From NCBI GenBank assembly GCA_905178155.1, contig CAJINV010000001.1:8631642-8695641 (forward strand): 64,000 bases of DNA, in the 5' to 3' direction. The notes under the pieces were generated by a model that had not been told where the DNA came from, ran no database searches, and worked only from the letters and a program-made list of their open reading frames with translations. Position numbers and translations under genes: made by a program. This document shows, piece by piece, positions 1 to 64,000 of the stretch (position 1 is the first letter of the stretch; the number at the start of each line of letters is the position of its first letter). This stretch comes from Amoebophrya sp. A120 (Eukaryota; Protista; Dinoflagellata).

Positions 1-2002
1 AGGAGAGTCGCGAGCTGCTGCAGGAGTTCTACCTACCCGAGGAGGAGTGGTCGGTCACGCACGTGGACATTCGCGATATGCTCGACAGCCGCAAGGCCAC
101 CTGTCAGCGCCTGCGCCAGCGCCAAATGCGCGCGCAGCAACTCGTGTACGCAGAGAAGTTCGCGCTCAGTGCCGTCGGGAGCAGGAGGTCTAGTAGTCCC
201 GCGGCGGGGGGGAAGATAGTTGGAGGTAAAGCAGAAGATAAGCTGCAACATCAGCTGAGCCTCGCCGGGACCACCGGCCCGAATCAGTCGCCATTGCAGG
301 CGATCATGTCGGCGCAACATCCGCTAAAGATACCGGAACACGATGCCGCGCAGCGCGTGGCGCACTACGAGTGGATGCAGTGGGATGGCACCAACGCCAA
401 TCCGGACGTCACGCTAAAGTACCGACGGCCGCGCAGCGATACGCCACCACCTTTGAAGGTCGGAATCTTACTCGGGGTGTCGAATGCCGAGGAGGTGCTG
501 AAGCGGTATCAGCCGATCATCAATCTGTGGCGCTGCTACGCGAACTACCACCAAATCGAGTTTGTCACGCCAACAGACGACTACAACTTGAAGGCACATT
601 TTCGCGCCGCAAACTGGTTTCGGTGGTATTCTTGATCCGAGGATCTTGTTTCGTACAAAAGGTCTCGTCGCGGAGTTGTCGTTTTCCTTGGATGCGTTGT
701 ACTAGGGCCGAAAAATATAGTGGCAAACTGTGAGTGTGTGGACTTGGAGCGCTGTTCTTTCGGTAAACTTTTGAAAAAAAGTTTAAATAAAGTTCTGGCT
801 GTACAAATTGTGTCAAGAAGCAGTTTCTCCATTAAATTTCAGGTACATGGCCGATCAGTTTCTGGAGCAGTATGATTGGCTGATTCTGGTCGACCCTGAC
901 CAGTACATTGTCCCGGAGTGCTGGGGTCCGGACCGGTTTTCTTTTCTCTTCGACATTCTGCTAAAAACCGACAAGCACATTGTGATGCGGGACATTTTCC
1001 CGCCCCAGACGCTGAACAACGGCGTCACCATGCTGCGCAACAGCCCGCAGGGCCGGGCGTTCCTGAATTTGCTGCTCGAAAAGATCAGCTGGATCCAAAC
1101 CTTCCAGCACGACCAGGGCGCGTTCGATGAAACCGTGCTGGAAGTTGTCGGTGTGGTCGAACGAGCGCTGGCCCGAGCTGCGGCAGAAATCGACGCCGCT
1201 GCAGCGACGATTTCTCCAGCAGACGGTGACAGCAGTATGAAAAACGGTGGAGACGTCGAAACAAACAGCACGGAAGATGATAGCAACTCATCAGAGTTTG
1301 TCCCCTTCGCAAAACTGCCTGACGTCGACCCCTGGTTTCGCGGGAACGATTTGCGTAGCTTCGACCCCAACTTTTACGACAGCATCTGCATGCCCTGGCT
1401 GTTCCCGGACTCCAACGGCGCCCACCAGATCGCGGCCTACTCCATGTGCTGGTGGCAAAACCTCAAAGAATTCGCGGGTAAGTACTTACTAGCAAAATGT
1501 TGACTTTGCTTTTTCTGCTGTTGTGGTTGGGCATGCAGATTGATACATCTGCTTCTCGCTGCAGGCAATGCATGAACGCTGAACTCCTGAGCAGGAGAAT
1601 ATTGTAAACGGAAAATAAGAGGAAGATGATTATCATCATATATTTTAAGAACGAACGAATGAATCGACACGGGGACAGAGAACGTTCAACAACAATCCAG
1701 GGCCGTCTGGCAACCGAAGTAGCAAAATTGTGGAATTCATCGATCCCCGGTACGTTGATATGAATCACGTGGTCGGGTGGCGACGTCTCGAGGAGCCGGC
1801 GCTCCTGTACCACTTTGCGGGGCCGGGGAAGAACTTCGATGACATTCTGGAGAACTTTGGCCTGGAGCGCCACGTGACGGCGGACTGTCGCCGCGTCCAC
1901 GATTTTGTCGAGACGAAAATGGCGGAAAAAACCTGCGTCGCCGGCAATCAGGCGGTGAACGATATCCACCGGTTCTGTCCACCGCCTCTAGTGGTCTGCT
2001 AG
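1..2002 (+). CDS. Glycosyltransferase, GT34/GMA12-MNN10-like (5'-partial; exons <3-625, 843-1477, 1701-2002)
   Basis: Three ORF segments join in frame across GT-AG introns 626-842 and 1478-1700. Motifs YDWLILVDPD (DxD), LNNGVTMLRNS, HDQGAF and LYHFAG are typical of GT34-type enzymes. Confidence 0.7.
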
Positions 2003-2814
2003 GTGCTGCGCATGACGAGGACACAAAGAAATGTAACAGCACCTCTCGAGGATTACGATTCACTCGAAACTGCACACCAAAGAAGTGAAGAAAAGCTTGT
2101 ATGATCTATCAGTATTTTTAGAATACTATTCTACTTGCCTGCGCACCCGCACGTTGCGCCGCGCGCTCTCAGCTGGAAATCGACTAGAAGAAATGATACT
2201 TGCAATGATCATCGAAGCGGAGCAAAAACGAAACTCCGAGATCGATGATCATTATGATCGACGAAAGTACCACCTAACGACCACTCAAAAGTAGGTCACC
2301 GAGAAAGGAGAAACGTCCGAGAACTCGTGAAGTTCGGATGATAGAATCTTTTGGCTGTTCGACGACACGGATTTTTCTGTCATGATGAAAGTCTAAGCGT
2401 AAGCTTTCTGTTGCGCATTTTTTCTGATTCCGACTGTTGCTGCTCGTTTTGATGGCGATGAATCGATCGCTGACGCGAGCCGGAAGCGGTTTCGCAGCGA
2501 ACGCAGAAATCTTGAGGCAAAAGATGAATTTGTGAGCTACATCATCAAAGAGCAAAGAAAGACGAGAATAAAACGAACAAGATGAAAACTTTGCTGTGAA
2601 GTAAATAGCGACGCGAGCAGAATGCTTTACATGAAAACGCAATAGAGCCGCGGCTTCCAAAACTACGAGACAGTCGATGACCATTTAGGATGTGTAAGAA
2701 CTTCTACAGATACGTTTTTTTTGATGTGTAGATACCGAATCGAAAAATGATAGAGACACAAGAAAAGGCTACAGTTTATCTTGTGAAGAAGTGGCACTTG
2801 TTTTTCGAGTGAAA

Positions 2815-5430
2815 ATGCCTCCGAAGAAGCAGCCGGCGGCTGCGTCGTCCAAGGGGATAAAGAAGGCAGCGGGGAAGGAGGTGAAGAAAGCCAACAACAA
2901 GAAGGCAGATGCAGCGGCAGCAAAATCGAAGGCGAAGAGTACGTCAGCGCCTGCTAGGAACTCTTCTGCAGGTGCAGGAGCCGCGTCCTCAGCAATAGCT
3001 GCATCATCATCGTCATCATCTGGAGCGGCCAATAAAGCAACGAAAGTGAAACCGACCGACAAAACTGCTAAGGGCAAGAAAAAAGATGGCACGACATCAA
3101 CCGCCATCGCAGCTGGAGCTTCGTCAAAAGGAAAAAGCAGCACCGGGACGAAGGCAACGACTGTGAAGAAGCCGCAGCCGATGAAGCTCGCCGCAGAGAA
3201 AAGTTCGAAAGCAAACGCAACGACTAAAGCGATAAAAGTGGCGGGAGGTAAAACTAAAAAAACGAACAAGACTTCTGTATCAGCCACCGTCGCGTCCTCG
3301 AATAAGGGAACAACTGACAAGGCGAGCGGTAGCAGCCCAATGAACAAGAAGGCAACGAAGATGAAAACGCAACACTCGGCCAGCGCCCACATGAATGCCA
3401 TCGTGCAGGGGTTGTGCGAAATCACGAACATGGCCTTCAACGACATGAGAGACAACTACTGCGTGCACATGGCCAACAGCTTGGACATCCTGATCACGAA
3501 GCTCGATTTCCCCGAGTTGAAGGTGGTGGCGACGGTGAACGAAATCCTGGCGGGCTCGAAGAGCGTGCCGGCGTTCAAGGACTACGCCGAGCTTGATGCG
3601 TTTTGGGACTTCGTGGACCTGTGGGAGGACCTGGGTCTGATCTCCGCGGGCCACTGGATCCAGAACCACCTGATGAATCTAGAAGTCAGTCTGTCCGGCA
3701 ATGCCGCGGTGGGTTATGTTGATTCGCTCTTCGGGCCGGGTGCAGCCGCGGCCGGGTTGCCCCTGTTTCCCCCGCCCGCTGGCGCCAGCAGTTCTTCGAC
3801 GGCTGCGGACCCGCTGTTCTTCGGGGCCGCCACGGGTTTCCTACCGCCGGAGGGGTTGGGGGACCTCCTGAACGAAGCAAACTTCGGCGCAGGGGCAGGA
3901 TGGGGCGCCGTTGACGATTGGTTCGCGACCGCGGCTCTGGGCGACGAGATTCCTCTGCAGCCAAAAGCGAAGGCCAAGGGAAAGGCGAAAGCCGCGGGCG
4001 GGAAGGCGGCCGCGAAGGCGAAGACGGCAGCCGCAAAGACTGCCGCGGGCAGCTTCATGGCGAAGGCAAAGGCGGGCGCGTCCTGGGGAGACGTTTTTCA
4101 GCACGCGCTGGACTACATCGGGAAGGGCTTGTCCTCCACCACCGCGGCGCTCGGAAGCAGTTCCTCGGCCGGGGGCGCGGGAGCGTCGAGTAGTAGCAAA
4201 GCGAAACCGCCACCACCGAATCCTTTCGCCGGCGCAGCTACAAGCAGTGGCGCGGGGGCCAGTGGGTCTTGGCAGCCCGTGTCGTGGGGGGCACTTTCGT
4301 CCAGCACCGGGAAAGCGGCAGGCGGCAAGGCAGTCCCAAGTAGTAATCCCTTCGCTTTTCCGTCGCAGTGGCATCAAGCACCACCCCCGCCCTTTAGCTC
4401 GCTGTTCAGCAGCACGACTCCTTTTCCCAGCACGAGCAGCAAGGCCGGCAGTGCGAAAGCCAAGGGCGGCGCCGGCGCGGCAAAATCGGGAAGTGAGTTA
4501 TTCCAGCTGTTCGCCCCCGGAAAGTACAAGGCCCCTGCACCCGGGGGCGCCGGCAGCTCATCGTCGTCAAAGGCAAAGGCAGGCGCACCTCCCGCTTGGT
4601 TTCCGTGGACCGTGTTTGGCGGGTCCTCGGCGGGAAAAGCGGGCAGCGCGGGAAGCAAGGCAACCGGGGGAAAGCCCGTTTCGAAATACGCCTCGATCTT
4701 CAGCAAAGGTGCGGAATTCGGGCTCGCCAAGGGGCTGGGCAAGGGCGGCGCGCTCTTCGGCACGAGCAAGGGCTCTGCGTTACTCCCCTCGACATTTGGA
4801 GGGACTCTGGGCCAGGACGCGAACCTCACTGCCGTCAAGGCGCTCACCGAGAAGGAGCGCACCAAACTGGTCAATGATGGCCTGTCGAAAAAGAGGCACG
4901 AGGAGATCGCGGAAAAGCTTCGCGCCGCCCGGGACCAGAATTCTTCGGAGCAGAACGCAACCGATTTCCTCTCGAAACAGGATCAGGGAATAACAACAAC
5001 AAATGCCAACAACAAACAGCCCAGTAGTAGCTCCGCGGCCGCGGCGGCATCGAGCAGCAGTGCAGGGAAGGGTCCAATAAAACTAGCTGCGACTACTTCG
5101 TCCTCTGCCGCCTGCTCGTCCAACAAGCAGCCCTACAACACGAAAAACCCCTACCTGCAGGCGTGCACGCTGTCAAAGCCCGGAACCGACGAGGTCCGCA
5201 AATTGTACCTAGCGATGACCGTGCAGCAGCAGGGCGCGAAGACGGTAACGACGGGGAAAACAAAGTCGAAATCAAAAGACTTGCCCAAAGTAGATGACAA
5301 ATTCGCCGCAAAAGTGTACGACAAGCTTTTCGCGCCGGCATTTGTGGAATTCTGCAAGAAGGAGAGCAAAAAAGACGCAGCCAAAAATCTGCTGGCGGAG
5401 AAGGACCAGGTGCATAATTTTATTGATTGA
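2815..5430 (+). CDS. Low-complexity Lys/Ala/Ser/Gly-rich protein of unknown function
   Basis: Single uninterrupted ORF of about 870 codons from ATG 2815 (MPPKKQPAAASS), with GC-rich codon usage. Basic K/A-rich N-terminus and a short globular-looking central segment. Confidence 0.7.
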   Translation: MPPKKQPAAASSKGIKKAAGKEVKKANNKKADAAAAKSKAKSTSAPARNSSAGAGAASSAIAASSSSSSGAANKATKVKPTDKTAKGKKKDGTTSTAIAAGASSKGKSSTGTKATTVKKPQPMKLAAEKSSKANATTKAIKVAGGKTKKTNKTSVSATVASSNKGTTDKASGSSPMNKKATKMKTQHSASAHMNAIVQGLCEITNMAFNDMRDNYCVHMANSLDILITKLDFPELKVVATVNEILAGSKSVPAFKDYAELDAFWDFVDLWEDLGLISAGHWIQNHLMNLEVSLSGNAAVGYVDSLFGPGAAAAGLPLFPPPAGASSSSTAADPLFFGAATGFLPPEGLGDLLNEANFGAGAGWGAVDDWFATAALGDEIPLQPKAKAKGKAKAAGGKAAAKAKTAAAKTAAGSFMAKAKAGASWGDVFQHALDYIGKGLSSTTAALGSSSSAGGAGASSSSKAKPPPPNPFAGAATSSGAGASGSWQPVSWGALSSSTGKAAGGKAVPSSNPFAFPSQWHQAPPPPFSSLFSSTTPFPSTSSKAGSAKAKGGAGAAKSGSELFQLFAPGKYKAPAPGGAGSSSSSKAKAGAPPAWFPWTVFGGSSAGKAGSAGSKATGGKPVSKYASIFSKGAEFGLAKGLGKGGALFGTSKGSALLPSTFGGTLGQDANLTAVKALTEKERTKLVNDGLSKKRHEEIAEKLRAARDQNSSEQNATDFLSKQDQGITTTNANNKQPSSSSAAAAASSSSAGKGPIKLAATTSSSAACSSNKQPYNTKNPYLQACTLSKPGTDEVRKLYLAMTVQQQGAKTVTTGKTKSKSKDLPKVDDKFAAKVYDKLFAPAFVEFCKKESKKDAAKNLLAEKDQVHNFID

Positions 5431-5578
5431 CGGGACGATGTCCGTGTTCGCCTTTTAGTCATTCCAACTTGCGCTTGCCGCGTCGAGGAATCGCCATGAT
5501 CCCACATGCTCTTACCGCCATTATACCTTGAACTTCATCCCAGCAAAAAAATAACAGGAGCCACCGAAAGTGCCGAAA

Positions 5579-6910
5579 ATGCGACTGTATGGACAGAACT
5601 GCCAGTTGTTTGAGTTTGAGCAGCCGGTGATATCGATCGGGAGTCACGTATCTTGCGACATTCGCTGGCCTGACGCCAACAAGGTGGTGGACGCAAATCT
5701 GGACCTCCTTCTCGATTGGCACGCACCGAGCACCGCTTCCTCGAATGAGCTGATAGATGGGTAAGTGCTATTCGTGTTCGGCTTTGTAGTAGGTTGGAGT
5801 ATCCAGCTCCAACTGAAACTTACATGTTCGAGTCAGGTTTTGTTTTCTTTTGCTTTGCTCCACTCGGCTTTCAACTTGCAGAGCAAGAATGAAGCGGGAA
5901 GTTGTAGCTTTCATCCGCTATAGGAGATAAGTTAAATTTGGAATGATCTTCATGATGATCTGATAATGCACATCAGGTTTCTCGTTTACGCACCCTCCGG
6001 TCATTGGTACTTTCTCGATTTAATGGGCAGCGAGAAGCGCTCGACGTGGACGCACGCGCGTAGCGACATCCAGAAGACGGCGGTGCACTCCACGCCGAGC
6101 GAGCGCAAAGTGATCGTGTTCGAGGAGGACGAAATGTTTTGCCTGCGCCTTGGGCCCTCCAACCTGAGCTCGCAGATGAAGTACTTGTACTGCAACCTCC
6201 CCTACGATCGCACGGAGGAGCGGAACAACCAGGGCAGGAGAAGCTCCTTCCCCGCCGAGGACGTCGCCGCCGGAACGGTGGAGGAAAAAAACGGCGAGAG
6301 GCCCGCGGAAGTAGACGGCAGTGCGACTCCGGACGAAGTGGAGCGAAAACCGGCGAGGAAAACTTCTAAGAAGAAAGCAACGGGCAAAGACGAGGAAGCA
6401 GGGACCACCTCGGTCGCCAACAACTACACGACCGCAGAGCTGGATGCTCCTGAGGACTCGGCGCACCTGACCACGCGGAAGCCACCGCCGCCGAAGAAGG
6501 AGCTGCTTTTGCCGCCCGCGTCGCCGAGCAATGGTTCCCCGGCCGCGAAGAAGCCGCGACGCAGTTCTTCGAGTCCCAACCGGCCGCCCAGAGTGGTGGA
6601 GGAACCCCCGAAGCTTTGTGAGGCCTGCATGGAAAGCACTGTGGAGGTGATCACCTACCCCTGCAGACACAAGACGCTGTGCTGCGAGTGTCTGCAAATC
6701 ATCGGCAGCAGTAACCCGAACCCGAGCGCAGTTTCGCTCTCCATGGGCCCCCAGTGTCCGTTGTGTCGGGCGACCATCACGCGGGCGGAGCCACTCTGTT
6801 GGGCTCCGCTGCTCGCGCAAAAGTCCGGAGGCGTCTCGGTTCTCTGTCCCGGAGTGGATGAACCGCCACCGCTTCCAAACTTTACCAGCCTCTTCATGGA
6901 CGACTTCTAA
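5579..6910 (+). CDS. RING-finger protein with a degenerate N-terminal FHA-like domain (exons ~5579-5760, 5977-6910)
   Basis: GT-AG intron 5761-5976 joins IDG/FLVY in frame. C3HC4 RING CEAC..PCRHKTLCCEC..CPLCR. FHA-like VISIGSHVSCDI..WYFLDLMGS. Start codon uncertain. Confidence 0.65.
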
Positions 6911-7695
6911 ACTTGTTAAGTAAGTACCTTCAGTCACAACTACCACGACTTTTTGAATAGACACTATGAAACAACTTCGCCGATACGGCGACAATCCCAC
7001 GAATCTGCATCTGGAGTAGATGTTCAGAATTTTTTCACCTCTTCAGTGGTGTAGTGCGCCCCGCCCCGCACGGCCTGGTGTGTGGAAATTTGGAGAAAAG
7101 TCAGGAACGAGCTTGGTTTTTTTCAGAACTTTAGCGGCACGAACTCCGATCTTTTGGCGAGACAGAGTAGAACGAAAGCCTGCACACGCAAAAAGACACC
7201 GCCTTGGTGTTTTCTTGACGGACCACCTATGGCTTGATACGTGTGTTCCAGAAATCCAACGGCCTCCAACCTCTTTATACTTACGTCCAATTACTGCATG
7301 TACATCTACATCAGGATGAGTTCAATCGCCCGAAATGAAAATTCATTCATCAGGTCACGGCAACATACAGCAAGACCATGCAACACAGTAGCTTTAGGTG
7401 CAAGTGGAGACCGCCAAGATTTAGCTTCCATTGTGGAGGACTCTATTTCATCATGTTCTAGCAGCGACGCGACCACTTCTCACTAGCATAGATCTTGTCC
7501 CCACCTCCATTTTCGAAATTTTTTTCTGACAAAAGCACTGTACATACTTACGCGCGACACTGTCTTCAATAAACCAGTTTGTTTTCCACGCCACGCGACA
7601 AGATGTCGACTCCCTCTCGGCGCTGACTATCTCTACACATGATTTTAGACGCAATTCGTCCCCACAGGCAGACGTACAGTACAACAATCTTCACA

Positions 7696-10600
7696 ATGTC
7701 TTTCTACAACTTTGATGACGCGCCGAACTTCGGTGCGGCTGTGCCTCCAGCCGCCTCCTCGAAGGATGCTGAGATGGGATCGGAGTCCGAATCAAACGAG
7801 GAAATCCAGCTGAGCAACAATGCTGAGCAGAAGAAAGTTTTTCCCTATGAAGGAACCTTCGACAAGGAGGAGCAATGGCGGAATGTTGGACCGGGCGTGT
7901 TCAACGACGACAGTGACGAGGAGGACGACAGCGACGATGATAGCGAAGAGGAGAGCAGCGACTTTGACATGCTCGACGGCGGTGGGGCGGCAGGTTTCTT
8001 ATCCTCGGGAACGGTAGCGGGGGCCCTGTGGGAAGGCGGGCGCGGGAGTTTGAAGGAGGTCCAACTGAATTTCCTCTCGCAGCCGCCGGAGATCAGGCAC
8101 GAAGCACAAAAGCTCGAGGTAGCGCTGCAAACTGTGGAGGGCGTGGCGAAAGACAATATCTTCACAGTCGCAGTCACGGAAACAAAGCCGCCGGGGACGG
8201 AAGAGACGAGAGCAGGAACTGCGGCACGGCGAGAGTTCACGGAGAAGATGAATTTAGTGAAGGAACTCCTAAACGGGAACGCCTGTCGCGTGTTGCTGGA
8301 GAGGCTGCGTCAGGATCCGGGACGACGACACCAAACTGCGGTCCGCACGGCTATGCGCGTCTACCACGAGAATTGCGCTGTCTCGGAAGCGGAGTGGCTG
8401 TTGTTTCTGAGTGAGGAGGCGGCTGCCGTCGTTTCCGCGCCCGATTCGCAGCAAGAAGCCGGCCGTCAGCATTTGGAGGCTTTGTTTCGGGAGGCCCTCA
8501 GCGCCGGTCTCGGTTTCTCCGCGTCCCTCTGGACGCGTTTCGCGACCACGACGGCTCAGTTGCACGACGACCCGGCTGAAGCGCTGAAACACAGCCACCG
8601 GTGTTTCGAAAACGGGCTGGCAGTCGTCGCTCTGGACCCGGACCGGTCGGTCCAATTGTTCCACGCGTATCGCGCGGACCCCGCGTGCACGCCCGCAAAG
8701 CGGGAAGCGTTGTGGCACCGGCAACTGCAAATACCGAGCCCCTACCTGGAGCAGTTGGCCGCCCAGTACAAAGCCACGGGAGCCGCTTTCTCACAGTCGG
8801 AACAGGAGAAGCTCGATAAGGCGAAGGCCGCGTGGAGTAAGCGGAGCAAAGCCTTCAGCGATTTACTGCGTTGTGAAAAGGGGCAATTCGAGAATCAGAC
8901 GAAAAGTCTGTTGCAGAGCGGTCATTCCAGCAAATCACCTAGCGCTCATGCGCCGCCCACAGTGCTCGTTGGGGTTAGTGCAGCTTCGTCGAGCAGTTCT
9001 TCTGCCGCCGCGTCCCCATCCGAGAAGGAGCAGCACTTCGCCGCTGCGAAAGAGCTGATCGCGGTGGAAAAGAAGTCCAAGGACGTACAGCGTCTGGATT
9101 GGGCGTATCTGAGGTGTTGCGAGAGTCTCCTCGCCAGCAACTGCAGTTTCGAGGCGGAGGAGCTCGCAGTCGAGTACGCTGAGTTCGTCTCTGACAAGGT
9201 GCGCGACGTGCGCCGAGCTGCGCGCATCCTGGACCGCGTGCGGAAAGCGAGCAAGGGGTATTCTGGCGTTGGAGCACAGCGGCTGCTGCTTGCCGAACAG
9301 ATCTCGGGGAGCGACTCCGTAGAGACCCTGCATGAGCGGGAGCTGTTTCACTTAATGACACAGCTTCATTTAGCGGAGCCGGAGAACAAAGTGTCTACGT
9401 TGTTACACAGCTTTATAAACGCCGTAAAGCTGTACGGCGATGCGTTGCGCCGATGCCTGGGTAAAGTCGACCAGATGCGCTCACTGTATCAGAACTATCT
9501 AGACCAGCTGGATAGCCTCACTACGCGCGCAGCGGCGGCAACAGAGGGGCTTGCCGATCTCGCCGCTCCGCTGAAGCAGTGCCAGTACGAGCTTCGCGCA
9601 CACTGGATGCGCGTGGAGGCATACAACTTCGCCAGCCTCGAGCGGGTCACGCATGTGTGGCCGCCCAGCATGCGCGTGGACGTGCAAGCGGCCGGTACCG
9701 CGTTCAAAGCTCTCCGATTCTGCAGCGCGGCTAGCAGCTCGAACATCCGTGACGTGGTGCTGTCAAAGATGCTTACTCTTGTCAACAGCGTAGCGGACCG
9801 CCCGGATCTGCTCGCCTTTGAGTACGTTGACCTCTTGCGCCACGACCCGGAAACCACGAAGGCCGATCTGGAAGCTGCTTGCGCCATGTTTCGCAATCTC
9901 TGCCAGAAGCACAACGCGCAAGTGAAAGAGGGCGACGAAATTTGGGACGAGAGTCCGGATGATCCCATGTGCCCCTTCGGCGTCAACGCCGTGGGCCTAG
10001 AACTACAAAAGGCCGCCACACGACCACACGGGGAAATAAAGGGCAGCTCCTCGTCTGAAAATAACGCATTGAGCACTGAAACCAGTGGTATCACTAACAC
10101 GACCGCTTCCTTGCAGAAGTTTGTGGAAGAGAAATTCAAGAGCGTCACTGCAGCAAGCAAAAAAGACCACGGCGTGCTGCCGCTGCTGCACCTGGCTTGG
10201 GTCAAGGCAGAAGCCTACAGCTTGAACCAGACGATGCTGAACCTGCAGCACCGCATCCGGGACATGTTCAAGCAGTGCCCGGCGGCGAACCGTGTCTTCG
10301 ACTGGTGGTGGGCGGTGTTGCAGTGCGCCCGGCACTGTGTGCGGAACAAGGAGGAGGACCTGAGAATCCTGACGGACCTGTACAAAATGGCAATCCAGCA
10401 AACCGGCAGCGAGCAGCTGGCAAAGGACTTGTTTAACGTGTTGTGCGAGGTCAGCCCCACCGTGGAGCAGGTGATTCACGCACAGCATCTGCTTGCGCAG
10501 ACAAGCAAGAAGGCACAGCTCGCGGAGGAAAAACAGCAAGCGAAAAGCAACAAGCGGCAGCAGCAGGCGGATAGTGACGTAGGTGTGCTGGACGGGACGA

Positions 10601-12610
10601 GTGGTGTGCGTCCGAAGAAGCGACCACGGCCAAATGCCGACGGGGACGTAGATATGTTGGAAGATGACGCGCAGGAGGAAATGCGGCTGCCCCGAGGCGT
10701 GCGACCCGCAAATACGGGAAGAAACCGGAAGAAACAGCCAAAGAAGCCGAAGAAGGAGGGCGGCGCGCACTACCTGCAGGTCACGCTCGGACCAGACGCG
10801 GCCGTGAAATTCGACGAAGCCAAGAAGACGGTTTTTGTGCGCAATATCGATGTGCACGTGGATGAGCCAGAGCTAGAAAGATTGGTATGGATTTTTGATG
10901 TTTATCGCTTGCTGAATTTCATCAATTTCAAAGGCCAGCTGCACCGACCGATCTTCGTACCCGATTTTGTCAAAGGACACCGTAAAAATAAAAATCCCGA
11001 TGCTTAAGCTTAGACTTAGTCTGTTCCACAATTTTGTGCAGGTTGCCGAGCACGCTGTCCCAGGGTTGCAGGAGGTTCGCGTGGTGCGGGACTTCCGGGG
11101 AAACCCCAAGGGGTGGGCATACCTGGACTTTGACGAGGAAGAGAATGTGCGGCTGTGCTGCGAGAAGCTGCACAACTTGGAACTGCACTCCCGAAAACTG
11201 TTCGCCAAACCCTCGAAACCGACACAGCAACTCTACGAACCCGGGGTCGTCTTCCTGACGAACGTGGCCCGAGGCTTCGACCTCCGCGCCTTTTTCCAGA
11301 CCCAGCACGGCTTAGCCGTCAAGGACGTGCGCTTTTTGTCTTCAGCAGGAGGAGGTGCAGGCGGGAGCCAGAACCTCCACACAAACAGTACGCCGGCCGG
11401 AGGTACTAGCAGTAGTTCTACTTCTGCAACAGGGCTAGTGGAGCATCAAACGTGCAACGCTTTCGTTGAGTTCGAGCAGGAGAGTTCCGTGGAGAAGGCC
11501 ATCCACCTAGAGTCCCTCCCGCCGGAGATCCAGAAAATTGAGCGGTCCATCCCGATGAAGAACCACGAACACAAATACGCGAAGACGCGGAAGGATGCAC
11601 CGGGGGGTTTTAATGACCAGCTGAAGTGGAAGCGGGACCTGGACGCGCTGAAGGCGAAAGCAAAAAACACGCTGTTCGTGAAAAACCTCAATAAGAAAAC
11701 CACCGAGGCCGGGATATCCTGTGTAAAAACGTACCCACACCAGAGTTGTAATGCAAATCTGCATGCTGAAAATGTTTCTCATGCGGAACCCCATGAGAAG
11801 CGTTTTCTAGTCGTGTTTTGCAATTTGTCATGCTCCAATCAGCATGGTATGCTAGATCTGTGATGCTGCTGAGCTAGCTCAAACAGCACTACACTACGAA
11901 TCCAAATTTGTCATGCAAAACAGCCAAAACTTGTGGATTTGTCTAGCCGATTCCCCATCTTGACTATGGTGTGGGTACGTTTTTACTCAGGATACGGGAT
12001 CCGGCAGCACTTTGCGTTGTACGGCGAAATCACGCAGATTGCCCTGATGAAGAACGAGCACGGAAAAAACAAGGGCTTCGGCTTTCTGGAGCTGAAAACC
12101 GCTGAAGAGGCGGCGGCGGCGCTACAATTGAATAATTCGGACCTCGACGGGCGGAAAATCAACGTGGCAATATCGGACCGCCCGATCACCAACAAAAAGG
12201 AGCAGGCGGAAACAACAAGCACTGCTCGAGTGGCACTGGTAGTCGACCGCAGTGAAGACGGACAGATGTTGGGAAAGTCGGGAAAGAATGACTTTGGACA
12301 AAAAAAAGGGCCGTTTGACAAGAACGCGAGCAAAGGGAAAGACGGCAAGAAAGGGGGCTTTGGGAAAGACGGAAAGAAAAAAGGCGGAAAAAACAGTGAC
12401 TTCAAGGGCGCAAAGAAGGTCGGCGGCAAAGAAAACAAAGGTTCGGTTAAGTCCAAGGACAAAGGCGGCATGAAAAAAGGCTTCTATGCGGGCTCAGAAC
12501 AACCCGAAACCGCAACCGGAGCAGCTCCGATGGAGGGCGTGGAGGAAGGAAGTGGCGTTGCGTCCGCTCCAATGTCCAACGCTGATTTTCGAAAATTCCT
12601 GATGGATTAG
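7696..12610 (+). CDS. SART3: U4/U6 snRNP recycling factor SART3/Prp24 (helical HAT-like region, RRMs, C-terminal Lsm-interaction motif)
   Basis: Exons 7696-10884, 11042-11714, 12000-12610. RNP motifs TVFVRNI/KGWAYLDF and TLFVKNL/KGFGFLEL. C-terminal MSNADFRKFLMD matches the Prp24/SART3 Lsm-binding motif. One GT-AG intron (10885-11041) and one TIR introner. Confidence 0.85.
11715..11994 (+). mobile_element. TIR introner A (280 bp, TATCCTG family), non-canonical intron in SART3
   Basis: 32-bp TIR TATCCTGTGTAAAAACGTACCCACACCAGAGT with 2 mismatches to the right end. TSD CGGGA at 11710-11714 and 11995-11999. Excision restores TTEAGIRQHF within an RRM. Confidence 0.92.
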
Positions 12611-13759
12611 TAGTAAGACTTCCCTAGCGTGTGTGATATTTCGCAAAGATTGTTGTTTCTAAAGCAGAAACCACACAACTATGATCTATCAATGGCGCAC
12701 GCAGAACGGTTCAGTGTTTTTTTCTTGAGATTATCGCAAGGTCGAAGGTACGAGATGAAGATGGCGATGCCAATGCCCACATCAACCCCACTTTTTTTTC
12801 AGCGCGTGGTGTTCTCCGTCGCATGTTTGTTCCTCGTGCTCAAACACTAAAAAGAAGAAAGCGGCCCCCGTTGTCCTATGACGACCCCACTTTTAAGTCC
12901 GAAGCGGCAGCGGTTCGCAGAATTTTTGTGAATCAGCAAGAACGTCGTAGTAGATAGCTTCCGGCCGAGGAAAGCCCTACTAACCTGTTACTGCTCCCTT
13001 CTCTGTGCAAAGGCAAGAACCGCAACCGCGGCTAAAAGCTCTCACTTGAGATGATCTCTCCCGATCCTCTTGTAGTCGCGTAGAAGATCGAGCGGTGGAT
13101 CCTCGTTGTAGAAGGTCTTTCTTGTCCACCCCACGAGGAAAGGACGTGTACTTTTTGCAATGACACTTGGGATGCGCCAGCACCCGATTCACGCTGACAA
13201 CGATAAGTACCCTTGCGGTATGGCAGCTGTATCAGTTCGAAAGCAACAACAGTGCCTGATGCAGCTGCGTATGTTTTTGTGAGTAAGTTGATTTGGACAG
13301 AAAGAAATGAGTCTAGTTTCCGAAATTCCGATAATTGAAGGTCCCCTCCTTCGAAACTCGAACGACAACTACTAACGCATTATAGCATTATAGCATCTGC
13401 GGGTCTCCCTCAACCCTTTCCTCTCATAGTCATTGTCAATCGTTTACTTCACCCGTTTTGCTTTTGTGTATCTTTTCGTTGAAGGTCGATCACGGATATC
13501 CAGCTCTAGATCTACCACGGCATACCCATTTTCAAATGGGTAGACGTAGATGGAAGTGTTGTAGTGTAGACGCGTTACAGAGTAGATCTAGCAGCCTGTA
13601 GTTTCATCATGATGATAATGTAGACTCTGAGGAGAAAATGAAATAAGTAAAGAAATAAAGAAAAAGGGAACAGCAACAGCACTCGTCACGACATATGTTG
13701 CTCGTTGAAAAAAAAATGGCGTAGGATACCGTACCGGTGGCTGAGTAGGCTTCTGGTAA

Positions 13760-15128
13760 ATGGCCGAAGCTTTCCAATCGGACATTCGCATTGACGCGAA
13801 GCAGAAAAGGAATGGCGCACTTTTGAAGAATTTTGCGACAGCCACAACTTGGACAAGCGGCGCTTTTATTCCGTGCTACAAATACAATCCTGAAGGAATC
13901 TTCACAAACTTGAATGTATTGTTCCCAGTGAAGACACCAGTAGAAATAAAGCAAACAACATCGTCACAAAGACCAAAATCGTATCAACTACGGCACGAAA
14001 ACCACGTCGAGAGGAACGTAATCATCGCCCCCCTAGCCCGCGATAATTCGGGAAAATTGCGGCGTCTTCCTCGGGCGTTTCGGCCGGTCTGGCCCGTAGC
14101 CAGGTAGGTGGAGGAGGCAAGCGTTCAGGGAGTCCTAGCAGCCACGACGCGGTGTATCCTGAGCAACAACGTTCCCACGCCAGAGTTATCATGCAGGAGA
14201 TTTGCATTTGATGAGATGCAAAGACAGGAAGACGTGTAAATGTAATGCGTATGCCTACGACGAGGGCCATTTCCGGTCGCGTTAGGGCCATTTCGTAATG
14301 CTGTAAACGCGATGTCGATACATGATTGGCCCTTGCTAAACTGCACTACTACAATAGAGAGAGGAACTTGTCACGCGTGACGCCCAAAGTTCCTGGATTT
14401 GTCTTGCAGATTGCTCATCTTGACTCTGGGGTGGGGACTTTTTTGCTCAGGATACAGTTGTCAGTATGGCTACCCTGTACGTGGAGCTCCGGCACCAGGC
14501 GGACGCGGTCGGCCCCAGTAGAAGTGCTAGCAGCCCCAGCAGTCCTGCAGGATCCTCGGGCGTAGTTCGCCCGGCCGCCGCGGCCGGGGAAGTTGTAGAC
14601 CCGCCAGCGGAAGCAGGCGGGGCAGCGAGAGCAACGCCGAAGGCCGCCGCTACAGGGAACACGAATTTGACGACTAAACAGGAAAATGACCGAATAAGAA
14701 ATACCCCGAGGGTAATCCGCGTGGAATTCCCCGAGAACGACCCGCGGGTGAAGAAAAGTGGGCAGCAGAGGATCATCGAGCGGGAGGCTTTGCTGCTGCA
14801 GTTGGAACGGGACCACGGCATCCCGCCCCTGGCGTGCGATGTGTACGCCAACATTCCGGGCAGACAGGTAAAGGAGCAGGTGGAGGACCGATTTGTATTG
14901 TGCAAAAAGGATCTCAACGCTGATCACGACTCGGACGAGCCGCACAATCCGAAGAGACCCCGGTCCTCGGGCTCTACCGGCGCCAATGGAGCCATGGACG
15001 CGAAGGGTGGAACCGAGGCGGCCAAAGCAGTACCCGTAGCGGGGGCCGCAGCAGAGGCCCCGGCCGCAGTAAAACCGGAGGAGGCGCAGCAGCCGGCGAA
15101 AGAGAAAAAATCTTATGTACTTCGCTGA
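13760..15128 (+). CDS. Hypothetical protein; 5' exon structure uncertain, last exon about 14460-15128
   Basis: Strong GC-rich ORF 14466-15128. Upstream sequence joins either by element excision or by a GT-AG intron 14104-14464 from ORF 13760. Confidence 0.45.
14155..14454 (+). mobile_element. TIR introner B (300 bp, TATCCTG family) with a degenerate TSD
   Basis: 32-bp TIR TATCCTGAGCAACAACGTTCCCACGCCAGAGT with 4 mismatches. Flanks CGGTG/CAGTT. Internal similarity to elements A and F. Confidence 0.85.
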
Positions 15129-15572
15129 TTTGAACTTGTATATTGATTGTAGTACTACTTCTAGATCCGATTCAGCTAACCAAAGAAGGTGACATGCATC
15201 GTGAATCTAGTTGAGAGACATGAATATTGAAGAAATGTGTTTCTAGAATGCTATAAAACTCTCGTACTGCTGTAAACGCGATCGCGCCAAGGAGAATTGA
15301 ACGACGAGCTTGCAGCGTCACACAGAGATTTTTTTTTAACAGGCCTCGAAGATCGTCGACAACGTGCGTACCTTGCGTGGCATGGCAAATAACATGTTCG
15401 GCACTAACGGCGACGCCCAGGACCAGCTCTCCACACGGCCGAATAGTGGTATTCTGCTACTGTCGGACAGTTTATTCATTGGGTTGGAAAATTTTGAAGG
15501 GAGACCGACAAAGAGAAATACGATGCATGACCAACTTGAACATAGAGATTAAGGCCTCTTCAAACACAAGGT

Positions 15573-17415
15573 ATGAGCACCCGGCCCAGCACGGCGGGCA
15601 CGGCGGAGTTTCCCGTCGAAGGTAAAATTGTGTACGACCTCAAGACAAAGCACCTCTTGACAAGAGGCAAAACTATAGATACAAAGGCATGGATTCCCAT
15701 TGACCTCTTCTGCTCCGCTGCGCCTGGGGATCTTGCGACCCAGATCAACAGCATCATGGCCATCGGCGACATCGCAGAACACTGCAAGGCTTACGTACAG
15801 AAAATTGAAATTGCATTTTGATTTCACAGTAGACGACCCGACAGTGACGACAGAGACGCAGACTTCAATAATTGTCATTGCTGCTTTTTTTTACTAGCAG
15901 GGAAAGTAAGAATCTGAATCACAATCAATTGTGACAATGAATATGAACCCTTTCCAGGTGTATCTGCGCCTCTGGACAGAATCGTATGGCGAGGAACTTT
16001 GGGCCAGAGTAGAAGAGCCACTTACCAAAGAGGATCAAGAGATCGGCCTGGCAAAGGATACGATCAACCAGATTCACAAAAGTGAATTTGTACGGGAAAA
16101 CAAAGCCCATCCCTAACACGACCGCGCACGAATAAACTTGCATAGGTCAACATGCTTGCAGTAGTCTCACACATGCGACGAGGGCCGACTGGCTCGTTAA
16201 ATTCCTTCGTGTATGGTATCATGTCGTCGTGTATCGAGGGTCCCGGGAGCTTGAGCAATCAAGAACTTCTTGTGCGCGAGTTGTATGCCGCGATGGACTA
16301 GGTTTTTGTTGATAATATTTTCCGAACAACATGCTTCAGCCGATATCGGAGTACTTCATAGCGGGCGCCTCGAAGAATCGCAGTCATTATCTCATGCAAG
16401 AGTACCAGTATACGCCGCCCACCGCGGAAGAAAAGGACGACCCCACCCTGGGGGAGGCCGCAAGGGAACGAGCGAGAGCTGGGCGTGAGCAACTTACGTA
16501 CCATGAGTTCTTGCGGTGCGTGTTCTTGTCCACCATGGAGGTCTCGAACGATTTTCAGAATGCGCACTGGAAAGACATGCCCAGTCTCAAGCCCATGCAG
16601 CTGGCCTGTCTGGTATACCGACCTCTGGCTGAAATTTGCAGAGTCATCGGGTACTATAGTCTTGTACGCAGTTCGTTTTGTTGTAAAAACTTTTCTTCGA
16701 CGTCGTTTAACACAAGCACAAAATAATCCTCGCAGAAAGGGAAAAACTGCACCATAATAAATGCACCATGACCACCAGTTTCCAGTTTGCGTTTATTTTT
16801 GTTTTATCTGGTGGGTGCCCAGCCAGCGCAAGCCCGTACAATAATTTTCCATCATGTTCATGCAGCTTTGGCCGCCGAGTGCTTCAGATCCTCATCAATG
16901 CGCCCAAGGACGCGGACATCGCTGTGCAGGACCGCTATAAGTACCTGGGAAGGACTAAGAAGGGAAAACCCGTGTGCACGGAAGAGCCCTGGCACATGTG
17001 CACCCCTGAGTGGAGGAAGAAAAAGCTGCGGGAATACTTCAAACTCGGTATGCATTTCGGCACGTCCTCGTTGATCATGACTGTGATTGCGTGCCATTTT
17101 CTTTTTCCCCCCTCGTATGCGTAGATTGCGATCAGCTTTGTCTATCCCTTTGCGTTTGTTTTTGGTTCGAAGCTCACGTTGCTCCGCACTCCTGATCTTG
17201 ATGTTGTTCAGAGCCAAGAATTATGAAGAGATGCTTTTATTCATCTACTCATTTCCACAGGAACCGAAGCAGGTCATCGTGTCGACTTCTGGGACCAAGG
17301 GCTGACATCGACACCAATACAAGTGTACGAATTGGCGACTGCAATCCTTCACTGCTTGTATCTCAATTCCGGAATCTTTCCCGCTTCATCAACTGCAGCG
17401 ACGAATGCGTACTAA
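15573..17415 (+). CDS. Hypothetical five-exon protein
   Basis: Putative in-frame introns 15789-15957 (GC-AG), 16105-16339 (GC-AG), 16643-16887 and 17048-17260 (GT-AG); stop TAA 17413-17415. No recognised domain. Confidence 0.5.
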
Positions 17416-17681
17416 AATGAGTTGGTGTTCTTGTAGAGCAGGAGCTTTCTGTAATAATATCACGGCTGTGATGTACATCTAGTTCAAATACGGAAATGGA
17501 CCTATACAATAGATACCAATCGACTTTAACCCGAATCACGGTTGAATCTCAATAAACTTCCTGGTTGGGCGATGGAGACAATGAAAAAAGAACTTGAACA
17601 AGCAGTACGCTAAAACTGCGACAAGAGCACGATCATTTTTGCTCCCCTCCTCGCTTTTCGCAGCGAAGAAGGTAAGAAGTG

Positions 17682-19552
17682 ATGAACCTTTCATTTCTTA
17701 TGGACCAAAAAAACCACTGCAGAGCTTCGTCTCCGGTGTCGCTCGGCACACCGACAAGTACCAATAACGCGCAGCTTTTTCCGGGGGCCGCGACCAGCGG
17801 ACTGGTGAGCGAAGATGTCGAGATGACCGCTGCGGGCAGCGAGTTTATTTCGTGCGACGAGGGAAGCACGGCGACGAGCCAGACCAAGGAGGCTGCTGCG
17901 GCCACCGCAGCGGCCAAGGCAAGGAGGAGAAAGTACCTGCAGATTTTGCTTCCCGACTACGCCCGGCTAGTGTTAAACTTGGTCGCGGAGCACAAAGAGG
18001 CGCAAAGGCACAAGCAAAACAGCTACAACAGAGGTGGTAATAACCGACAGGACGACGAGCAGCGAGAAAAGGTGTACAAGAGCCTGATGAAGCAGACGAG
18101 GGAGCTGGTCGAGAAGCTCTGCAAAAGTCTCCCCGCAGGTGAGCCCGCAGCGGTGAGCGCCAAGGCCTCTCCGGTAAGTAAAGCGGCTAGTAGCGCCGGC
18201 GCATCCAAAGACAGCGCCGCTGGTAGCGGGGGACCTCCCTCGGTCGAACAAACACAACTGGAGGCAGGGTTGCTGCTCGCGTTGGAAGACGCACCTATGT
18301 TGCGGCTCAAGGATTTTATCGACGTAGCTACCCTGGTCATGTGGGTCGAGGGAAAGCAGGACAGCGAAGGTTGGCAGAAAACAAGGCAAACCTTCCTGAA
18401 AGTGCTCTTCAAGCGAACGGTATTAATACAAATTCATGATAGAGACCGATGTTGATGGTCGTCCCTCGTCGTGATTCGATCGTAAGCTGAATTTTTGTGC
18501 TCTGAACCAATGGGACTATCACCATTTTTGCGCACAGTTCTTGTAGTAAGAAAAGACTGCTGCAATAATTGCAAACTGCTGCAAATGCAATTGCAAACAG
18601 TCAAATCGTGCGAACTTTGAAAATCAAAAGCCTTTTTGAGGTAAAACATTTATGACTGTGTGTCACAGGCGAACCATTTTTGCACGGAGGCCGACAAAGT
18701 GATCAAATGGGAAAAGAAAGTGAAGGTGGACGAGGTGGAGGACTTGTGTGGAAAAATCGAGAAAATGCCACCACCCTTCCAGGAGTACAATGCGAGCAGG
18801 GCACGGTTCGATAAGCAAAGGGCGCACCGCTGCGAACATGTATTGCCAACTAGATTTTGCTTTGTTTTTCGGGAACTCACAAGTAGAGTATAAGGCGAAA
18901 TAAACGAATGACTTGGAATGCCATCCTCAGCGCCGAAAATGAATTAAGTAAGTAATTCGGGTGGTACAGAAACCGCGTTGAGTTTTGTTATGCTGACCGT
19001 AGGAATCGTAATCGAAATGAAAAAACGTTTTAGGACCGCGTTCTGTCCGCGTTTCATTACGAATGGAGCAGTGCAGATTTTTTCACCATGCACTGGATTT
19101 TGGACGTGGACAAGTTCGGCATTGTGACGCAGGCGTGGAAGGATGATATGGCTCACCGCATCTTTGAAAAGACGGAACAGGAGCGAGTGCGCCGGTTTAC
19201 CACGGGCGGCCAGGATGGATGGGATCAGTGGTGCGTGGTGATATACGACAGAATCAAGGAAAGACTGAGCGGTGCGCAAGATCAGGTCGCCTTGCTTTCC
19301 GATATCATCCAAACCGGGCACCAGAACTTTTCGGTTACTCTTGCCCTGAAAAATGGCAATCCCTCGTACGGGGACCCGGCGACACACTACAAAAATATGT
19401 TGCGCCGCGACTTCGGAGAAAATATCCGGAGTATCAAGCATAACGACGGTGAAGAAGAAAAGACCAGCTCGAACGAACAGCAAATGGAGGTCGAGAACAT
19501 GGACACCCCAACAAACGTCATTGGACCGCAGCTCCCGCCGATGGAGGATTGA
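17682..19552 (+). CDS. Hypothetical multi-exon protein
   Basis: ORF segments 17682-~18419, ~18669-~18795 and ~19077-19552 separated by AT-richer intron-like spacers; the second donor is unresolved. Confidence 0.55.
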
Positions 19553-20666
19553 ACGGGAGTTGCGATTTTCTCCTCAATGATAAAGATATAGGAATGAAAG
19601 CGGCACGGCCACTTGCAAGTGGCTTCTTTAAACCACGTCGGCTACTATTTGACTACAGATTGATTTTTACGCTAGATTGATTATGACATCACCTTTTCAT
19701 GGTTTATTTCTGTCTGTCTCTCTGTTACCTACTTACGAAGAACAGACGCTCGGTTTTTCTCAGTTTTATTTGGGTCACTTGTGCGACGAAAACGGTTTAT
19801 TTTGAAAGCGCGAAGGTAAACATTTTGCGAACAAAAATTCCCAGCAACATTGGGTGGCACGTTGGTTGGTATGAATTGCCTATCACATATTAGCGACATG
19901 GTATCATGGTTCAAAGAAAGAATTTCGAACTACGAAATGTATTTTTGTGTACTACGCAACTTCCACAACCTTCAGAAAAGGATTTTTCTTCACCACATAG
20001 TTCGATACTTAAATGAAATCCGTATCTGACCATGTGATAGGGAAAGAATGAATAATGACATGACAACATCATCCCTGACTTTTTTCGCTACGAAGGAATG
20101 ACGTTGTAGGCAAAGACAGGAGAAATGTTTCATCCCTCACGAAAAGCTTTCGCCCACCGAAGAATTTGCACGACCGAACAAGCATTTTTACCATGCGGAG
20201 AGTTCCAAGCAGGGACAGGGTATCTGTTCAGCCTCTCGATGGACGCAGCCGCGCGCGTCGTCCTTTCGATGACTTTATGCAAATTTTTAATGGAGCCTGA
20301 ACTTTGCCTTTGGCGCCTGCGTTTCAAGGAACTTATGGAGTCTCATGGAATGCGAAAGCGATATTCGTGGTGGTCATCGTGAAGCGTCGAAAGTAACCAG
20401 GAGGATTGCTGATGAACCTAAGGACACGATTTTTGTTTGCAACGTTTATACCACATCATAACCATTTTTTCACCATTGCTCGCACACTGATTTAATCATG
20501 ATCTTCTTACCCAGGAACCAGGCCTGTAGCGAAGTAATGTAAGAAAAACAACGGGTGGAGCCAGTTGCTTTTTGACGTTTTGTGCATATAATTCTCGACG
20601 CCTGTCTAATGAAATATTATGTCGCCAGCATGTGTATTAAGTGAGTAAGAAAGTCAAAGTATCTTG

Positions 20667-23600
20667 ATGGTCGTTGCCAAGTCCGCGGGGCCTTCATCGC
20701 CCGAGATGAGTATAGCGGAGCGCATTTCCTCGTGCTCGAGCTCGTCCACCGGTGAGCCTCCGGGCCTACCGCGAGAGGAACGCACCGCGAGCGGTGTGAT
20801 TGTAGAGAGTGCGACACAGCTTCCCCCAGATCCAGTCCGGAGTAGAAGCGGTAGCAAGTCGCGTCACTCGCTCGCCGCGATGCTGGCGCCACAGCAACAC
20901 TCTTCCAGGTAAGTAAGTATGCGGTTCCCGTATCCATCTGGCTTTCTGTGACTACTTTTATTTTTCGGGGAATGCGATTGCGATCCTTCATCCTTGCATT
21001 TGGATCTGCTTTCTTTGTATCCGAGCTTGTTCGGGAAATGAAAAAATGCTCGTGCCTCGTGCTTGTCTGTCTTCTTCTTCACCCAAGATCAAGAACAAAA
21101 CTTGCAACCATTGTAGGGCAGGACCCGTTTCTGAAACGCAGTACGTTGGGAGTGGATGTCGAAAATGCGGGCTTGCCATTGCCACCGGGGTGCCCTTCAT
21201 AATCGAAAGCCTCTCCGGGGATCGCTACCACCAGGAGTGCTTTCTCTGCATTGCTTGCGGGAAGCAGGTAGTCCAAATCCAAAAAGCTTAGCACAACTGT
21301 TGACTAGCGCTCTTGGAAATGAATGCGTAGTTTGAACGTAATATTTCTCTTTCTACTGGACAAGTTCTTCTTGTAAACAAAGTTAATGCCACCTGCTTCA
21401 TCTCGTCTCACGTCGAGCATATGCATATCGATATGTATCAGGTTGACGGAGTGGAGTACAAGCCAACGCCTGAGGGCCCGCAGTGCCTCGAGTGCGCGCT
21501 TCCCCAGTGCCACCAGTGCAAAAATCTGATTCTTGGCACGGTGTGCATCGCGAAAACGCCAGACAACGAGGAGCTGCACTTTCACACGCAGTGCCTGCGG
21601 TGCATCAAGTGCGGACACGGGATCCAGCACAAATACAAAGCGGGCCCCGACGGGTTCCTCTGTCGCAGCTGTGCCAACCCGCACTGCGAGCGCTGCCGGA
21701 AGATCATCGACGGCGGGAGTCAGTACTTTTTGGACGCAGCCACGAAGGCCCCGACGTGCGCCGATTGCCACCGTGCGCTAGTTGGAGCGCCGTCCTCCGC
21801 GGAGCTGCAGTATCCGAGCGCGACCACGGAGGTGACAACGACCACCACGCGCAGCAGAACGCCGCTGGATCAGAATTTATTTCCAATGTCCTCGAGCAGC
21901 TCGTCCTCCTCGAGAGCGGGTCCCGGATTTATTTTCCCATCGACGGGAAAAAGTGCCACTTCAACGACGACCACCAGGGCGGAGCGGCGCCCGGTCAGCA
22001 CGGCCTACTACGCGGTTGTGGCTCCGCCGGAGAGCAACGTGGTTCTGTACGATGAGGATTTGATTGAGCAAAAAGCGGAGGACGGAGTTGTTCCTATTAG
22101 AGAGGCGGAACAACCCGCTGCTGCCCCCGTGTCCTCTACGACGTTCACCACAACGACAGTAGAACATCAGAACCCCACTTCGCACGAGCCAGGGAGGCCG
22201 ACGAGGCCTGTCAACAACAACATCCCTGATGCAGGAGATGAAGCTAGTGGGTCCTATCCAAGGTACGTGCTGGAGGAACAGAAACAGACGTTCACCTCGT
22301 CAAATCCCGGGGCTCCGGACCGTGGCTTCGACAGCGCGCCTACCTTCGCGCCGCCGCTCTCATCCGCATCAACAGCCCGCGTGTACAACTATCGCACTGT
22401 AGACGGCCCGCCGGCACAGATACCGTTGCACCAGCCCCGGCCTAACGATATTAATAGAGATTTCAATGGGGCGCCGTGCGGTCCTCGCGACCGAAGTGAA
22501 ATGCCGTCAAGTTCTTTCGCGCGGCACGACGAGCAAGTCGTCCAGCACGAATTTGCTCCTCCTCTGTCCTCTAGACGGGGATCAGTGGAACTAGTGGAAG
22601 TGCGCACGGTTCCACGCGCCACACAGCAGGTGGTCCGGCAGCAAGGTTGTGAAACCATCACGACTGCGGAACCGCAGAGAGCAGTGACTGAAGAGGTGAC
22701 ACGGGTGCTCCCGAAAAGCAATGCTCGGACCGGTGTTGAACCTCCACCGGTTCTCGTGAGGAGGGAAGAACATTTCACGAGTTTGACTGCGAACGGACAG
22801 CCGCCGCGTGGTGCTAATATCGCATCACCGCGGACAAGTGTTGGGACTGGCACTGCAGAGCGAGCCGTCTTTCTCCCGCCCAGCCGAGAGCCTGTAGTAT
22901 CCACTGCCCGCACGGCTCCTTCCCGTGGTCCACCCAGGGCAACGCCGGTGGAGTTCAGTTCTAGCACAACGACTACTTCTTACGGCGCCCCGCAGCTTCC
23001 GTCTCGGCACGAGCGCGGCACCGACTTCTACCCGGAAAAAAGTCGCCCAGCTGCAGCGGTTCCACCAGAGTACACCAGCACCACGACACGGGAAGTGCTT
23101 CTCGACACCACGCCCCGCCCGCGAGCAGTCGATCATCAGCCCGTCGTACGGACTTACCCGCCGTCGTCGTTCCCCAGCGGCCGCCCGCGAGGACCTGCGC
23201 AGGAGTACAACTTCTATGCGCGTCCAGAAGTGGCTGTGGCGCAGCCCCAGCCCGGACCCGGGGTTCTGGGGACCGAGCATACAACGGCCTCGTACCCGCC
23301 TCCGTCGAGGTCGTCTGCACCGCCCACCACATACGCCTATGCCCCAGAAACCGGATTGCATGCACACCATGAAGATGATGGAGCAGCCTATAATAATCGG
23401 GGAGACCTACTACGACCTGACGAACACTTGATGTTCCCTGGAACGAGACGCAGTAGCAAAGATACAGATGAGCAGACCCGATTCTACTATCCGACGAATC
23501 CGCTTCCGCACACAGTTGTGCACGATCAGTCGGAAGCCTTCCCCTTTCAGGGAGAGGCACCACCAACGAGTTCCTACGGCGCTCCTGGGAATCCGCCGCG

Positions 23601-24816
23601 GCATGCACCGCCCGACTTCGCGCACTACAATCATTTCGATACTGCGAGGACGGGTGAGCAGCTACCATCGTATCCGGTTCGCGCGGCGCCGCCGCCTCCT
23701 TCGGAATCATACCACTATGGCCAGCACCAGCTCCCGGTGGAGCACTCCACCCGAGAAGTCGTATACTACACCCCGCCACCGCCCCCAGAGCGAGCTATTG
23801 TTCCAGACAACGGAAGAACAACTCAACACGCGTCCTATCCGCCTGTGCCGCCGCAACAGCCGACGAGTGCTGCTCATCCTCACCCGCCGCCATCGAGCAG
23901 ACAGCACAACTACAGCCAGGAAATTTTTCACCACGCGCCGCCGGCGCCGCACTTTTACACGACGACGCACGTCCAGCACCAGCCGCATCCGTACAACCCA
24001 GCACCCGGCGCAATGCGCCCGGTAACGCGGACGCAATCGTACGAGTATTACCAACCGGCCCCGGAACAGCACGAGGACGAGGGTCCCGTGACGTTCTTTG
24101 CTCCAGATGGGAGGCTTTTCCAGGAGGTGGATCCCAGCAGCATGCATGCGCCCGGTCCTGCTCGCAGCAAAAGCCGTTCGAAGACGAAAAAGCGTCGGGA
24201 ACAGGAGCGTGCCAGCAGCCGCTCCAGGTCTTCTTCATCTTTGGGTTCTCCGACCAGGAGGTCGTCGTCGTCCCGCCGGCGCGGGCGGAGAAGATACGGC
24301 TCGGGCCGAAGAGGCGGCGGAAATCACCGCGGCGGTAGTAGTAGGCGCCGGCGTCGTGGGGACAATCGCGACGGAGAAGAATTATTTGGAGATCCCAGAA
24401 GTACTAGAGGGCACAAATACAACGACCAAAATTATGATCCGTATTGCGACGACTGGGCGGACCAAGCAGGCAATTCGCGCAATCCGACGCCGCCGACGAC
24501 TACAAGCACGCAGGCCAGCAGCGGGCCGCGATGGAGCGGCAGGTTCAACGACGAAAACGTGTTTGACGCAGCAGCTTCATCTCAGATGAACAAGGAAAAT
24601 GTCCGCAATCATGCGGCTGAGGGCAATTATAGCAACAACTCTGGTGCAGCCGGCGCATTCGGGTCGCAGGGCGCCCAAAAAGCGGCCTCGCCTGCGGACC
24701 TTCAGGAGCACGAATTTCTGACGCGACTACAGAGCCAGAAAACTTCAAATGCGCGGCTGCTCGGACCATTTATCGGTCCTCCTCCCCCCGGGGCGAGAAT
24801 CGTGCCCGCTTTTTGA
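20667..24816 (+). CDS. LIM-domain protein with a long Pro/Ser/Thr-rich tail
   Basis: GT-AG introns 20909-21116 and 21268-21441. LIM patterns CRKC..HQECFLCIAC..CLEC and CHQC..HTQCLRCIKC..CRSC, plus a further CERC..CADC zinc pair. Confidence 0.8.
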
Positions 24817-25201
24817 AGATGTTTCAAGCGTTCTTGTGTCCGAGCATGCACTCCACCGAGTTTCTATGAACCAAATTTTGAAGCCGCGAATTTCTGTACC
24901 TGCCATACAGCATAAAAATCCACTTTCTTTTTCATCGTCCGTTCTAGAAGTGTTCTGTTTCTAGTGCACTTCCGTAGCTGTGTCCGCGGACGCGGCTTTT
25001 TCTTCGACTCAGTCGGTTTTTCATGATCTATCAGTACGTGCGGTATCCGTGTTCTCTGCAAGATCACAATTGTTGTCTTAGGTGAACATCAATTCCCCTT
25101 CTCGTCGAAGATCTTGGGATCAGTACGTAGTTTCTCCTAACCTAGTCTGGAAATATTTTCGTGTCTTCCACACCTTGTGACAACTAGAATTCGTAAACGG
25201 G

Positions 25202-26305
25202 ATGGCCGATCCTGATCTTCCCCGGCTTGCCCTTTCGTATTTGAAAGACCTTGGCATACTTCGTGGGGAATACAAGATTCCCTTACCGGTCGCATCGAAG
25301 CAAAAAGCGCAATCGAGCAGTTCCACGACTGCAGGTGCAGGTACAACTACGTTTTGCTTTTGTTGGGCCAAAATATTGGCTGCAAGATGCATGCAGAAAG
25401 TCTCCATGCTTACGTTGTACTCAATTTACCCTCTTTCCAGGAGGAGGCTCTACCGCGAGCGCAGCCGCCGCGCCTGTGGTCGCAGAACCAGCATCAGCGC
25501 AGAGTCATGCTGGTCCTCGTCGGCGTTCAGTAACGCTGCTGACAAAAACGAGCAGCTGTCGCGTGTACCTCGAACCAAAACCCGAGGGGCTTTCCCCCGA
25601 AAAGCTCCAGAGCACTTTGCTCACTTTTCTGTTCACTGGTCTTGCTGCGCAGGAGCAGCGTGATGCTGTGGGAATAAAGCCGATGCAAGATGACGGCCTA
25701 CGAGGAGCAGTGGCCTCTTTCCAAGTCACCTTTAGGAGTGCAACCGATCGGTTTCTGTGCCAACGGGCGCTGAGTTGCAAGCGTCTGTACGGAGGAAAAA
25801 CGGCAAGCACGGTGCGGTTCGAAGATGCAATTTTGGATTGCGGGTTGTGCCAACTTTATCCGCGGCTGGATTTGGGTTTTTCAGACACGGCTGGTGCTCT
25901 GGAAGCTAACGACGGAAATGACACCGACAAACTCTATGCAGGTAAATGTAAAAGATACCGACATGTTGTTCCTTGAAGATTTGAGTCTGATGAACTTGAA
26001 GCAGTGAGGGTAAGCGAGTACAGGCAAACTTAGTTTGGCTACACAAAGAACATCTTCTTCTATTCCTTTTGTCTCCACTTACAGCCTCGGCTCTGGTAGT
26101 GGCGAACGTTCCCCCAGACTCTTCGGTCGATATGGTGAAGAAGTTCCTGCAAAGTGGTGGTGCCGACCTTGCTGCAGTGACAATATTGCGTCCAGGGGTC
26201 ATGCGCGCCACGTGGAACTCTGGGAAAGCAGCATTTCTCTGTCGGCGGGCACTTTCGGGCAAAAAGATTGGTGACAGGCATATCGCGTTTCGCGCAGCAG
26301 CTTGA
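25202..26305 (+). CDS. Protein with degenerate RRM-like domains (three exons)
   Basis: In-frame GT-AG introns 25341-25440 and 25942-26084. Last exon LVVANVPPDSSVDMVKKFL..ALSGKKIGDRHIAF resembles an RRM fold; a similar RALSxK motif occurs in exon 2. Confidence 0.5.
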
Positions 26306-26687
26306 AGTAAGTTGTAGAAGAAAGAAGTAGATTAAGATCGCTAATAGAAACCAGAAAACTAAAGTAATGACTGTCAACAGGACCAAGAAGGTGGCGATCC
26401 TTTGAGAGGAAATATTTGCCCGATGACGCTGCTGCGATGGTCCTGTTCTGGGAGTAAAAATAGGGAGAAGAAACGCCACAGAAGCAAAAAAAAAAGCAAC
26501 ATTGACTACTGAAAAAATAGATGTCGCAGAGGTTGAGCGTATGTGTATGATTTACTTATTTGAATCACCGATGTAAACAAGGCAGGGTTTATATTCGCCG
26601 AATTGCTATTTTTGACGATTGCTCCTCATCCTCTTCCTCTTACAGATCGCGAAAGCGAGGTAGTACCACGTAGCTAACTGGAATAAA

Positions 26688-26945
26688 ATGAGCTCTCCTT
26701 CTCCTGAAGAGACCGTGGCGTTTTTGCAAACGCACGGCGTCGTTTTTTCGGAGCTGCTTCAAGACTTGCTGCGCAAGAAGCCCGACCAGCCGTCTCTGTA
26801 CATCCTGCAGCGGCTCTGCGAAGAAGCTACCGCGAGAGAGTTGCGGGCGGCTGGATTAGCATTGACGCAGAAGAATAACGCAAGTAACCTATTGACGGCG
26901 CGAACATTGCTCGAAGACATGGAAAAGCGGGTGCTCCCCAAGTGA
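26688..26945 (+). CDS. Small protein with an RIIa/Dpy-30-like dimerisation/docking domain
   Basis: FLQTHGVVFSELLQDLLRKKPDQPSLYILQRL matches the D/D-domain pattern. Confidence 0.6.
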   Translation: MSSPSPEETVAFLQTHGVVFSELLQDLLRKKPDQPSLYILQRLCEEATARELRAAGLALTQKNNASNLLTARTLLEDMEKRVLPK

Positions 26946-27638
26946 TCTGAACGAGACAGAGGCACGAGGATGCAACGACGAATCCCAATCGATTTCCACA
27001 TGGCTTGAGGCTGCAAAAGCTTCTGCGGCAAATATTTTTCTGTGACTGAAAGATAAAGAAGAAGAACTCCATGGGAATGAATGACAGGACCAAGCAGTGC
27101 TTCTTCTGTGTTTTTGTGCCCATCCTGGTACTTTCATTTTCGTATGTCGTTCATTTTGCTTTTGGTTTTCGTGAATCGTCAGCATTCAAGCTCAGTTTCG
27201 TCTTCAACTCGAACTCGTGCAAAACGAAAATGAAGTTTCGTCATATCCAATTCGTGCACAATGAAAATGAAGTTTTGGGTTCAGTCGTGCGTCGTTCAAA
27301 TTCGTTTGCTACTTCTTGTGTTTGTTCGTGTGTAGTTTGTTAGAAATTGGATCTTTCGTTATCAGTGTCTTGTTTTCGTCGACCCCAGCCATCGCTTTCA
27401 TTTGATTTAAGGAGACAGGTTGACAACTAATACATACATGGCCGCGACTAGTATCAACACGTACAACATTCCCCCTGCTACAGCTATGAAGTTTTGTTTG
27501 AACTTAGTGTTGAAAAAGCCACGAGGTCACCAGCCCAGGAGGACCACACTAGACGATATAACACTAGACATGTGAAGACGAGATAGAGAATCACTTTCCC
27601 CCCATTTTTCCTTTGATAGACAGCAAATCGCTGACTGC

Positions 27639-30600
27639 ATGAGCAAGTCCACCTCTCCGACCCCGCCGGACAAAACGGCTTTGATGCGTGCGGTAATGGC
27701 GCAGGGAGGGCAAATTCGTTGCTTCCGCTGCCAAGAGGTGTTGACGCCGGAGAGCGATTTTCTGATCCACGAGGACGGGCACCACTTCCACCGCAACTGC
27801 TTCCGCTGCGTCGACTGCGGTCAGATCATCACCAGTGCACACCACGTGGCCACACCCGACGGGCGACTGCACTGCGCGGCCTGCTCACTGCCCCACTGTG
27901 ACCGGTGCGGGGAGTACATCACGGGCGCTATGATCATCTCGCCGCTGGACAGCGATCCGAATGTCGAGGCCCATTTCCACCCCCAGTGCTTCCTGTGCGT
28001 CACTTGCGGGAAAGTAATTGAGGGCCCCTGCTACCACGACGGCAACGACGGCCACCGCTGCGAAAAGTGCGAAATGAGCCATCGGGAAGAAGTAGCGACA
28101 CCTCCGGAGCAGGGCACATACGAGTTGGGTGGCCCGGAGCCTGAATCATTTCCAGTTCCTATTCCCGTGCCGAAAGGATCGAAAACAAATATCAGCGCGA
28201 GAACGATGTTGAGCACTAGCTCGGCTGAGGTAGAAGCAGGTTCCACCACGAAGAGAGACAGCAGTCGGCTCTTTGGCACCGGGGTTGGAGAAGTTACTGA
28301 AGAAAACCTATTTGATCTCGATCGAGGGTTGCTAACTGGTTCTTCCGGCGGCGAAGAACCTACTACCAGTACTACAGAGAAAAGCAGTAAGAAAAAGAAA
28401 CCTTTCGTGCAGCCTCCGGTCCCGAAACCGTCGGCAAATAGGTACAATGAAAATAAGACGCCGGCGCCTCTACCAATAGGAAATCTCAGACCAGGGGAGA
28501 AGCATCCGACCTCAGCACTCTACACGGATTTGGTGCACAAAAAGGCAGAGAAGGTGGTCCCGCACTTTACCACGCCGGACCATCCGGCGCTGGACATCCC
28601 GGTTTTTGTCTTCACAGATATGGACAAGTATAGTCCAGAGGACAGCGCGACAGCAGGAACGGCCCGTGCTGCTGCTGCACAACCGGTTCAACAACCCTCT
28701 AGAAGTGAATTGCCGCTTCCTGCGTTCACAACTGCGTCGGGAATGGACGTTACCTTTGCCCCGAGTGGCCCCATTCTGCAACAGCAGCGCCCAGTTGATG
28801 TTGTCCAGAGTGGGCTCGAGAATTCGGTGGCTGCAACGACTACCTCTACGGGTACGACGAGCAAGCGCAAGTCCGTTGCCTGGGAGACCGCGGAGCACCA
28901 GCCCACGGCACTGACCACCCTCCGCCCGATGCATGCGTTCACAGACTTGCAGCTGCAGCCGAAGAAGGTGGTGCGCGACAGCAGTGCGGCAATCATCGAC
29001 GCGTTTTTGCTCGGGCACAAAGCCCCGTACGTTGAGCTCCCCGAGTCGATAGCGAATAGTCCCAGGTTATCCACCTCCGGCGGTTCGTCGCCACGCACCA
29101 TAGACCGAATGCCGGACCCGCCGGTCGTCGCCCACAACCCGGGTTCGGCGTTGGATTTGGATCAGGCCTACCGACAGGTCTTTGGCGCCGACGCCGGGGT
29201 ATCCGCGTCCAGACACAGCGAGTTTGGAACGGCCGTACCCCCCTCTTGGGAGGCAGCGAAGGACCTCCACCCTCGCGGAAGTAGAAATAGGACATCAACC
29301 GCGGTAGACGCCCGCTTTGCACCCGTTTTCGCCGCCGCTCAGGAGTACCCTGGTCGGCGCTTGTCGGGAGAGGTGAAGGACCCGCGACTGCTCGCGGGGG
29401 AGCTGATCTACCGCGAGCAGCAGTACAACGAGCGCGTGCCGAGCCGAGAGCCGCGCTCGTGGGACCAGCAAATGAACCGCGGTTCTTACACCGGCTACCA
29501 GCCGGTCTTCCCGACGCAGAGAACACAGACAAACGCGACACAAACGCCGAACTTTGTTAGCGCTATTAACACGGCAACGCAGACTCAGCAGCTGCCTGCG
29601 AATAATGGCTCGCGGAGCGGCAGTCCAAGCAACCAATTCGCAGGCGACCCGCGGGACTTCCCGGCTGGCCTGCTGAAATACAACGTAAACAAGTTCACAG
29701 ACCAGTCGGAACTACAACAGCAACTTTTCACGCCCCGAGTTTTGAACTACCAGGCACCGACGTTGCGCACCCCCCGATCCTCGTTCTTGAACAACAACGG
29801 GGACAACGAAGTTCAGCACCACGAACTCATCACGAACAGTGCGATGAGCAAGAAGCAGGAACGACCACTCTTCTTCCGCCAGATGTTCAGCGGAGGCCTG
29901 TTTTCCACCTTCAGTCCGGCGCAGACGCGGTCAAATTCGCCCAACTCGCCCGAAGAGGTGAAGCGGCAGCTGCGCGGTCCGCGGGAATTCGCCGCTGTCG
30001 GGCAGCAGCTGCACAAGGACGTGGAAAGCATTTTCCGAAGAAAAGTGCCACACCCGGAGCAACAGCTCGAGCAGCTCCAGAACCGCGCGACGGAAATGAA
30101 AAACCAATTGCTGTTCGAAGTGGTGCATCAGGCGAAGCGGTCGGAGAATTTCCAGGCTTCGGATAAGGTAGTGAGTGGCGTAGTTTTCGTTTTTGCCAGT
30201 AGGTTGGACAGACTGTTTTTAGTTTTTGGGTCATTCGAATTCTTGTTTTCTGCATTATGTATTGGGTAAGTATAAACATGCACATTCAGATTCCGACGAT
30301 TTATTCAACGTGCATTTCCTAGTTGTCTTACTATCGCAATTCAACATCTCCAGGTTCTTTCCCGTTTCTCCATCCGTTCCTCGTCCAATGGTATGCGGCG
30401 TTCCCGTGGGGCAACGGATGGTAAGGCAGTCGACACGGACTCGGCGCTGGGTATTAGCTCCCAAAAGTACCCCTTCTTCGCCTTCAACGCGTCGGGTCCC
30501 GCGCGGGAGGCAGGGATGATTCCGGATACCGCCTACTACGAAGTCTCGTCGGACGTCGCCGTTTCCGAATCCCTGCACGGAGATGTCAGTCACGCGGAGA

Positions 30601-31733
30601 GCGAAAATGCGGGCCAGCGGGCCGCGAGCGCCACACCGCTGCTGCGGTTCCGCGAAGGGGCTGGCCCGATGTTGGCACTTGACAAACGCATCCGCGTCAC
30701 CGTGCCGAAATTGAAGGTGCAACATCCACCGCCAGCGTTCAAAGACACGCCCCTTGTACCGACGCCGCGCGGTGGCGCGGCTTCCGTGCCGCTGCCTCGT
30801 ACTGCATTCCCGCCTGCACCGCAAAAGCCAAGCGACATGAATTTGCTGGACGAGGTAGAATTATCAGAGAGCGAGCAGCAGCCAAGTAGAATAAACACTA
30901 GCAGTGTCGCGTCTTCTAAAAAAACGGCGGGTGCTGGTACAACAACCAGTGCGCTGAATAGGAAAATCAAAGGCAACAACGCCCCGCTTTTGCGGAACAT
31001 TCCACCTGTGCAACTGCAGATTCCCGGTGTAGAGCGGGGGCGCGCGAACATTCCGGCCTACCAATTTGCGTCCTCCGGCGAAACGAACCAAACGAGCAAC
31101 CAGCTGCAGCGGCTATCCGAGTTTGGAACGTTTGTCGCCGACCTGGCCGTGACTTCGGGGACGCAGCTGACCGAGATCGGATCCAGCACGATATCGAACC
31201 TTGGCCCTGTTCTAACCGACATTGGGCCGACGATGGAGAAGGCGGCCAACAACATCGGCCCTGCGGTCGAAAAGGCGGCCGAGGTGCTGCCAACGCTGCT
31301 GGGAAAGGCAGACGCCGCACTGGTAACCATCGGGAGTGCGGCGCAGCAGGTGGTGGCCGCGTTGCCGGCGAGCGAGGAGGTTGAGAAGGCCATAGACCAA
31401 ACGTTAGCCCTGGACGCTGCGCTGGGCTGCGAGAATAACGACAAGGTGGAGTCGGAGCCGGAAGTCGCCCTGCACCGGGAGGACTCGGTAGAGCACTTGT
31501 TTTTCCGCATAGACCACAGCCACGAGCACGGTTCGGGCGGGAGCTACCACCCGGAAGTGCACCGGAAGAGCGGGATGTCGGAGATGGCGGACGCGTTGGA
31601 AAGCAGACGCAAGAGGAAACAAGAACGGAAAGCAGAAGAAGAAAAATCCACGGGAATCAAGACCGTGGGCGCCCCGAGCCCAGCGAAACCGCCCGTGCCA
31701 GGGTCGGTGCAGAAAACCAGTTTTACCCTGTAA
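27639..31733 (+). CDS. Second LIM-domain protein (two LIM domains plus long disordered region)
   Basis: CFRC..HRNCFRCVDC..CAAC and CDRC..HPQCFLCVTC..CEKC. GT-AG intron 30168-30353 joins in frame to ORF 30393-31733. Confidence 0.8.
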
Positions 31734-32612
31734 ATGGTCTTCTGAAATTGTTGTAGATAACTCTCTGCTCATTAAGACAGCATCGACTTTCGAAAAAGTT
31801 TGACCACATGTGTTTGAGAAGTTGCTATCACGATCGTGTTCCCATTGATGTGGGATGAAATTCTGATGCTGTTAATATCCCCAAAGAACAACAGTAAGAC
31901 ACGAAAGTGAATCTTACTCTTAGCTACCCCGCGCTTCCTTTAGTTTCTACCTTTTCCTGACTCAAAAATAGAAGTTGTCGGACGAGCTCCGCTCTTGCGA
32001 GCCTAATCGCAGACGCGCTAATATCCTCGTGCTGTTCGTCCGGGATCTCGGCCACTGAGGAGAGGAGAAGTCACAGCAAATAAGTACTACGTATGACTTG
32101 AGTGCATTTTTTCTGTGCGAATTCGAATTCCAAATTGTCTCTTTCGAGAGCAAAAGGAAAGCTGCGAAGAGCTTTCGGGTTTGAGAGCAAAGATAAAGAA
32201 GCAAGCACTGTAGTTGATAAGGTCTTGCAGTCGACTTTTGCCACCGAGTGACCTGTCTGCGTCTGTGTGTCGTATTGCGTCTGTACCACGTCTGGTGTCT
32301 GGTGTCGTGTTGTGTTTTGTTGTCAATATGCATATTCGACTTCAACTGCGATTCTTGCATTGGGTGAAAATACTAGTTTACAATTTCGCTACTCGTATGG
32401 AAGTTTAGTATGAGGGGTCTGGATCCGGAAAGCCGGGGTTGGTCGACGTTCATTGAAGCCGCCCTCAGTCGAGGGCGGCTGTCAACATAGGCGGCGCCTG
32501 TGGACGACCTGCAGCTTTTGTACTACGACGAGCGGACTGATTTCGTCTCGCCTTCCACGGGATAGAGAAGTTCGGATTTCCGTTTCCCACTGAGGATACA
32601 TAGGGAACGAAG

Positions 32613-35600
32613 ATGCCGGCGGACGCTGCGGCTGCGACCACGCAGCCCCCCATGGATTTCCGGGAAATCCAAGATGCCGTCCGCGAGCTACCCGAAGACA
32701 TCGACTTTCCGGCTGTCATGGAGCTCCTGACCTCCAAACACACAGCAACGGTGGTAGATCGGCACATAAAAGCGGTAAGTTAGGACGAGATCGACGATGT
32801 CTATTGTTCGGTGAAAATTTATCATTTTGCAAATTTCTCATTTTCATCTTTTCCTTCTGGTTTTTGAAGCAATCACCGGAGGGACAGAATCAGGACGTCG
32901 AAAATGAATGGAACACGTAGAGCTGAAGTTATCATCTTCGTGCGTATCATGTCATCATCAAGATTCGCGACCGAAAACACAACTCCAGGTTATGAAAATA
33001 TGTCGGCAGTGCCAGAACGGTTTTCTCCTAAAACATCTGCCGTTCCTGGTTGAGCTTGTCGAAATAGCCGGCGCCAGATGGAAGGCCGGGCAACTGGAGT
33101 GGGCCGAACCCATTTGCGCGATCGCCCAGATTGGCGGACAACCCTTTAGTAGCTGCGCAACAGAAGACCTGCTGCAATTTGGGAAACATTTGCCATCCTT
33201 TGCCAACGCGGTGATTAGTATACTGCAAGACGCGCAACCGGAAAAGGATGCGCAGAGAGACATGATTAGAATAGAGGTACTGAAAAGATAATTTTCTTGG
33301 CTGCACCTGTATTCAACAATTTGTTTTGTATCGGGGGCGAGTTTTTTCTTCGCCAGCACTGCGCGCTCCAGTGGAGATTTCTTGCACGGTCAACGCCAAA
33401 AATAAATCAGATCACGTACATGATCGCGTCTATCGCACGATACGGGCTGGACGACGAATGGGTACAGGAAGGGCCCGACGACAGTGTGATTCAGAATGTA
33501 GCGTACACAGGGACCCCGAGTCTGCGACTTCTCCACCAAACCAACGTCATCGCCGAGATCGCACGGGTCTTCCGGATCGAGTACAGTATGCGACTGCACA
33601 ACTCCCCCCCGTCCCTGTCGTTGGTTTGTCATGCAAAAAACCAAATCCAGCTGCACTGCTGCCTTGTATCACTGTTTGCGTGACGGTGACAAATTCTGGA
33701 AGCCCACACAGCACTACAATCGGTGCATAAACCTGTCATACACAGCATACGTGTGTTCTGCCTGGTGTTTGTATTGCTGGTCATGCTATATGAGTGTTGA
33801 GGAGGTAGAGGGATCGTTGTGCACTCTCATATACAGCTCGGAGGCGCTAGTGATCATGCTGGGTGCGCTAAAAGACATGAGTTTGTTTCAGCCACTTGCC
33901 GTGCAAATCACCAACTGCGGGCTACTCAGCAATCTGATCGCGGTACTATGTATAAATGTCTTGCACCTTGTTTACGGAACGTTGAGCAAGAGGCTCAGAA
34001 GAAAGTTTGTTAGTACCGCGAACAAGAAACAACTCTTGCGCTTCTACCACTACAGGTGATCACCACAATTTTGTCGCTGAAAAAATATCAGGTCATTCGC
34101 AATAACCTCCTGGGCTCGGATGTCCTCTTGATTTCCGCAGAAATCCTTTGGAACGTGCTGGAACTGGACCGGGAGCACGCCTATCAAATGTAAAAATGTC
34201 TGGGTCTGGAAGAGTCCATGTTTGTCATGCGTGTCTGGCATGACTCTCAAATCTGTCATGCACGTTACCCAAGAGCGCCATTTTTCTGTCATGCAGAAAC
34301 GCAGCTCGTCATGCAGAATAGGCAACACCTAGAAGCTCAGAAACTTGTCATGCTGAGCCAGCACTTGTGGCCCCGTCATAATACGCCACCCTGCATCACA
34401 AGTTTCCAGACCCAGACATTTTTGCATTTGATAACGCCTCGGCCGCACTGGGCGCTATGGACGTGATGGAGTCGTTCGTTGTGTTTCTCACCACGGTGCT
34501 CCACGAGGGCTACCGGTACAAGGACAAAATCTTCCGGAACGACATGCTTGCGTTGTTGATCTTCATCCTCGGCCGGACGGAGAACCACGACAGCGCGGCG
34601 CGATCCGGCTTGGTGTGCTTACTGCTAAAACACGCAGCCGAGGGGCCCATTCGAGAGATGCTGGAAACGAGTAAAATCTTCGAGGAAGAGTTAGAGTCCA
34701 TCAAGGACGTGCCCACGACGATCTTTCTCCCCCGGAAGCTGAAGGACGACACGAGGAAAGCTCCGATAGCCTTGACCACCAGTGCCGAAGACATGGAGTT
34801 TCGGATTCTGATCTGGCGGGCCATCGCGAAAACGGCCGCGACGGAACGGTGCGCAGAGCTGATAGAAAAGTTCCTGTTCCCCAATTTGCTTTTGAGGTTT
34901 TTAGACGTGGTCTGCCTCGACCACTTCCAGTCGCAGTGGAGCCCCGACCAGAGGAAAAAGCTGCAGCTCGAAGCCATGCGGGTCTTGTTTTCCGTGGTAA
35001 GTAGATTTGCGAACTGCATTGGAGTGAGTAGGACGTCGCACTCACACTTTCTTCGTGTTGACCACTTAGTCTAGTTCACTTGGTACGCTAGTTAGCCGGA
35101 ACTGTCAAGCTCACTCTTTTTTTACGTAAAAATTGATGAAGAGCCACGGTACGATCCAAAATTCAGGTGCCACACTGCCCGAGCTCGTACTTGGAATCGG
35201 ATGGAAATGGTGTAGTAATCAGATTACTGCAGACGACGCAGGACCAGGACCTGCAAAAAGCATGCCTTACGCTGCTCCATCGTTCGTGCTTGGCGTCTAC
35301 CAGAGCGGATGGTACTGTTGAGACCGGTTTAATACACCGGCTTTGATGGAAACTGAATCTATTGCTTATTCGAACAATTGGTCTCAGTGTTCCACCACTG
35401 AAGACACGGCCTTCATGTCGTGGCACGGCAACATAATGCTCCCAGAACAAAAAATGTTCTTGTATCCCCTCCACTAGGTTTCGAGCAAATCGACATACCG
35501 CCATGCTGCATGCTGGACGAGTCGCACCTAGATGTCGTCGAGATCCTTCTGGAGATCTTCAGCCAGCGGAGCAATCCCTTCAGCTTGCGACAGCTCGCGT

Positions 35601-37050
35601 GCAGCATACTGGGCTGCCTGTGCCGACAAGACGAGGCGTACTCGACCAAGTTCCGCAAAGCGAAGGGCGTCGAGACCGTCGCGAAGGAAGTCCGGTGGCG
35701 CGCCCAGGGGGGCGAGTTGCAGGATCGCTTGTTTTTCATGCTGCACGTCGTCGACTGCGTCTGGTGCGCAATCGTGGTATGCATTGCAAAAGTATCGTAC
35801 TAGTATAAACTGCAATACAAATTGGCTGAGGAGCAGTTGCAGTACAAATTGAATTTGTAATGCGGTTTTGCCTTAGCAACTAGTGCTGGTCTAGATGCAT
35901 GATCGCAATTAGTACGAGGGCGATACTTTTGCACTGCATACGTGGGGGACACCAGTAACGAGGAGAGATTTCTGAAGCAGGGCGGTTTGTTTTCCCTCCT
36001 CGACGCGTTGGAGATGGCCCCGGTCATGCTCAGGAGGCACATTCTCGGGTGCATTGCAGACTTGGTGCAAAACAGCAACGCTGCCAGCCTCTTTGTGCAG
36101 TGGAACAGCGGCAAGACCATGAAGGGCGGGCTGAAGATCTTGCTCGAATTCTGGGCCGAGGAACAGGACATCGCAGAAGCGGTGAACGCGGAGGGGCTAC
36201 TACAAAATCTCGACTTTCCCCTGAACCCCAAACTGGACCCTCTCACGCTGGCGGATGCCGCAGAAAAAGGAGCAGCCTCCACCGGCGGGAGCGCCGGCCC
36301 AGCGGGAGGCAGCGCAACCGCACCACCAGCAGACGGTTTGCCTCGCTAATTCGTTTTCGCAAAATGCAATTTCTGTGCAGGTGCTTTTCGTGTGGACGTT
36401 TTTGTGAAAGCGAGCTCAAACTTTTCTTGCAACTGCTTTGCTTTTTTGCAACAAAAAAACAGCGTCGCCGACTGCAGATGCCGAGCATAAGGCGGAGGAC
36501 CTTTCAATACACAAACTGCAAAATCCTGCTAGCAGTACCATGGTTTTGGAGCTTGCTGCTCGGGTGGACCAAGATTCCCGGCCGAAGATATACGCAATTC
36601 TATCGAAAATCGGTTTCGAAAAGAATGAAACGCTCACCATGGAAGAAAGGCAAGCACTGGAACTACTCAGGTAGAGATTTGTTGATATCTTCTAGCTAAT
36701 AATTCTTGTCTCCAACACCCACTGACTTGTGAGATGAACACTTCTTGTCCCCCTGTGTCTCATGCATAGCAGATCAGCACGATCAGCATGCCAGATGTAC
36801 TTTCTACAAACAAATGAGGCTACTCCCCGAATGCCTGGCGCTGGAGCAGCTGCGACAAGTAGAGTGGAACCTGCAAGACTTCAAATTGCTCGCCCAGGAC
36901 CAGAAGTGGCTCGATGAGATGATATCGGAGCAGCGCACACGGACCGAGTGGATCCAAAACGTCCAGGGACAGCTATTCGAAGAGCACCAAAGTCAGCAAG
37001 TCGCGAACCTGCAGCGCTACTACGATGACATACGAAATCGGTTCAAGTAG
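32613..37050 (+). CDS. CFAP69: Cilia- and flagella-associated protein 69 (ARM-like), about 11 exons
   Basis: Spliced protein contains DRHIKA..QNGFLL, EILWNVLE..GYRYKDKIFRNDML, VDCVWCAIVG..NEERFLKQGGLFSLLDALE..ILG..W..LLEFWAEE and DSRPKIYAILSKIGF, which I recall as CFAP69 blocks. Canonical introns plus three TIR introners. Confidence 0.75.
33587..33831 (+). mobile_element. TIR introner C (245 bp) in CFAP69
   Basis: TIR TATGCGACTGCACAAC versus right-end reverse complement TATGAGAGTGCACAAC (14/16). TSD TACAG at 33582-33586 and 33832-33836. Excision gives FRIEYSSEALVIML in frame. Confidence 0.82.
34182..34433 (+). mobile_element. TIR introner D (252 bp) in CFAP69
   Basis: 30-bp TIR TATCAAATGTAAAAATGTCTGGGTCTGGAA with 1 mismatch. 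TSD ACGCC at 34177-34181 and 34434-34438. Excision gives ELDREHASAALGAMDVM. Confidence 0.92.
35778..35940 (+). mobile_element. TIR introner E (163 bp) in CFAP69
   Basis: 20-bp TIR TATGCATTGCAAAAGTATCG with 1 mismatch. TSD CGTGG at 35773-35777 and 35941-35945. Excision gives WCAIVGDTSNEERF. Confidence 0.9.
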
Positions 37051-38009
37051 AAGCAGGCTCCGGTCGTCTCGCTCGCCGTGGCCGTCGTGCCATGTCTGTT
37101 TACAAAAACACAATTTTAATTAGCACCTGTGTTTTAGATTAGAATCCGATACAATTACAAACAAGTAAGTCTGAATACAAACGTTTTTGCAAATTAAACA
37201 GCCATTGCTTGAAAAAGCAGTGCGCAGCTGTAGTGTCTATTCGTTCCAAAATATACATGATGTCTCATGCTGTCCTACAGCCGGAGATCACGCCACAGTC
37301 GCCGACTAGGTGTAGGTGTCGCCACGTTGTGTGGTCGAAGGCTCAGCTGAGATCATAGGATTTATCCGCGTATAAAATTATATTCCTAAACGACTTTTCG
37401 CCGCTCTCGTCATTGGGGGTTGAATGTACTGTTTCCTGGACGTCTGCATTGTAACAAAACACACATTGTGTACTAACATACCTACCACGGCCCGTGGACT
37501 TCAAACGAAATTCGTCAGCCGTCCGGCCTACCCCACAAATGAAAGTCGAAACTGTCACAGATTTTTCTATGTGGCACTGTCGCTTATGTACCAGTAGGGT
37601 GTTTTGTGAATAAAGTAGTTTTCTGTGTTCGAGGCATAAAAACCTGTTGATCTTGATTTTCTGAAGATTCGCATTGCTGTTGCTGTATCCACAAGGACAG
37701 ATGAAGAGGACATTTGCTGACGGATTTGGTTGATTATAATTCGTTTTGTTGTGCTCGCCAAATGAAATACATTATTTGTTGGCTTCCCTTGGCTCTTCAG
37801 GTTCGTTTGCTTTTCTGCTCAAAACGAAGACCCACACCGCTGCTGTTATCTCTTCTGCGCGATCCCAAGTGTCAATACAGGTCATGCAGTGACGGATTTT
37901 TGTGATGATGTGATTCTGACTTTGATCACATTTACCTAACAGCACAATTCCCATTTTTCGCCGGAACAGAGTTTCAAACTGAAGTCATCTGTTGCTCTTA
38001 GAAGGACGA

Positions 38010-40274
38010 ATGGGAATCCGTCGAGTTTATTGTCGTGTGGAGGAGACGCACGGTCGACCGGGGATCGATGGCGATACTCCACGCACCGGAGTTTTGGACC
38101 AATTTCGGAGGAAGGCAAAACTTCTCGAAGAGGGCGCAATCAATATCAAGCAAGTCCATCTGTGTGGAAGGGCGATGCGTCGGAAATATTTCACGTACGT
38201 GAACAAATGCGCAGCAGCTAGCTCGCTGCAAAAAATCAAGCCCTTGCGCCTGGGTGGTCTCTCGCTCCGGGGCCAGTGCATGAACTTCGGCACGTCGAAA
38301 GCGGTGGCGCACCGCGCGTTCACGCAAGCAATAAGCCCGGACATCCGTGAGGCCTTTTTGAAGTTCCAATCTCCGGCTGAGCAGCAGCTGCGGAGGCTAA
38401 AGGTGGAAGATGAGGCGCAGTTCCACAGCTTGGTCGCCGAGGCCGACGGGGGCGCGCTGGCGTATTTTGGGGAGCTCGTGGCGGGAGCGAAGACGCGGCA
38501 CCGCAAGAAGCTGCTAAAGGAAAATCGGGCCGTGCTCTGCCAAGAGTTCTCTTCGATGATCACTTGCATCGCACTAAGCAGGCGCAAGGCCGCCATAAGA
38601 GGGAAGGCGATTGCCCGGCGTCTTGTCCGAGCGTTATCCGCGAGAAAGCGGATGGTCGCTCTGCGCAAGGGGATGAAAAAAGGCAGACCGACGGGATCGA
38701 TCAAGGGGCGGGCAAGGAAGACGGAACTCCTTGCAGCGGAGTCCAGTTTCGCCCGCGGGAACAAGAAGGATCCGCGCGCAAAGGAGAGCAAAGCTTCAGA
38801 AGCAGAAAGTGGGGCACTACACCACGGTAAAGTCGATTTATTGGAACTGAGTACAGCTGCAGCTAGTAATGAGCCGAAAAATTATGTGCTGACAAAAATC
38901 GGCCTGGGAAATAAAGGTGACGCAAAGGCGGGCAAGAAGAAGACGAAGATCGGCAAAAGAAATGACGAAAAAATCAACAAGCTGGCGGCCAAGATTGTGG
39001 CCAAGCTCGTGGCAAAGATCGCATTACGTGTGAAGCATTCTCAGCGAAGTCGTAGGTCGCGTGAAGGTGCGGGTGCAGCGCGAGCGGCTGCGGAGAAGGC
39101 CTCTGATCGACTTGAAGTGGGAGATGGACTAGATGCCGCTATGGTCGTGAAGAAAGGCACTAGCGCAAGCGCTATCGATGAACAAGTAGGAGGTTGTGCG
39201 AATTCTTGCGGAATGATGCAGCTGCAGATTGGTGAAGAGAGGGAAAAAATACGACCCGAAAAGAGAAGAGCGCCCACCTCTACTCTAGTTCTTCGGGATG
39301 AAAATGCAGCGGGTTCTTCCAAGATTAGTTTCATCTCCGAAAAAAAGAGTGTTCCCACCCCTCCCTCACAACCACAGGATCCGGGTCTGCAACCAGTCGC
39401 AGTCATACTAGCAGAGCACTACAAAAAGAGATCGGCCTGTTTAACTTTTCATCATGTTGCTTCATTCGATCAGGATCCTGTTCCCGCAAGTTCTTTGAGT
39501 TTTGTGCTCTCGGGCTCTTCGCTCGTGCCCAAGATGCCCGTCTCAGCAACATCGCGTCATTGCCAGCCCGATAGCAAAATGCTTGTGGCCAGTGCCAAGC
39601 AGATGAAAGATCCGGCTCTCCTGAAACTAGACGTGCCAGTTGTGAAGGACGAGGCGTTAATACCTCCGATCAAACTCGAGAAGATGAGTCAGAACGTCGT
39701 TTTCAGTTTTCCGGTGGACGAGATTGGCTGCAGCATTCCTATTGTAGGAGACGAAGAAAAAGAACAAGACTGCTCTCCTACCACGAAAGCCTTGATACCT
39801 CCCATTAAGGATGATATGGATAAGGATATTCAAGAAAACAAGCCTCCGGACCAACCAGTGCTGTTAGCCCCCAATGATTGTGACAAAAGAACCAAGCCTG
39901 ACCAGAAAGCAGACCTTCCCATTAGCACCGACCGCGTTGATAGAAGTAGAATCCTCGAAGACCGCAATGCAGACCGCCGGGCAGACGCAGATGACCAGAA
40001 GGTTTTCAGCTGCAGGTACAGCCAGCTCCCGCCGCCTGTGCCGGGCCGGGTGTTTTGGAGACTGCGAACCCCACCTCATCCCCCGCGGTCGCCCCGGTCG
40101 CGCGATCGTGCGCCGGCCCGGCTGCCGCTGGGGGGCCGGCGGGGATCGCGCAGGTTTCGGGACGGGAAGCTCGTCCCCGGCCGCCCGCGCGAAAACTGCT
40201 GCTCCCGCCGGCGCCGGGTTGACCGGGAAACGCCCAGCGAAACCCGGAACCGGTGGTATCCGCGGAAGCCATAG
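38010..40274 (+). CDS. Hypothetical basic protein; 3' end uncertain
   Basis: ORF of about 750 codons, K/R-rich first half, no recognised domain. The last ~90 codons are ambiguous between frames. Confidence 0.55.
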   Translation: MGIRRVYCRVEETHGRPGIDGDTPRTGVLDQFRRKAKLLEEGAINIKQVHLCGRAMRRKYFTYVNKCAAASSLQKIKPLRLGGLSLRGQCMNFGTSKAVAHRAFTQAISPDIREAFLKFQSPAEQQLRRLKVEDEAQFHSLVAEADGGALAYFGELVAGAKTRHRKKLLKENRAVLCQEFSSMITCIALSRRKAAIRGKAIARRLVRALSARKRMVALRKGMKKGRPTGSIKGRARKTELLAAESSFARGNKKDPRAKESKASEAESGALHHGKVDLLELSTAAASNEPKNYVLTKIGLGNKGDAKAGKKKTKIGKRNDEKINKLAAKIVAKLVAKIALRVKHSQRSRRSREGAGAARAAAEKASDRLEVGDGLDAAMVVKKGTSASAIDEQVGGCANSCGMMQLQIGEEREKIRPEKRRAPTSTLVLRDENAAGSSKISFISEKKSVPTPPSQPQDPGLQPVAVILAEHYKKRSACLTFHHVASFDQDPVPASSLSFVLSGSSLVPKMPVSATSRHCQPDSKMLVASAKQMKDPALLKLDVPVVKDEALIPPIKLEKMSQNVVFSFPVDEIGCSIPIVGDEEKEQDCSPTTKALIPPIKDDMDKDIQENKPPDQPVLLAPNDCDKRTKPDQKADLPISTDRVDRSRILEDRNADRRADADDQKVFSCRYSQLPPPVPGRVFWRLRTPPHPPRSPRSRDRAPARLPLGGRRGSRRFRDGKLVPGRPRENCCSRRRRVDRETPSETRNRWYPRKP

Positions 40275-41537
40275 TACCAGTAGGGATGCGCCACGCTGTT
40301 GCTGTCCCACCGCAGTCGCTGACCTGGTCGCCGGGAGGCAGCGCGCTGCGCCCTCTAGGGCTGTCGATCTTCATCTTCCATGTCGGTCCGAGCTTGTGTT
40401 TTAGCAAACGCGTGCGCTTGCTGTTCTACACAGCAAAACTTAACCATTCTCCTGGAATAGATAACGTTCGTGCCGATGTTTCTCCCGTGCTCCGCCCCGA
40501 TGCACGAGCTGTGTTGTCTGTCTATATTCGAAAGACCAGCATAATTTTATATTTTTCTAGTTGCGATGCGTCACGTATTCGGCACATCTTTGTGATTATC
40601 TGCAGCACCTGCTGAGCTTGAGTATGTGGAGTCATCAGCCACTGAACATGAAGAGGCTGTAATAAATACGACTCCAAGCGCGGTCGCTGATCGTGTTCCC
40701 ATTTGCAGGGTCGATCAAAGATGAAAATAATGCGGATATAATTCCCTGCATAGTGATAGCAGAAGATGAAGAAAGCGACGAAAGTTCGGTGCTTCATCTG
40801 CGGCAAGGTCTCGTGTGTCGTGCTTGAGCCTCACCTTCGTAGAAGTTTTTTCTTTTGTTTCCATATGCATGGCGACAACATGATAAATCGGTTTCTCTCA
40901 TGTAGTACTGTTGCGTTGGAGTTCGTTGAGTTCGGTACGGAGAGAAAGCGGCATGATCGCGAAAAAAATCGGTGTCACGGCCCGCATCGTGCTTCGGGTG
41001 TGTTGCTAGTTTCCTTTTTCGTTTGTTGTCCTTTATATCAGCCCGTTGGTCATGGACTTCCATTCGGTGTTTATGATGAATGTTTGCTCGGTGTTGGTTA
41101 AGTATCTTCTTGAATGCCAGCGTTCCCAATCGGTTTGGTGTTAAAGGTTGCCGCGTACACCACTTATGTGGATCTTTCGTGTCCAACATCTTCTTCATTC
41201 AGTCCAACGTTCCTCCGATTGGGACCCGCTCGATTTTTTTCAACATCTTTTGTTGATCAGGGACCGATAGGCAGCACTCATAGTAAGTACTTTCTTTTGG
41301 CACTAGCTGCAAGGGGAACCCCCGCCTGACGATCTTCAAAAATGTACAAGCGACTCCTATGGGAGTCCGAGTGCTCGCTGCACTCGGAGATCATCAAAAA
41401 GAGCAAGAGTCTTCTAAGTATATATACATACTAGCCACCCCCGGCGCATCCATACATGTTCGGCATCAACAGGTGGTAAGACCACTTGAAGATAGACAGC
41501 ACTTTTCAAAGTACTAACTTCACTGACAGTAAAAATC

Positions 41538-44500
41538 ATGGGTGCGGGTCCGTCCACGGGCCCGGCGAGCCAGCCGGAAGAGCAGGTCGAGGAGGCGGAG
41601 CTGCACCTTTTCTGCCACTCGTGCGGCAACCGAAAGGTTTTGCAGATCGACCCCGCCACGGGCTCGTACGAGCACCCGCAATGTTGCCCGTCCTGCGGGG
41701 AAGCCACGGCGCTGGAGCTGATGCCCTTTGCGGTCGACAACTCGTCGACCCAAAACTCGTTCGTGCACGAACCCGCGGTGGAGTGTGTGACGGTCGAACT
41801 GGACGAAGTCGACGAACAGACGGGCTACATTCACCTGCGGGTCTTGCCGAAAATCAAGAACCTCGATGACCGCTTCCAGGAGCAAAATGTCGTGGATAAA
41901 TCTCCGGTCCGAATATCTTCTAGTGAGCGGGATAGTAGTACAACTGGTGCGGATCATCGCACCATATGTACTCCTGTTGCGACTTCTGCACCACACCTCC
42001 TACAGGGTCGGACGTGCCATCGAGGAGCCGTGGACAATGGAAATAGTAACGCAAGAAGTAATCCAGGAGACGCAGTCGCAGGTTCTGTTGAATCAGGTGG
42101 ACAAGTGAGGACACGACAAGATGATCAGGAGGATCCGCAAGAAGGAATGATCATGAACGCAGCAGACACTACGGGTACTGCGGCCCGGCAAGCAGTAGAC
42201 CCGGAGTTGCTTGTGAGAACATCAACCACGACAGCACATCACTCGCCGTTCGAAGGCGTGTTGACGTCCGGAGCGCTTGCAGCTCAGCAAGAGCCAAATG
42301 TATCCTCTTCGGATAACGAAGTCGTGCCCGAATTCACGCCAACCGCACAGAAGCTGCTGGATTCCATTCTGCCCGTGCCGTACCGCGGGCGAAGGTACGT
42401 GTACAATCTGTTCGGGCAAAAGCCGAAGCGCAAGGACGGCCAGCAGAGCTCGGCCTCCGAGGCGATCTCGTCTGCGTCGGAGGTTGAGCCGACGGACAAG
42501 CTGACGCAACAGATTAGCGGGAGCAGCACGAAGCAGCGACACAGCACGCGTTCGCAGCAGCAGCAAAATCGGTCCAAGTTTGGAAAATTTCTGTCGGAGG
42601 CCATCGAGGCCGCGGCTTCGTCCACGGCGCTTGCCGGGACGACGGGCGGAGCAACTGGAGGGAGCAGCAGTACAACGGCTGCCGGGGGGACCACAGCGAG
42701 AAATTCCCAAACAACAACGACCGCGGGAGCTCCTCAACCTCCACATCTGGTTCACGCGGGAGCAAGCACAAACCGCCCGTCCGCGTCTCTGGCCTCTTCC
42801 TCGCTGAACCTGCACCAACACATCTTGGATACAACAACCACTTCGCAGGCCGCCAACACTTCTGCCAGTAACATGTCGCGGAACCTTATGATCCACAGGT
42901 ACCGCTCAGCTGGGCCAACGAGCGAGGCGGAGTGTGGTGGAGGGGCCCACCCGACGTCGAACCAGCAAGATGGCGCGACCAATTTTGGCACCATGTCCAT
43001 CGCCTCTTCGAATACGACCGTGAATCGCCGGAGTGTACACAACTACCACACGAGCCGGGCATCCCGTGCGTCCGACACCATCGCCTCCACCGCGTTCGAG
43101 GAGGAGTGTGCGATTTGCAAGGTGAATTTCGCGAAGTACGAGGAAGTCGTCGGGTTGCCCTGTGGCCACGTTTTCCACTTCGACTGCTGTCGCGACTGGC
43201 TGGCCCGCCAGCACACCTGTCCCATGTGCAGATTCGAACTGGAAGTGGACGATGGCACGTTCTTGCGGTCCGTGGGCCGCCACGCGGAGGCCGCGGTGTT
43301 GGAGGAGGAGGGGCACTGGTTTTCGGCGCTGATAAAGAAAAATGCGTCAGTGCACTTCGGCCTCCACTGCGGCGTCTGCCGTGCGACGCCCCTGTTCGGG
43401 AACAACGTGCACCAATGCGTGGAACGCAGAGGATTTTTCTCCTGCAGTAAGTGCTGGGTGTCCGGTCGGGCGAAGAGCGCGCATCCCGGGCACACGTTTC
43501 GGCCGTTCGACTGTTTCACATCCGTAAAGGACAAGTCGACGCTGCCGAGCATCACACTGGTGCCGGCAGCGGCCGATGGTGCGGGGTCGGACTCGCTTTC
43601 GGGAGTTGAGCAGCACCATGATTCGCGCGATGTCGAAGCGTTCAGCAGGCCGCAGGACGGTGAAATAAACAGCGTAATGTTGCTGGCGGGGACCACGGAC
43701 AGTCAGCAGTTGGAGCAAAGCATCAACACTAGTCTTTCGAGTTCCCCACTACAAAATGTCGCGATTGTATCGCAGCTTGAGGCCGACGCGGAGGAAGCTG
43801 CACTTGCGATTTCCCACGCGGATGTTGCCGGACGAGCGCTTGTTACCCAGCAGGACGAGGCGCAAGACGAGGCCCAGCCACAATCCGCTTCGCAACTGGA
43901 AAACTTTGACCCGTCGGTGTCCGCGGCGCAGTCTGTGTTGAAGTGCCGGGCGCAAGACTACCATATGAAGCAAACGCTTTTTCAGAGCCTGGAGAGAGCG
44001 CCACTCTTCGACACCAGCCCGCTGAAAAAATTTGACGACGCGGAGGAGCGGGACCGAGCGGACCGGATCCTCGCGACTGCGAGGAAGTATCGTGAGGGAG
44101 AACTAGCGCCGCGCGTGAATAGCGCCAGAAATTTGTGGGAGAAGAAAAGCGAAGAGAGCAAGAAACCAGCGGGACGGCTTCATCGCGGGTCTGTCAGCAG
44201 CATTCGGAAAAAGCACTTCTTCCCGACAGCGAAAGGGCCGGAGAAAGTGGAGAGGGAATTGTTGGGCAGTAGAGCGAATGGTGGAGCAATGTCGGCTACC
44301 AGCAGTGCGGGAGGTGCATCTTCGTCGTCGTCCTCGTCTCAACCGCATTCTACTTCCGGTCCGAGTCAAAATGCAAGCGCCGCGTGTTCGCTTTCACCGC
44401 ATCGCGGGCCGCACGTGGGGCTGCAACTGAAGCACGGGCCAGACTACTACCACCACGGGTGCGTGGCCAACAACGCGGAGGAGAGCTCGCGCCAGACCGG

Positions 44501-46022
44501 GGACATTCTGTCTTCGCACTACGACCACGTGTACTCAAACATGCTGTTGCAAGGCCTCGCCGAGAGAGAGTGGGCGCAGCGGTTTCTTCTCGGTCAGCGG
44601 GGCGGACGCCACCTGGTGACGCGAAGACCTCCTGGTGCTCCCGAAGGAATGCAGGAATCAAACAATCGGGACGACGACGACGACGTGGAGCAGGGTGATT
44701 TAGATGATGATGGGACGAACAAGGAACCTGCCGAGGCAGGCACAGCTCCAGCTGCGCAACACGGGGACGATCCAACTTCGGAGCAGAACACTTCAAGGTC
44801 CAGCTTTTCCTTCGGCGTCTTCGGCTCGTCCTTGCGCCGAGAGAAGAGCAGTGCAAGTGCGGAAGTCGCGGCCCCGAATCCGCAGCTCGACGTCACCACG
44901 AGCTCTGTTTTCCAGGGAAAGGCCCTGAGCATGTCGTCAATCGGCACCACAATTGGAGCGGGACAGAGTTCTACAATTACCGCGAGCTGCATCTCCTCCG
45001 GAGCACCACCACATACAACATCGAGTCTGCTCAACAGCGACAGTGGCGGTACTATGGAGCTGTTACCGTCTGTGGCCTCCAGGCGCCCCAGCGCCGATCT
45101 GCCGCGGCCCGACACCGCACCCAGCAATCAGCTGGACGACAGTGGAATTGAGAGTAGTAACTCTCAACACCGCAGAGGAGGAGGACCTCCTCGTGCCAGT
45201 ACCGCTGCTGCGAGTCGCCGACATAGTCAAGTGAGCGCATTTTCGCAGAGCTCGTCCACGAGCGCGTTGTCCGAGACAACAAGCGCAGCATCCTCGCTGA
45301 TGATCCAGGGTCGGCGCACCGCCGCGCGTCTCCGCCGAGCGGTGGATACGGAGGACGTCGTGGTCTCCCAGGCACTAGCATCCTGCACGAACTTTTTCGC
45401 CCTTCCGCTCGTCCGGAGCACACTGGATAAAATTTCCAAGAAGACGCACGAGAAATCGCAGACGGCCCTGTATCACAGCCGGGGCTGGAACCCGCTGGAT
45501 CGCCACGGCTGGGACCAGCGGTGGATCGTGGACAAGCGGAAGGCGGTTTTGGGCGCGAAGCGGTTCGGCTCCGTGGACTTCTTCGACAAGAAGGTGTACG
45601 AGGTTCCCAACCACGCGTTTCTCACCGAGGAGTCCGCCCGGGTGCAGTTCCAACGGAGCGCCGTAGCGCGGCCCGCGAAGGTTTCCGAACCCACCTCGGT
45701 GTCCGCCTCGCAGCGGGCGGCGGGCGGCCGGGGCTCGAATCGCCGCAACCAGCACCACATTGCCGGCCCGCTCGCGACCGGGGTTGGGAGCGACAAGGTG
45801 GTCGACACGCTGGTGTCCAAGCACGGCTCCATGGACAATTACGATGCCCACAGAGACGCCAATCCCAACACCGCACCCTTACACTACATGAGCGTCGAAC
45901 GGCGCCGCTATCAGGAACGACCGGACAGCTCGCCACGACCGACGCTGCTTACCGGGTTCGGGCGCGGGCTTCCGGGAAAGTCCGGCCTTGTCCACACGGG
46001 GACGAGCGGCAGCTGGGCGTGA
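41538..46022 (+). CDS. RING-H2 E3 ligase-like protein with an N-terminal zinc ribbon and a ZZ-like finger
   Basis: 1494-aa ORF. FCHSC..CPSC ribbon; CAIC..LPCGHVFHFDCCRDWL..CPMCR RING-H2; HCGVC..CVE..CSKC..HPGHTF ZZ-like. Confidence 0.8.
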   Translation: MGAGPSTGPASQPEEQVEEAELHLFCHSCGNRKVLQIDPATGSYEHPQCCPSCGEATALELMPFAVDNSSTQNSFVHEPAVECVTVELDEVDEQTGYIHLRVLPKIKNLDDRFQEQNVVDKSPVRISSSERDSSTTGADHRTICTPVATSAPHLLQGRTCHRGAVDNGNSNARSNPGDAVAGSVESGGQVRTRQDDQEDPQEGMIMNAADTTGTAARQAVDPELLVRTSTTTAHHSPFEGVLTSGALAAQQEPNVSSSDNEVVPEFTPTAQKLLDSILPVPYRGRRYVYNLFGQKPKRKDGQQSSASEAISSASEVEPTDKLTQQISGSSTKQRHSTRSQQQQNRSKFGKFLSEAIEAAASSTALAGTTGGATGGSSSTTAAGGTTARNSQTTTTAGAPQPPHLVHAGASTNRPSASLASSSLNLHQHILDTTTTSQAANTSASNMSRNLMIHRYRSAGPTSEAECGGGAHPTSNQQDGATNFGTMSIASSNTTVNRRSVHNYHTSRASRASDTIASTAFEEECAICKVNFAKYEEVVGLPCGHVFHFDCCRDWLARQHTCPMCRFELEVDDGTFLRSVGRHAEAAVLEEEGHWFSALIKKNASVHFGLHCGVCRATPLFGNNVHQCVERRGFFSCSKCWVSGRAKSAHPGHTFRPFDCFTSVKDKSTLPSITLVPAAADGAGSDSLSGVEQHHDSRDVEAFSRPQDGEINSVMLLAGTTDSQQLEQSINTSLSSSPLQNVAIVSQLEADAEEAALAISHADVAGRALVTQQDEAQDEAQPQSASQLENFDPSVSAAQSVLKCRAQDYHMKQTLFQSLERAPLFDTSPLKKFDDAEERDRADRILATARKYREGELAPRVNSARNLWEKKSEESKKPAGRLHRGSVSSIRKKHFFPTAKGPEKVERELLGSRANGGAMSATSSAGGASSSSSSSQPHSTSGPSQNASAACSLSPHRGPHVGLQLKHGPDYYHHGCVANNAEESSRQTGDILSSHYDHVYSNMLLQGLAEREWAQRFLLGQRGGRHLVTRRPPGAPEGMQESNNRDDDDDVEQGDLDDDGTNKEPAEAGTAPAAQHGDDPTSEQNTSRSSFSFGVFGSSLRREKSSASAEVAAPNPQLDVTTSSVFQGKALSMSSIGTTIGAGQSSTITASCISSGAPPHTTSSLLNSDSGGTMELLPSVASRRPSADLPRPDTAPSNQLDDSGIESSNSQHRRGGGPPRASTAAASRRHSQVSAFSQSSSTSALSETTSAASSLMIQGRRTAARLRRAVDTEDVVVSQALASCTNFFALPLVRSTLDKISKKTHEKSQTALYHSRGWNPLDRHGWDQRWIVDKRKAVLGAKRFGSVDFFDKKVYEVPNHAFLTEESARVQFQRSAVARPAKVSEPTSVSASQRAAGGRGSNRRNQHHIAGPLATGVGSDKVVDTLVSKHGSMDNYDAHRDANPNTAPLHYMSVERRRYQERPDSSPRPTLLTGFGRGLPGKSGLVHTGTSGSWA

Positions 46023-47119
46023 AATTTTTATAAAGGCTGGGTAGGGTTGCGGTTGGTGCACGTAAGTTATCAGTAGACAAACATCACAACATTAATAAAT
46101 TTTACGTCAGATCAAACACAATAAACAAGAGAAGCAGTAGAAGGGTGTGGATCTGCCTTTTGGTAACTGACACACGCATTATTAGTAAAGGTCTCTGCAG
46201 TAATTGCCTTTTTGCTGCGATGACGATTCCCTGAACCTTTGGTTTTACACGAAATAAAAATTTAAGAAGCAGATGGAGTCTTGTCTTGCTTTCCCTGCAG
46301 GACTGCCTGCTTATACATACGTCGGACCTCGCTGCTGGAGCTTCGGAGGTACCCTAAAAGAACACATCGCCAAGTGCGAAAAATTGAATACGATTCGAAT
46401 AACTTGGCTTTCTGGCCTCACCAGAGCAGCATATCGTCGTGCAAAGGAAAATTGCAAAAGAAAACCCAAAGGCCATGCTTGGCGTCGTCAATCTCACTCT
46501 CAGTGCTCGCCCGTGCTACTGCAATGAATGTTGTGGGCGATCTTCATGTTCTTCATATCGAAAATGCTCGAAGTGCTTCGTCGTTCGAAAGCCAAGACAT
46601 CACGTACAAGCTTTAAATATCTCCTCGTTGGTCACCAAGAATTGCAGAAAGGTCGTGATTGAATGCGTTCGTACAGGCGTCTGTGGGTCGTTCAGTATTC
46701 TTGAGATGTTCGTCCTAATGTCGTCCGTGACGGACGTAAAACAAAAAAAGAACTGCAAGCACTTTGCCGTACTTATCGACCGCATCAGGGAAAAATAACC
46801 TTTCTTCTGCATGTAGCCCAATTCCGACACCCCGAAACCCGGGCAACGTAGCTTTTTTAGGCTCCAGTTTTTCACCCCTAGTCTCTGAAATTGGCGTATC
46901 CCCCATAGATAGATCTAACCATATCTTTCATCACTTTGCCATTTAACTTTTTTTGGATTTTTTTTTGTAGTCTTTGCGCTAGTAGCGCAGTCGCTTCATA
47001 TATACTTCCGCAGAACTGGAAGTAAACCTAGGGCAACCCCCTACGCGATTTTTTTTGCTTACAAAATTTTTTACTTTTCAAAAAGAAGTTGAAGTACTAC
47101 TCCCCCACAAAGCAATACG

Positions 47120-49547
47120 ATGTTGCAGGCATCGTCGCTCGAGTCCGCTGTTGTGCAACACAACAACGGTAAGAACGGCGTTGCTGACCCATTAGCTCCT
47201 AAGCAACTAACTTTTGAAGAGCGCATGCAGGAGCGCGAGCGTAGTCAGTCGCCTGGTAGTCCTCGGCGCAAGCCGAAGGAACTAAGTAGACGAGAGAAAA
47301 AGAGACTTTACCGCCTCAACACCGCGGCGCAAGAGTCGGTTTCTGAGACAGTCAAAGAATTGCGTGACTCTGTCGAGGAGCTCGTCGGACATGAGGCTGA
47401 CTGGCGGCGACAAAAAGAGGAAATGAAAAAGTACGGTAAATGCAGTGTGTTTGCCACTACAGAAGATCGGGAACGCTATTTGAGTAACATTAGAAAGGAA
47501 GTTTCGAACACCCCCATTCCCGATAAGAAACAACTCCGACTCGAGGCGGAGGAGGACGCCGCTCTGACCGCGCCCCCGAAAAAGAAAAAGTCCCCGAGAC
47601 GTAGACAGCGTCCCCACAGCCCGGGCGTTAAGAATAACACGTTTCGGAGGTCCAGGACTCTAGACACTAAGTTACCAAAAATATCCGAGCAACTACCCGT
47701 TGTTAGCCACGCAGAAGACACCAGTACAGCCCTCGCTACAACTACAACTTCTAAAGAAAAAAGTACATCTAAATCCACTACAACTAGTCGGCGCGTATCC
47801 CTGCCCCCTATCCCCGTTAAGAACAAGAGAGTCTCCGACCCGAAAGATGAGCCCCATCGTGTAATCTCGTTGAAGGAACTCAAAACCCCACACATTTGCA
47901 ATACCAAACTCCTACGCAAACAGTTAGAACGTGAGGAAAGACAAGAGGCCGCTCGTTTGGCGGAGTGGCATGCTCAACTGAACAAATACGAAGATCCTGA
48001 AAAAATGACCTCTTCGCAGGGAGCTATCGTGCCCGCGGAGCCGATCCCGGACTGGCTCTCTACAAAAAGTTTGGCGAAGCGAAGGTACTAAACTATGATG
48101 GATATTTTATTATGTGCCTTTTTTCCACCTCGCATCCTGAAAACGCGAGAAACGATAGATGACTACACAGCGTGCTAGTACACTCACTTTTGCAATAAAT
48201 GCACAGCTCTGTGGAAGATGATACAGAAATGCAAAAAACACTTTTTTCAAACAAATTCAGGTACCTTCCAGCGTCAACAGGCAATCTCCATGGTCTGCAG
48301 GCAGGAGAGTTCCACAACACAAAATGGCCATTACCGAAGATGTTTGGCCAGGAGAAATACGCCTTTTCGCTGATCGACATTGAAGACCCAAGGTACGACG
48401 CTTATGTGCATTTCGAACAAACGGAAACTTCGTGCCTTTACATGATTCTTCTGTGGCATGATGGTAGCTTTTATTGGCCTTGCAAAGATAACAAAACGCA
48501 ACCTGAACCTTTTCCAAACCACCCGGCAGGTACGTCGACGAGTGCGCGAGCATGAGCAAGCAGCTGATACACTACTTCTACGACCAACAAATTTTCGACC
48601 TCAAGTGGAGGGAAACGTACTTACACACAGTTTTTATTTGCGATACTGATAGTGCACCACTAGGACTAGCATAGTAGTACGGACATACTGAGTTTCCTGC
48701 GCATAATGTTCCTGATGGAATCTAATCTACTTCGGCTTTCCCTGGTCGTGTGACATCAACATGCAAACCGGCGAAACAGATCACATCACGATTCTTGCAT
48801 GTTCCTATAAAAAACAGGTACAAACAACTGATCCGGGCCGAGAAGAGGAGAGCGAACTTGCCAGCGCTGGCATCAAACAAAGCAAAGGATGAACTGGATG
48901 GCAACGTCAAGAAATTCAAAAAGTATAGAGTTTGCTAAGATGTTGGTTTAGCATTAGCTTTCCCTTTAGGTAGCAAAATATCTTCCATTTTTTTGGCGTG
49001 CAAAATCAAATGCACCGACGTCAGCGTGTTGTATCCGCAACAAGAAGTAACTACAAGTGCGTTGTTTCTATTCGGTTGTACTCGATGAAAACTAGGTACC
49101 TACTCGAGCTCCAGGAGCAGCGGGATTTGTATCAGACGAAGATCGACGGCATTTTCGAGCGGTGCGCCCAGATCAAGCGGGGCATCAAGAAGGAGAATGA
49201 CCTCGAGGAACTGCGAATGGAGATGACCGGTCGGGTGAAGGCCAAGTTCGCCCAGGAGGACGGATTCTGGTCCACGCAATTCAACTGCACCCGCCCCGAT
49301 GATGCCAGGGGTATGTTTGTTTTGTTGGATGAAAATATTCTTCTTTGTGTACAAGAACTTGTAGCGCTACGGTGAAGTGCTTCTTATGTATGATCGCTAA
49401 TATGTCCCGAATGCCTTGTGAATAACGATGGAATGTTTGCGCTTCTTGATTTGATTCCCGTCTTTTTTGACTCTGCATGGTTCCATCCGTAAGCGCATTT
49501 CTTCAATTTTTGCAGGTAGCGACGACGATCTGTTGCTTTCCGACTGA
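47120..49547 (+). CDS. Hypothetical coiled-coil protein, six exons
   Basis: In-frame GT-AG introns 48085-48260, 48393-48529, 48617-48817, 48923-49095 and 49311-49515; stop TGA 49545-49547. Confidence 0.65.
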
Positions 49548-50842
49548 TGGGGATGAAGAGGACGACGGAAGAATGTAAGTGAAGCCGATGTAAAAAATCT
49601 TTACTCTTCCCCCAAGTATCCTACCCATCAGTTACGACAGATCCCCCCAACACCGGCTCGCAGTATCGCACTCTTGACCATTCCAATGTAAAATGCTCAA
49701 ATCAACAGTTACAAAGTCTCAGCTCAGAACAGCTTCGTTTCAAATCAGTTACAGTTCAAAGTCAGACTCAGGACAAAACCTTTAAATTCAGAACAGTTGC
49801 AAGATTATAGGACGATTACAGTAAGTTCAGACAGCACACGTCGCAGTTACTTATCTAAAATTTCGTACGCGTCTCTTAAATGAATAGCTATACATAGCAA
49901 AAAGCTCGTTTTTGATTATGGTTTCGAAGTCAAGGAGATTGTCTCCATTCTTTGCGCAATGTAAGTTTAAGTTTAACGGATAATGCACCTAGATATCGTT
50001 ACGGTTATCTCAGCTAGTATTTTGAAACTGCCCATTCGTAGTCAGGTTTGAGTGTCAATCTTTGACATGCTCTTCTTGGTGAATTTAGTGGCCGCACGCG
50101 GTCTAAAACGAGCGCCAGAAACACGTATGCTGTGATCGCGTAGACCCGGGGGTGCGGCCACACTGTAGAATTTTACCATTCACCCGTACTTGCGGAGGAC
50201 CTGATGCGCAGCGGAACAGTAACTTTCTAAAATGCACCAACGTACCTAAGAGCTTTCGTTACACTACTAGCGCAATTTGAATCAGATCAGGGTCAGCCTC
50301 GGTTGCTGATGTTGAAGATAAAGAGGGACGGGTAAAACAGCTCACTATCACGTACCTGTACACAAATTTCAGCAGATTGCAAAAGAAAATGAGCTAACAC
50401 TGTATGGTAATCTTCTTCCATGCCATGTACTCATCCGCCACATTCAAACGCATGTTCAACATATTCATCACGTCCTAATGTGCTCGTCAGTCTCGCGGCG
50501 GAAATATCGTCTGAGAAGAAGGTTTCCTAGCCGTGTCGTTGTGTCCAAAACCAGACCGCTCAGAGGTCCACACTTGATAGGGACCGCCGCGAGTGCCAAT
50601 ATTCTCTTAGAAGTAGGAACGCATGATATGTGTCGTTATTGTCGTTGGTTGGCCGATTCAGCGTTATCAGTGTCGTCATAACATATGTGTTTGCGAATGC
50701 GATAGTCCAGAATTAGAAACTAGAATATGACTTACAAGCAGAACTTTTTGGTGGTCACTCAGTGTGCGCTCAGTACTTTTTTTCCAAAGGGAGGTAGTAA
50801 GGCGGTTTTTTGCACTTGTAAAGGTAAACTTGTAGCATTATC

Positions 50843-53800
50843 ATGTCGTTCCTCCCTCCATCGTCGTCATCTCGGCAAGGCATGAACCCCTTCCCGCCTC
50901 TGCCCTTGCCTCCGTTTCATGTCGCGCGACAATCGTTACCTGCGAACAGGGACACGGACCCCATGTTTCATTTGTTCGCTTTGTCGCAGACTCAAGACTA
51001 CCCGGACGATCATGCGCACAACAGCGATGACGACATCGGAAGGTTCGGAGACGGTTGCGTTGAAACCGCACAGCTGGACGAAAGGCCACACGAGCTGCCC
51101 GAACTTGCTAACGTGCTTGCGCCAGCCGCCCCATCTTCTCCCAAATCTCCGGACCAACCGGCTGTCGGCGCGATGACGGTTTTGGTGCCCCCGCAGGAGA
51201 CGAGCGGGGGCGAATCAATACAAGAGGTAGAGCATCATGCTCCGGCCGAGGACGAGGATCCGCAGCTAACAGTTCTCCGGGCACGATTAGCGGAGAAGGA
51301 GAAAGAGCTGCAAAGCCTTCGACAGGCACACGAGGAAGAGTTGCAGTGGTTGAAGCAAGAAAGTGAAGCGAAAAAAGGAGCGCTTGAAAAAATCGAAGCC
51401 GAGCGCGATGTTTGGAAGCAGCGTGCGGTGACTGCGGAGGAGAAGATACTATCCGCAACAAAGGCACAGCCACAGCCACTAGCGCCAACAAACTCAGCAG
51501 TCATTGTTCCAGGGGCTGCGTTACTGCCTGAGCTAGCTGGGCACCGCAGTGGCGATTCGATTGCGCGTGAACGAAGCGGACCGGAGGCACTGGACACGAC
51601 CATGGAAATGCAGAAACGAGAGAATCTAGCTGTGGACGAACCAGATCTAAACTTGCTGTCGGACGAGTTCGACCAAGATTTGTTGCTAAACGAACCCATC
51701 GAAGAAGATGACTTTGGCCGACATGAAATCGCTGAAGCTTCTGTCGCTGCAGCAGGTGGGAGGCAGGAGGCTCTTGCGTCGTCTACTTTTTCATCATTGC
51801 CTCGCGATAAAGCCGGAACGGGGAGGCAAGCTGGAAGTAGCCGTGCAGGGCAAGCGGGTACCAAAAGCCTTACCTTCAACGAGCAACACGAAAATTTCTT
51901 GGCTATCGATAAGTTTCTAGGGGAGCTTGGAAAGCAGGAGGCGATGACGCCGCTTATGCTGGCTGGGGTGCTGCAGACACTCTGTTTTCCCACCGCCTTG
52001 CGCATGAATGTCACCGACGGCAAGCCGCGGCCGCAGAAGTACATGAATACGGGTCTCATGGGTGTGGGTCGTATCAAAGGCTGGGGATGCCAGGAGTTTA
52101 CATTATCTCTGAGCAAGCTGCTCAATCGGTAGAAAAGTATTTTTCTTTTGCACTACTTTTTGCCTCTGTGAGTTGCTCCTGTTTCATCTGTTTTGCCGTA
52201 CCTTCACAAATTTGGATTTGCTTTTTTGCGCATCCTCTACAGAATGTGACCGCCTTTTGATTGTTGAAACGCCGCGTCAGGTTTTTTGACGCTTGGATGC
52301 TACCGCAGTTGCTGGAAAGCGGCGCGGTTGAAGACGCTAAAGAAGTGCACTTCACGACAACCACACTGAACAACGGTGTGAATTGCTGTGTGCACGTTGA
52401 TGGAAAGAACAGTGGCGTTTCGTACGCAATCAGCGTTGGAGGCCGGGGATCCTTGGCAGTGTTTGATAGAGAAGCTGCGCACGAGGACGCAAAGAATCCA
52501 CCGTCGGCGGCGCACGTCCGAATATCGGTTCCGCGGGAGGGACCGGACCTCAAGGAGTACAAGTACCTGCGCGGAAAATCGTGGTGGTTTAGGGTGCACG
52601 ACACATCCGAAAAGGCTGTTCAGTTCGATGCTCGCATCCCGCACCTCACCCACGAGGCAGAAATCGGGCGCTTCGCAATTTTGTTCTACCCGCATGAGGG
52701 ATATGCGACACTCAAAAATCGAGCAGGGTTCGAAAAGGTGAAGAAAACTCTGCAAGGGCGGGGCTTCCGCCCGCCGCCACACCCTTTTGACGACTTGGAT
52801 CCAGCTGCGCCGGATGAGCACGAAGACCACGACCCAAGCCTCTTCCTTTCCGACAATAGGCATAAAGTGCTCGCTTCTTCGGCGCGTCGGCAGGATAAGC
52901 GAATGATCCCTGAAGAGCACTCTTCGAGCTCGATAGCACTCCGTAGAAGTCTCCACCAATCTCCGGCACCCGTAGTGCACCGCGCAAAAAGGTTTGTCGA
53001 AAAACCACAAGCGTCGCCGTCCCAGCCTGACTACACGAATCAAGACATTCGAAACGGTTTGCGAGACTACCAGGTGCCGCTGTTCGACAAAATTCTGGCG
53101 TCCAAGGAGAGTGGTGGCGGCATCGTGGATTGCGCCACCGGAATCGGGAAGAGCTTGCTGCAGTTTGCCGCGATGCTGTACCTACATGAGACCGGACAGC
53201 GCTGCCGGCTTTCGATCTTGGTCACTCCGCGACTAGCGTTGCAGAAGCAAATGGCCGCCTACATCCTGGACCGGGGAAAGTGCCAGGTCATTGCCAAAGC
53301 CAGCGGCAGCAGGAAGCACCTCTTTGTGGGGTCCGACAGCGACGAGACTCAGAAGTACTTCGACTCATGCCGGGCAAACTCTCAGCGGGAGGTGCATGCA
53401 GAGTACTGCAATGCAACGCGAGACAAGGCGAAAGTACACGCGTTTTTGGCAGAACCGGGATCAAAGCAGATCATTGTCACCTACGACTCCCTGTGGCCCC
53501 TGCTTGAAGCGGTGCACGAGGACACGACAGTGAGCATCGACATCGCAGTCCTGGACGAAGCTCACCGTGCGGCGGGAGAAGAGAAGTTCCGGGGCGTTTT
53601 CGAACCTGAGAAGGGATTGCGCGCGAGGTCGCGCTGGACCTTGTTCTTCTCAGCAACCCCAGCTAAGCTGCAGAAAAAGCTTGTGAAAAAGAAAATCACG
53701 CCGGCGCTTCCAACCATCTGTGATTACCCCGCATGGAAAGCAGTCGGTGAGAATGTGCTGTGTGGGATCGAGCTCGTTATGGTCGCGATGCCGGAATCTA

Positions 53801-55788
53801 GTAGTGCCGATGGGACTAGTACCGCGGGGAACAAGGTGCTTACTGGCAGCTTTGCTTCTCTGGAAGACCACAATGGCCAGGAGGCTGAAGAGGACTCAAG
53901 GCTACATGCTCCCGATGAACTAGATGAGTCTTCTCGACCAGGAGAACGTCAGGCCGAACACGAAGCGGGTGGCTGCTGCAGCTTCGATCGGAAGGAGTTC
54001 CTCCGGCGACTGTTTCGCGTCTGCTTCTGGACTTGCAAACACGAATATCAGTTTGTGATTGTTTTCTGTAGCTTCTTGAACGCGCGCGACGCAGGGCAAA
54101 GCTCTGTGAATGGATTTCGCGATAATGTGGACGAAATCTTTGAGGTGCTTGACCTGGTACGAGCGGAAGTTAAGAAGACCGATCCTGAGCTAGCGAACAG
54201 ACGGTGCAAGCCTGACGCAAAGAACATGTACTTTCTGGACGACCGCACTAGTGTGGAAAGCGTGACGAAGAACTTCCAAGAACCAGGACAGCCTGGGGAC
54301 ATGAAGATCGTGTTTGCGGCCAACAAGTTGAACGAGGGCAACGACCTTCCGTACGCAAACGTAGCCGCCCCTGCATACCTTCCCGGCGATGAGGACAAGT
54401 GGATCCAGATGTGCGGTCGGGTAATGCGCAACCCGCGCTACGAACCTGGTTCCCGACCGAAACCTGTAACCGTCATGTTGCCTATCCCGCTACCCCTCGA
54501 GCGGATCCGGAAAGGAAAGACCGTGCTGGTAAGGAAAGACCGGCTGCGCGAGGCACTGGCCGACAAGATGGTCGAAGCAAGGTTCATTACTCGCTTTTGC
54601 TGCGCGCTTGATCTAATGGAAAAGTTTTCTCGGAGTGAAGCCTTTTCCCAGGAGGAGGATGCGATTCTCAAATACCTAGTGCGGTCTGGTTCTACAGAAC
54701 GAGCTCATAGTGCAGCTGAGATTGACAGCAGCGCCCATCGGCCAGTCTCCGAAGTAGAGAAATCCGTTGTAGCACCACAACTAGTCGCCGATGCCGAACT
54801 GACAGCGTACGCAAAAGCTCTGCCATTGAAGCTCTTTGGCGAAGACATTTCAGCTATGTTGGACGTTTCTCGTGAAGATGCGGAAGCTGCATTGCGGGAC
54901 GCTTTTCTTTCAACCGGGACAGAGATTGCAGAGGACATTTGGACTAAGAAAGTGACAGTCCTGAAGAACTATGTGAAGACCAACGCGACCCGATATCCGG
55001 ATGTCAATTCTCCGGAGCGTGCCTTGTGGGTATTCTACGAGCAGCAGAAGCACAGCAGGGACCTGTTCGGCACCATGGGTAAGCGCGGCGAGGCCCGGAT
55101 CAAGATGCTAGAGGCGATCGAAAATTTTCAATGGAGTGCGAACCCGTGGAAAGTTTCAAAGATGTCCAATAAGCGTGCCGCCAAACACGTCGAACCAAGT
55201 CAGAGCTCTAGTGCAAACGCTCGGTCCGCCAAAAAGCCACGTCAGGTGCAGTGGCTCTCCTTCGAGAAAAGCAAAATGAAAAACGGGCCGGCCGAAGCAA
55301 AAATTACGCAGAAGCACGCGGACACGATTACGAAGGACGACATTATCGGCTTGTTGGATGGGAGCATTGACGCAAGAACAAAGGGCGGGGTCCCTTGGGT
55401 GCCGCGAAACTTTTTTGATGCCCTGGGTGATTCTCCGCTTTCACACGATCCGGACGTCGTGGCGGCCTGGCTAAACAAGGTTGCCGAACAAGAGTTACCC
55501 CAAGCGTTCCCGCACCAGGATAGCCAGCTTCCGGCATACGCGTTTCCGCCGATGCCAGTCCCCTCGACGGAACAGCTTATCGCGTGCTGCGAAAAACTGC
55601 CGAAGATGACACCGCAAGGCTATGAGCGCTGCGTTGCCGCAATACTGGGGACGGAAAAACCTGCCGCGGCGCTCGTCGCGACACTCTGTACGCAGACCAA
55701 GGGTTTACAGAAGGTGGTTCCAGTTGCTCGAGTGCTTTCACGAGCGGAAGAAAAATACCCTGCTTTGAAGGGCAAGTGGAAAGTGTGA
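50843..55788 (+). CDS. Superfamily 2 DExH helicase with a helicase-associated (HA)-like domain
   Basis: GT-AG intron 52129-52280. Motifs ATGIGKS (I), LVTPRLALQKQ (Ia), LDEAH (II), SAT (III), LNEGNDLP (V) and QMCGRVMR (VI). HA-like W..KVTVLKNY..P..LWVFYEQQK..RIKMLEAIENFQW. Confidence 0.8.
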
Positions 55789-56376
55789 ATCATGGCAGCT
55801 GCGTCATCGCCAACGTATGGGTGTCGATTCCGACAATGCAGATCAGCCTGCTGCTCTGAGCTGTCGCGGTCCTTTCGCTTCAAGAAAAGTAATACAAAAA
55901 TTCCACAACCGAAACACTTCTCTGAAGTGACTTCTGATCAGTCCCATATTCCACCCGTTGAAAAGAACAGCGGTGTTGCAGACTTCGCGGCCACATAATG
56001 CAAGAACTCTTCGGAAGCGGACACGGACAACATACACTTCGTCTTTCTGGCGATGATTTCTAGTTGCAGATTGCATTTTTCTGTGAAACCCGTTTTCTTT
56101 TGCTGCTTCCGGTATCATAGGACGAGCGAAGAGTGAGAGTCTGGAGCGGGTGCAGCATCAATCTATCATTGCGGGTGCCTCGCGCTTGCGGTCGTAGCGT
56201 TCCAAAACATCCCGTGAAGCGCGAGAGACGACAAGAACTTTTCGAAACAGAGAGGAAGTGTCTCGGTTTTCTAGAAGCTGCGCTGGTCACTTTTCACGAC
56301 AACATGAGAGACCACTGCTCCAGTCATCAGATGAAAGTAGACTAAGAACAACAAGCCTCACGATCCGTCACCCGTC

Positions 56377-59300
56377 ATGTCAGCTCCGACCGCCCCGGCG
56401 GGGTCGAAGGAGCGCAGCTACCGCACGTCGGCGACGCAGGAATCGGAAGTCAACGATGGCGCGAGCGGTGGCGGCTTCTTCAAGCGGCTGTTTTCCTCGA
56501 ATTCGAAGGACAAGCCGGATCCGCCCGACCGGAGGCAGTCGCGTACGAGCGTGAGCAAAGAGAACAATTGGGGCCAGGGGAGAACGGTGAACCTGGATGC
56601 CGACGCGGACAGGCCCGGTGGCAGGTTGAAGGCTGAGATGGGGCCCGGGCTCGGGCCGGCCCCGAGTGGACCCGTGCTCGGCCACGGTTTGTACGCGGAC
56701 GACTCGGCTGGGCCGTCGAAGGAGTTTGACTTCCGCAAGCCGCCGGACGCGCATTTCAAAAAACCGATGAACTCGCCCGCCGGTGCCAGTGCGTCGGCTT
56801 CCGGCTCCGGGACCGGCGCGGCTGGCAACATGCCGAACGCCTACTACAAGCCTGCGCAGGCCGAGATGGAGGCCAAGGCGCGGCGCCAGTGGCATGAACG
56901 CGTGGAAAGCAGCAGCAAGGACAAGCCGAACGGGTCCCCACAGAACAATAATTACAACCCGGGGGACGCCGGTCCCTCGCCGCGGTTGTTCCAGCGGCAG
57001 AACGTGCCCGTGATGCCGGGCGTCACCGGAACTTCCGGCGATGCGAGCCGGAGGCCCATCTGCGTCGCCTACCGCGAGGGGCGCTGCGAATTCGGGGCGT
57101 GGTGTTTCTGGAGCCACGGGAACGACGGCGTTACGTCGATTCCCGGTCGAGGACCGCCAGGACGGCGCGACTCTTTTGACCCCGCGTTCGTGCCGCCCCC
57201 GACTCGCGATCCGCTGAACCGCCCGGTGATGCCCGACGGGAACCGGCGCGCGAGCTTCGACCGTGCAGGCAGTGTGGGCGGAAGGCCCGGTAGTTCTGCG
57301 AAGGATTTACCTTCTGAAAAAAAAGCCAAAGTGGGCTTTTTCAGTCGGCTGCTCGCCGTGCTTTTTCGCAAGAAGGAGCCGCCCCCCGACCAAGGGCCGC
57401 AAAGACGAAATTCTTTTCGGGATTACGACACGGTGAAGCCGCCGCCTCCGCCCAGTGCGGCCAAAAACATGGAGAAGAACATGGACCAGGTGAGCAGTTC
57501 GTCCGACGAACGAGTGAACGTGTACGACACCCTGGATGAGGACGCGCCATTCATTTGCGAGGAAGTGAACGACGGCGAGGATGCCTTGCGCGATTACATG
57601 CGGCAGCGGGAAAACTTCAGCACGCAACTGGTGAACACGATCAAAGTCGGGGACATTCTGTCCGACAAGTTCCTCGACGTCGATCTCGGCAGCAGCTCGT
57701 CGCAGCCCGAGCACAGCGGAAAGACCTCTCCCAGCACCACCGCGACGGGAGCGGGGGTCGCTGGCGCAGCCGCGGGGGCGGGACTTCCTCCGACCGGTGG
57801 CGGTGCAGGAGGAGCCCCGGGGCCGCAGTTGAAGGAGCCGAAAAAGTTCAACATTTACGACCACGTCGACAGTACGAAAACGACCGAGGCGCCGAAGAAG
57901 TACAACATTTACGACGACGCGCCGCCAACAGCACAGGGTGCTGACGCCCCGGCGTCGCGCAAGTACAATGTATACGACGATTTGCCTCCCGCCGCGGACG
58001 GGGCTGCCGCGCGACGCACCTCCAATGTGTACGACACGCGGCCGGACACAGCGACCAACGCGAGCAAAGAGAAGTTCAAGACGTTCAACCCAACGCCAAA
58101 CGTCACACCGGGGGCCGGTCCGAACCTCGGTCCGTCCCCTCGCGGCGGGGACGCGACCGCATCGGGCGAGGCGCGGAAAAGCAGCAACAGTGCCTACAGC
58201 TTCGCGTCGAAAGCGCCCTCGCAGGCGAATAAACCCGAGCAGCCGCAGGGCGACGCGACGCCCGCCGGGTGGGCCAACGCGCGTTCGGAGCCGCGCGAAT
58301 CGAAAGTGTACAACAAAGTGCATCCACAACCAGCGGAGGAGGAAAATCCCAGCTATCGGCGGCGCGACTCAGGCGGCACGACTGCAGCAGGGGACGATTA
58401 CGGAAACCAGCCGCGGTCCTACGCCACGGGCGAGAGCAAGCAACAGCAGAATTTCTATTCGCGGCTGGGCGCAAAGATGGGGGGTCGCGGCGCCAGCGCC
58501 GACCAGCAGCCCTCGGCGAACGACGCTCAGCAAGAACAACGGCGGAATAGCGGGCCGGGCCCGGCGATGGGCAGTGCCCCGACGGGGCAAAGCTACGAAA
58601 GCAAGAAGCAAAAGCCGGACCAGCAAAGCCAGCAAGCGGGGGCCGCATCTTCGAGCGACCACCAACAAAATCAAAACGCACAACAGCAACAGCAAAGCAA
58701 AAAGTCTGCGCCGGCCTCAGACCAAAAGCAAGACCAAGGCTCGTCGGGCAACCAGAATTCGCAGCATCAGAGTAGCTCTTCCACCACGTCGGACCAGCAG
58801 CAGCAGCAGGCGAACGGTAACAACAAGCGGAGTCGAAGGCGAAAGAACCCGAATTCCGGCTATTTCTGGTACGAGGGGTATTACTACTACTTTGATGCAG
58901 ACTACAATGTGTATTGGTGGTGGGACGACCGCATGAAGCAATACCACCAGTGTATCTCGAAGGAGGAACAGGAAAAGCAGAGCCGCTCTCGCAACACCTC
59001 CTCCACCACCGCGGGGACTTCTAGTCGCGGGGGCACCGGAGGTAGTTCGGCCTCCAACGCGAATGCCCCGCCCGGATTTCCCTCCTTCGGTCCGAAGCGC
59101 GACGGGCGGGGCACGGAGCCGCAGTTCAACCAACAACAGTCCAATCAGCAGCAGCAGCAGAAACAGCAGCAAAAGGAGAACAATAAAACCAGTCCGGGCG
59201 ACGATGATGCGGGGGGAACGAACAACAAGAAATCGGCGCCGCCGGACATGAGCCGGACGGCCGCGATATCCTGAGCAAAATATCCCCACCCCAGAGTTGT

Positions 59301-59902
59301 CATGCGGATTTGCGATGACAGGAAGACTTGTAATGCGCATCTCCATGAGAGGCATTACCAGTCGTGTTTTGAAATTTGTAATGCTGCAAACAGGATCAGA
59401 AGATGGATTTGTGATGCGGTTTTCCTTGCTAACATGCACTACACTACGGACTGCAACTTGTCATGCGTGGCTCCCAAAACTTTTGGATTTGTGTTGCTAA
59501 GTGCCCAACTTGACTCTGGTGTGGGGACGTTTTTACTCAGGATACGCGAACTTCATGACCTCGGCGGAAGACGCGAGTGACGAACAAATCAAGGTGAACC
59601 AGCTGATCATGCAGCTCATCGCGGAAATGCAGGAGTTATCCACGAAAAAACACCCGTCCCCATCCAATTTGTCATGCAAAACATGCATAAAATCCACTAT
59701 TTGTCATGCAAAAAATGGATGGGGATGGGTGTTTTTTCCTGGATAGGAGTACGCGGAGAAGGACCTCGCGGACCGGAAGAAGGTGTTCAAAAAGATGTGC
59801 TTGGAGTGGCACCCGGACAAACACAGCAACGACGCCCAGTTTGTTGCCAAGTGCGCCTTCCAATTCCTGCAGGAAAAAAAAGAGAGCTTCCTAAAGAACT
59901 AA
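56377..59902 (+). CDS. CCCH zinc-finger / OCRE-like / C-terminal J-domain protein (exons 56377-59266, 59550-59636, 59751-59902)
   Basis: CCCH finger CVAYREGRCEFGAWCFWSH; aromatic OCRE-like NSGYFWYEGYYYYFDADYNVYWWWD. After removing two introners the C-terminus reads RKKVFKKMCLEWHPDKH..AKCAFQFLQEKKESFLKN*. Confidence 0.8.
59267..59544 (+). mobile_element. TIR introner F (278 bp, TATCCTG family)
   Basis: About 31-bp imperfect TIR TATCCTGAGCAAAATATCCCCACCCCAGAGT. TSD CGCGA at 59262-59266 and 59545-59549. Excision gives SRTAANFMTS. Collinear with element A. Confidence 0.92.
59637..59745 (+). mobile_element. TIR introner G (109 bp)
   Basis: 30-bp TIR TATCCACGAAAAAACACCCGTCCCCATCCA with 2 mismatches. 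TSD GGAGT at 59632-59636 and 59746-59750. Excision gives EMQEYAEKDL. Confidence 0.92.
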
Positions 59903-60539
59903 AAGTCGCGGTTGGTCGTGCTTTTACTTTTTCTACCTCGATGTAAGATCTAAACTTTGATCGAGGATGTTGCCACGCTCAACGCAGTTTTTGTTCCAAC
60001 ACATCATCTTCATCACGCATTGTGCGCAAACAGTTTCGCTCTTGTTTCCTGTGCTACAGGACCCTCCTGTCAGCGAAGAGCCGGCAGGTCGTTTCTAGCA
60101 TGATCGCGACGCAATTGCATCAAGTGCTGAAGGAATGTTCTCCACCACCATCATGTGGCGCTTGAGCTTGCGCTAGGGATGTGCAGTATCTCTGGCTGTG
60201 TTTCACGGGAATTACCGGTGAAGAGGGCGTAAAAGTAGACGAATGCCAAATCAGTGAGAAGTGTCGCTACGAAACAAGTACATGAGCAGTATTGGATTTA
60301 TAGTAATGTTTCTTTCGCCGGTGTTGAGATAGCGGCACCCATTTCTACTTTTAGCTAACACTCTTCTTGAAGTTATCAGAGCCACCCTGCGCAGAGAAAA
60401 TGCTAACCCTGACGGTGCACGCGCACTGTATGTCGTCGAGGTTGGCGTGAGACAACTGTGCGACCGCCACCGCGTCTGCCGCTCCGAAGTCGATGGCTGT
60501 GGCTTGTCACACAGCAAAAATCTGGCGACGGTGACCATA

Positions 60540-63514
60540 ATGCAAAGATTTCAGGAACCGGCACGCGGCGCGGCCCTGGCGCACTGGAGAGTCGTCTCTC
60601 GTCTCCTTGCGCATTTTTTGTTTTGTCTACTTGCTGGTGGTAGGCTCTCAAGCTTACTCGAGGATGCAGAGCAATTAGTCGCTTTGCAGGAGGGTGCATT
60701 CCGAGGCACAAGTATCACTGCAGTCTCGAATAGCGGAGGCAGGAGCGTGACACGCAGCGAAAAGAACGAACACGGCACTGGTGGAAACGACACAGGCAAC
60801 AGCACAGGAAACAATACAGGCAACAGCACAGGAAACAATACAGGCAACAGCACAGGAAACAATACAGGCAACAGCACAGGAAACAATACAGGCAACAGCA
60901 CAGGAAACAATACAGGCAACAGCACAGGAAACAATACAGGCAACAGCACAGGAAACAATACCGGGAACACTTCTACAGGATCAGGAAATAGTACAGGAAA
61001 TAGTACAGGAAACAGCACAGGAAACCTTTCTGAGGGAAACGCTACGGGAAACCTCTCTGAGGGAAATGCTACAACAGGAAACCTTCCCGAGGCACTCCGC
61101 GCAGGAAACCTTTCTGAGGCACTCCGCGCAGGAAACCTTTCCGAGGCACTCGGCGCAGGAAACCTTTCTGAGGCACTCCGCGCAGCAGGAAACCTCTCCG
61201 AGGGGATCGGAGGTGGAGACCTGACTACAGATGATCTGGACGAGATAAGTGCGCGCATGCTGGCGGCCGGTGGCGTTGAAGAATCCCCAACTACAATGAA
61301 AAGGGCCTCCGAGCTCGCAGAACCGCACAAGGTCGAGAAGGTCGTGGGTGCCTTGGCGATCGGGCTGTCTACAAGTTTAACGGACGCGGAGCTCATGGCG
61401 TCAGCAGACATTAAGAGCGCACTGCAAGCCGCGGTCGCAACTGGCTCCGGATTTTCCCTGGAAGACGTGACAATAGACTCGATAAGCGCGTCGACACCTT
61501 CTGCTGCGGCGGCAGCCTTTCTAGCGTCACCTGGTTTATCGTTGCGACAGGTACAGCTTCCTGACGATTCGGCAGCTTACGACCAAGTTCCGAGATTGCG
61601 GTTTGAGAATAGCAGGCTCAGGTTCCAAGAACAAGAAAGAGATTCAAGAAGGAGAAAAGCTGCTGTGATCAACAGCGGCCCCGTAAGCAGAGTAGCACCA
61701 GATCATAGAGAAGCCGATGGCGAAGCGTTTTCTCGCCCGAGTAGGGCAGGTAGCAGAGGTACGACCAAGCCAGATGCGTTAGCAAGAGGGACGCCGCCGC
61801 GCCTGGGCGAAGCGATATTGATCGCGGGAACCGGCGAGATTGTCGGAGACACCGTGGCAAATAAGAATGATAATCAGAATCGCGCGCAGCGAGGACGAGG
61901 CGCAGCAACAGCGTTGGATCCCATGCAGTCTCGCAACTGGTTGCCGTCATCCTCATCTTCGGTTGCCGAAAGCGATAGAGTCCAGATGAGTAGCAAGATG
62001 CCTAGGAGCTCGACCAAGAAGACAGCGAAGGCTCTGTCGGTGCAGTACACGATTGCCGTCAACAACATTGACGATAGCCAGGCGTCAGCAGCGCTCGCGA
62101 ATATGACCAACAACGTGGGTGCCTACTCCGCGAGCGTAGCCGGTGCCGTGCAGTCCAACTTGCAGGCCAAGGGCCTGAACGTGACAAGTACCGCCGTACC
62201 AGAGCCGCAGGTAGAAGAGGTAGTCGTCGTCCCGTCTGTCGAAGAGACGGCACTGCAGGTGGAAGACCTCTGCATGACCGCAGGGTTCGAAGTGAGTCTC
62301 GTCCTGGACGATGCAAACGACACCCTGGAAGACTGCATTGGATACGGATCAGCGCTCGGAAACCCCGTGGGATACGCTATCTTGGAAAAGTACGACGCGC
62401 TAGCAGGGGAGCAAGCCGCGCTCGTGGGGACGAACTTCACCGATTCGCTGACTGTATTTTAATTTTCTCAGGATGTTTTGCATTTTTGTTCTGCAGCTTC
62501 AAAATCAGCAGGGAATTGTACAGATGAAACACAGCATGTTGTTTGAAGGAACTCCTTGGAAGATGTTGAAGATGTGTCTTTACGCAAACGCAAATCAGAC
62601 CAACCTGACACTTGCGGTCGTGCCGCTCCCTGGTGAGGCATCGCAGCAGAGCACCTCGAGTTCCCTCTTGGAAGAGGCCGCAGCGGCATCCTCCAGCAGT
62701 TTCACGCAGCTCACAACGCGCGTGATGCGACGCGAATCTGCTGATGGCACGACAACTGCTGGACCAGCGGCACTTTTGGTACTTATAAATGCAGCCTCTC
62801 TTTTCAAAAGAGACTTTTGGTCTTGCAGTTCGGTTGCTTGCTAGTAAAATGGAACTCCCCGAGGATAGTGATCAACGTCAGCCTCTTGTCGCACCAACTG
62901 CATAGGTAAACTACACATTGAAGTGGTCCGAGGCGAACGCGCAAAGCAACCCTGGCTTGGCGACAATTCTGATGGCGTTCACGCAAGACCCGGCTTTTTC
63001 GGAGGCGCTGGGAGAGAAGATCCTGACGGTGGTCGACGACGCCGACCTGCCGCTCGCTGCGGTGGACTTTCAGTTCCTTGGCGCGTCCACAGGAACGGAA
63101 GTGAAGGCCACGGATTCGCGAGGCCCCGAGATGCCAGAAGACGCCGACGAGATAGATTCTGACACCGAGGAGGAGGACGGGCAAGCAAATAGGCCAGACC
63201 TGCAAATCGGCTACGCGGTATCAATTTATGTTCTTCACTTGCCAGAAACTGTATCCATCATGCACTGCTGCACTAGGAGTTGGAGTTACCACATTATGCA
63301 TTTTTGCGTGCGCACTCGCTGTTGTGATATTAGTACGACTGTTGCATTAACTTTTTGACGGTTACGGTCGTGATACACCAACAAACAGGCGCGTTCGGAG
63401 AGTACCGAGCGGAATCTGGTTGCCGCGGGGTTGTTTGTGGCTCTACTGCTTGTGCTCTGCTCTTGGACCCGGAGCTGCTCCAGCGACACCGATCCGAAAG
63501 GGGAGTTGATGTGA
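60540..63514 (+). CDS. Putative type I membrane/surface glycoprotein with Asn-rich repeats (four exons)
   Basis: Hydrophobic N-terminal segment LLAHFLFCLLAGG, GNST/GNNT repeats, GT-AG introns at ~62454-62496, ~62779-62906 and 63218-63388. The last exon encodes TM-like LVAAGLFVALLLVLCSW before TGA 63512-63514. Confidence 0.6.
60792..60959 (+). repeat. Perfect coding tandem repeat, 7 x 24 bp (TGNSTGNN)
   Basis: Unit ACAGGCAACAGCACAGGAAACAAT repeated seven times. Confidence 0.95.
61017..61203 (+). repeat. Degenerate coding tandem repeat of about 24-30 bp (GNLSE-GNAT / GNLSEALRA)
   Basis: Recurrent GGAAACCTYYCYGAGG core; unit GCAGGAAACCTTTCTGAGGCACTCCGC. Confidence 0.85.
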
Positions 63515-64000
63515 AAAAAATGAGGTTGGTTGGTCAGTTGTAATACAAAATGTCAAATTGAATTTGAAGTACTTCGAAAATCCCCACTTGTACAATTATG
63601 TCAGTTAGTACCCCACGCTACATGTTAGAAGAAGAAGAAAGATTCCAAAAGAACGAGTCTGACCCGTCTGACACCCTTGTATGATGGTCTACGACGAGTA
63701 GACGAGCCCCCGCCGAAATGTACACTTGTCTGGAAAGATGTTGAGATGAATTTCCGATTCTGACACAGCAAGATCTCATGCATTCTCTGCTACAGTGTTC
63801 GCTGCATGGCCGGTTACCTTCTCATATCATTATCGCGATTACAATCTTGCGATTCATTCTGACGATTCGGTTTCTGTCGGCGTTTGGTGTGGGCACTCTG
63901 TACAGATGGGATGCTCATGTATGTTCGTTTTTGACACTACGCGAATCGCATGCAGAACCATAAGATAAAGGGGCTTGATAGTTCTCGGCAGGAATAACTG

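Follow-up and report, generated by a model that had tools for sequence, protein, structure and literature searches.

Introners of Amoebophrya sp. A120 with TAT...ATA inverted ends are removed from RNA together with one copy of a 5-base duplication

The TAT...ATA elements in a 64,000-nt stretch of the Amoebophrya sp. A120 genome (contig CAJINV010000001.1, positions 8,631,642 to 8,695,641; the window) are almost certainly known A120 introners that are removed as the element plus 5 bases. At four of them (B, C, D and E), we found precise removal of this length from RNA. The cut lay inside the duplication, not flush with the inverted repeat, at B and, with its inferred boundaries, at a further element, H. 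Elements of this kind are already published as A120 introners (Farhat et al. 2021, PMC7789003).

The original prediction had listed seven elements, A to G. All seven were located at the predicted positions, starting with TAT(C/G) and finishing with (C/G)ATA (Table 1), and the predicted 5-bp direct repeat was perfect in six of them and matched at 3/5 positions in B. The seven are real, but the count missed a decayed, spliced eighth element (H), for which alternative boundaries are 16089-16314; the terminal profile prefers 16317 as its right end. The terminal pattern TATSnnnnGYAA was indeed shared by five elements (A, B, D, E and F). C carries CAA at the inner-A position of the motif and the inner terminal inverted repeats (TIRs) of E and G differ. 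A, B and F are homologous and form one family (z 20-39). H was also tried as an internal homologue of B, and the score was not significant (z 0.6). Scanning the window blindly for pairs of TIRs (13/16 matches or more) accompanied by a direct repeat gave 21 pairs. A 5-nt repeat was present in seven of these, namely A, C, D, E, F, G and one 1755-nt pair without TAT ends. The elements show the traits of MITEs, being short, non-coding and present in many copies, with TIRs and a target site duplication (TSD) of constant length, and like A120 introners they are repeated genome-wide in families. Summed depth in run X1 exceeded 100,000 over A and D versus about 26 on the flanks, which is only a rough proxy.

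Table 1. Elements of the window and the genes that hold them
Feature	Position	Strand	Length	Flanking 5-mers	Context
A	11715..11994		280 nt	CGGGA (11710-11714 and 11995-11999)	inside RRM of a + strand gene
B	14155..14454		300 nt	CGGTG/CAGTT (diverged)	upstream of ATG 14466 of a 1052-codon ORF
H	16091..16317		227 nt	ATTTG/TTTTC	decayed, TAC...ATA; boundaries inferred
C	33587..33831		245 nt	TACAG	in CFAP69 gene
D	34182..34433		252 nt	ACGCC	in CFAP69 gene; very high-copy family
E	35778..35940		163 nt	CGTGG	in CFAP69 gene
F	59267..59544		278 nt	CGCGA	in J-domain gene
G	59637..59745		109 nt	GGAGT	in the J-domain gene that also holds F
Host gene of A	7639..12610	+			RRM and Lsm-interaction motif (Pfam), presumably Prp24/SART3-like; one GT-AG intron, 10885-11041
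Host gene of C, D, E	32613..37049	+	884 aa		CFAP69 ARM repeat (Pfam); 7 GT-AG introns and 3 introners
Host gene of F, G	57013..59902	+	830 aa		C-terminal DnaJ/J domain (Pfam)

Removal from RNA was read from the contigs of two runs labelled 'RNA?' (X3 and X5), which carry no GT-AG introns, that is, are of the spliced-transcript type, and which drop minor isoforms. They were compared with X1, a DNA-like run made up solely of contigs, in which rare variants are lost and which may itself be the source of the window. An X3 contig skips 305 nt (300+5) at B, leaving CGGTT as the product, and one X1 contig covers B intact. X5 contigs skip 250 nt at C, 257 nt at D and 168 nt at E, and X1 depth was 0 at the joints of all four elements. 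Another X3 contig skips 232 nt (227+5) at H; the 1052-codon frame survives the removal of 232 nt only, as removal of 231 or 233 nt breaks it. Between 10883 and 11995 the X3 contig pieces have room for exactly 669 nt, the length of exon 11041-11709, and from this arithmetic we infer that A is removed as element plus repeat. The raw RNA runs X9 and X10 contributed no more than 3 and 123 reads, with hardly any on exons. For F and G, removal was read from the public gene model. The prediction of precise removal at the RNA level was thus borne out by the joints at B, C, D and E. The outcomes named beforehand as contrary to it were not seen there: RNA contigs neither kept the elements nor spliced at nearby GT/AG sites, and DNA-level excision was not found in the X1 contigs.

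The host proteins were then spliced in silico by removing each element and one 5-base repeat. The products were identical to public models, with 1509/1509 residues matching P0006 for the host gene of A, 884/884 matching the A120 model of CFAP69 and 830/830 matching P0005 for the J-domain gene, and all three matched records are named Amoebophrya sp. A120. These models already splice out A, C, D, E, F and G (6/7), the six cases in which removal had been said to restore a coherent protein. The alignments of P0007 and P0008 run through the site of A uninterrupted by gaps. The orthologues P0002 and P0003 have no gap at the insertion site of C, and orthologues are also gapless at D and E. Since the elements bring stops or frameshifts into conserved genes, their removal is required for the proteins. 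Element B likely lies within the 5' leader of its ORF.

In none of the seven window elements can a register within the repeat produce GT-AG, and U2-type GT/GC...AG ends are absent in 7/7. As predicted, GA-AG is possible in G alone, while the list of elements with no AG end, given as A, D and F, must also include E. In-frame GT-AG alternatives no more than 40 nt away exist for A to E but not for F and G, and the RNA contigs leave them unused. A GTATCCT...GATACAG pair spanning 304 nt is available in B, outside the ORF and one base off, yet the contig removes 305 nt. Two other GT-AG solutions for B, 14154-14464 and 14154-14457, do not occur in the contig either. Canonical donors of this genome have A at +3 in 15/16 and C/T at +4 in 13/16, and Table S4 gives T at +2 in all nine top A120 splice classes, which may reflect aligner choices. 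A branch-point motif was not evident in the elements (one match to CTRAC), and the canonical introns also have no consistent one. A search of the window against Rfam at the gathering threshold gave no match to group I/II introns or any other RNA family, a result compatible with splicing by an endonuclease and a ligase.

We extended the analysis to at least 130 related loci, picked by pattern for A/D-type ends; they share one accession prefix and so likely come from one genome. Splicing at these loci was judged from interrupted frames. The predicted arrangement N5-TATS...SATA-N5 recurred there: among 355 TIR pairs found in the listed loci without any repeat requirement, an exact 5-nt repeat flanked 220, a 4-nt repeat 3 and a 6-nt repeat none, so the 5-nt repeat is not due to chance. 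The exact 5-mer duplication was present in 217/293 elements of 100-350 nt among the listed matches, and relatives in the listed loci reach 98% identity. The 514 ends profiled in these loci carry A at positions 11, 12 and 13 in 452, 473 and 487 cases, and in 81/89 scored coding cases the reading frames on either side require that 5 mod 3 bases be kept. The paired-end pattern had no match in viral contigs.

Orientation was scored after excluding 92 of the 355 pairs (below 3/5 repeat identity or longer than 400 nt) and 104 of the remaining 263 elements that were not confidently coding. Motif orientation relative to the coding strand in the resulting 159 listed elements was sense in 69, antisense in 64 and tied in 26. 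The strand caller was correct in 113/114 held-out 180-nt windows at the margin used. Strand was also anchored with Pfam for the 150 longest of 455 candidate ORF pieces, 8 of which matched, and loci L055 and L037 hold reverse-oriented elements between exons with Pfam matches. Within single families of the listed loci, orientation is skewed about 2:1 in opposite directions (25:12 for D and 12:29 for A), showing that the equivalence of the two ends is incomplete. GT-AG registers occurred in 9/159 of these elements, against 7.6 ± 2.6 expected, which is chance level.

Of the 19 plus-strand matches in the window to the internal motif TGTVATGC, which was noticed post hoc, 18 fall within the seven elements, all in sense. 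The motif is present in 256/263 elements of the listed related loci and is a real hallmark. We considered it as a strand-specific splice signal and rejected this, as it is unlinked to the coding strand (69:64) in these independent loci; the same split led us to dismiss the sense polarity of 7/7 window elements as chance. The motif is likely a DNA-level feature, such as a transposase-binding site, or a folding feature.

Elements with mutated duplications bear on the position of the cut. The contigs are compatible with registers 2-4 at B and 1-4 at H, and in both elements the base immediately preceding the TIR is G, so that register 4 yields GT. We therefore place the cut, as the likely position, one base before TAT and four bases after ATA, on the basis of two contigs of one run, the inferred boundaries of H and a weak mismatch signal. 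This signal is an excess of G on the left copy at position 5 of mismatched repeats (7 vs 0, p 0.016), which becomes 7:1 (p 0.07) when the lowest-confidence call is included and, with a left-G excess at positions 1-4 as well (15:5), is not specific to position 5. G at that position was not enriched among the perfect repeats of the listed loci (38/133), and the register prediction gave mixed results on 20 lower-confidence elements of the same loci.

Taking these results as a whole, we lean towards a mechanism in which a DNA transposase spreads the introners and the paired ends direct a modified spliceosome to remove them. The short non-coding elements would be mobilised by a transposase encoded elsewhere, whose insertion would make the 5-base target duplication, and the transcript would then lose the element and one copy of the duplication. 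As both ends carry the same signal, either insertion orientation would be tolerated. The intron would start with N-T-A-T-S, resembling the GTA(C/T) donors of the genome with the first base left free, and it would be the distance to the terminal stem, rather than AG, that determines the 3' cut. The original idea that the terminal hairpin, not GT-AG, sets the cut is supported indirectly by the occurrence of both orientations, the lack of GT-AG enrichment and the disregard of GT...CAG at B.

A spliceosome-independent route, in which an endonuclease that recognises structure would cut the duplication in a staggered way at the stem base, after which the exons would be joined by an RNA ligase, is quite possible without being probable. 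It would accommodate the orientation independence, the chance-level GT-AG and the skipped canonical pair of B, as well as the end-to-end pairing of the TIRs in the predicted fold of 152/159 elements, a figure expected from the selection and obtained without a shuffle control. U1 snRNA was not detected in A120 according to the text of PMC7789003, and a precedent is suspected for euglenid nonconventional introns, which are described as released as circles (PMC11282704). However, the N-TAT-S start is like the GTAY donor of this genome, with G at its first base in the two aged elements for which there are RNA data; an almost complete set of spliceosomal proteins is reported in A120 (PMC7789003), and the TIR/TSD introns of Fritillaria are reported to be spliceosomal (PMC11282704). 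We regard as somewhat unlikely a route that recognises nothing but the symmetric TAT/ATA stem and cuts with a fixed stagger within the 5-base duplication, forming no lariat and working in either orientation even beside a GT...CAG pair one base off; it would amount to a second system of nuclear mRNA splicing.

Ordinary splicing at nearby GT/GC/GA...AG sites, with the exact joints as artefacts, could draw on the in-frame GT-AG pairs near A to E and on the inverted and direct repeat organisation reported for 15% of A120 canonical introns (PMC7789003). It is hardly credible, and largely refuted for B to E, where the contig joints equal the element plus 5 with no other letters; F and G lack an in-frame GT-AG alternative, and the orthologues are gapless at A, C, D and E. 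A further explanation leaves the mRNA unspliced and invokes DNA-level excision in a subset of cells or a life stage, or template switching across the hairpin during reverse transcription. The usual substrate of template switching is a stable stem between direct repeats, and perfect repeats yield the same product either way; X1, moreover, could have dropped rare excised variants. We nevertheless regard this explanation as improbable: conserved genes with stops or frameshifts make removal necessary, B and H are removed despite repeats that match at only 3/5 positions, and X1 has zero depth at the B, C, D and E joints with B intact.

The transposase in the favoured, spliceosomal mechanism was sought in the window and in long copies from the listed loci. 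Pfam identified none among 22 ORFs of the window. Three long TSD-flanked copies in the listed loci (631, 739 and 1384 nt) have short ORFs only, and the 11 ORFs of the 1384-nt copy gave no relevant Pfam match. Farhat et al. 2021 likewise found no transposase in A120, according to the text of PMC7789003. With none detected, the original proposal that one transposase type mobilised several families is weaker than it was put. The TA..TA termini of IS3EU/GingerRoot, an integrase-like DDE transposase group, resemble those described here, whereas their TSD is usually 6 bp (PMC10045372) and the listed pairs carry exact 5-mers in 220/355 and exact 6-mers in 0/355.

The original prediction stated that non-canonical introners bounded by inverted and direct repeats had been reported in Amoebophrya. 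The terminal motif, the 5-bp repeats and the hairpin idea are already found in Farhat et al. 2021. The published A120 introner motif is TAT, 7 nt and at least 3 A, with direct repeats of 3-5 nt, the non-canonical introns average 240 nt, and 1954 families with 29,850 members are given (PMC7789003). Our elements share the organism label, terminal motif and repeat range, with no difference in kind in what that paper describes. Its text and tables treat the repeats as variable (3-5 nt) and the borders as unknown, and do not state the fixed 5-bp TSD, orientation independence, TGTVATGC or the cut register. Gozashti et al. 2025 (PMC12130899) give 58 A120 introner families; as described there, most of 22 A120 families are TIR DNA elements of unknown superfamily, about half with non-canonical splice sites. 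Their automated TSD calls are 2 to 5 nt, compared with 5 here, and the TIRs of their family 38 enclose ORFs homologous to Copia/Gypsy; we found no such element. Euglenid nonconventional introns, for which a MITE origin is proposed, also combine non-GT-AG ends with a fixed offset from paired terminal motifs (PMC12501133, PMC11282704); their described signature is N3CDG...CH'G N5-6 followed by a purine required after the 3' cut, with release as circles, in contrast to TAT/ATA and long TIRs here. The MITE-derived introns of Fritillaria borealis resemble ours in TIR, TSD, non-canonical ends and recent species-specific gain, but are described as preferring AG-AC/AG-AT and removed by the U2 spliceosome (PMC11282704), whereas no preferred dinucleotide pair exists here.

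These results sharpen the question of how tens of thousands of Amoebophrya introns are removed without GT-AG through three constraints: elements are tolerated in either orientation; GT-AG shows no selection and goes unused even where it is available one base off; and the cut falls inside the duplication. The cut position is naturally reported by copies whose duplication has mutated, B and H among them, and existing RNA-seq could therefore serve to map the register across the genome. Splicing that reads the stem only, if true, would render any insertion of this transposon harmless.

Inspection of the window sequence bore out the original prediction of seven elements (A-G) that start with TAT(C/G) and end with (C/G)ATA. 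Their 5-bp direct repeats were perfect at A, C, D, E, F and G, while that of B was imperfect. Each of the seven carries stops or a frameshift, and removal of the element plus 5 bases (+5) restores an open frame as proposed, a criterion by which +2, +5 and +8 are by themselves indistinguishable. As also claimed, no register of the repeat (the cut position within it) offers GT-AG in A-G. A blind scan of the window returned seven pairs with a 5-nt repeat, six of them among A-G. GC content is 39-49% in A-G versus 53% in the window. A, B and F form a single family (z 20-39), and the other elements have only short words in common. Solo introner-end-like sequences lacking a partner, possibly remnants, lie at 27599-27618, 48626-48645 and 49889-49908; the first resembles a family with AAAAATCCCCCCTC ends present in related loci.

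Introner elements, long related copies and Pfam-matching ORFs (window positions unless a related locus is named)
Feature	Position	Strand	Remark
Element A	11715-11994		
Element B	14155-14454		direct repeat imperfect
Element C	33587-33831		
Element D	34182-34433		
Element E	35778-35940		
Element F	59267-59544		
Element G	59637-59745		
Element H	likely 16091-16317		ends inferred; +5 skipped = 16087-16318; decayed TAC...ATA
Long copy	L064 1547-2930		perfect 5-bp duplication; A-family, ~1.1 kb extra interior with short tandem repeats
Long copy	L021 3315-3945		perfect 5-bp duplication
Long copy	L053 3096-3834		perfect 5-bp duplication
CFAP69 gene		+	Pfam
RING finger ORF	41496-46019	+	Pfam
DEAD/ResIII helicase ORF	52261-55785	+	Pfam
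LIM ORF	27576-30266	+	Pfam

The exons of three host genes matched proteins named Amoebophrya sp. A120 at 100%. With elements removed at +5, the CFAP69 and J-domain products were identical to P0001 (884 aa) and P0005 (830 aa), and the product with RRM and Lsm motifs agreed with P0006 at each of its 1509 residues. Public gene models thus already handle six of the seven copies as introns. Because orthologues align ungapped across C, D and E (P0002, P0003; CFAP69) and across A (P0007, P0008; RRM gene), removal is fixed at +5 for these four. Farhat et al. 2021 reported that >60% of A120 introns are non-canonical, with an inverted-repeat motif made up of TAT, then seven bases that vary and three or more A, direct repeats of 3-5 nt, and 29,850 members in 1954 families (PMC7789003), which confirms the earlier statement that such introners are on record for the genus. 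Together with the protein identities, this places the window elements in the published system: the feature is real, was correctly read, and is already known. All Pfam-matching long ORFs of the window lie on the + strand, which fits the blocks of co-oriented genes described in Amoebophrya. The 1052-codon gene hosting H, an eighth, decayed element, had no confident Pfam match, and a 709-codon ORF without Pfam match contains tandem repeats (60790-61200; GNNTGNST-like and SEALRAG-like units).

The predicted precise removal at the RNA level was seen for B, C, D and E in two sequencing runs labelled 'RNA?', X3 and X5, which we take as spliced transcripts because their contigs lack GT-AG introns. One 3370-nt X5 contig jumps over 250, 257 and 168 nt at C, D and E, with no other letters, as well as over seven GT-AG introns. 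One X3 contig skips B (305), eight GT-AG introns and 232 nt at 16087-16318, which is H. For A, removal is indicated by arithmetic, two X3 contig pieces lying 669 nt apart, exactly the length of exon 11041-11709. In the DNA-like run X1, whose contigs keep introns, depth was 0 at all X5 joints and at the B joint, and B was spanned intact. Each joint rests on one contig, contigs lose rare variants, and X1 is possibly the source of the window itself. In another sample (X10), ~120 raw RNA reads matched only the interior of A (11909-11965); they show fixed differences and no match to the exons on either side, so the copy transcribed in that sample is a related element of another genome or locus.

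We collected 130 loci, all of a single accession prefix, from metagenome contigs by paired-end pattern; viral contigs showed no such pattern. Elements related to A-G occur in them, the identity to A reaching 98%. Taken without a repeat requirement, TAT...ATA pairs of terminal inverted repeats (TIRs) numbered 355, versus 27 in shuffled loci. Exact flanking repeats measured 5 nt in 220 pairs and 4 nt in 3, and no pair had one of 6 nt (217 of 293 with 5 nt in the 100-350 nt class), indicating a fixed 5-bp target-site duplication; its sequence is near-random. In 81 of 89 cases the flanking frames, scored independently, called for 5 mod 3 retained bases, and GT-AG in any register was not enriched among confidently coding elements (9/159 versus 7.6 expected). 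We infer that removal also occurs at these loci.

The word TGTVATGC stands on the sense strand of all seven window elements and occurs in 256 of 263 elements of the independent set. Its window polarity suggested an internal splice signal, a reading refuted by 69 sense versus 64 antisense copies (26 ties of 159; the strand caller was correct in 113 of 114 held-out windows). H is spliced and lacks the word. Oriented by homology relative to the window copies, the D family gave 25:12 and the A family 12:29; reverse-oriented copies lie between Pfam-matching exons at L055 and L037. Both orientations thus occur, with mild family skews, and the removal signal must be largely symmetric and located in the element ends.

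The register is invisible at perfect repeats and readable at mutated ones. In the X3 contig, the joint product CGGTT places the cut in B after repeat position 2, 3 or 4, and ATTTC places that in H at position 1 to 4, which rules out cuts flush with the TIR for both, given the inferred ends of H. B precedes ATG 14466 and is under no frame constraint. It offers a 304-nt GTATCCT...GATACAG intron, and GT-AG-type splicing through this was rejected since the contig takes out 305. At register 4, B and H both begin GT and all copies begin N-TAT-S, which resembles the GTA(C/T) donors found in 16 listed canonical introns. T stands at +2 in all nine commonest A120 splice classes (Table S4 of PMC7789003), which aligner choice may cause. 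Repeat mismatches at related loci had the G on the left in 7:0 or 7:1 at position 5 and in 15:5 at positions 1-4, a weak support for register 4 that is not position-5-specific. On balance, we lean slightly towards register 4. The canonical donors (e.g. 10885-11041, 33277-33410) have mostly T at +5 (9/16), and no consistent CTRAY branch motif was found near the 3' ends of the 16 introns; both features may be tied to the undetected U1 snRNA.

Insertion would be by DNA transposition in trans, in view of the TIRs, the fixed 5-bp duplication, several families sharing outer ends, and very high depth. No transposase was found in window ORFs or in the scanned ORFs of long copy L064, nor by Farhat et al. 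in A120; family 38 in PMC12130899 is a lead. The TA..TA ends recall IS3EU/GingerRoot, whose duplication, however, is 6-bp rather than 5-bp (PMC10045372). For removal, a slightly better than even case can be made for a putative modified spliceosome, which would take N-TAT-S as the 5' site, the terminal stem positioning the 3' end. Endonuclease-ligase removal, as suspected for euglenids, is a possible but less probable alternative.

A splits an RRM in a gene (7639-12610) whose product carries an Lsm-interaction motif at its C-terminus and is presumably Prp24/SART3-like; expression of this likely spliceosome recycling factor would itself depend on introner removal. In the accessible literature, which lies mostly outside subscription journals, we found nothing said for Amoebophrya about the orientation of introners, about lariats or about a fixed register; Figs 3 and S19-S25 of PMC7789003 may bear on register and motif. 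The present results add constraints on the splicing mechanism.
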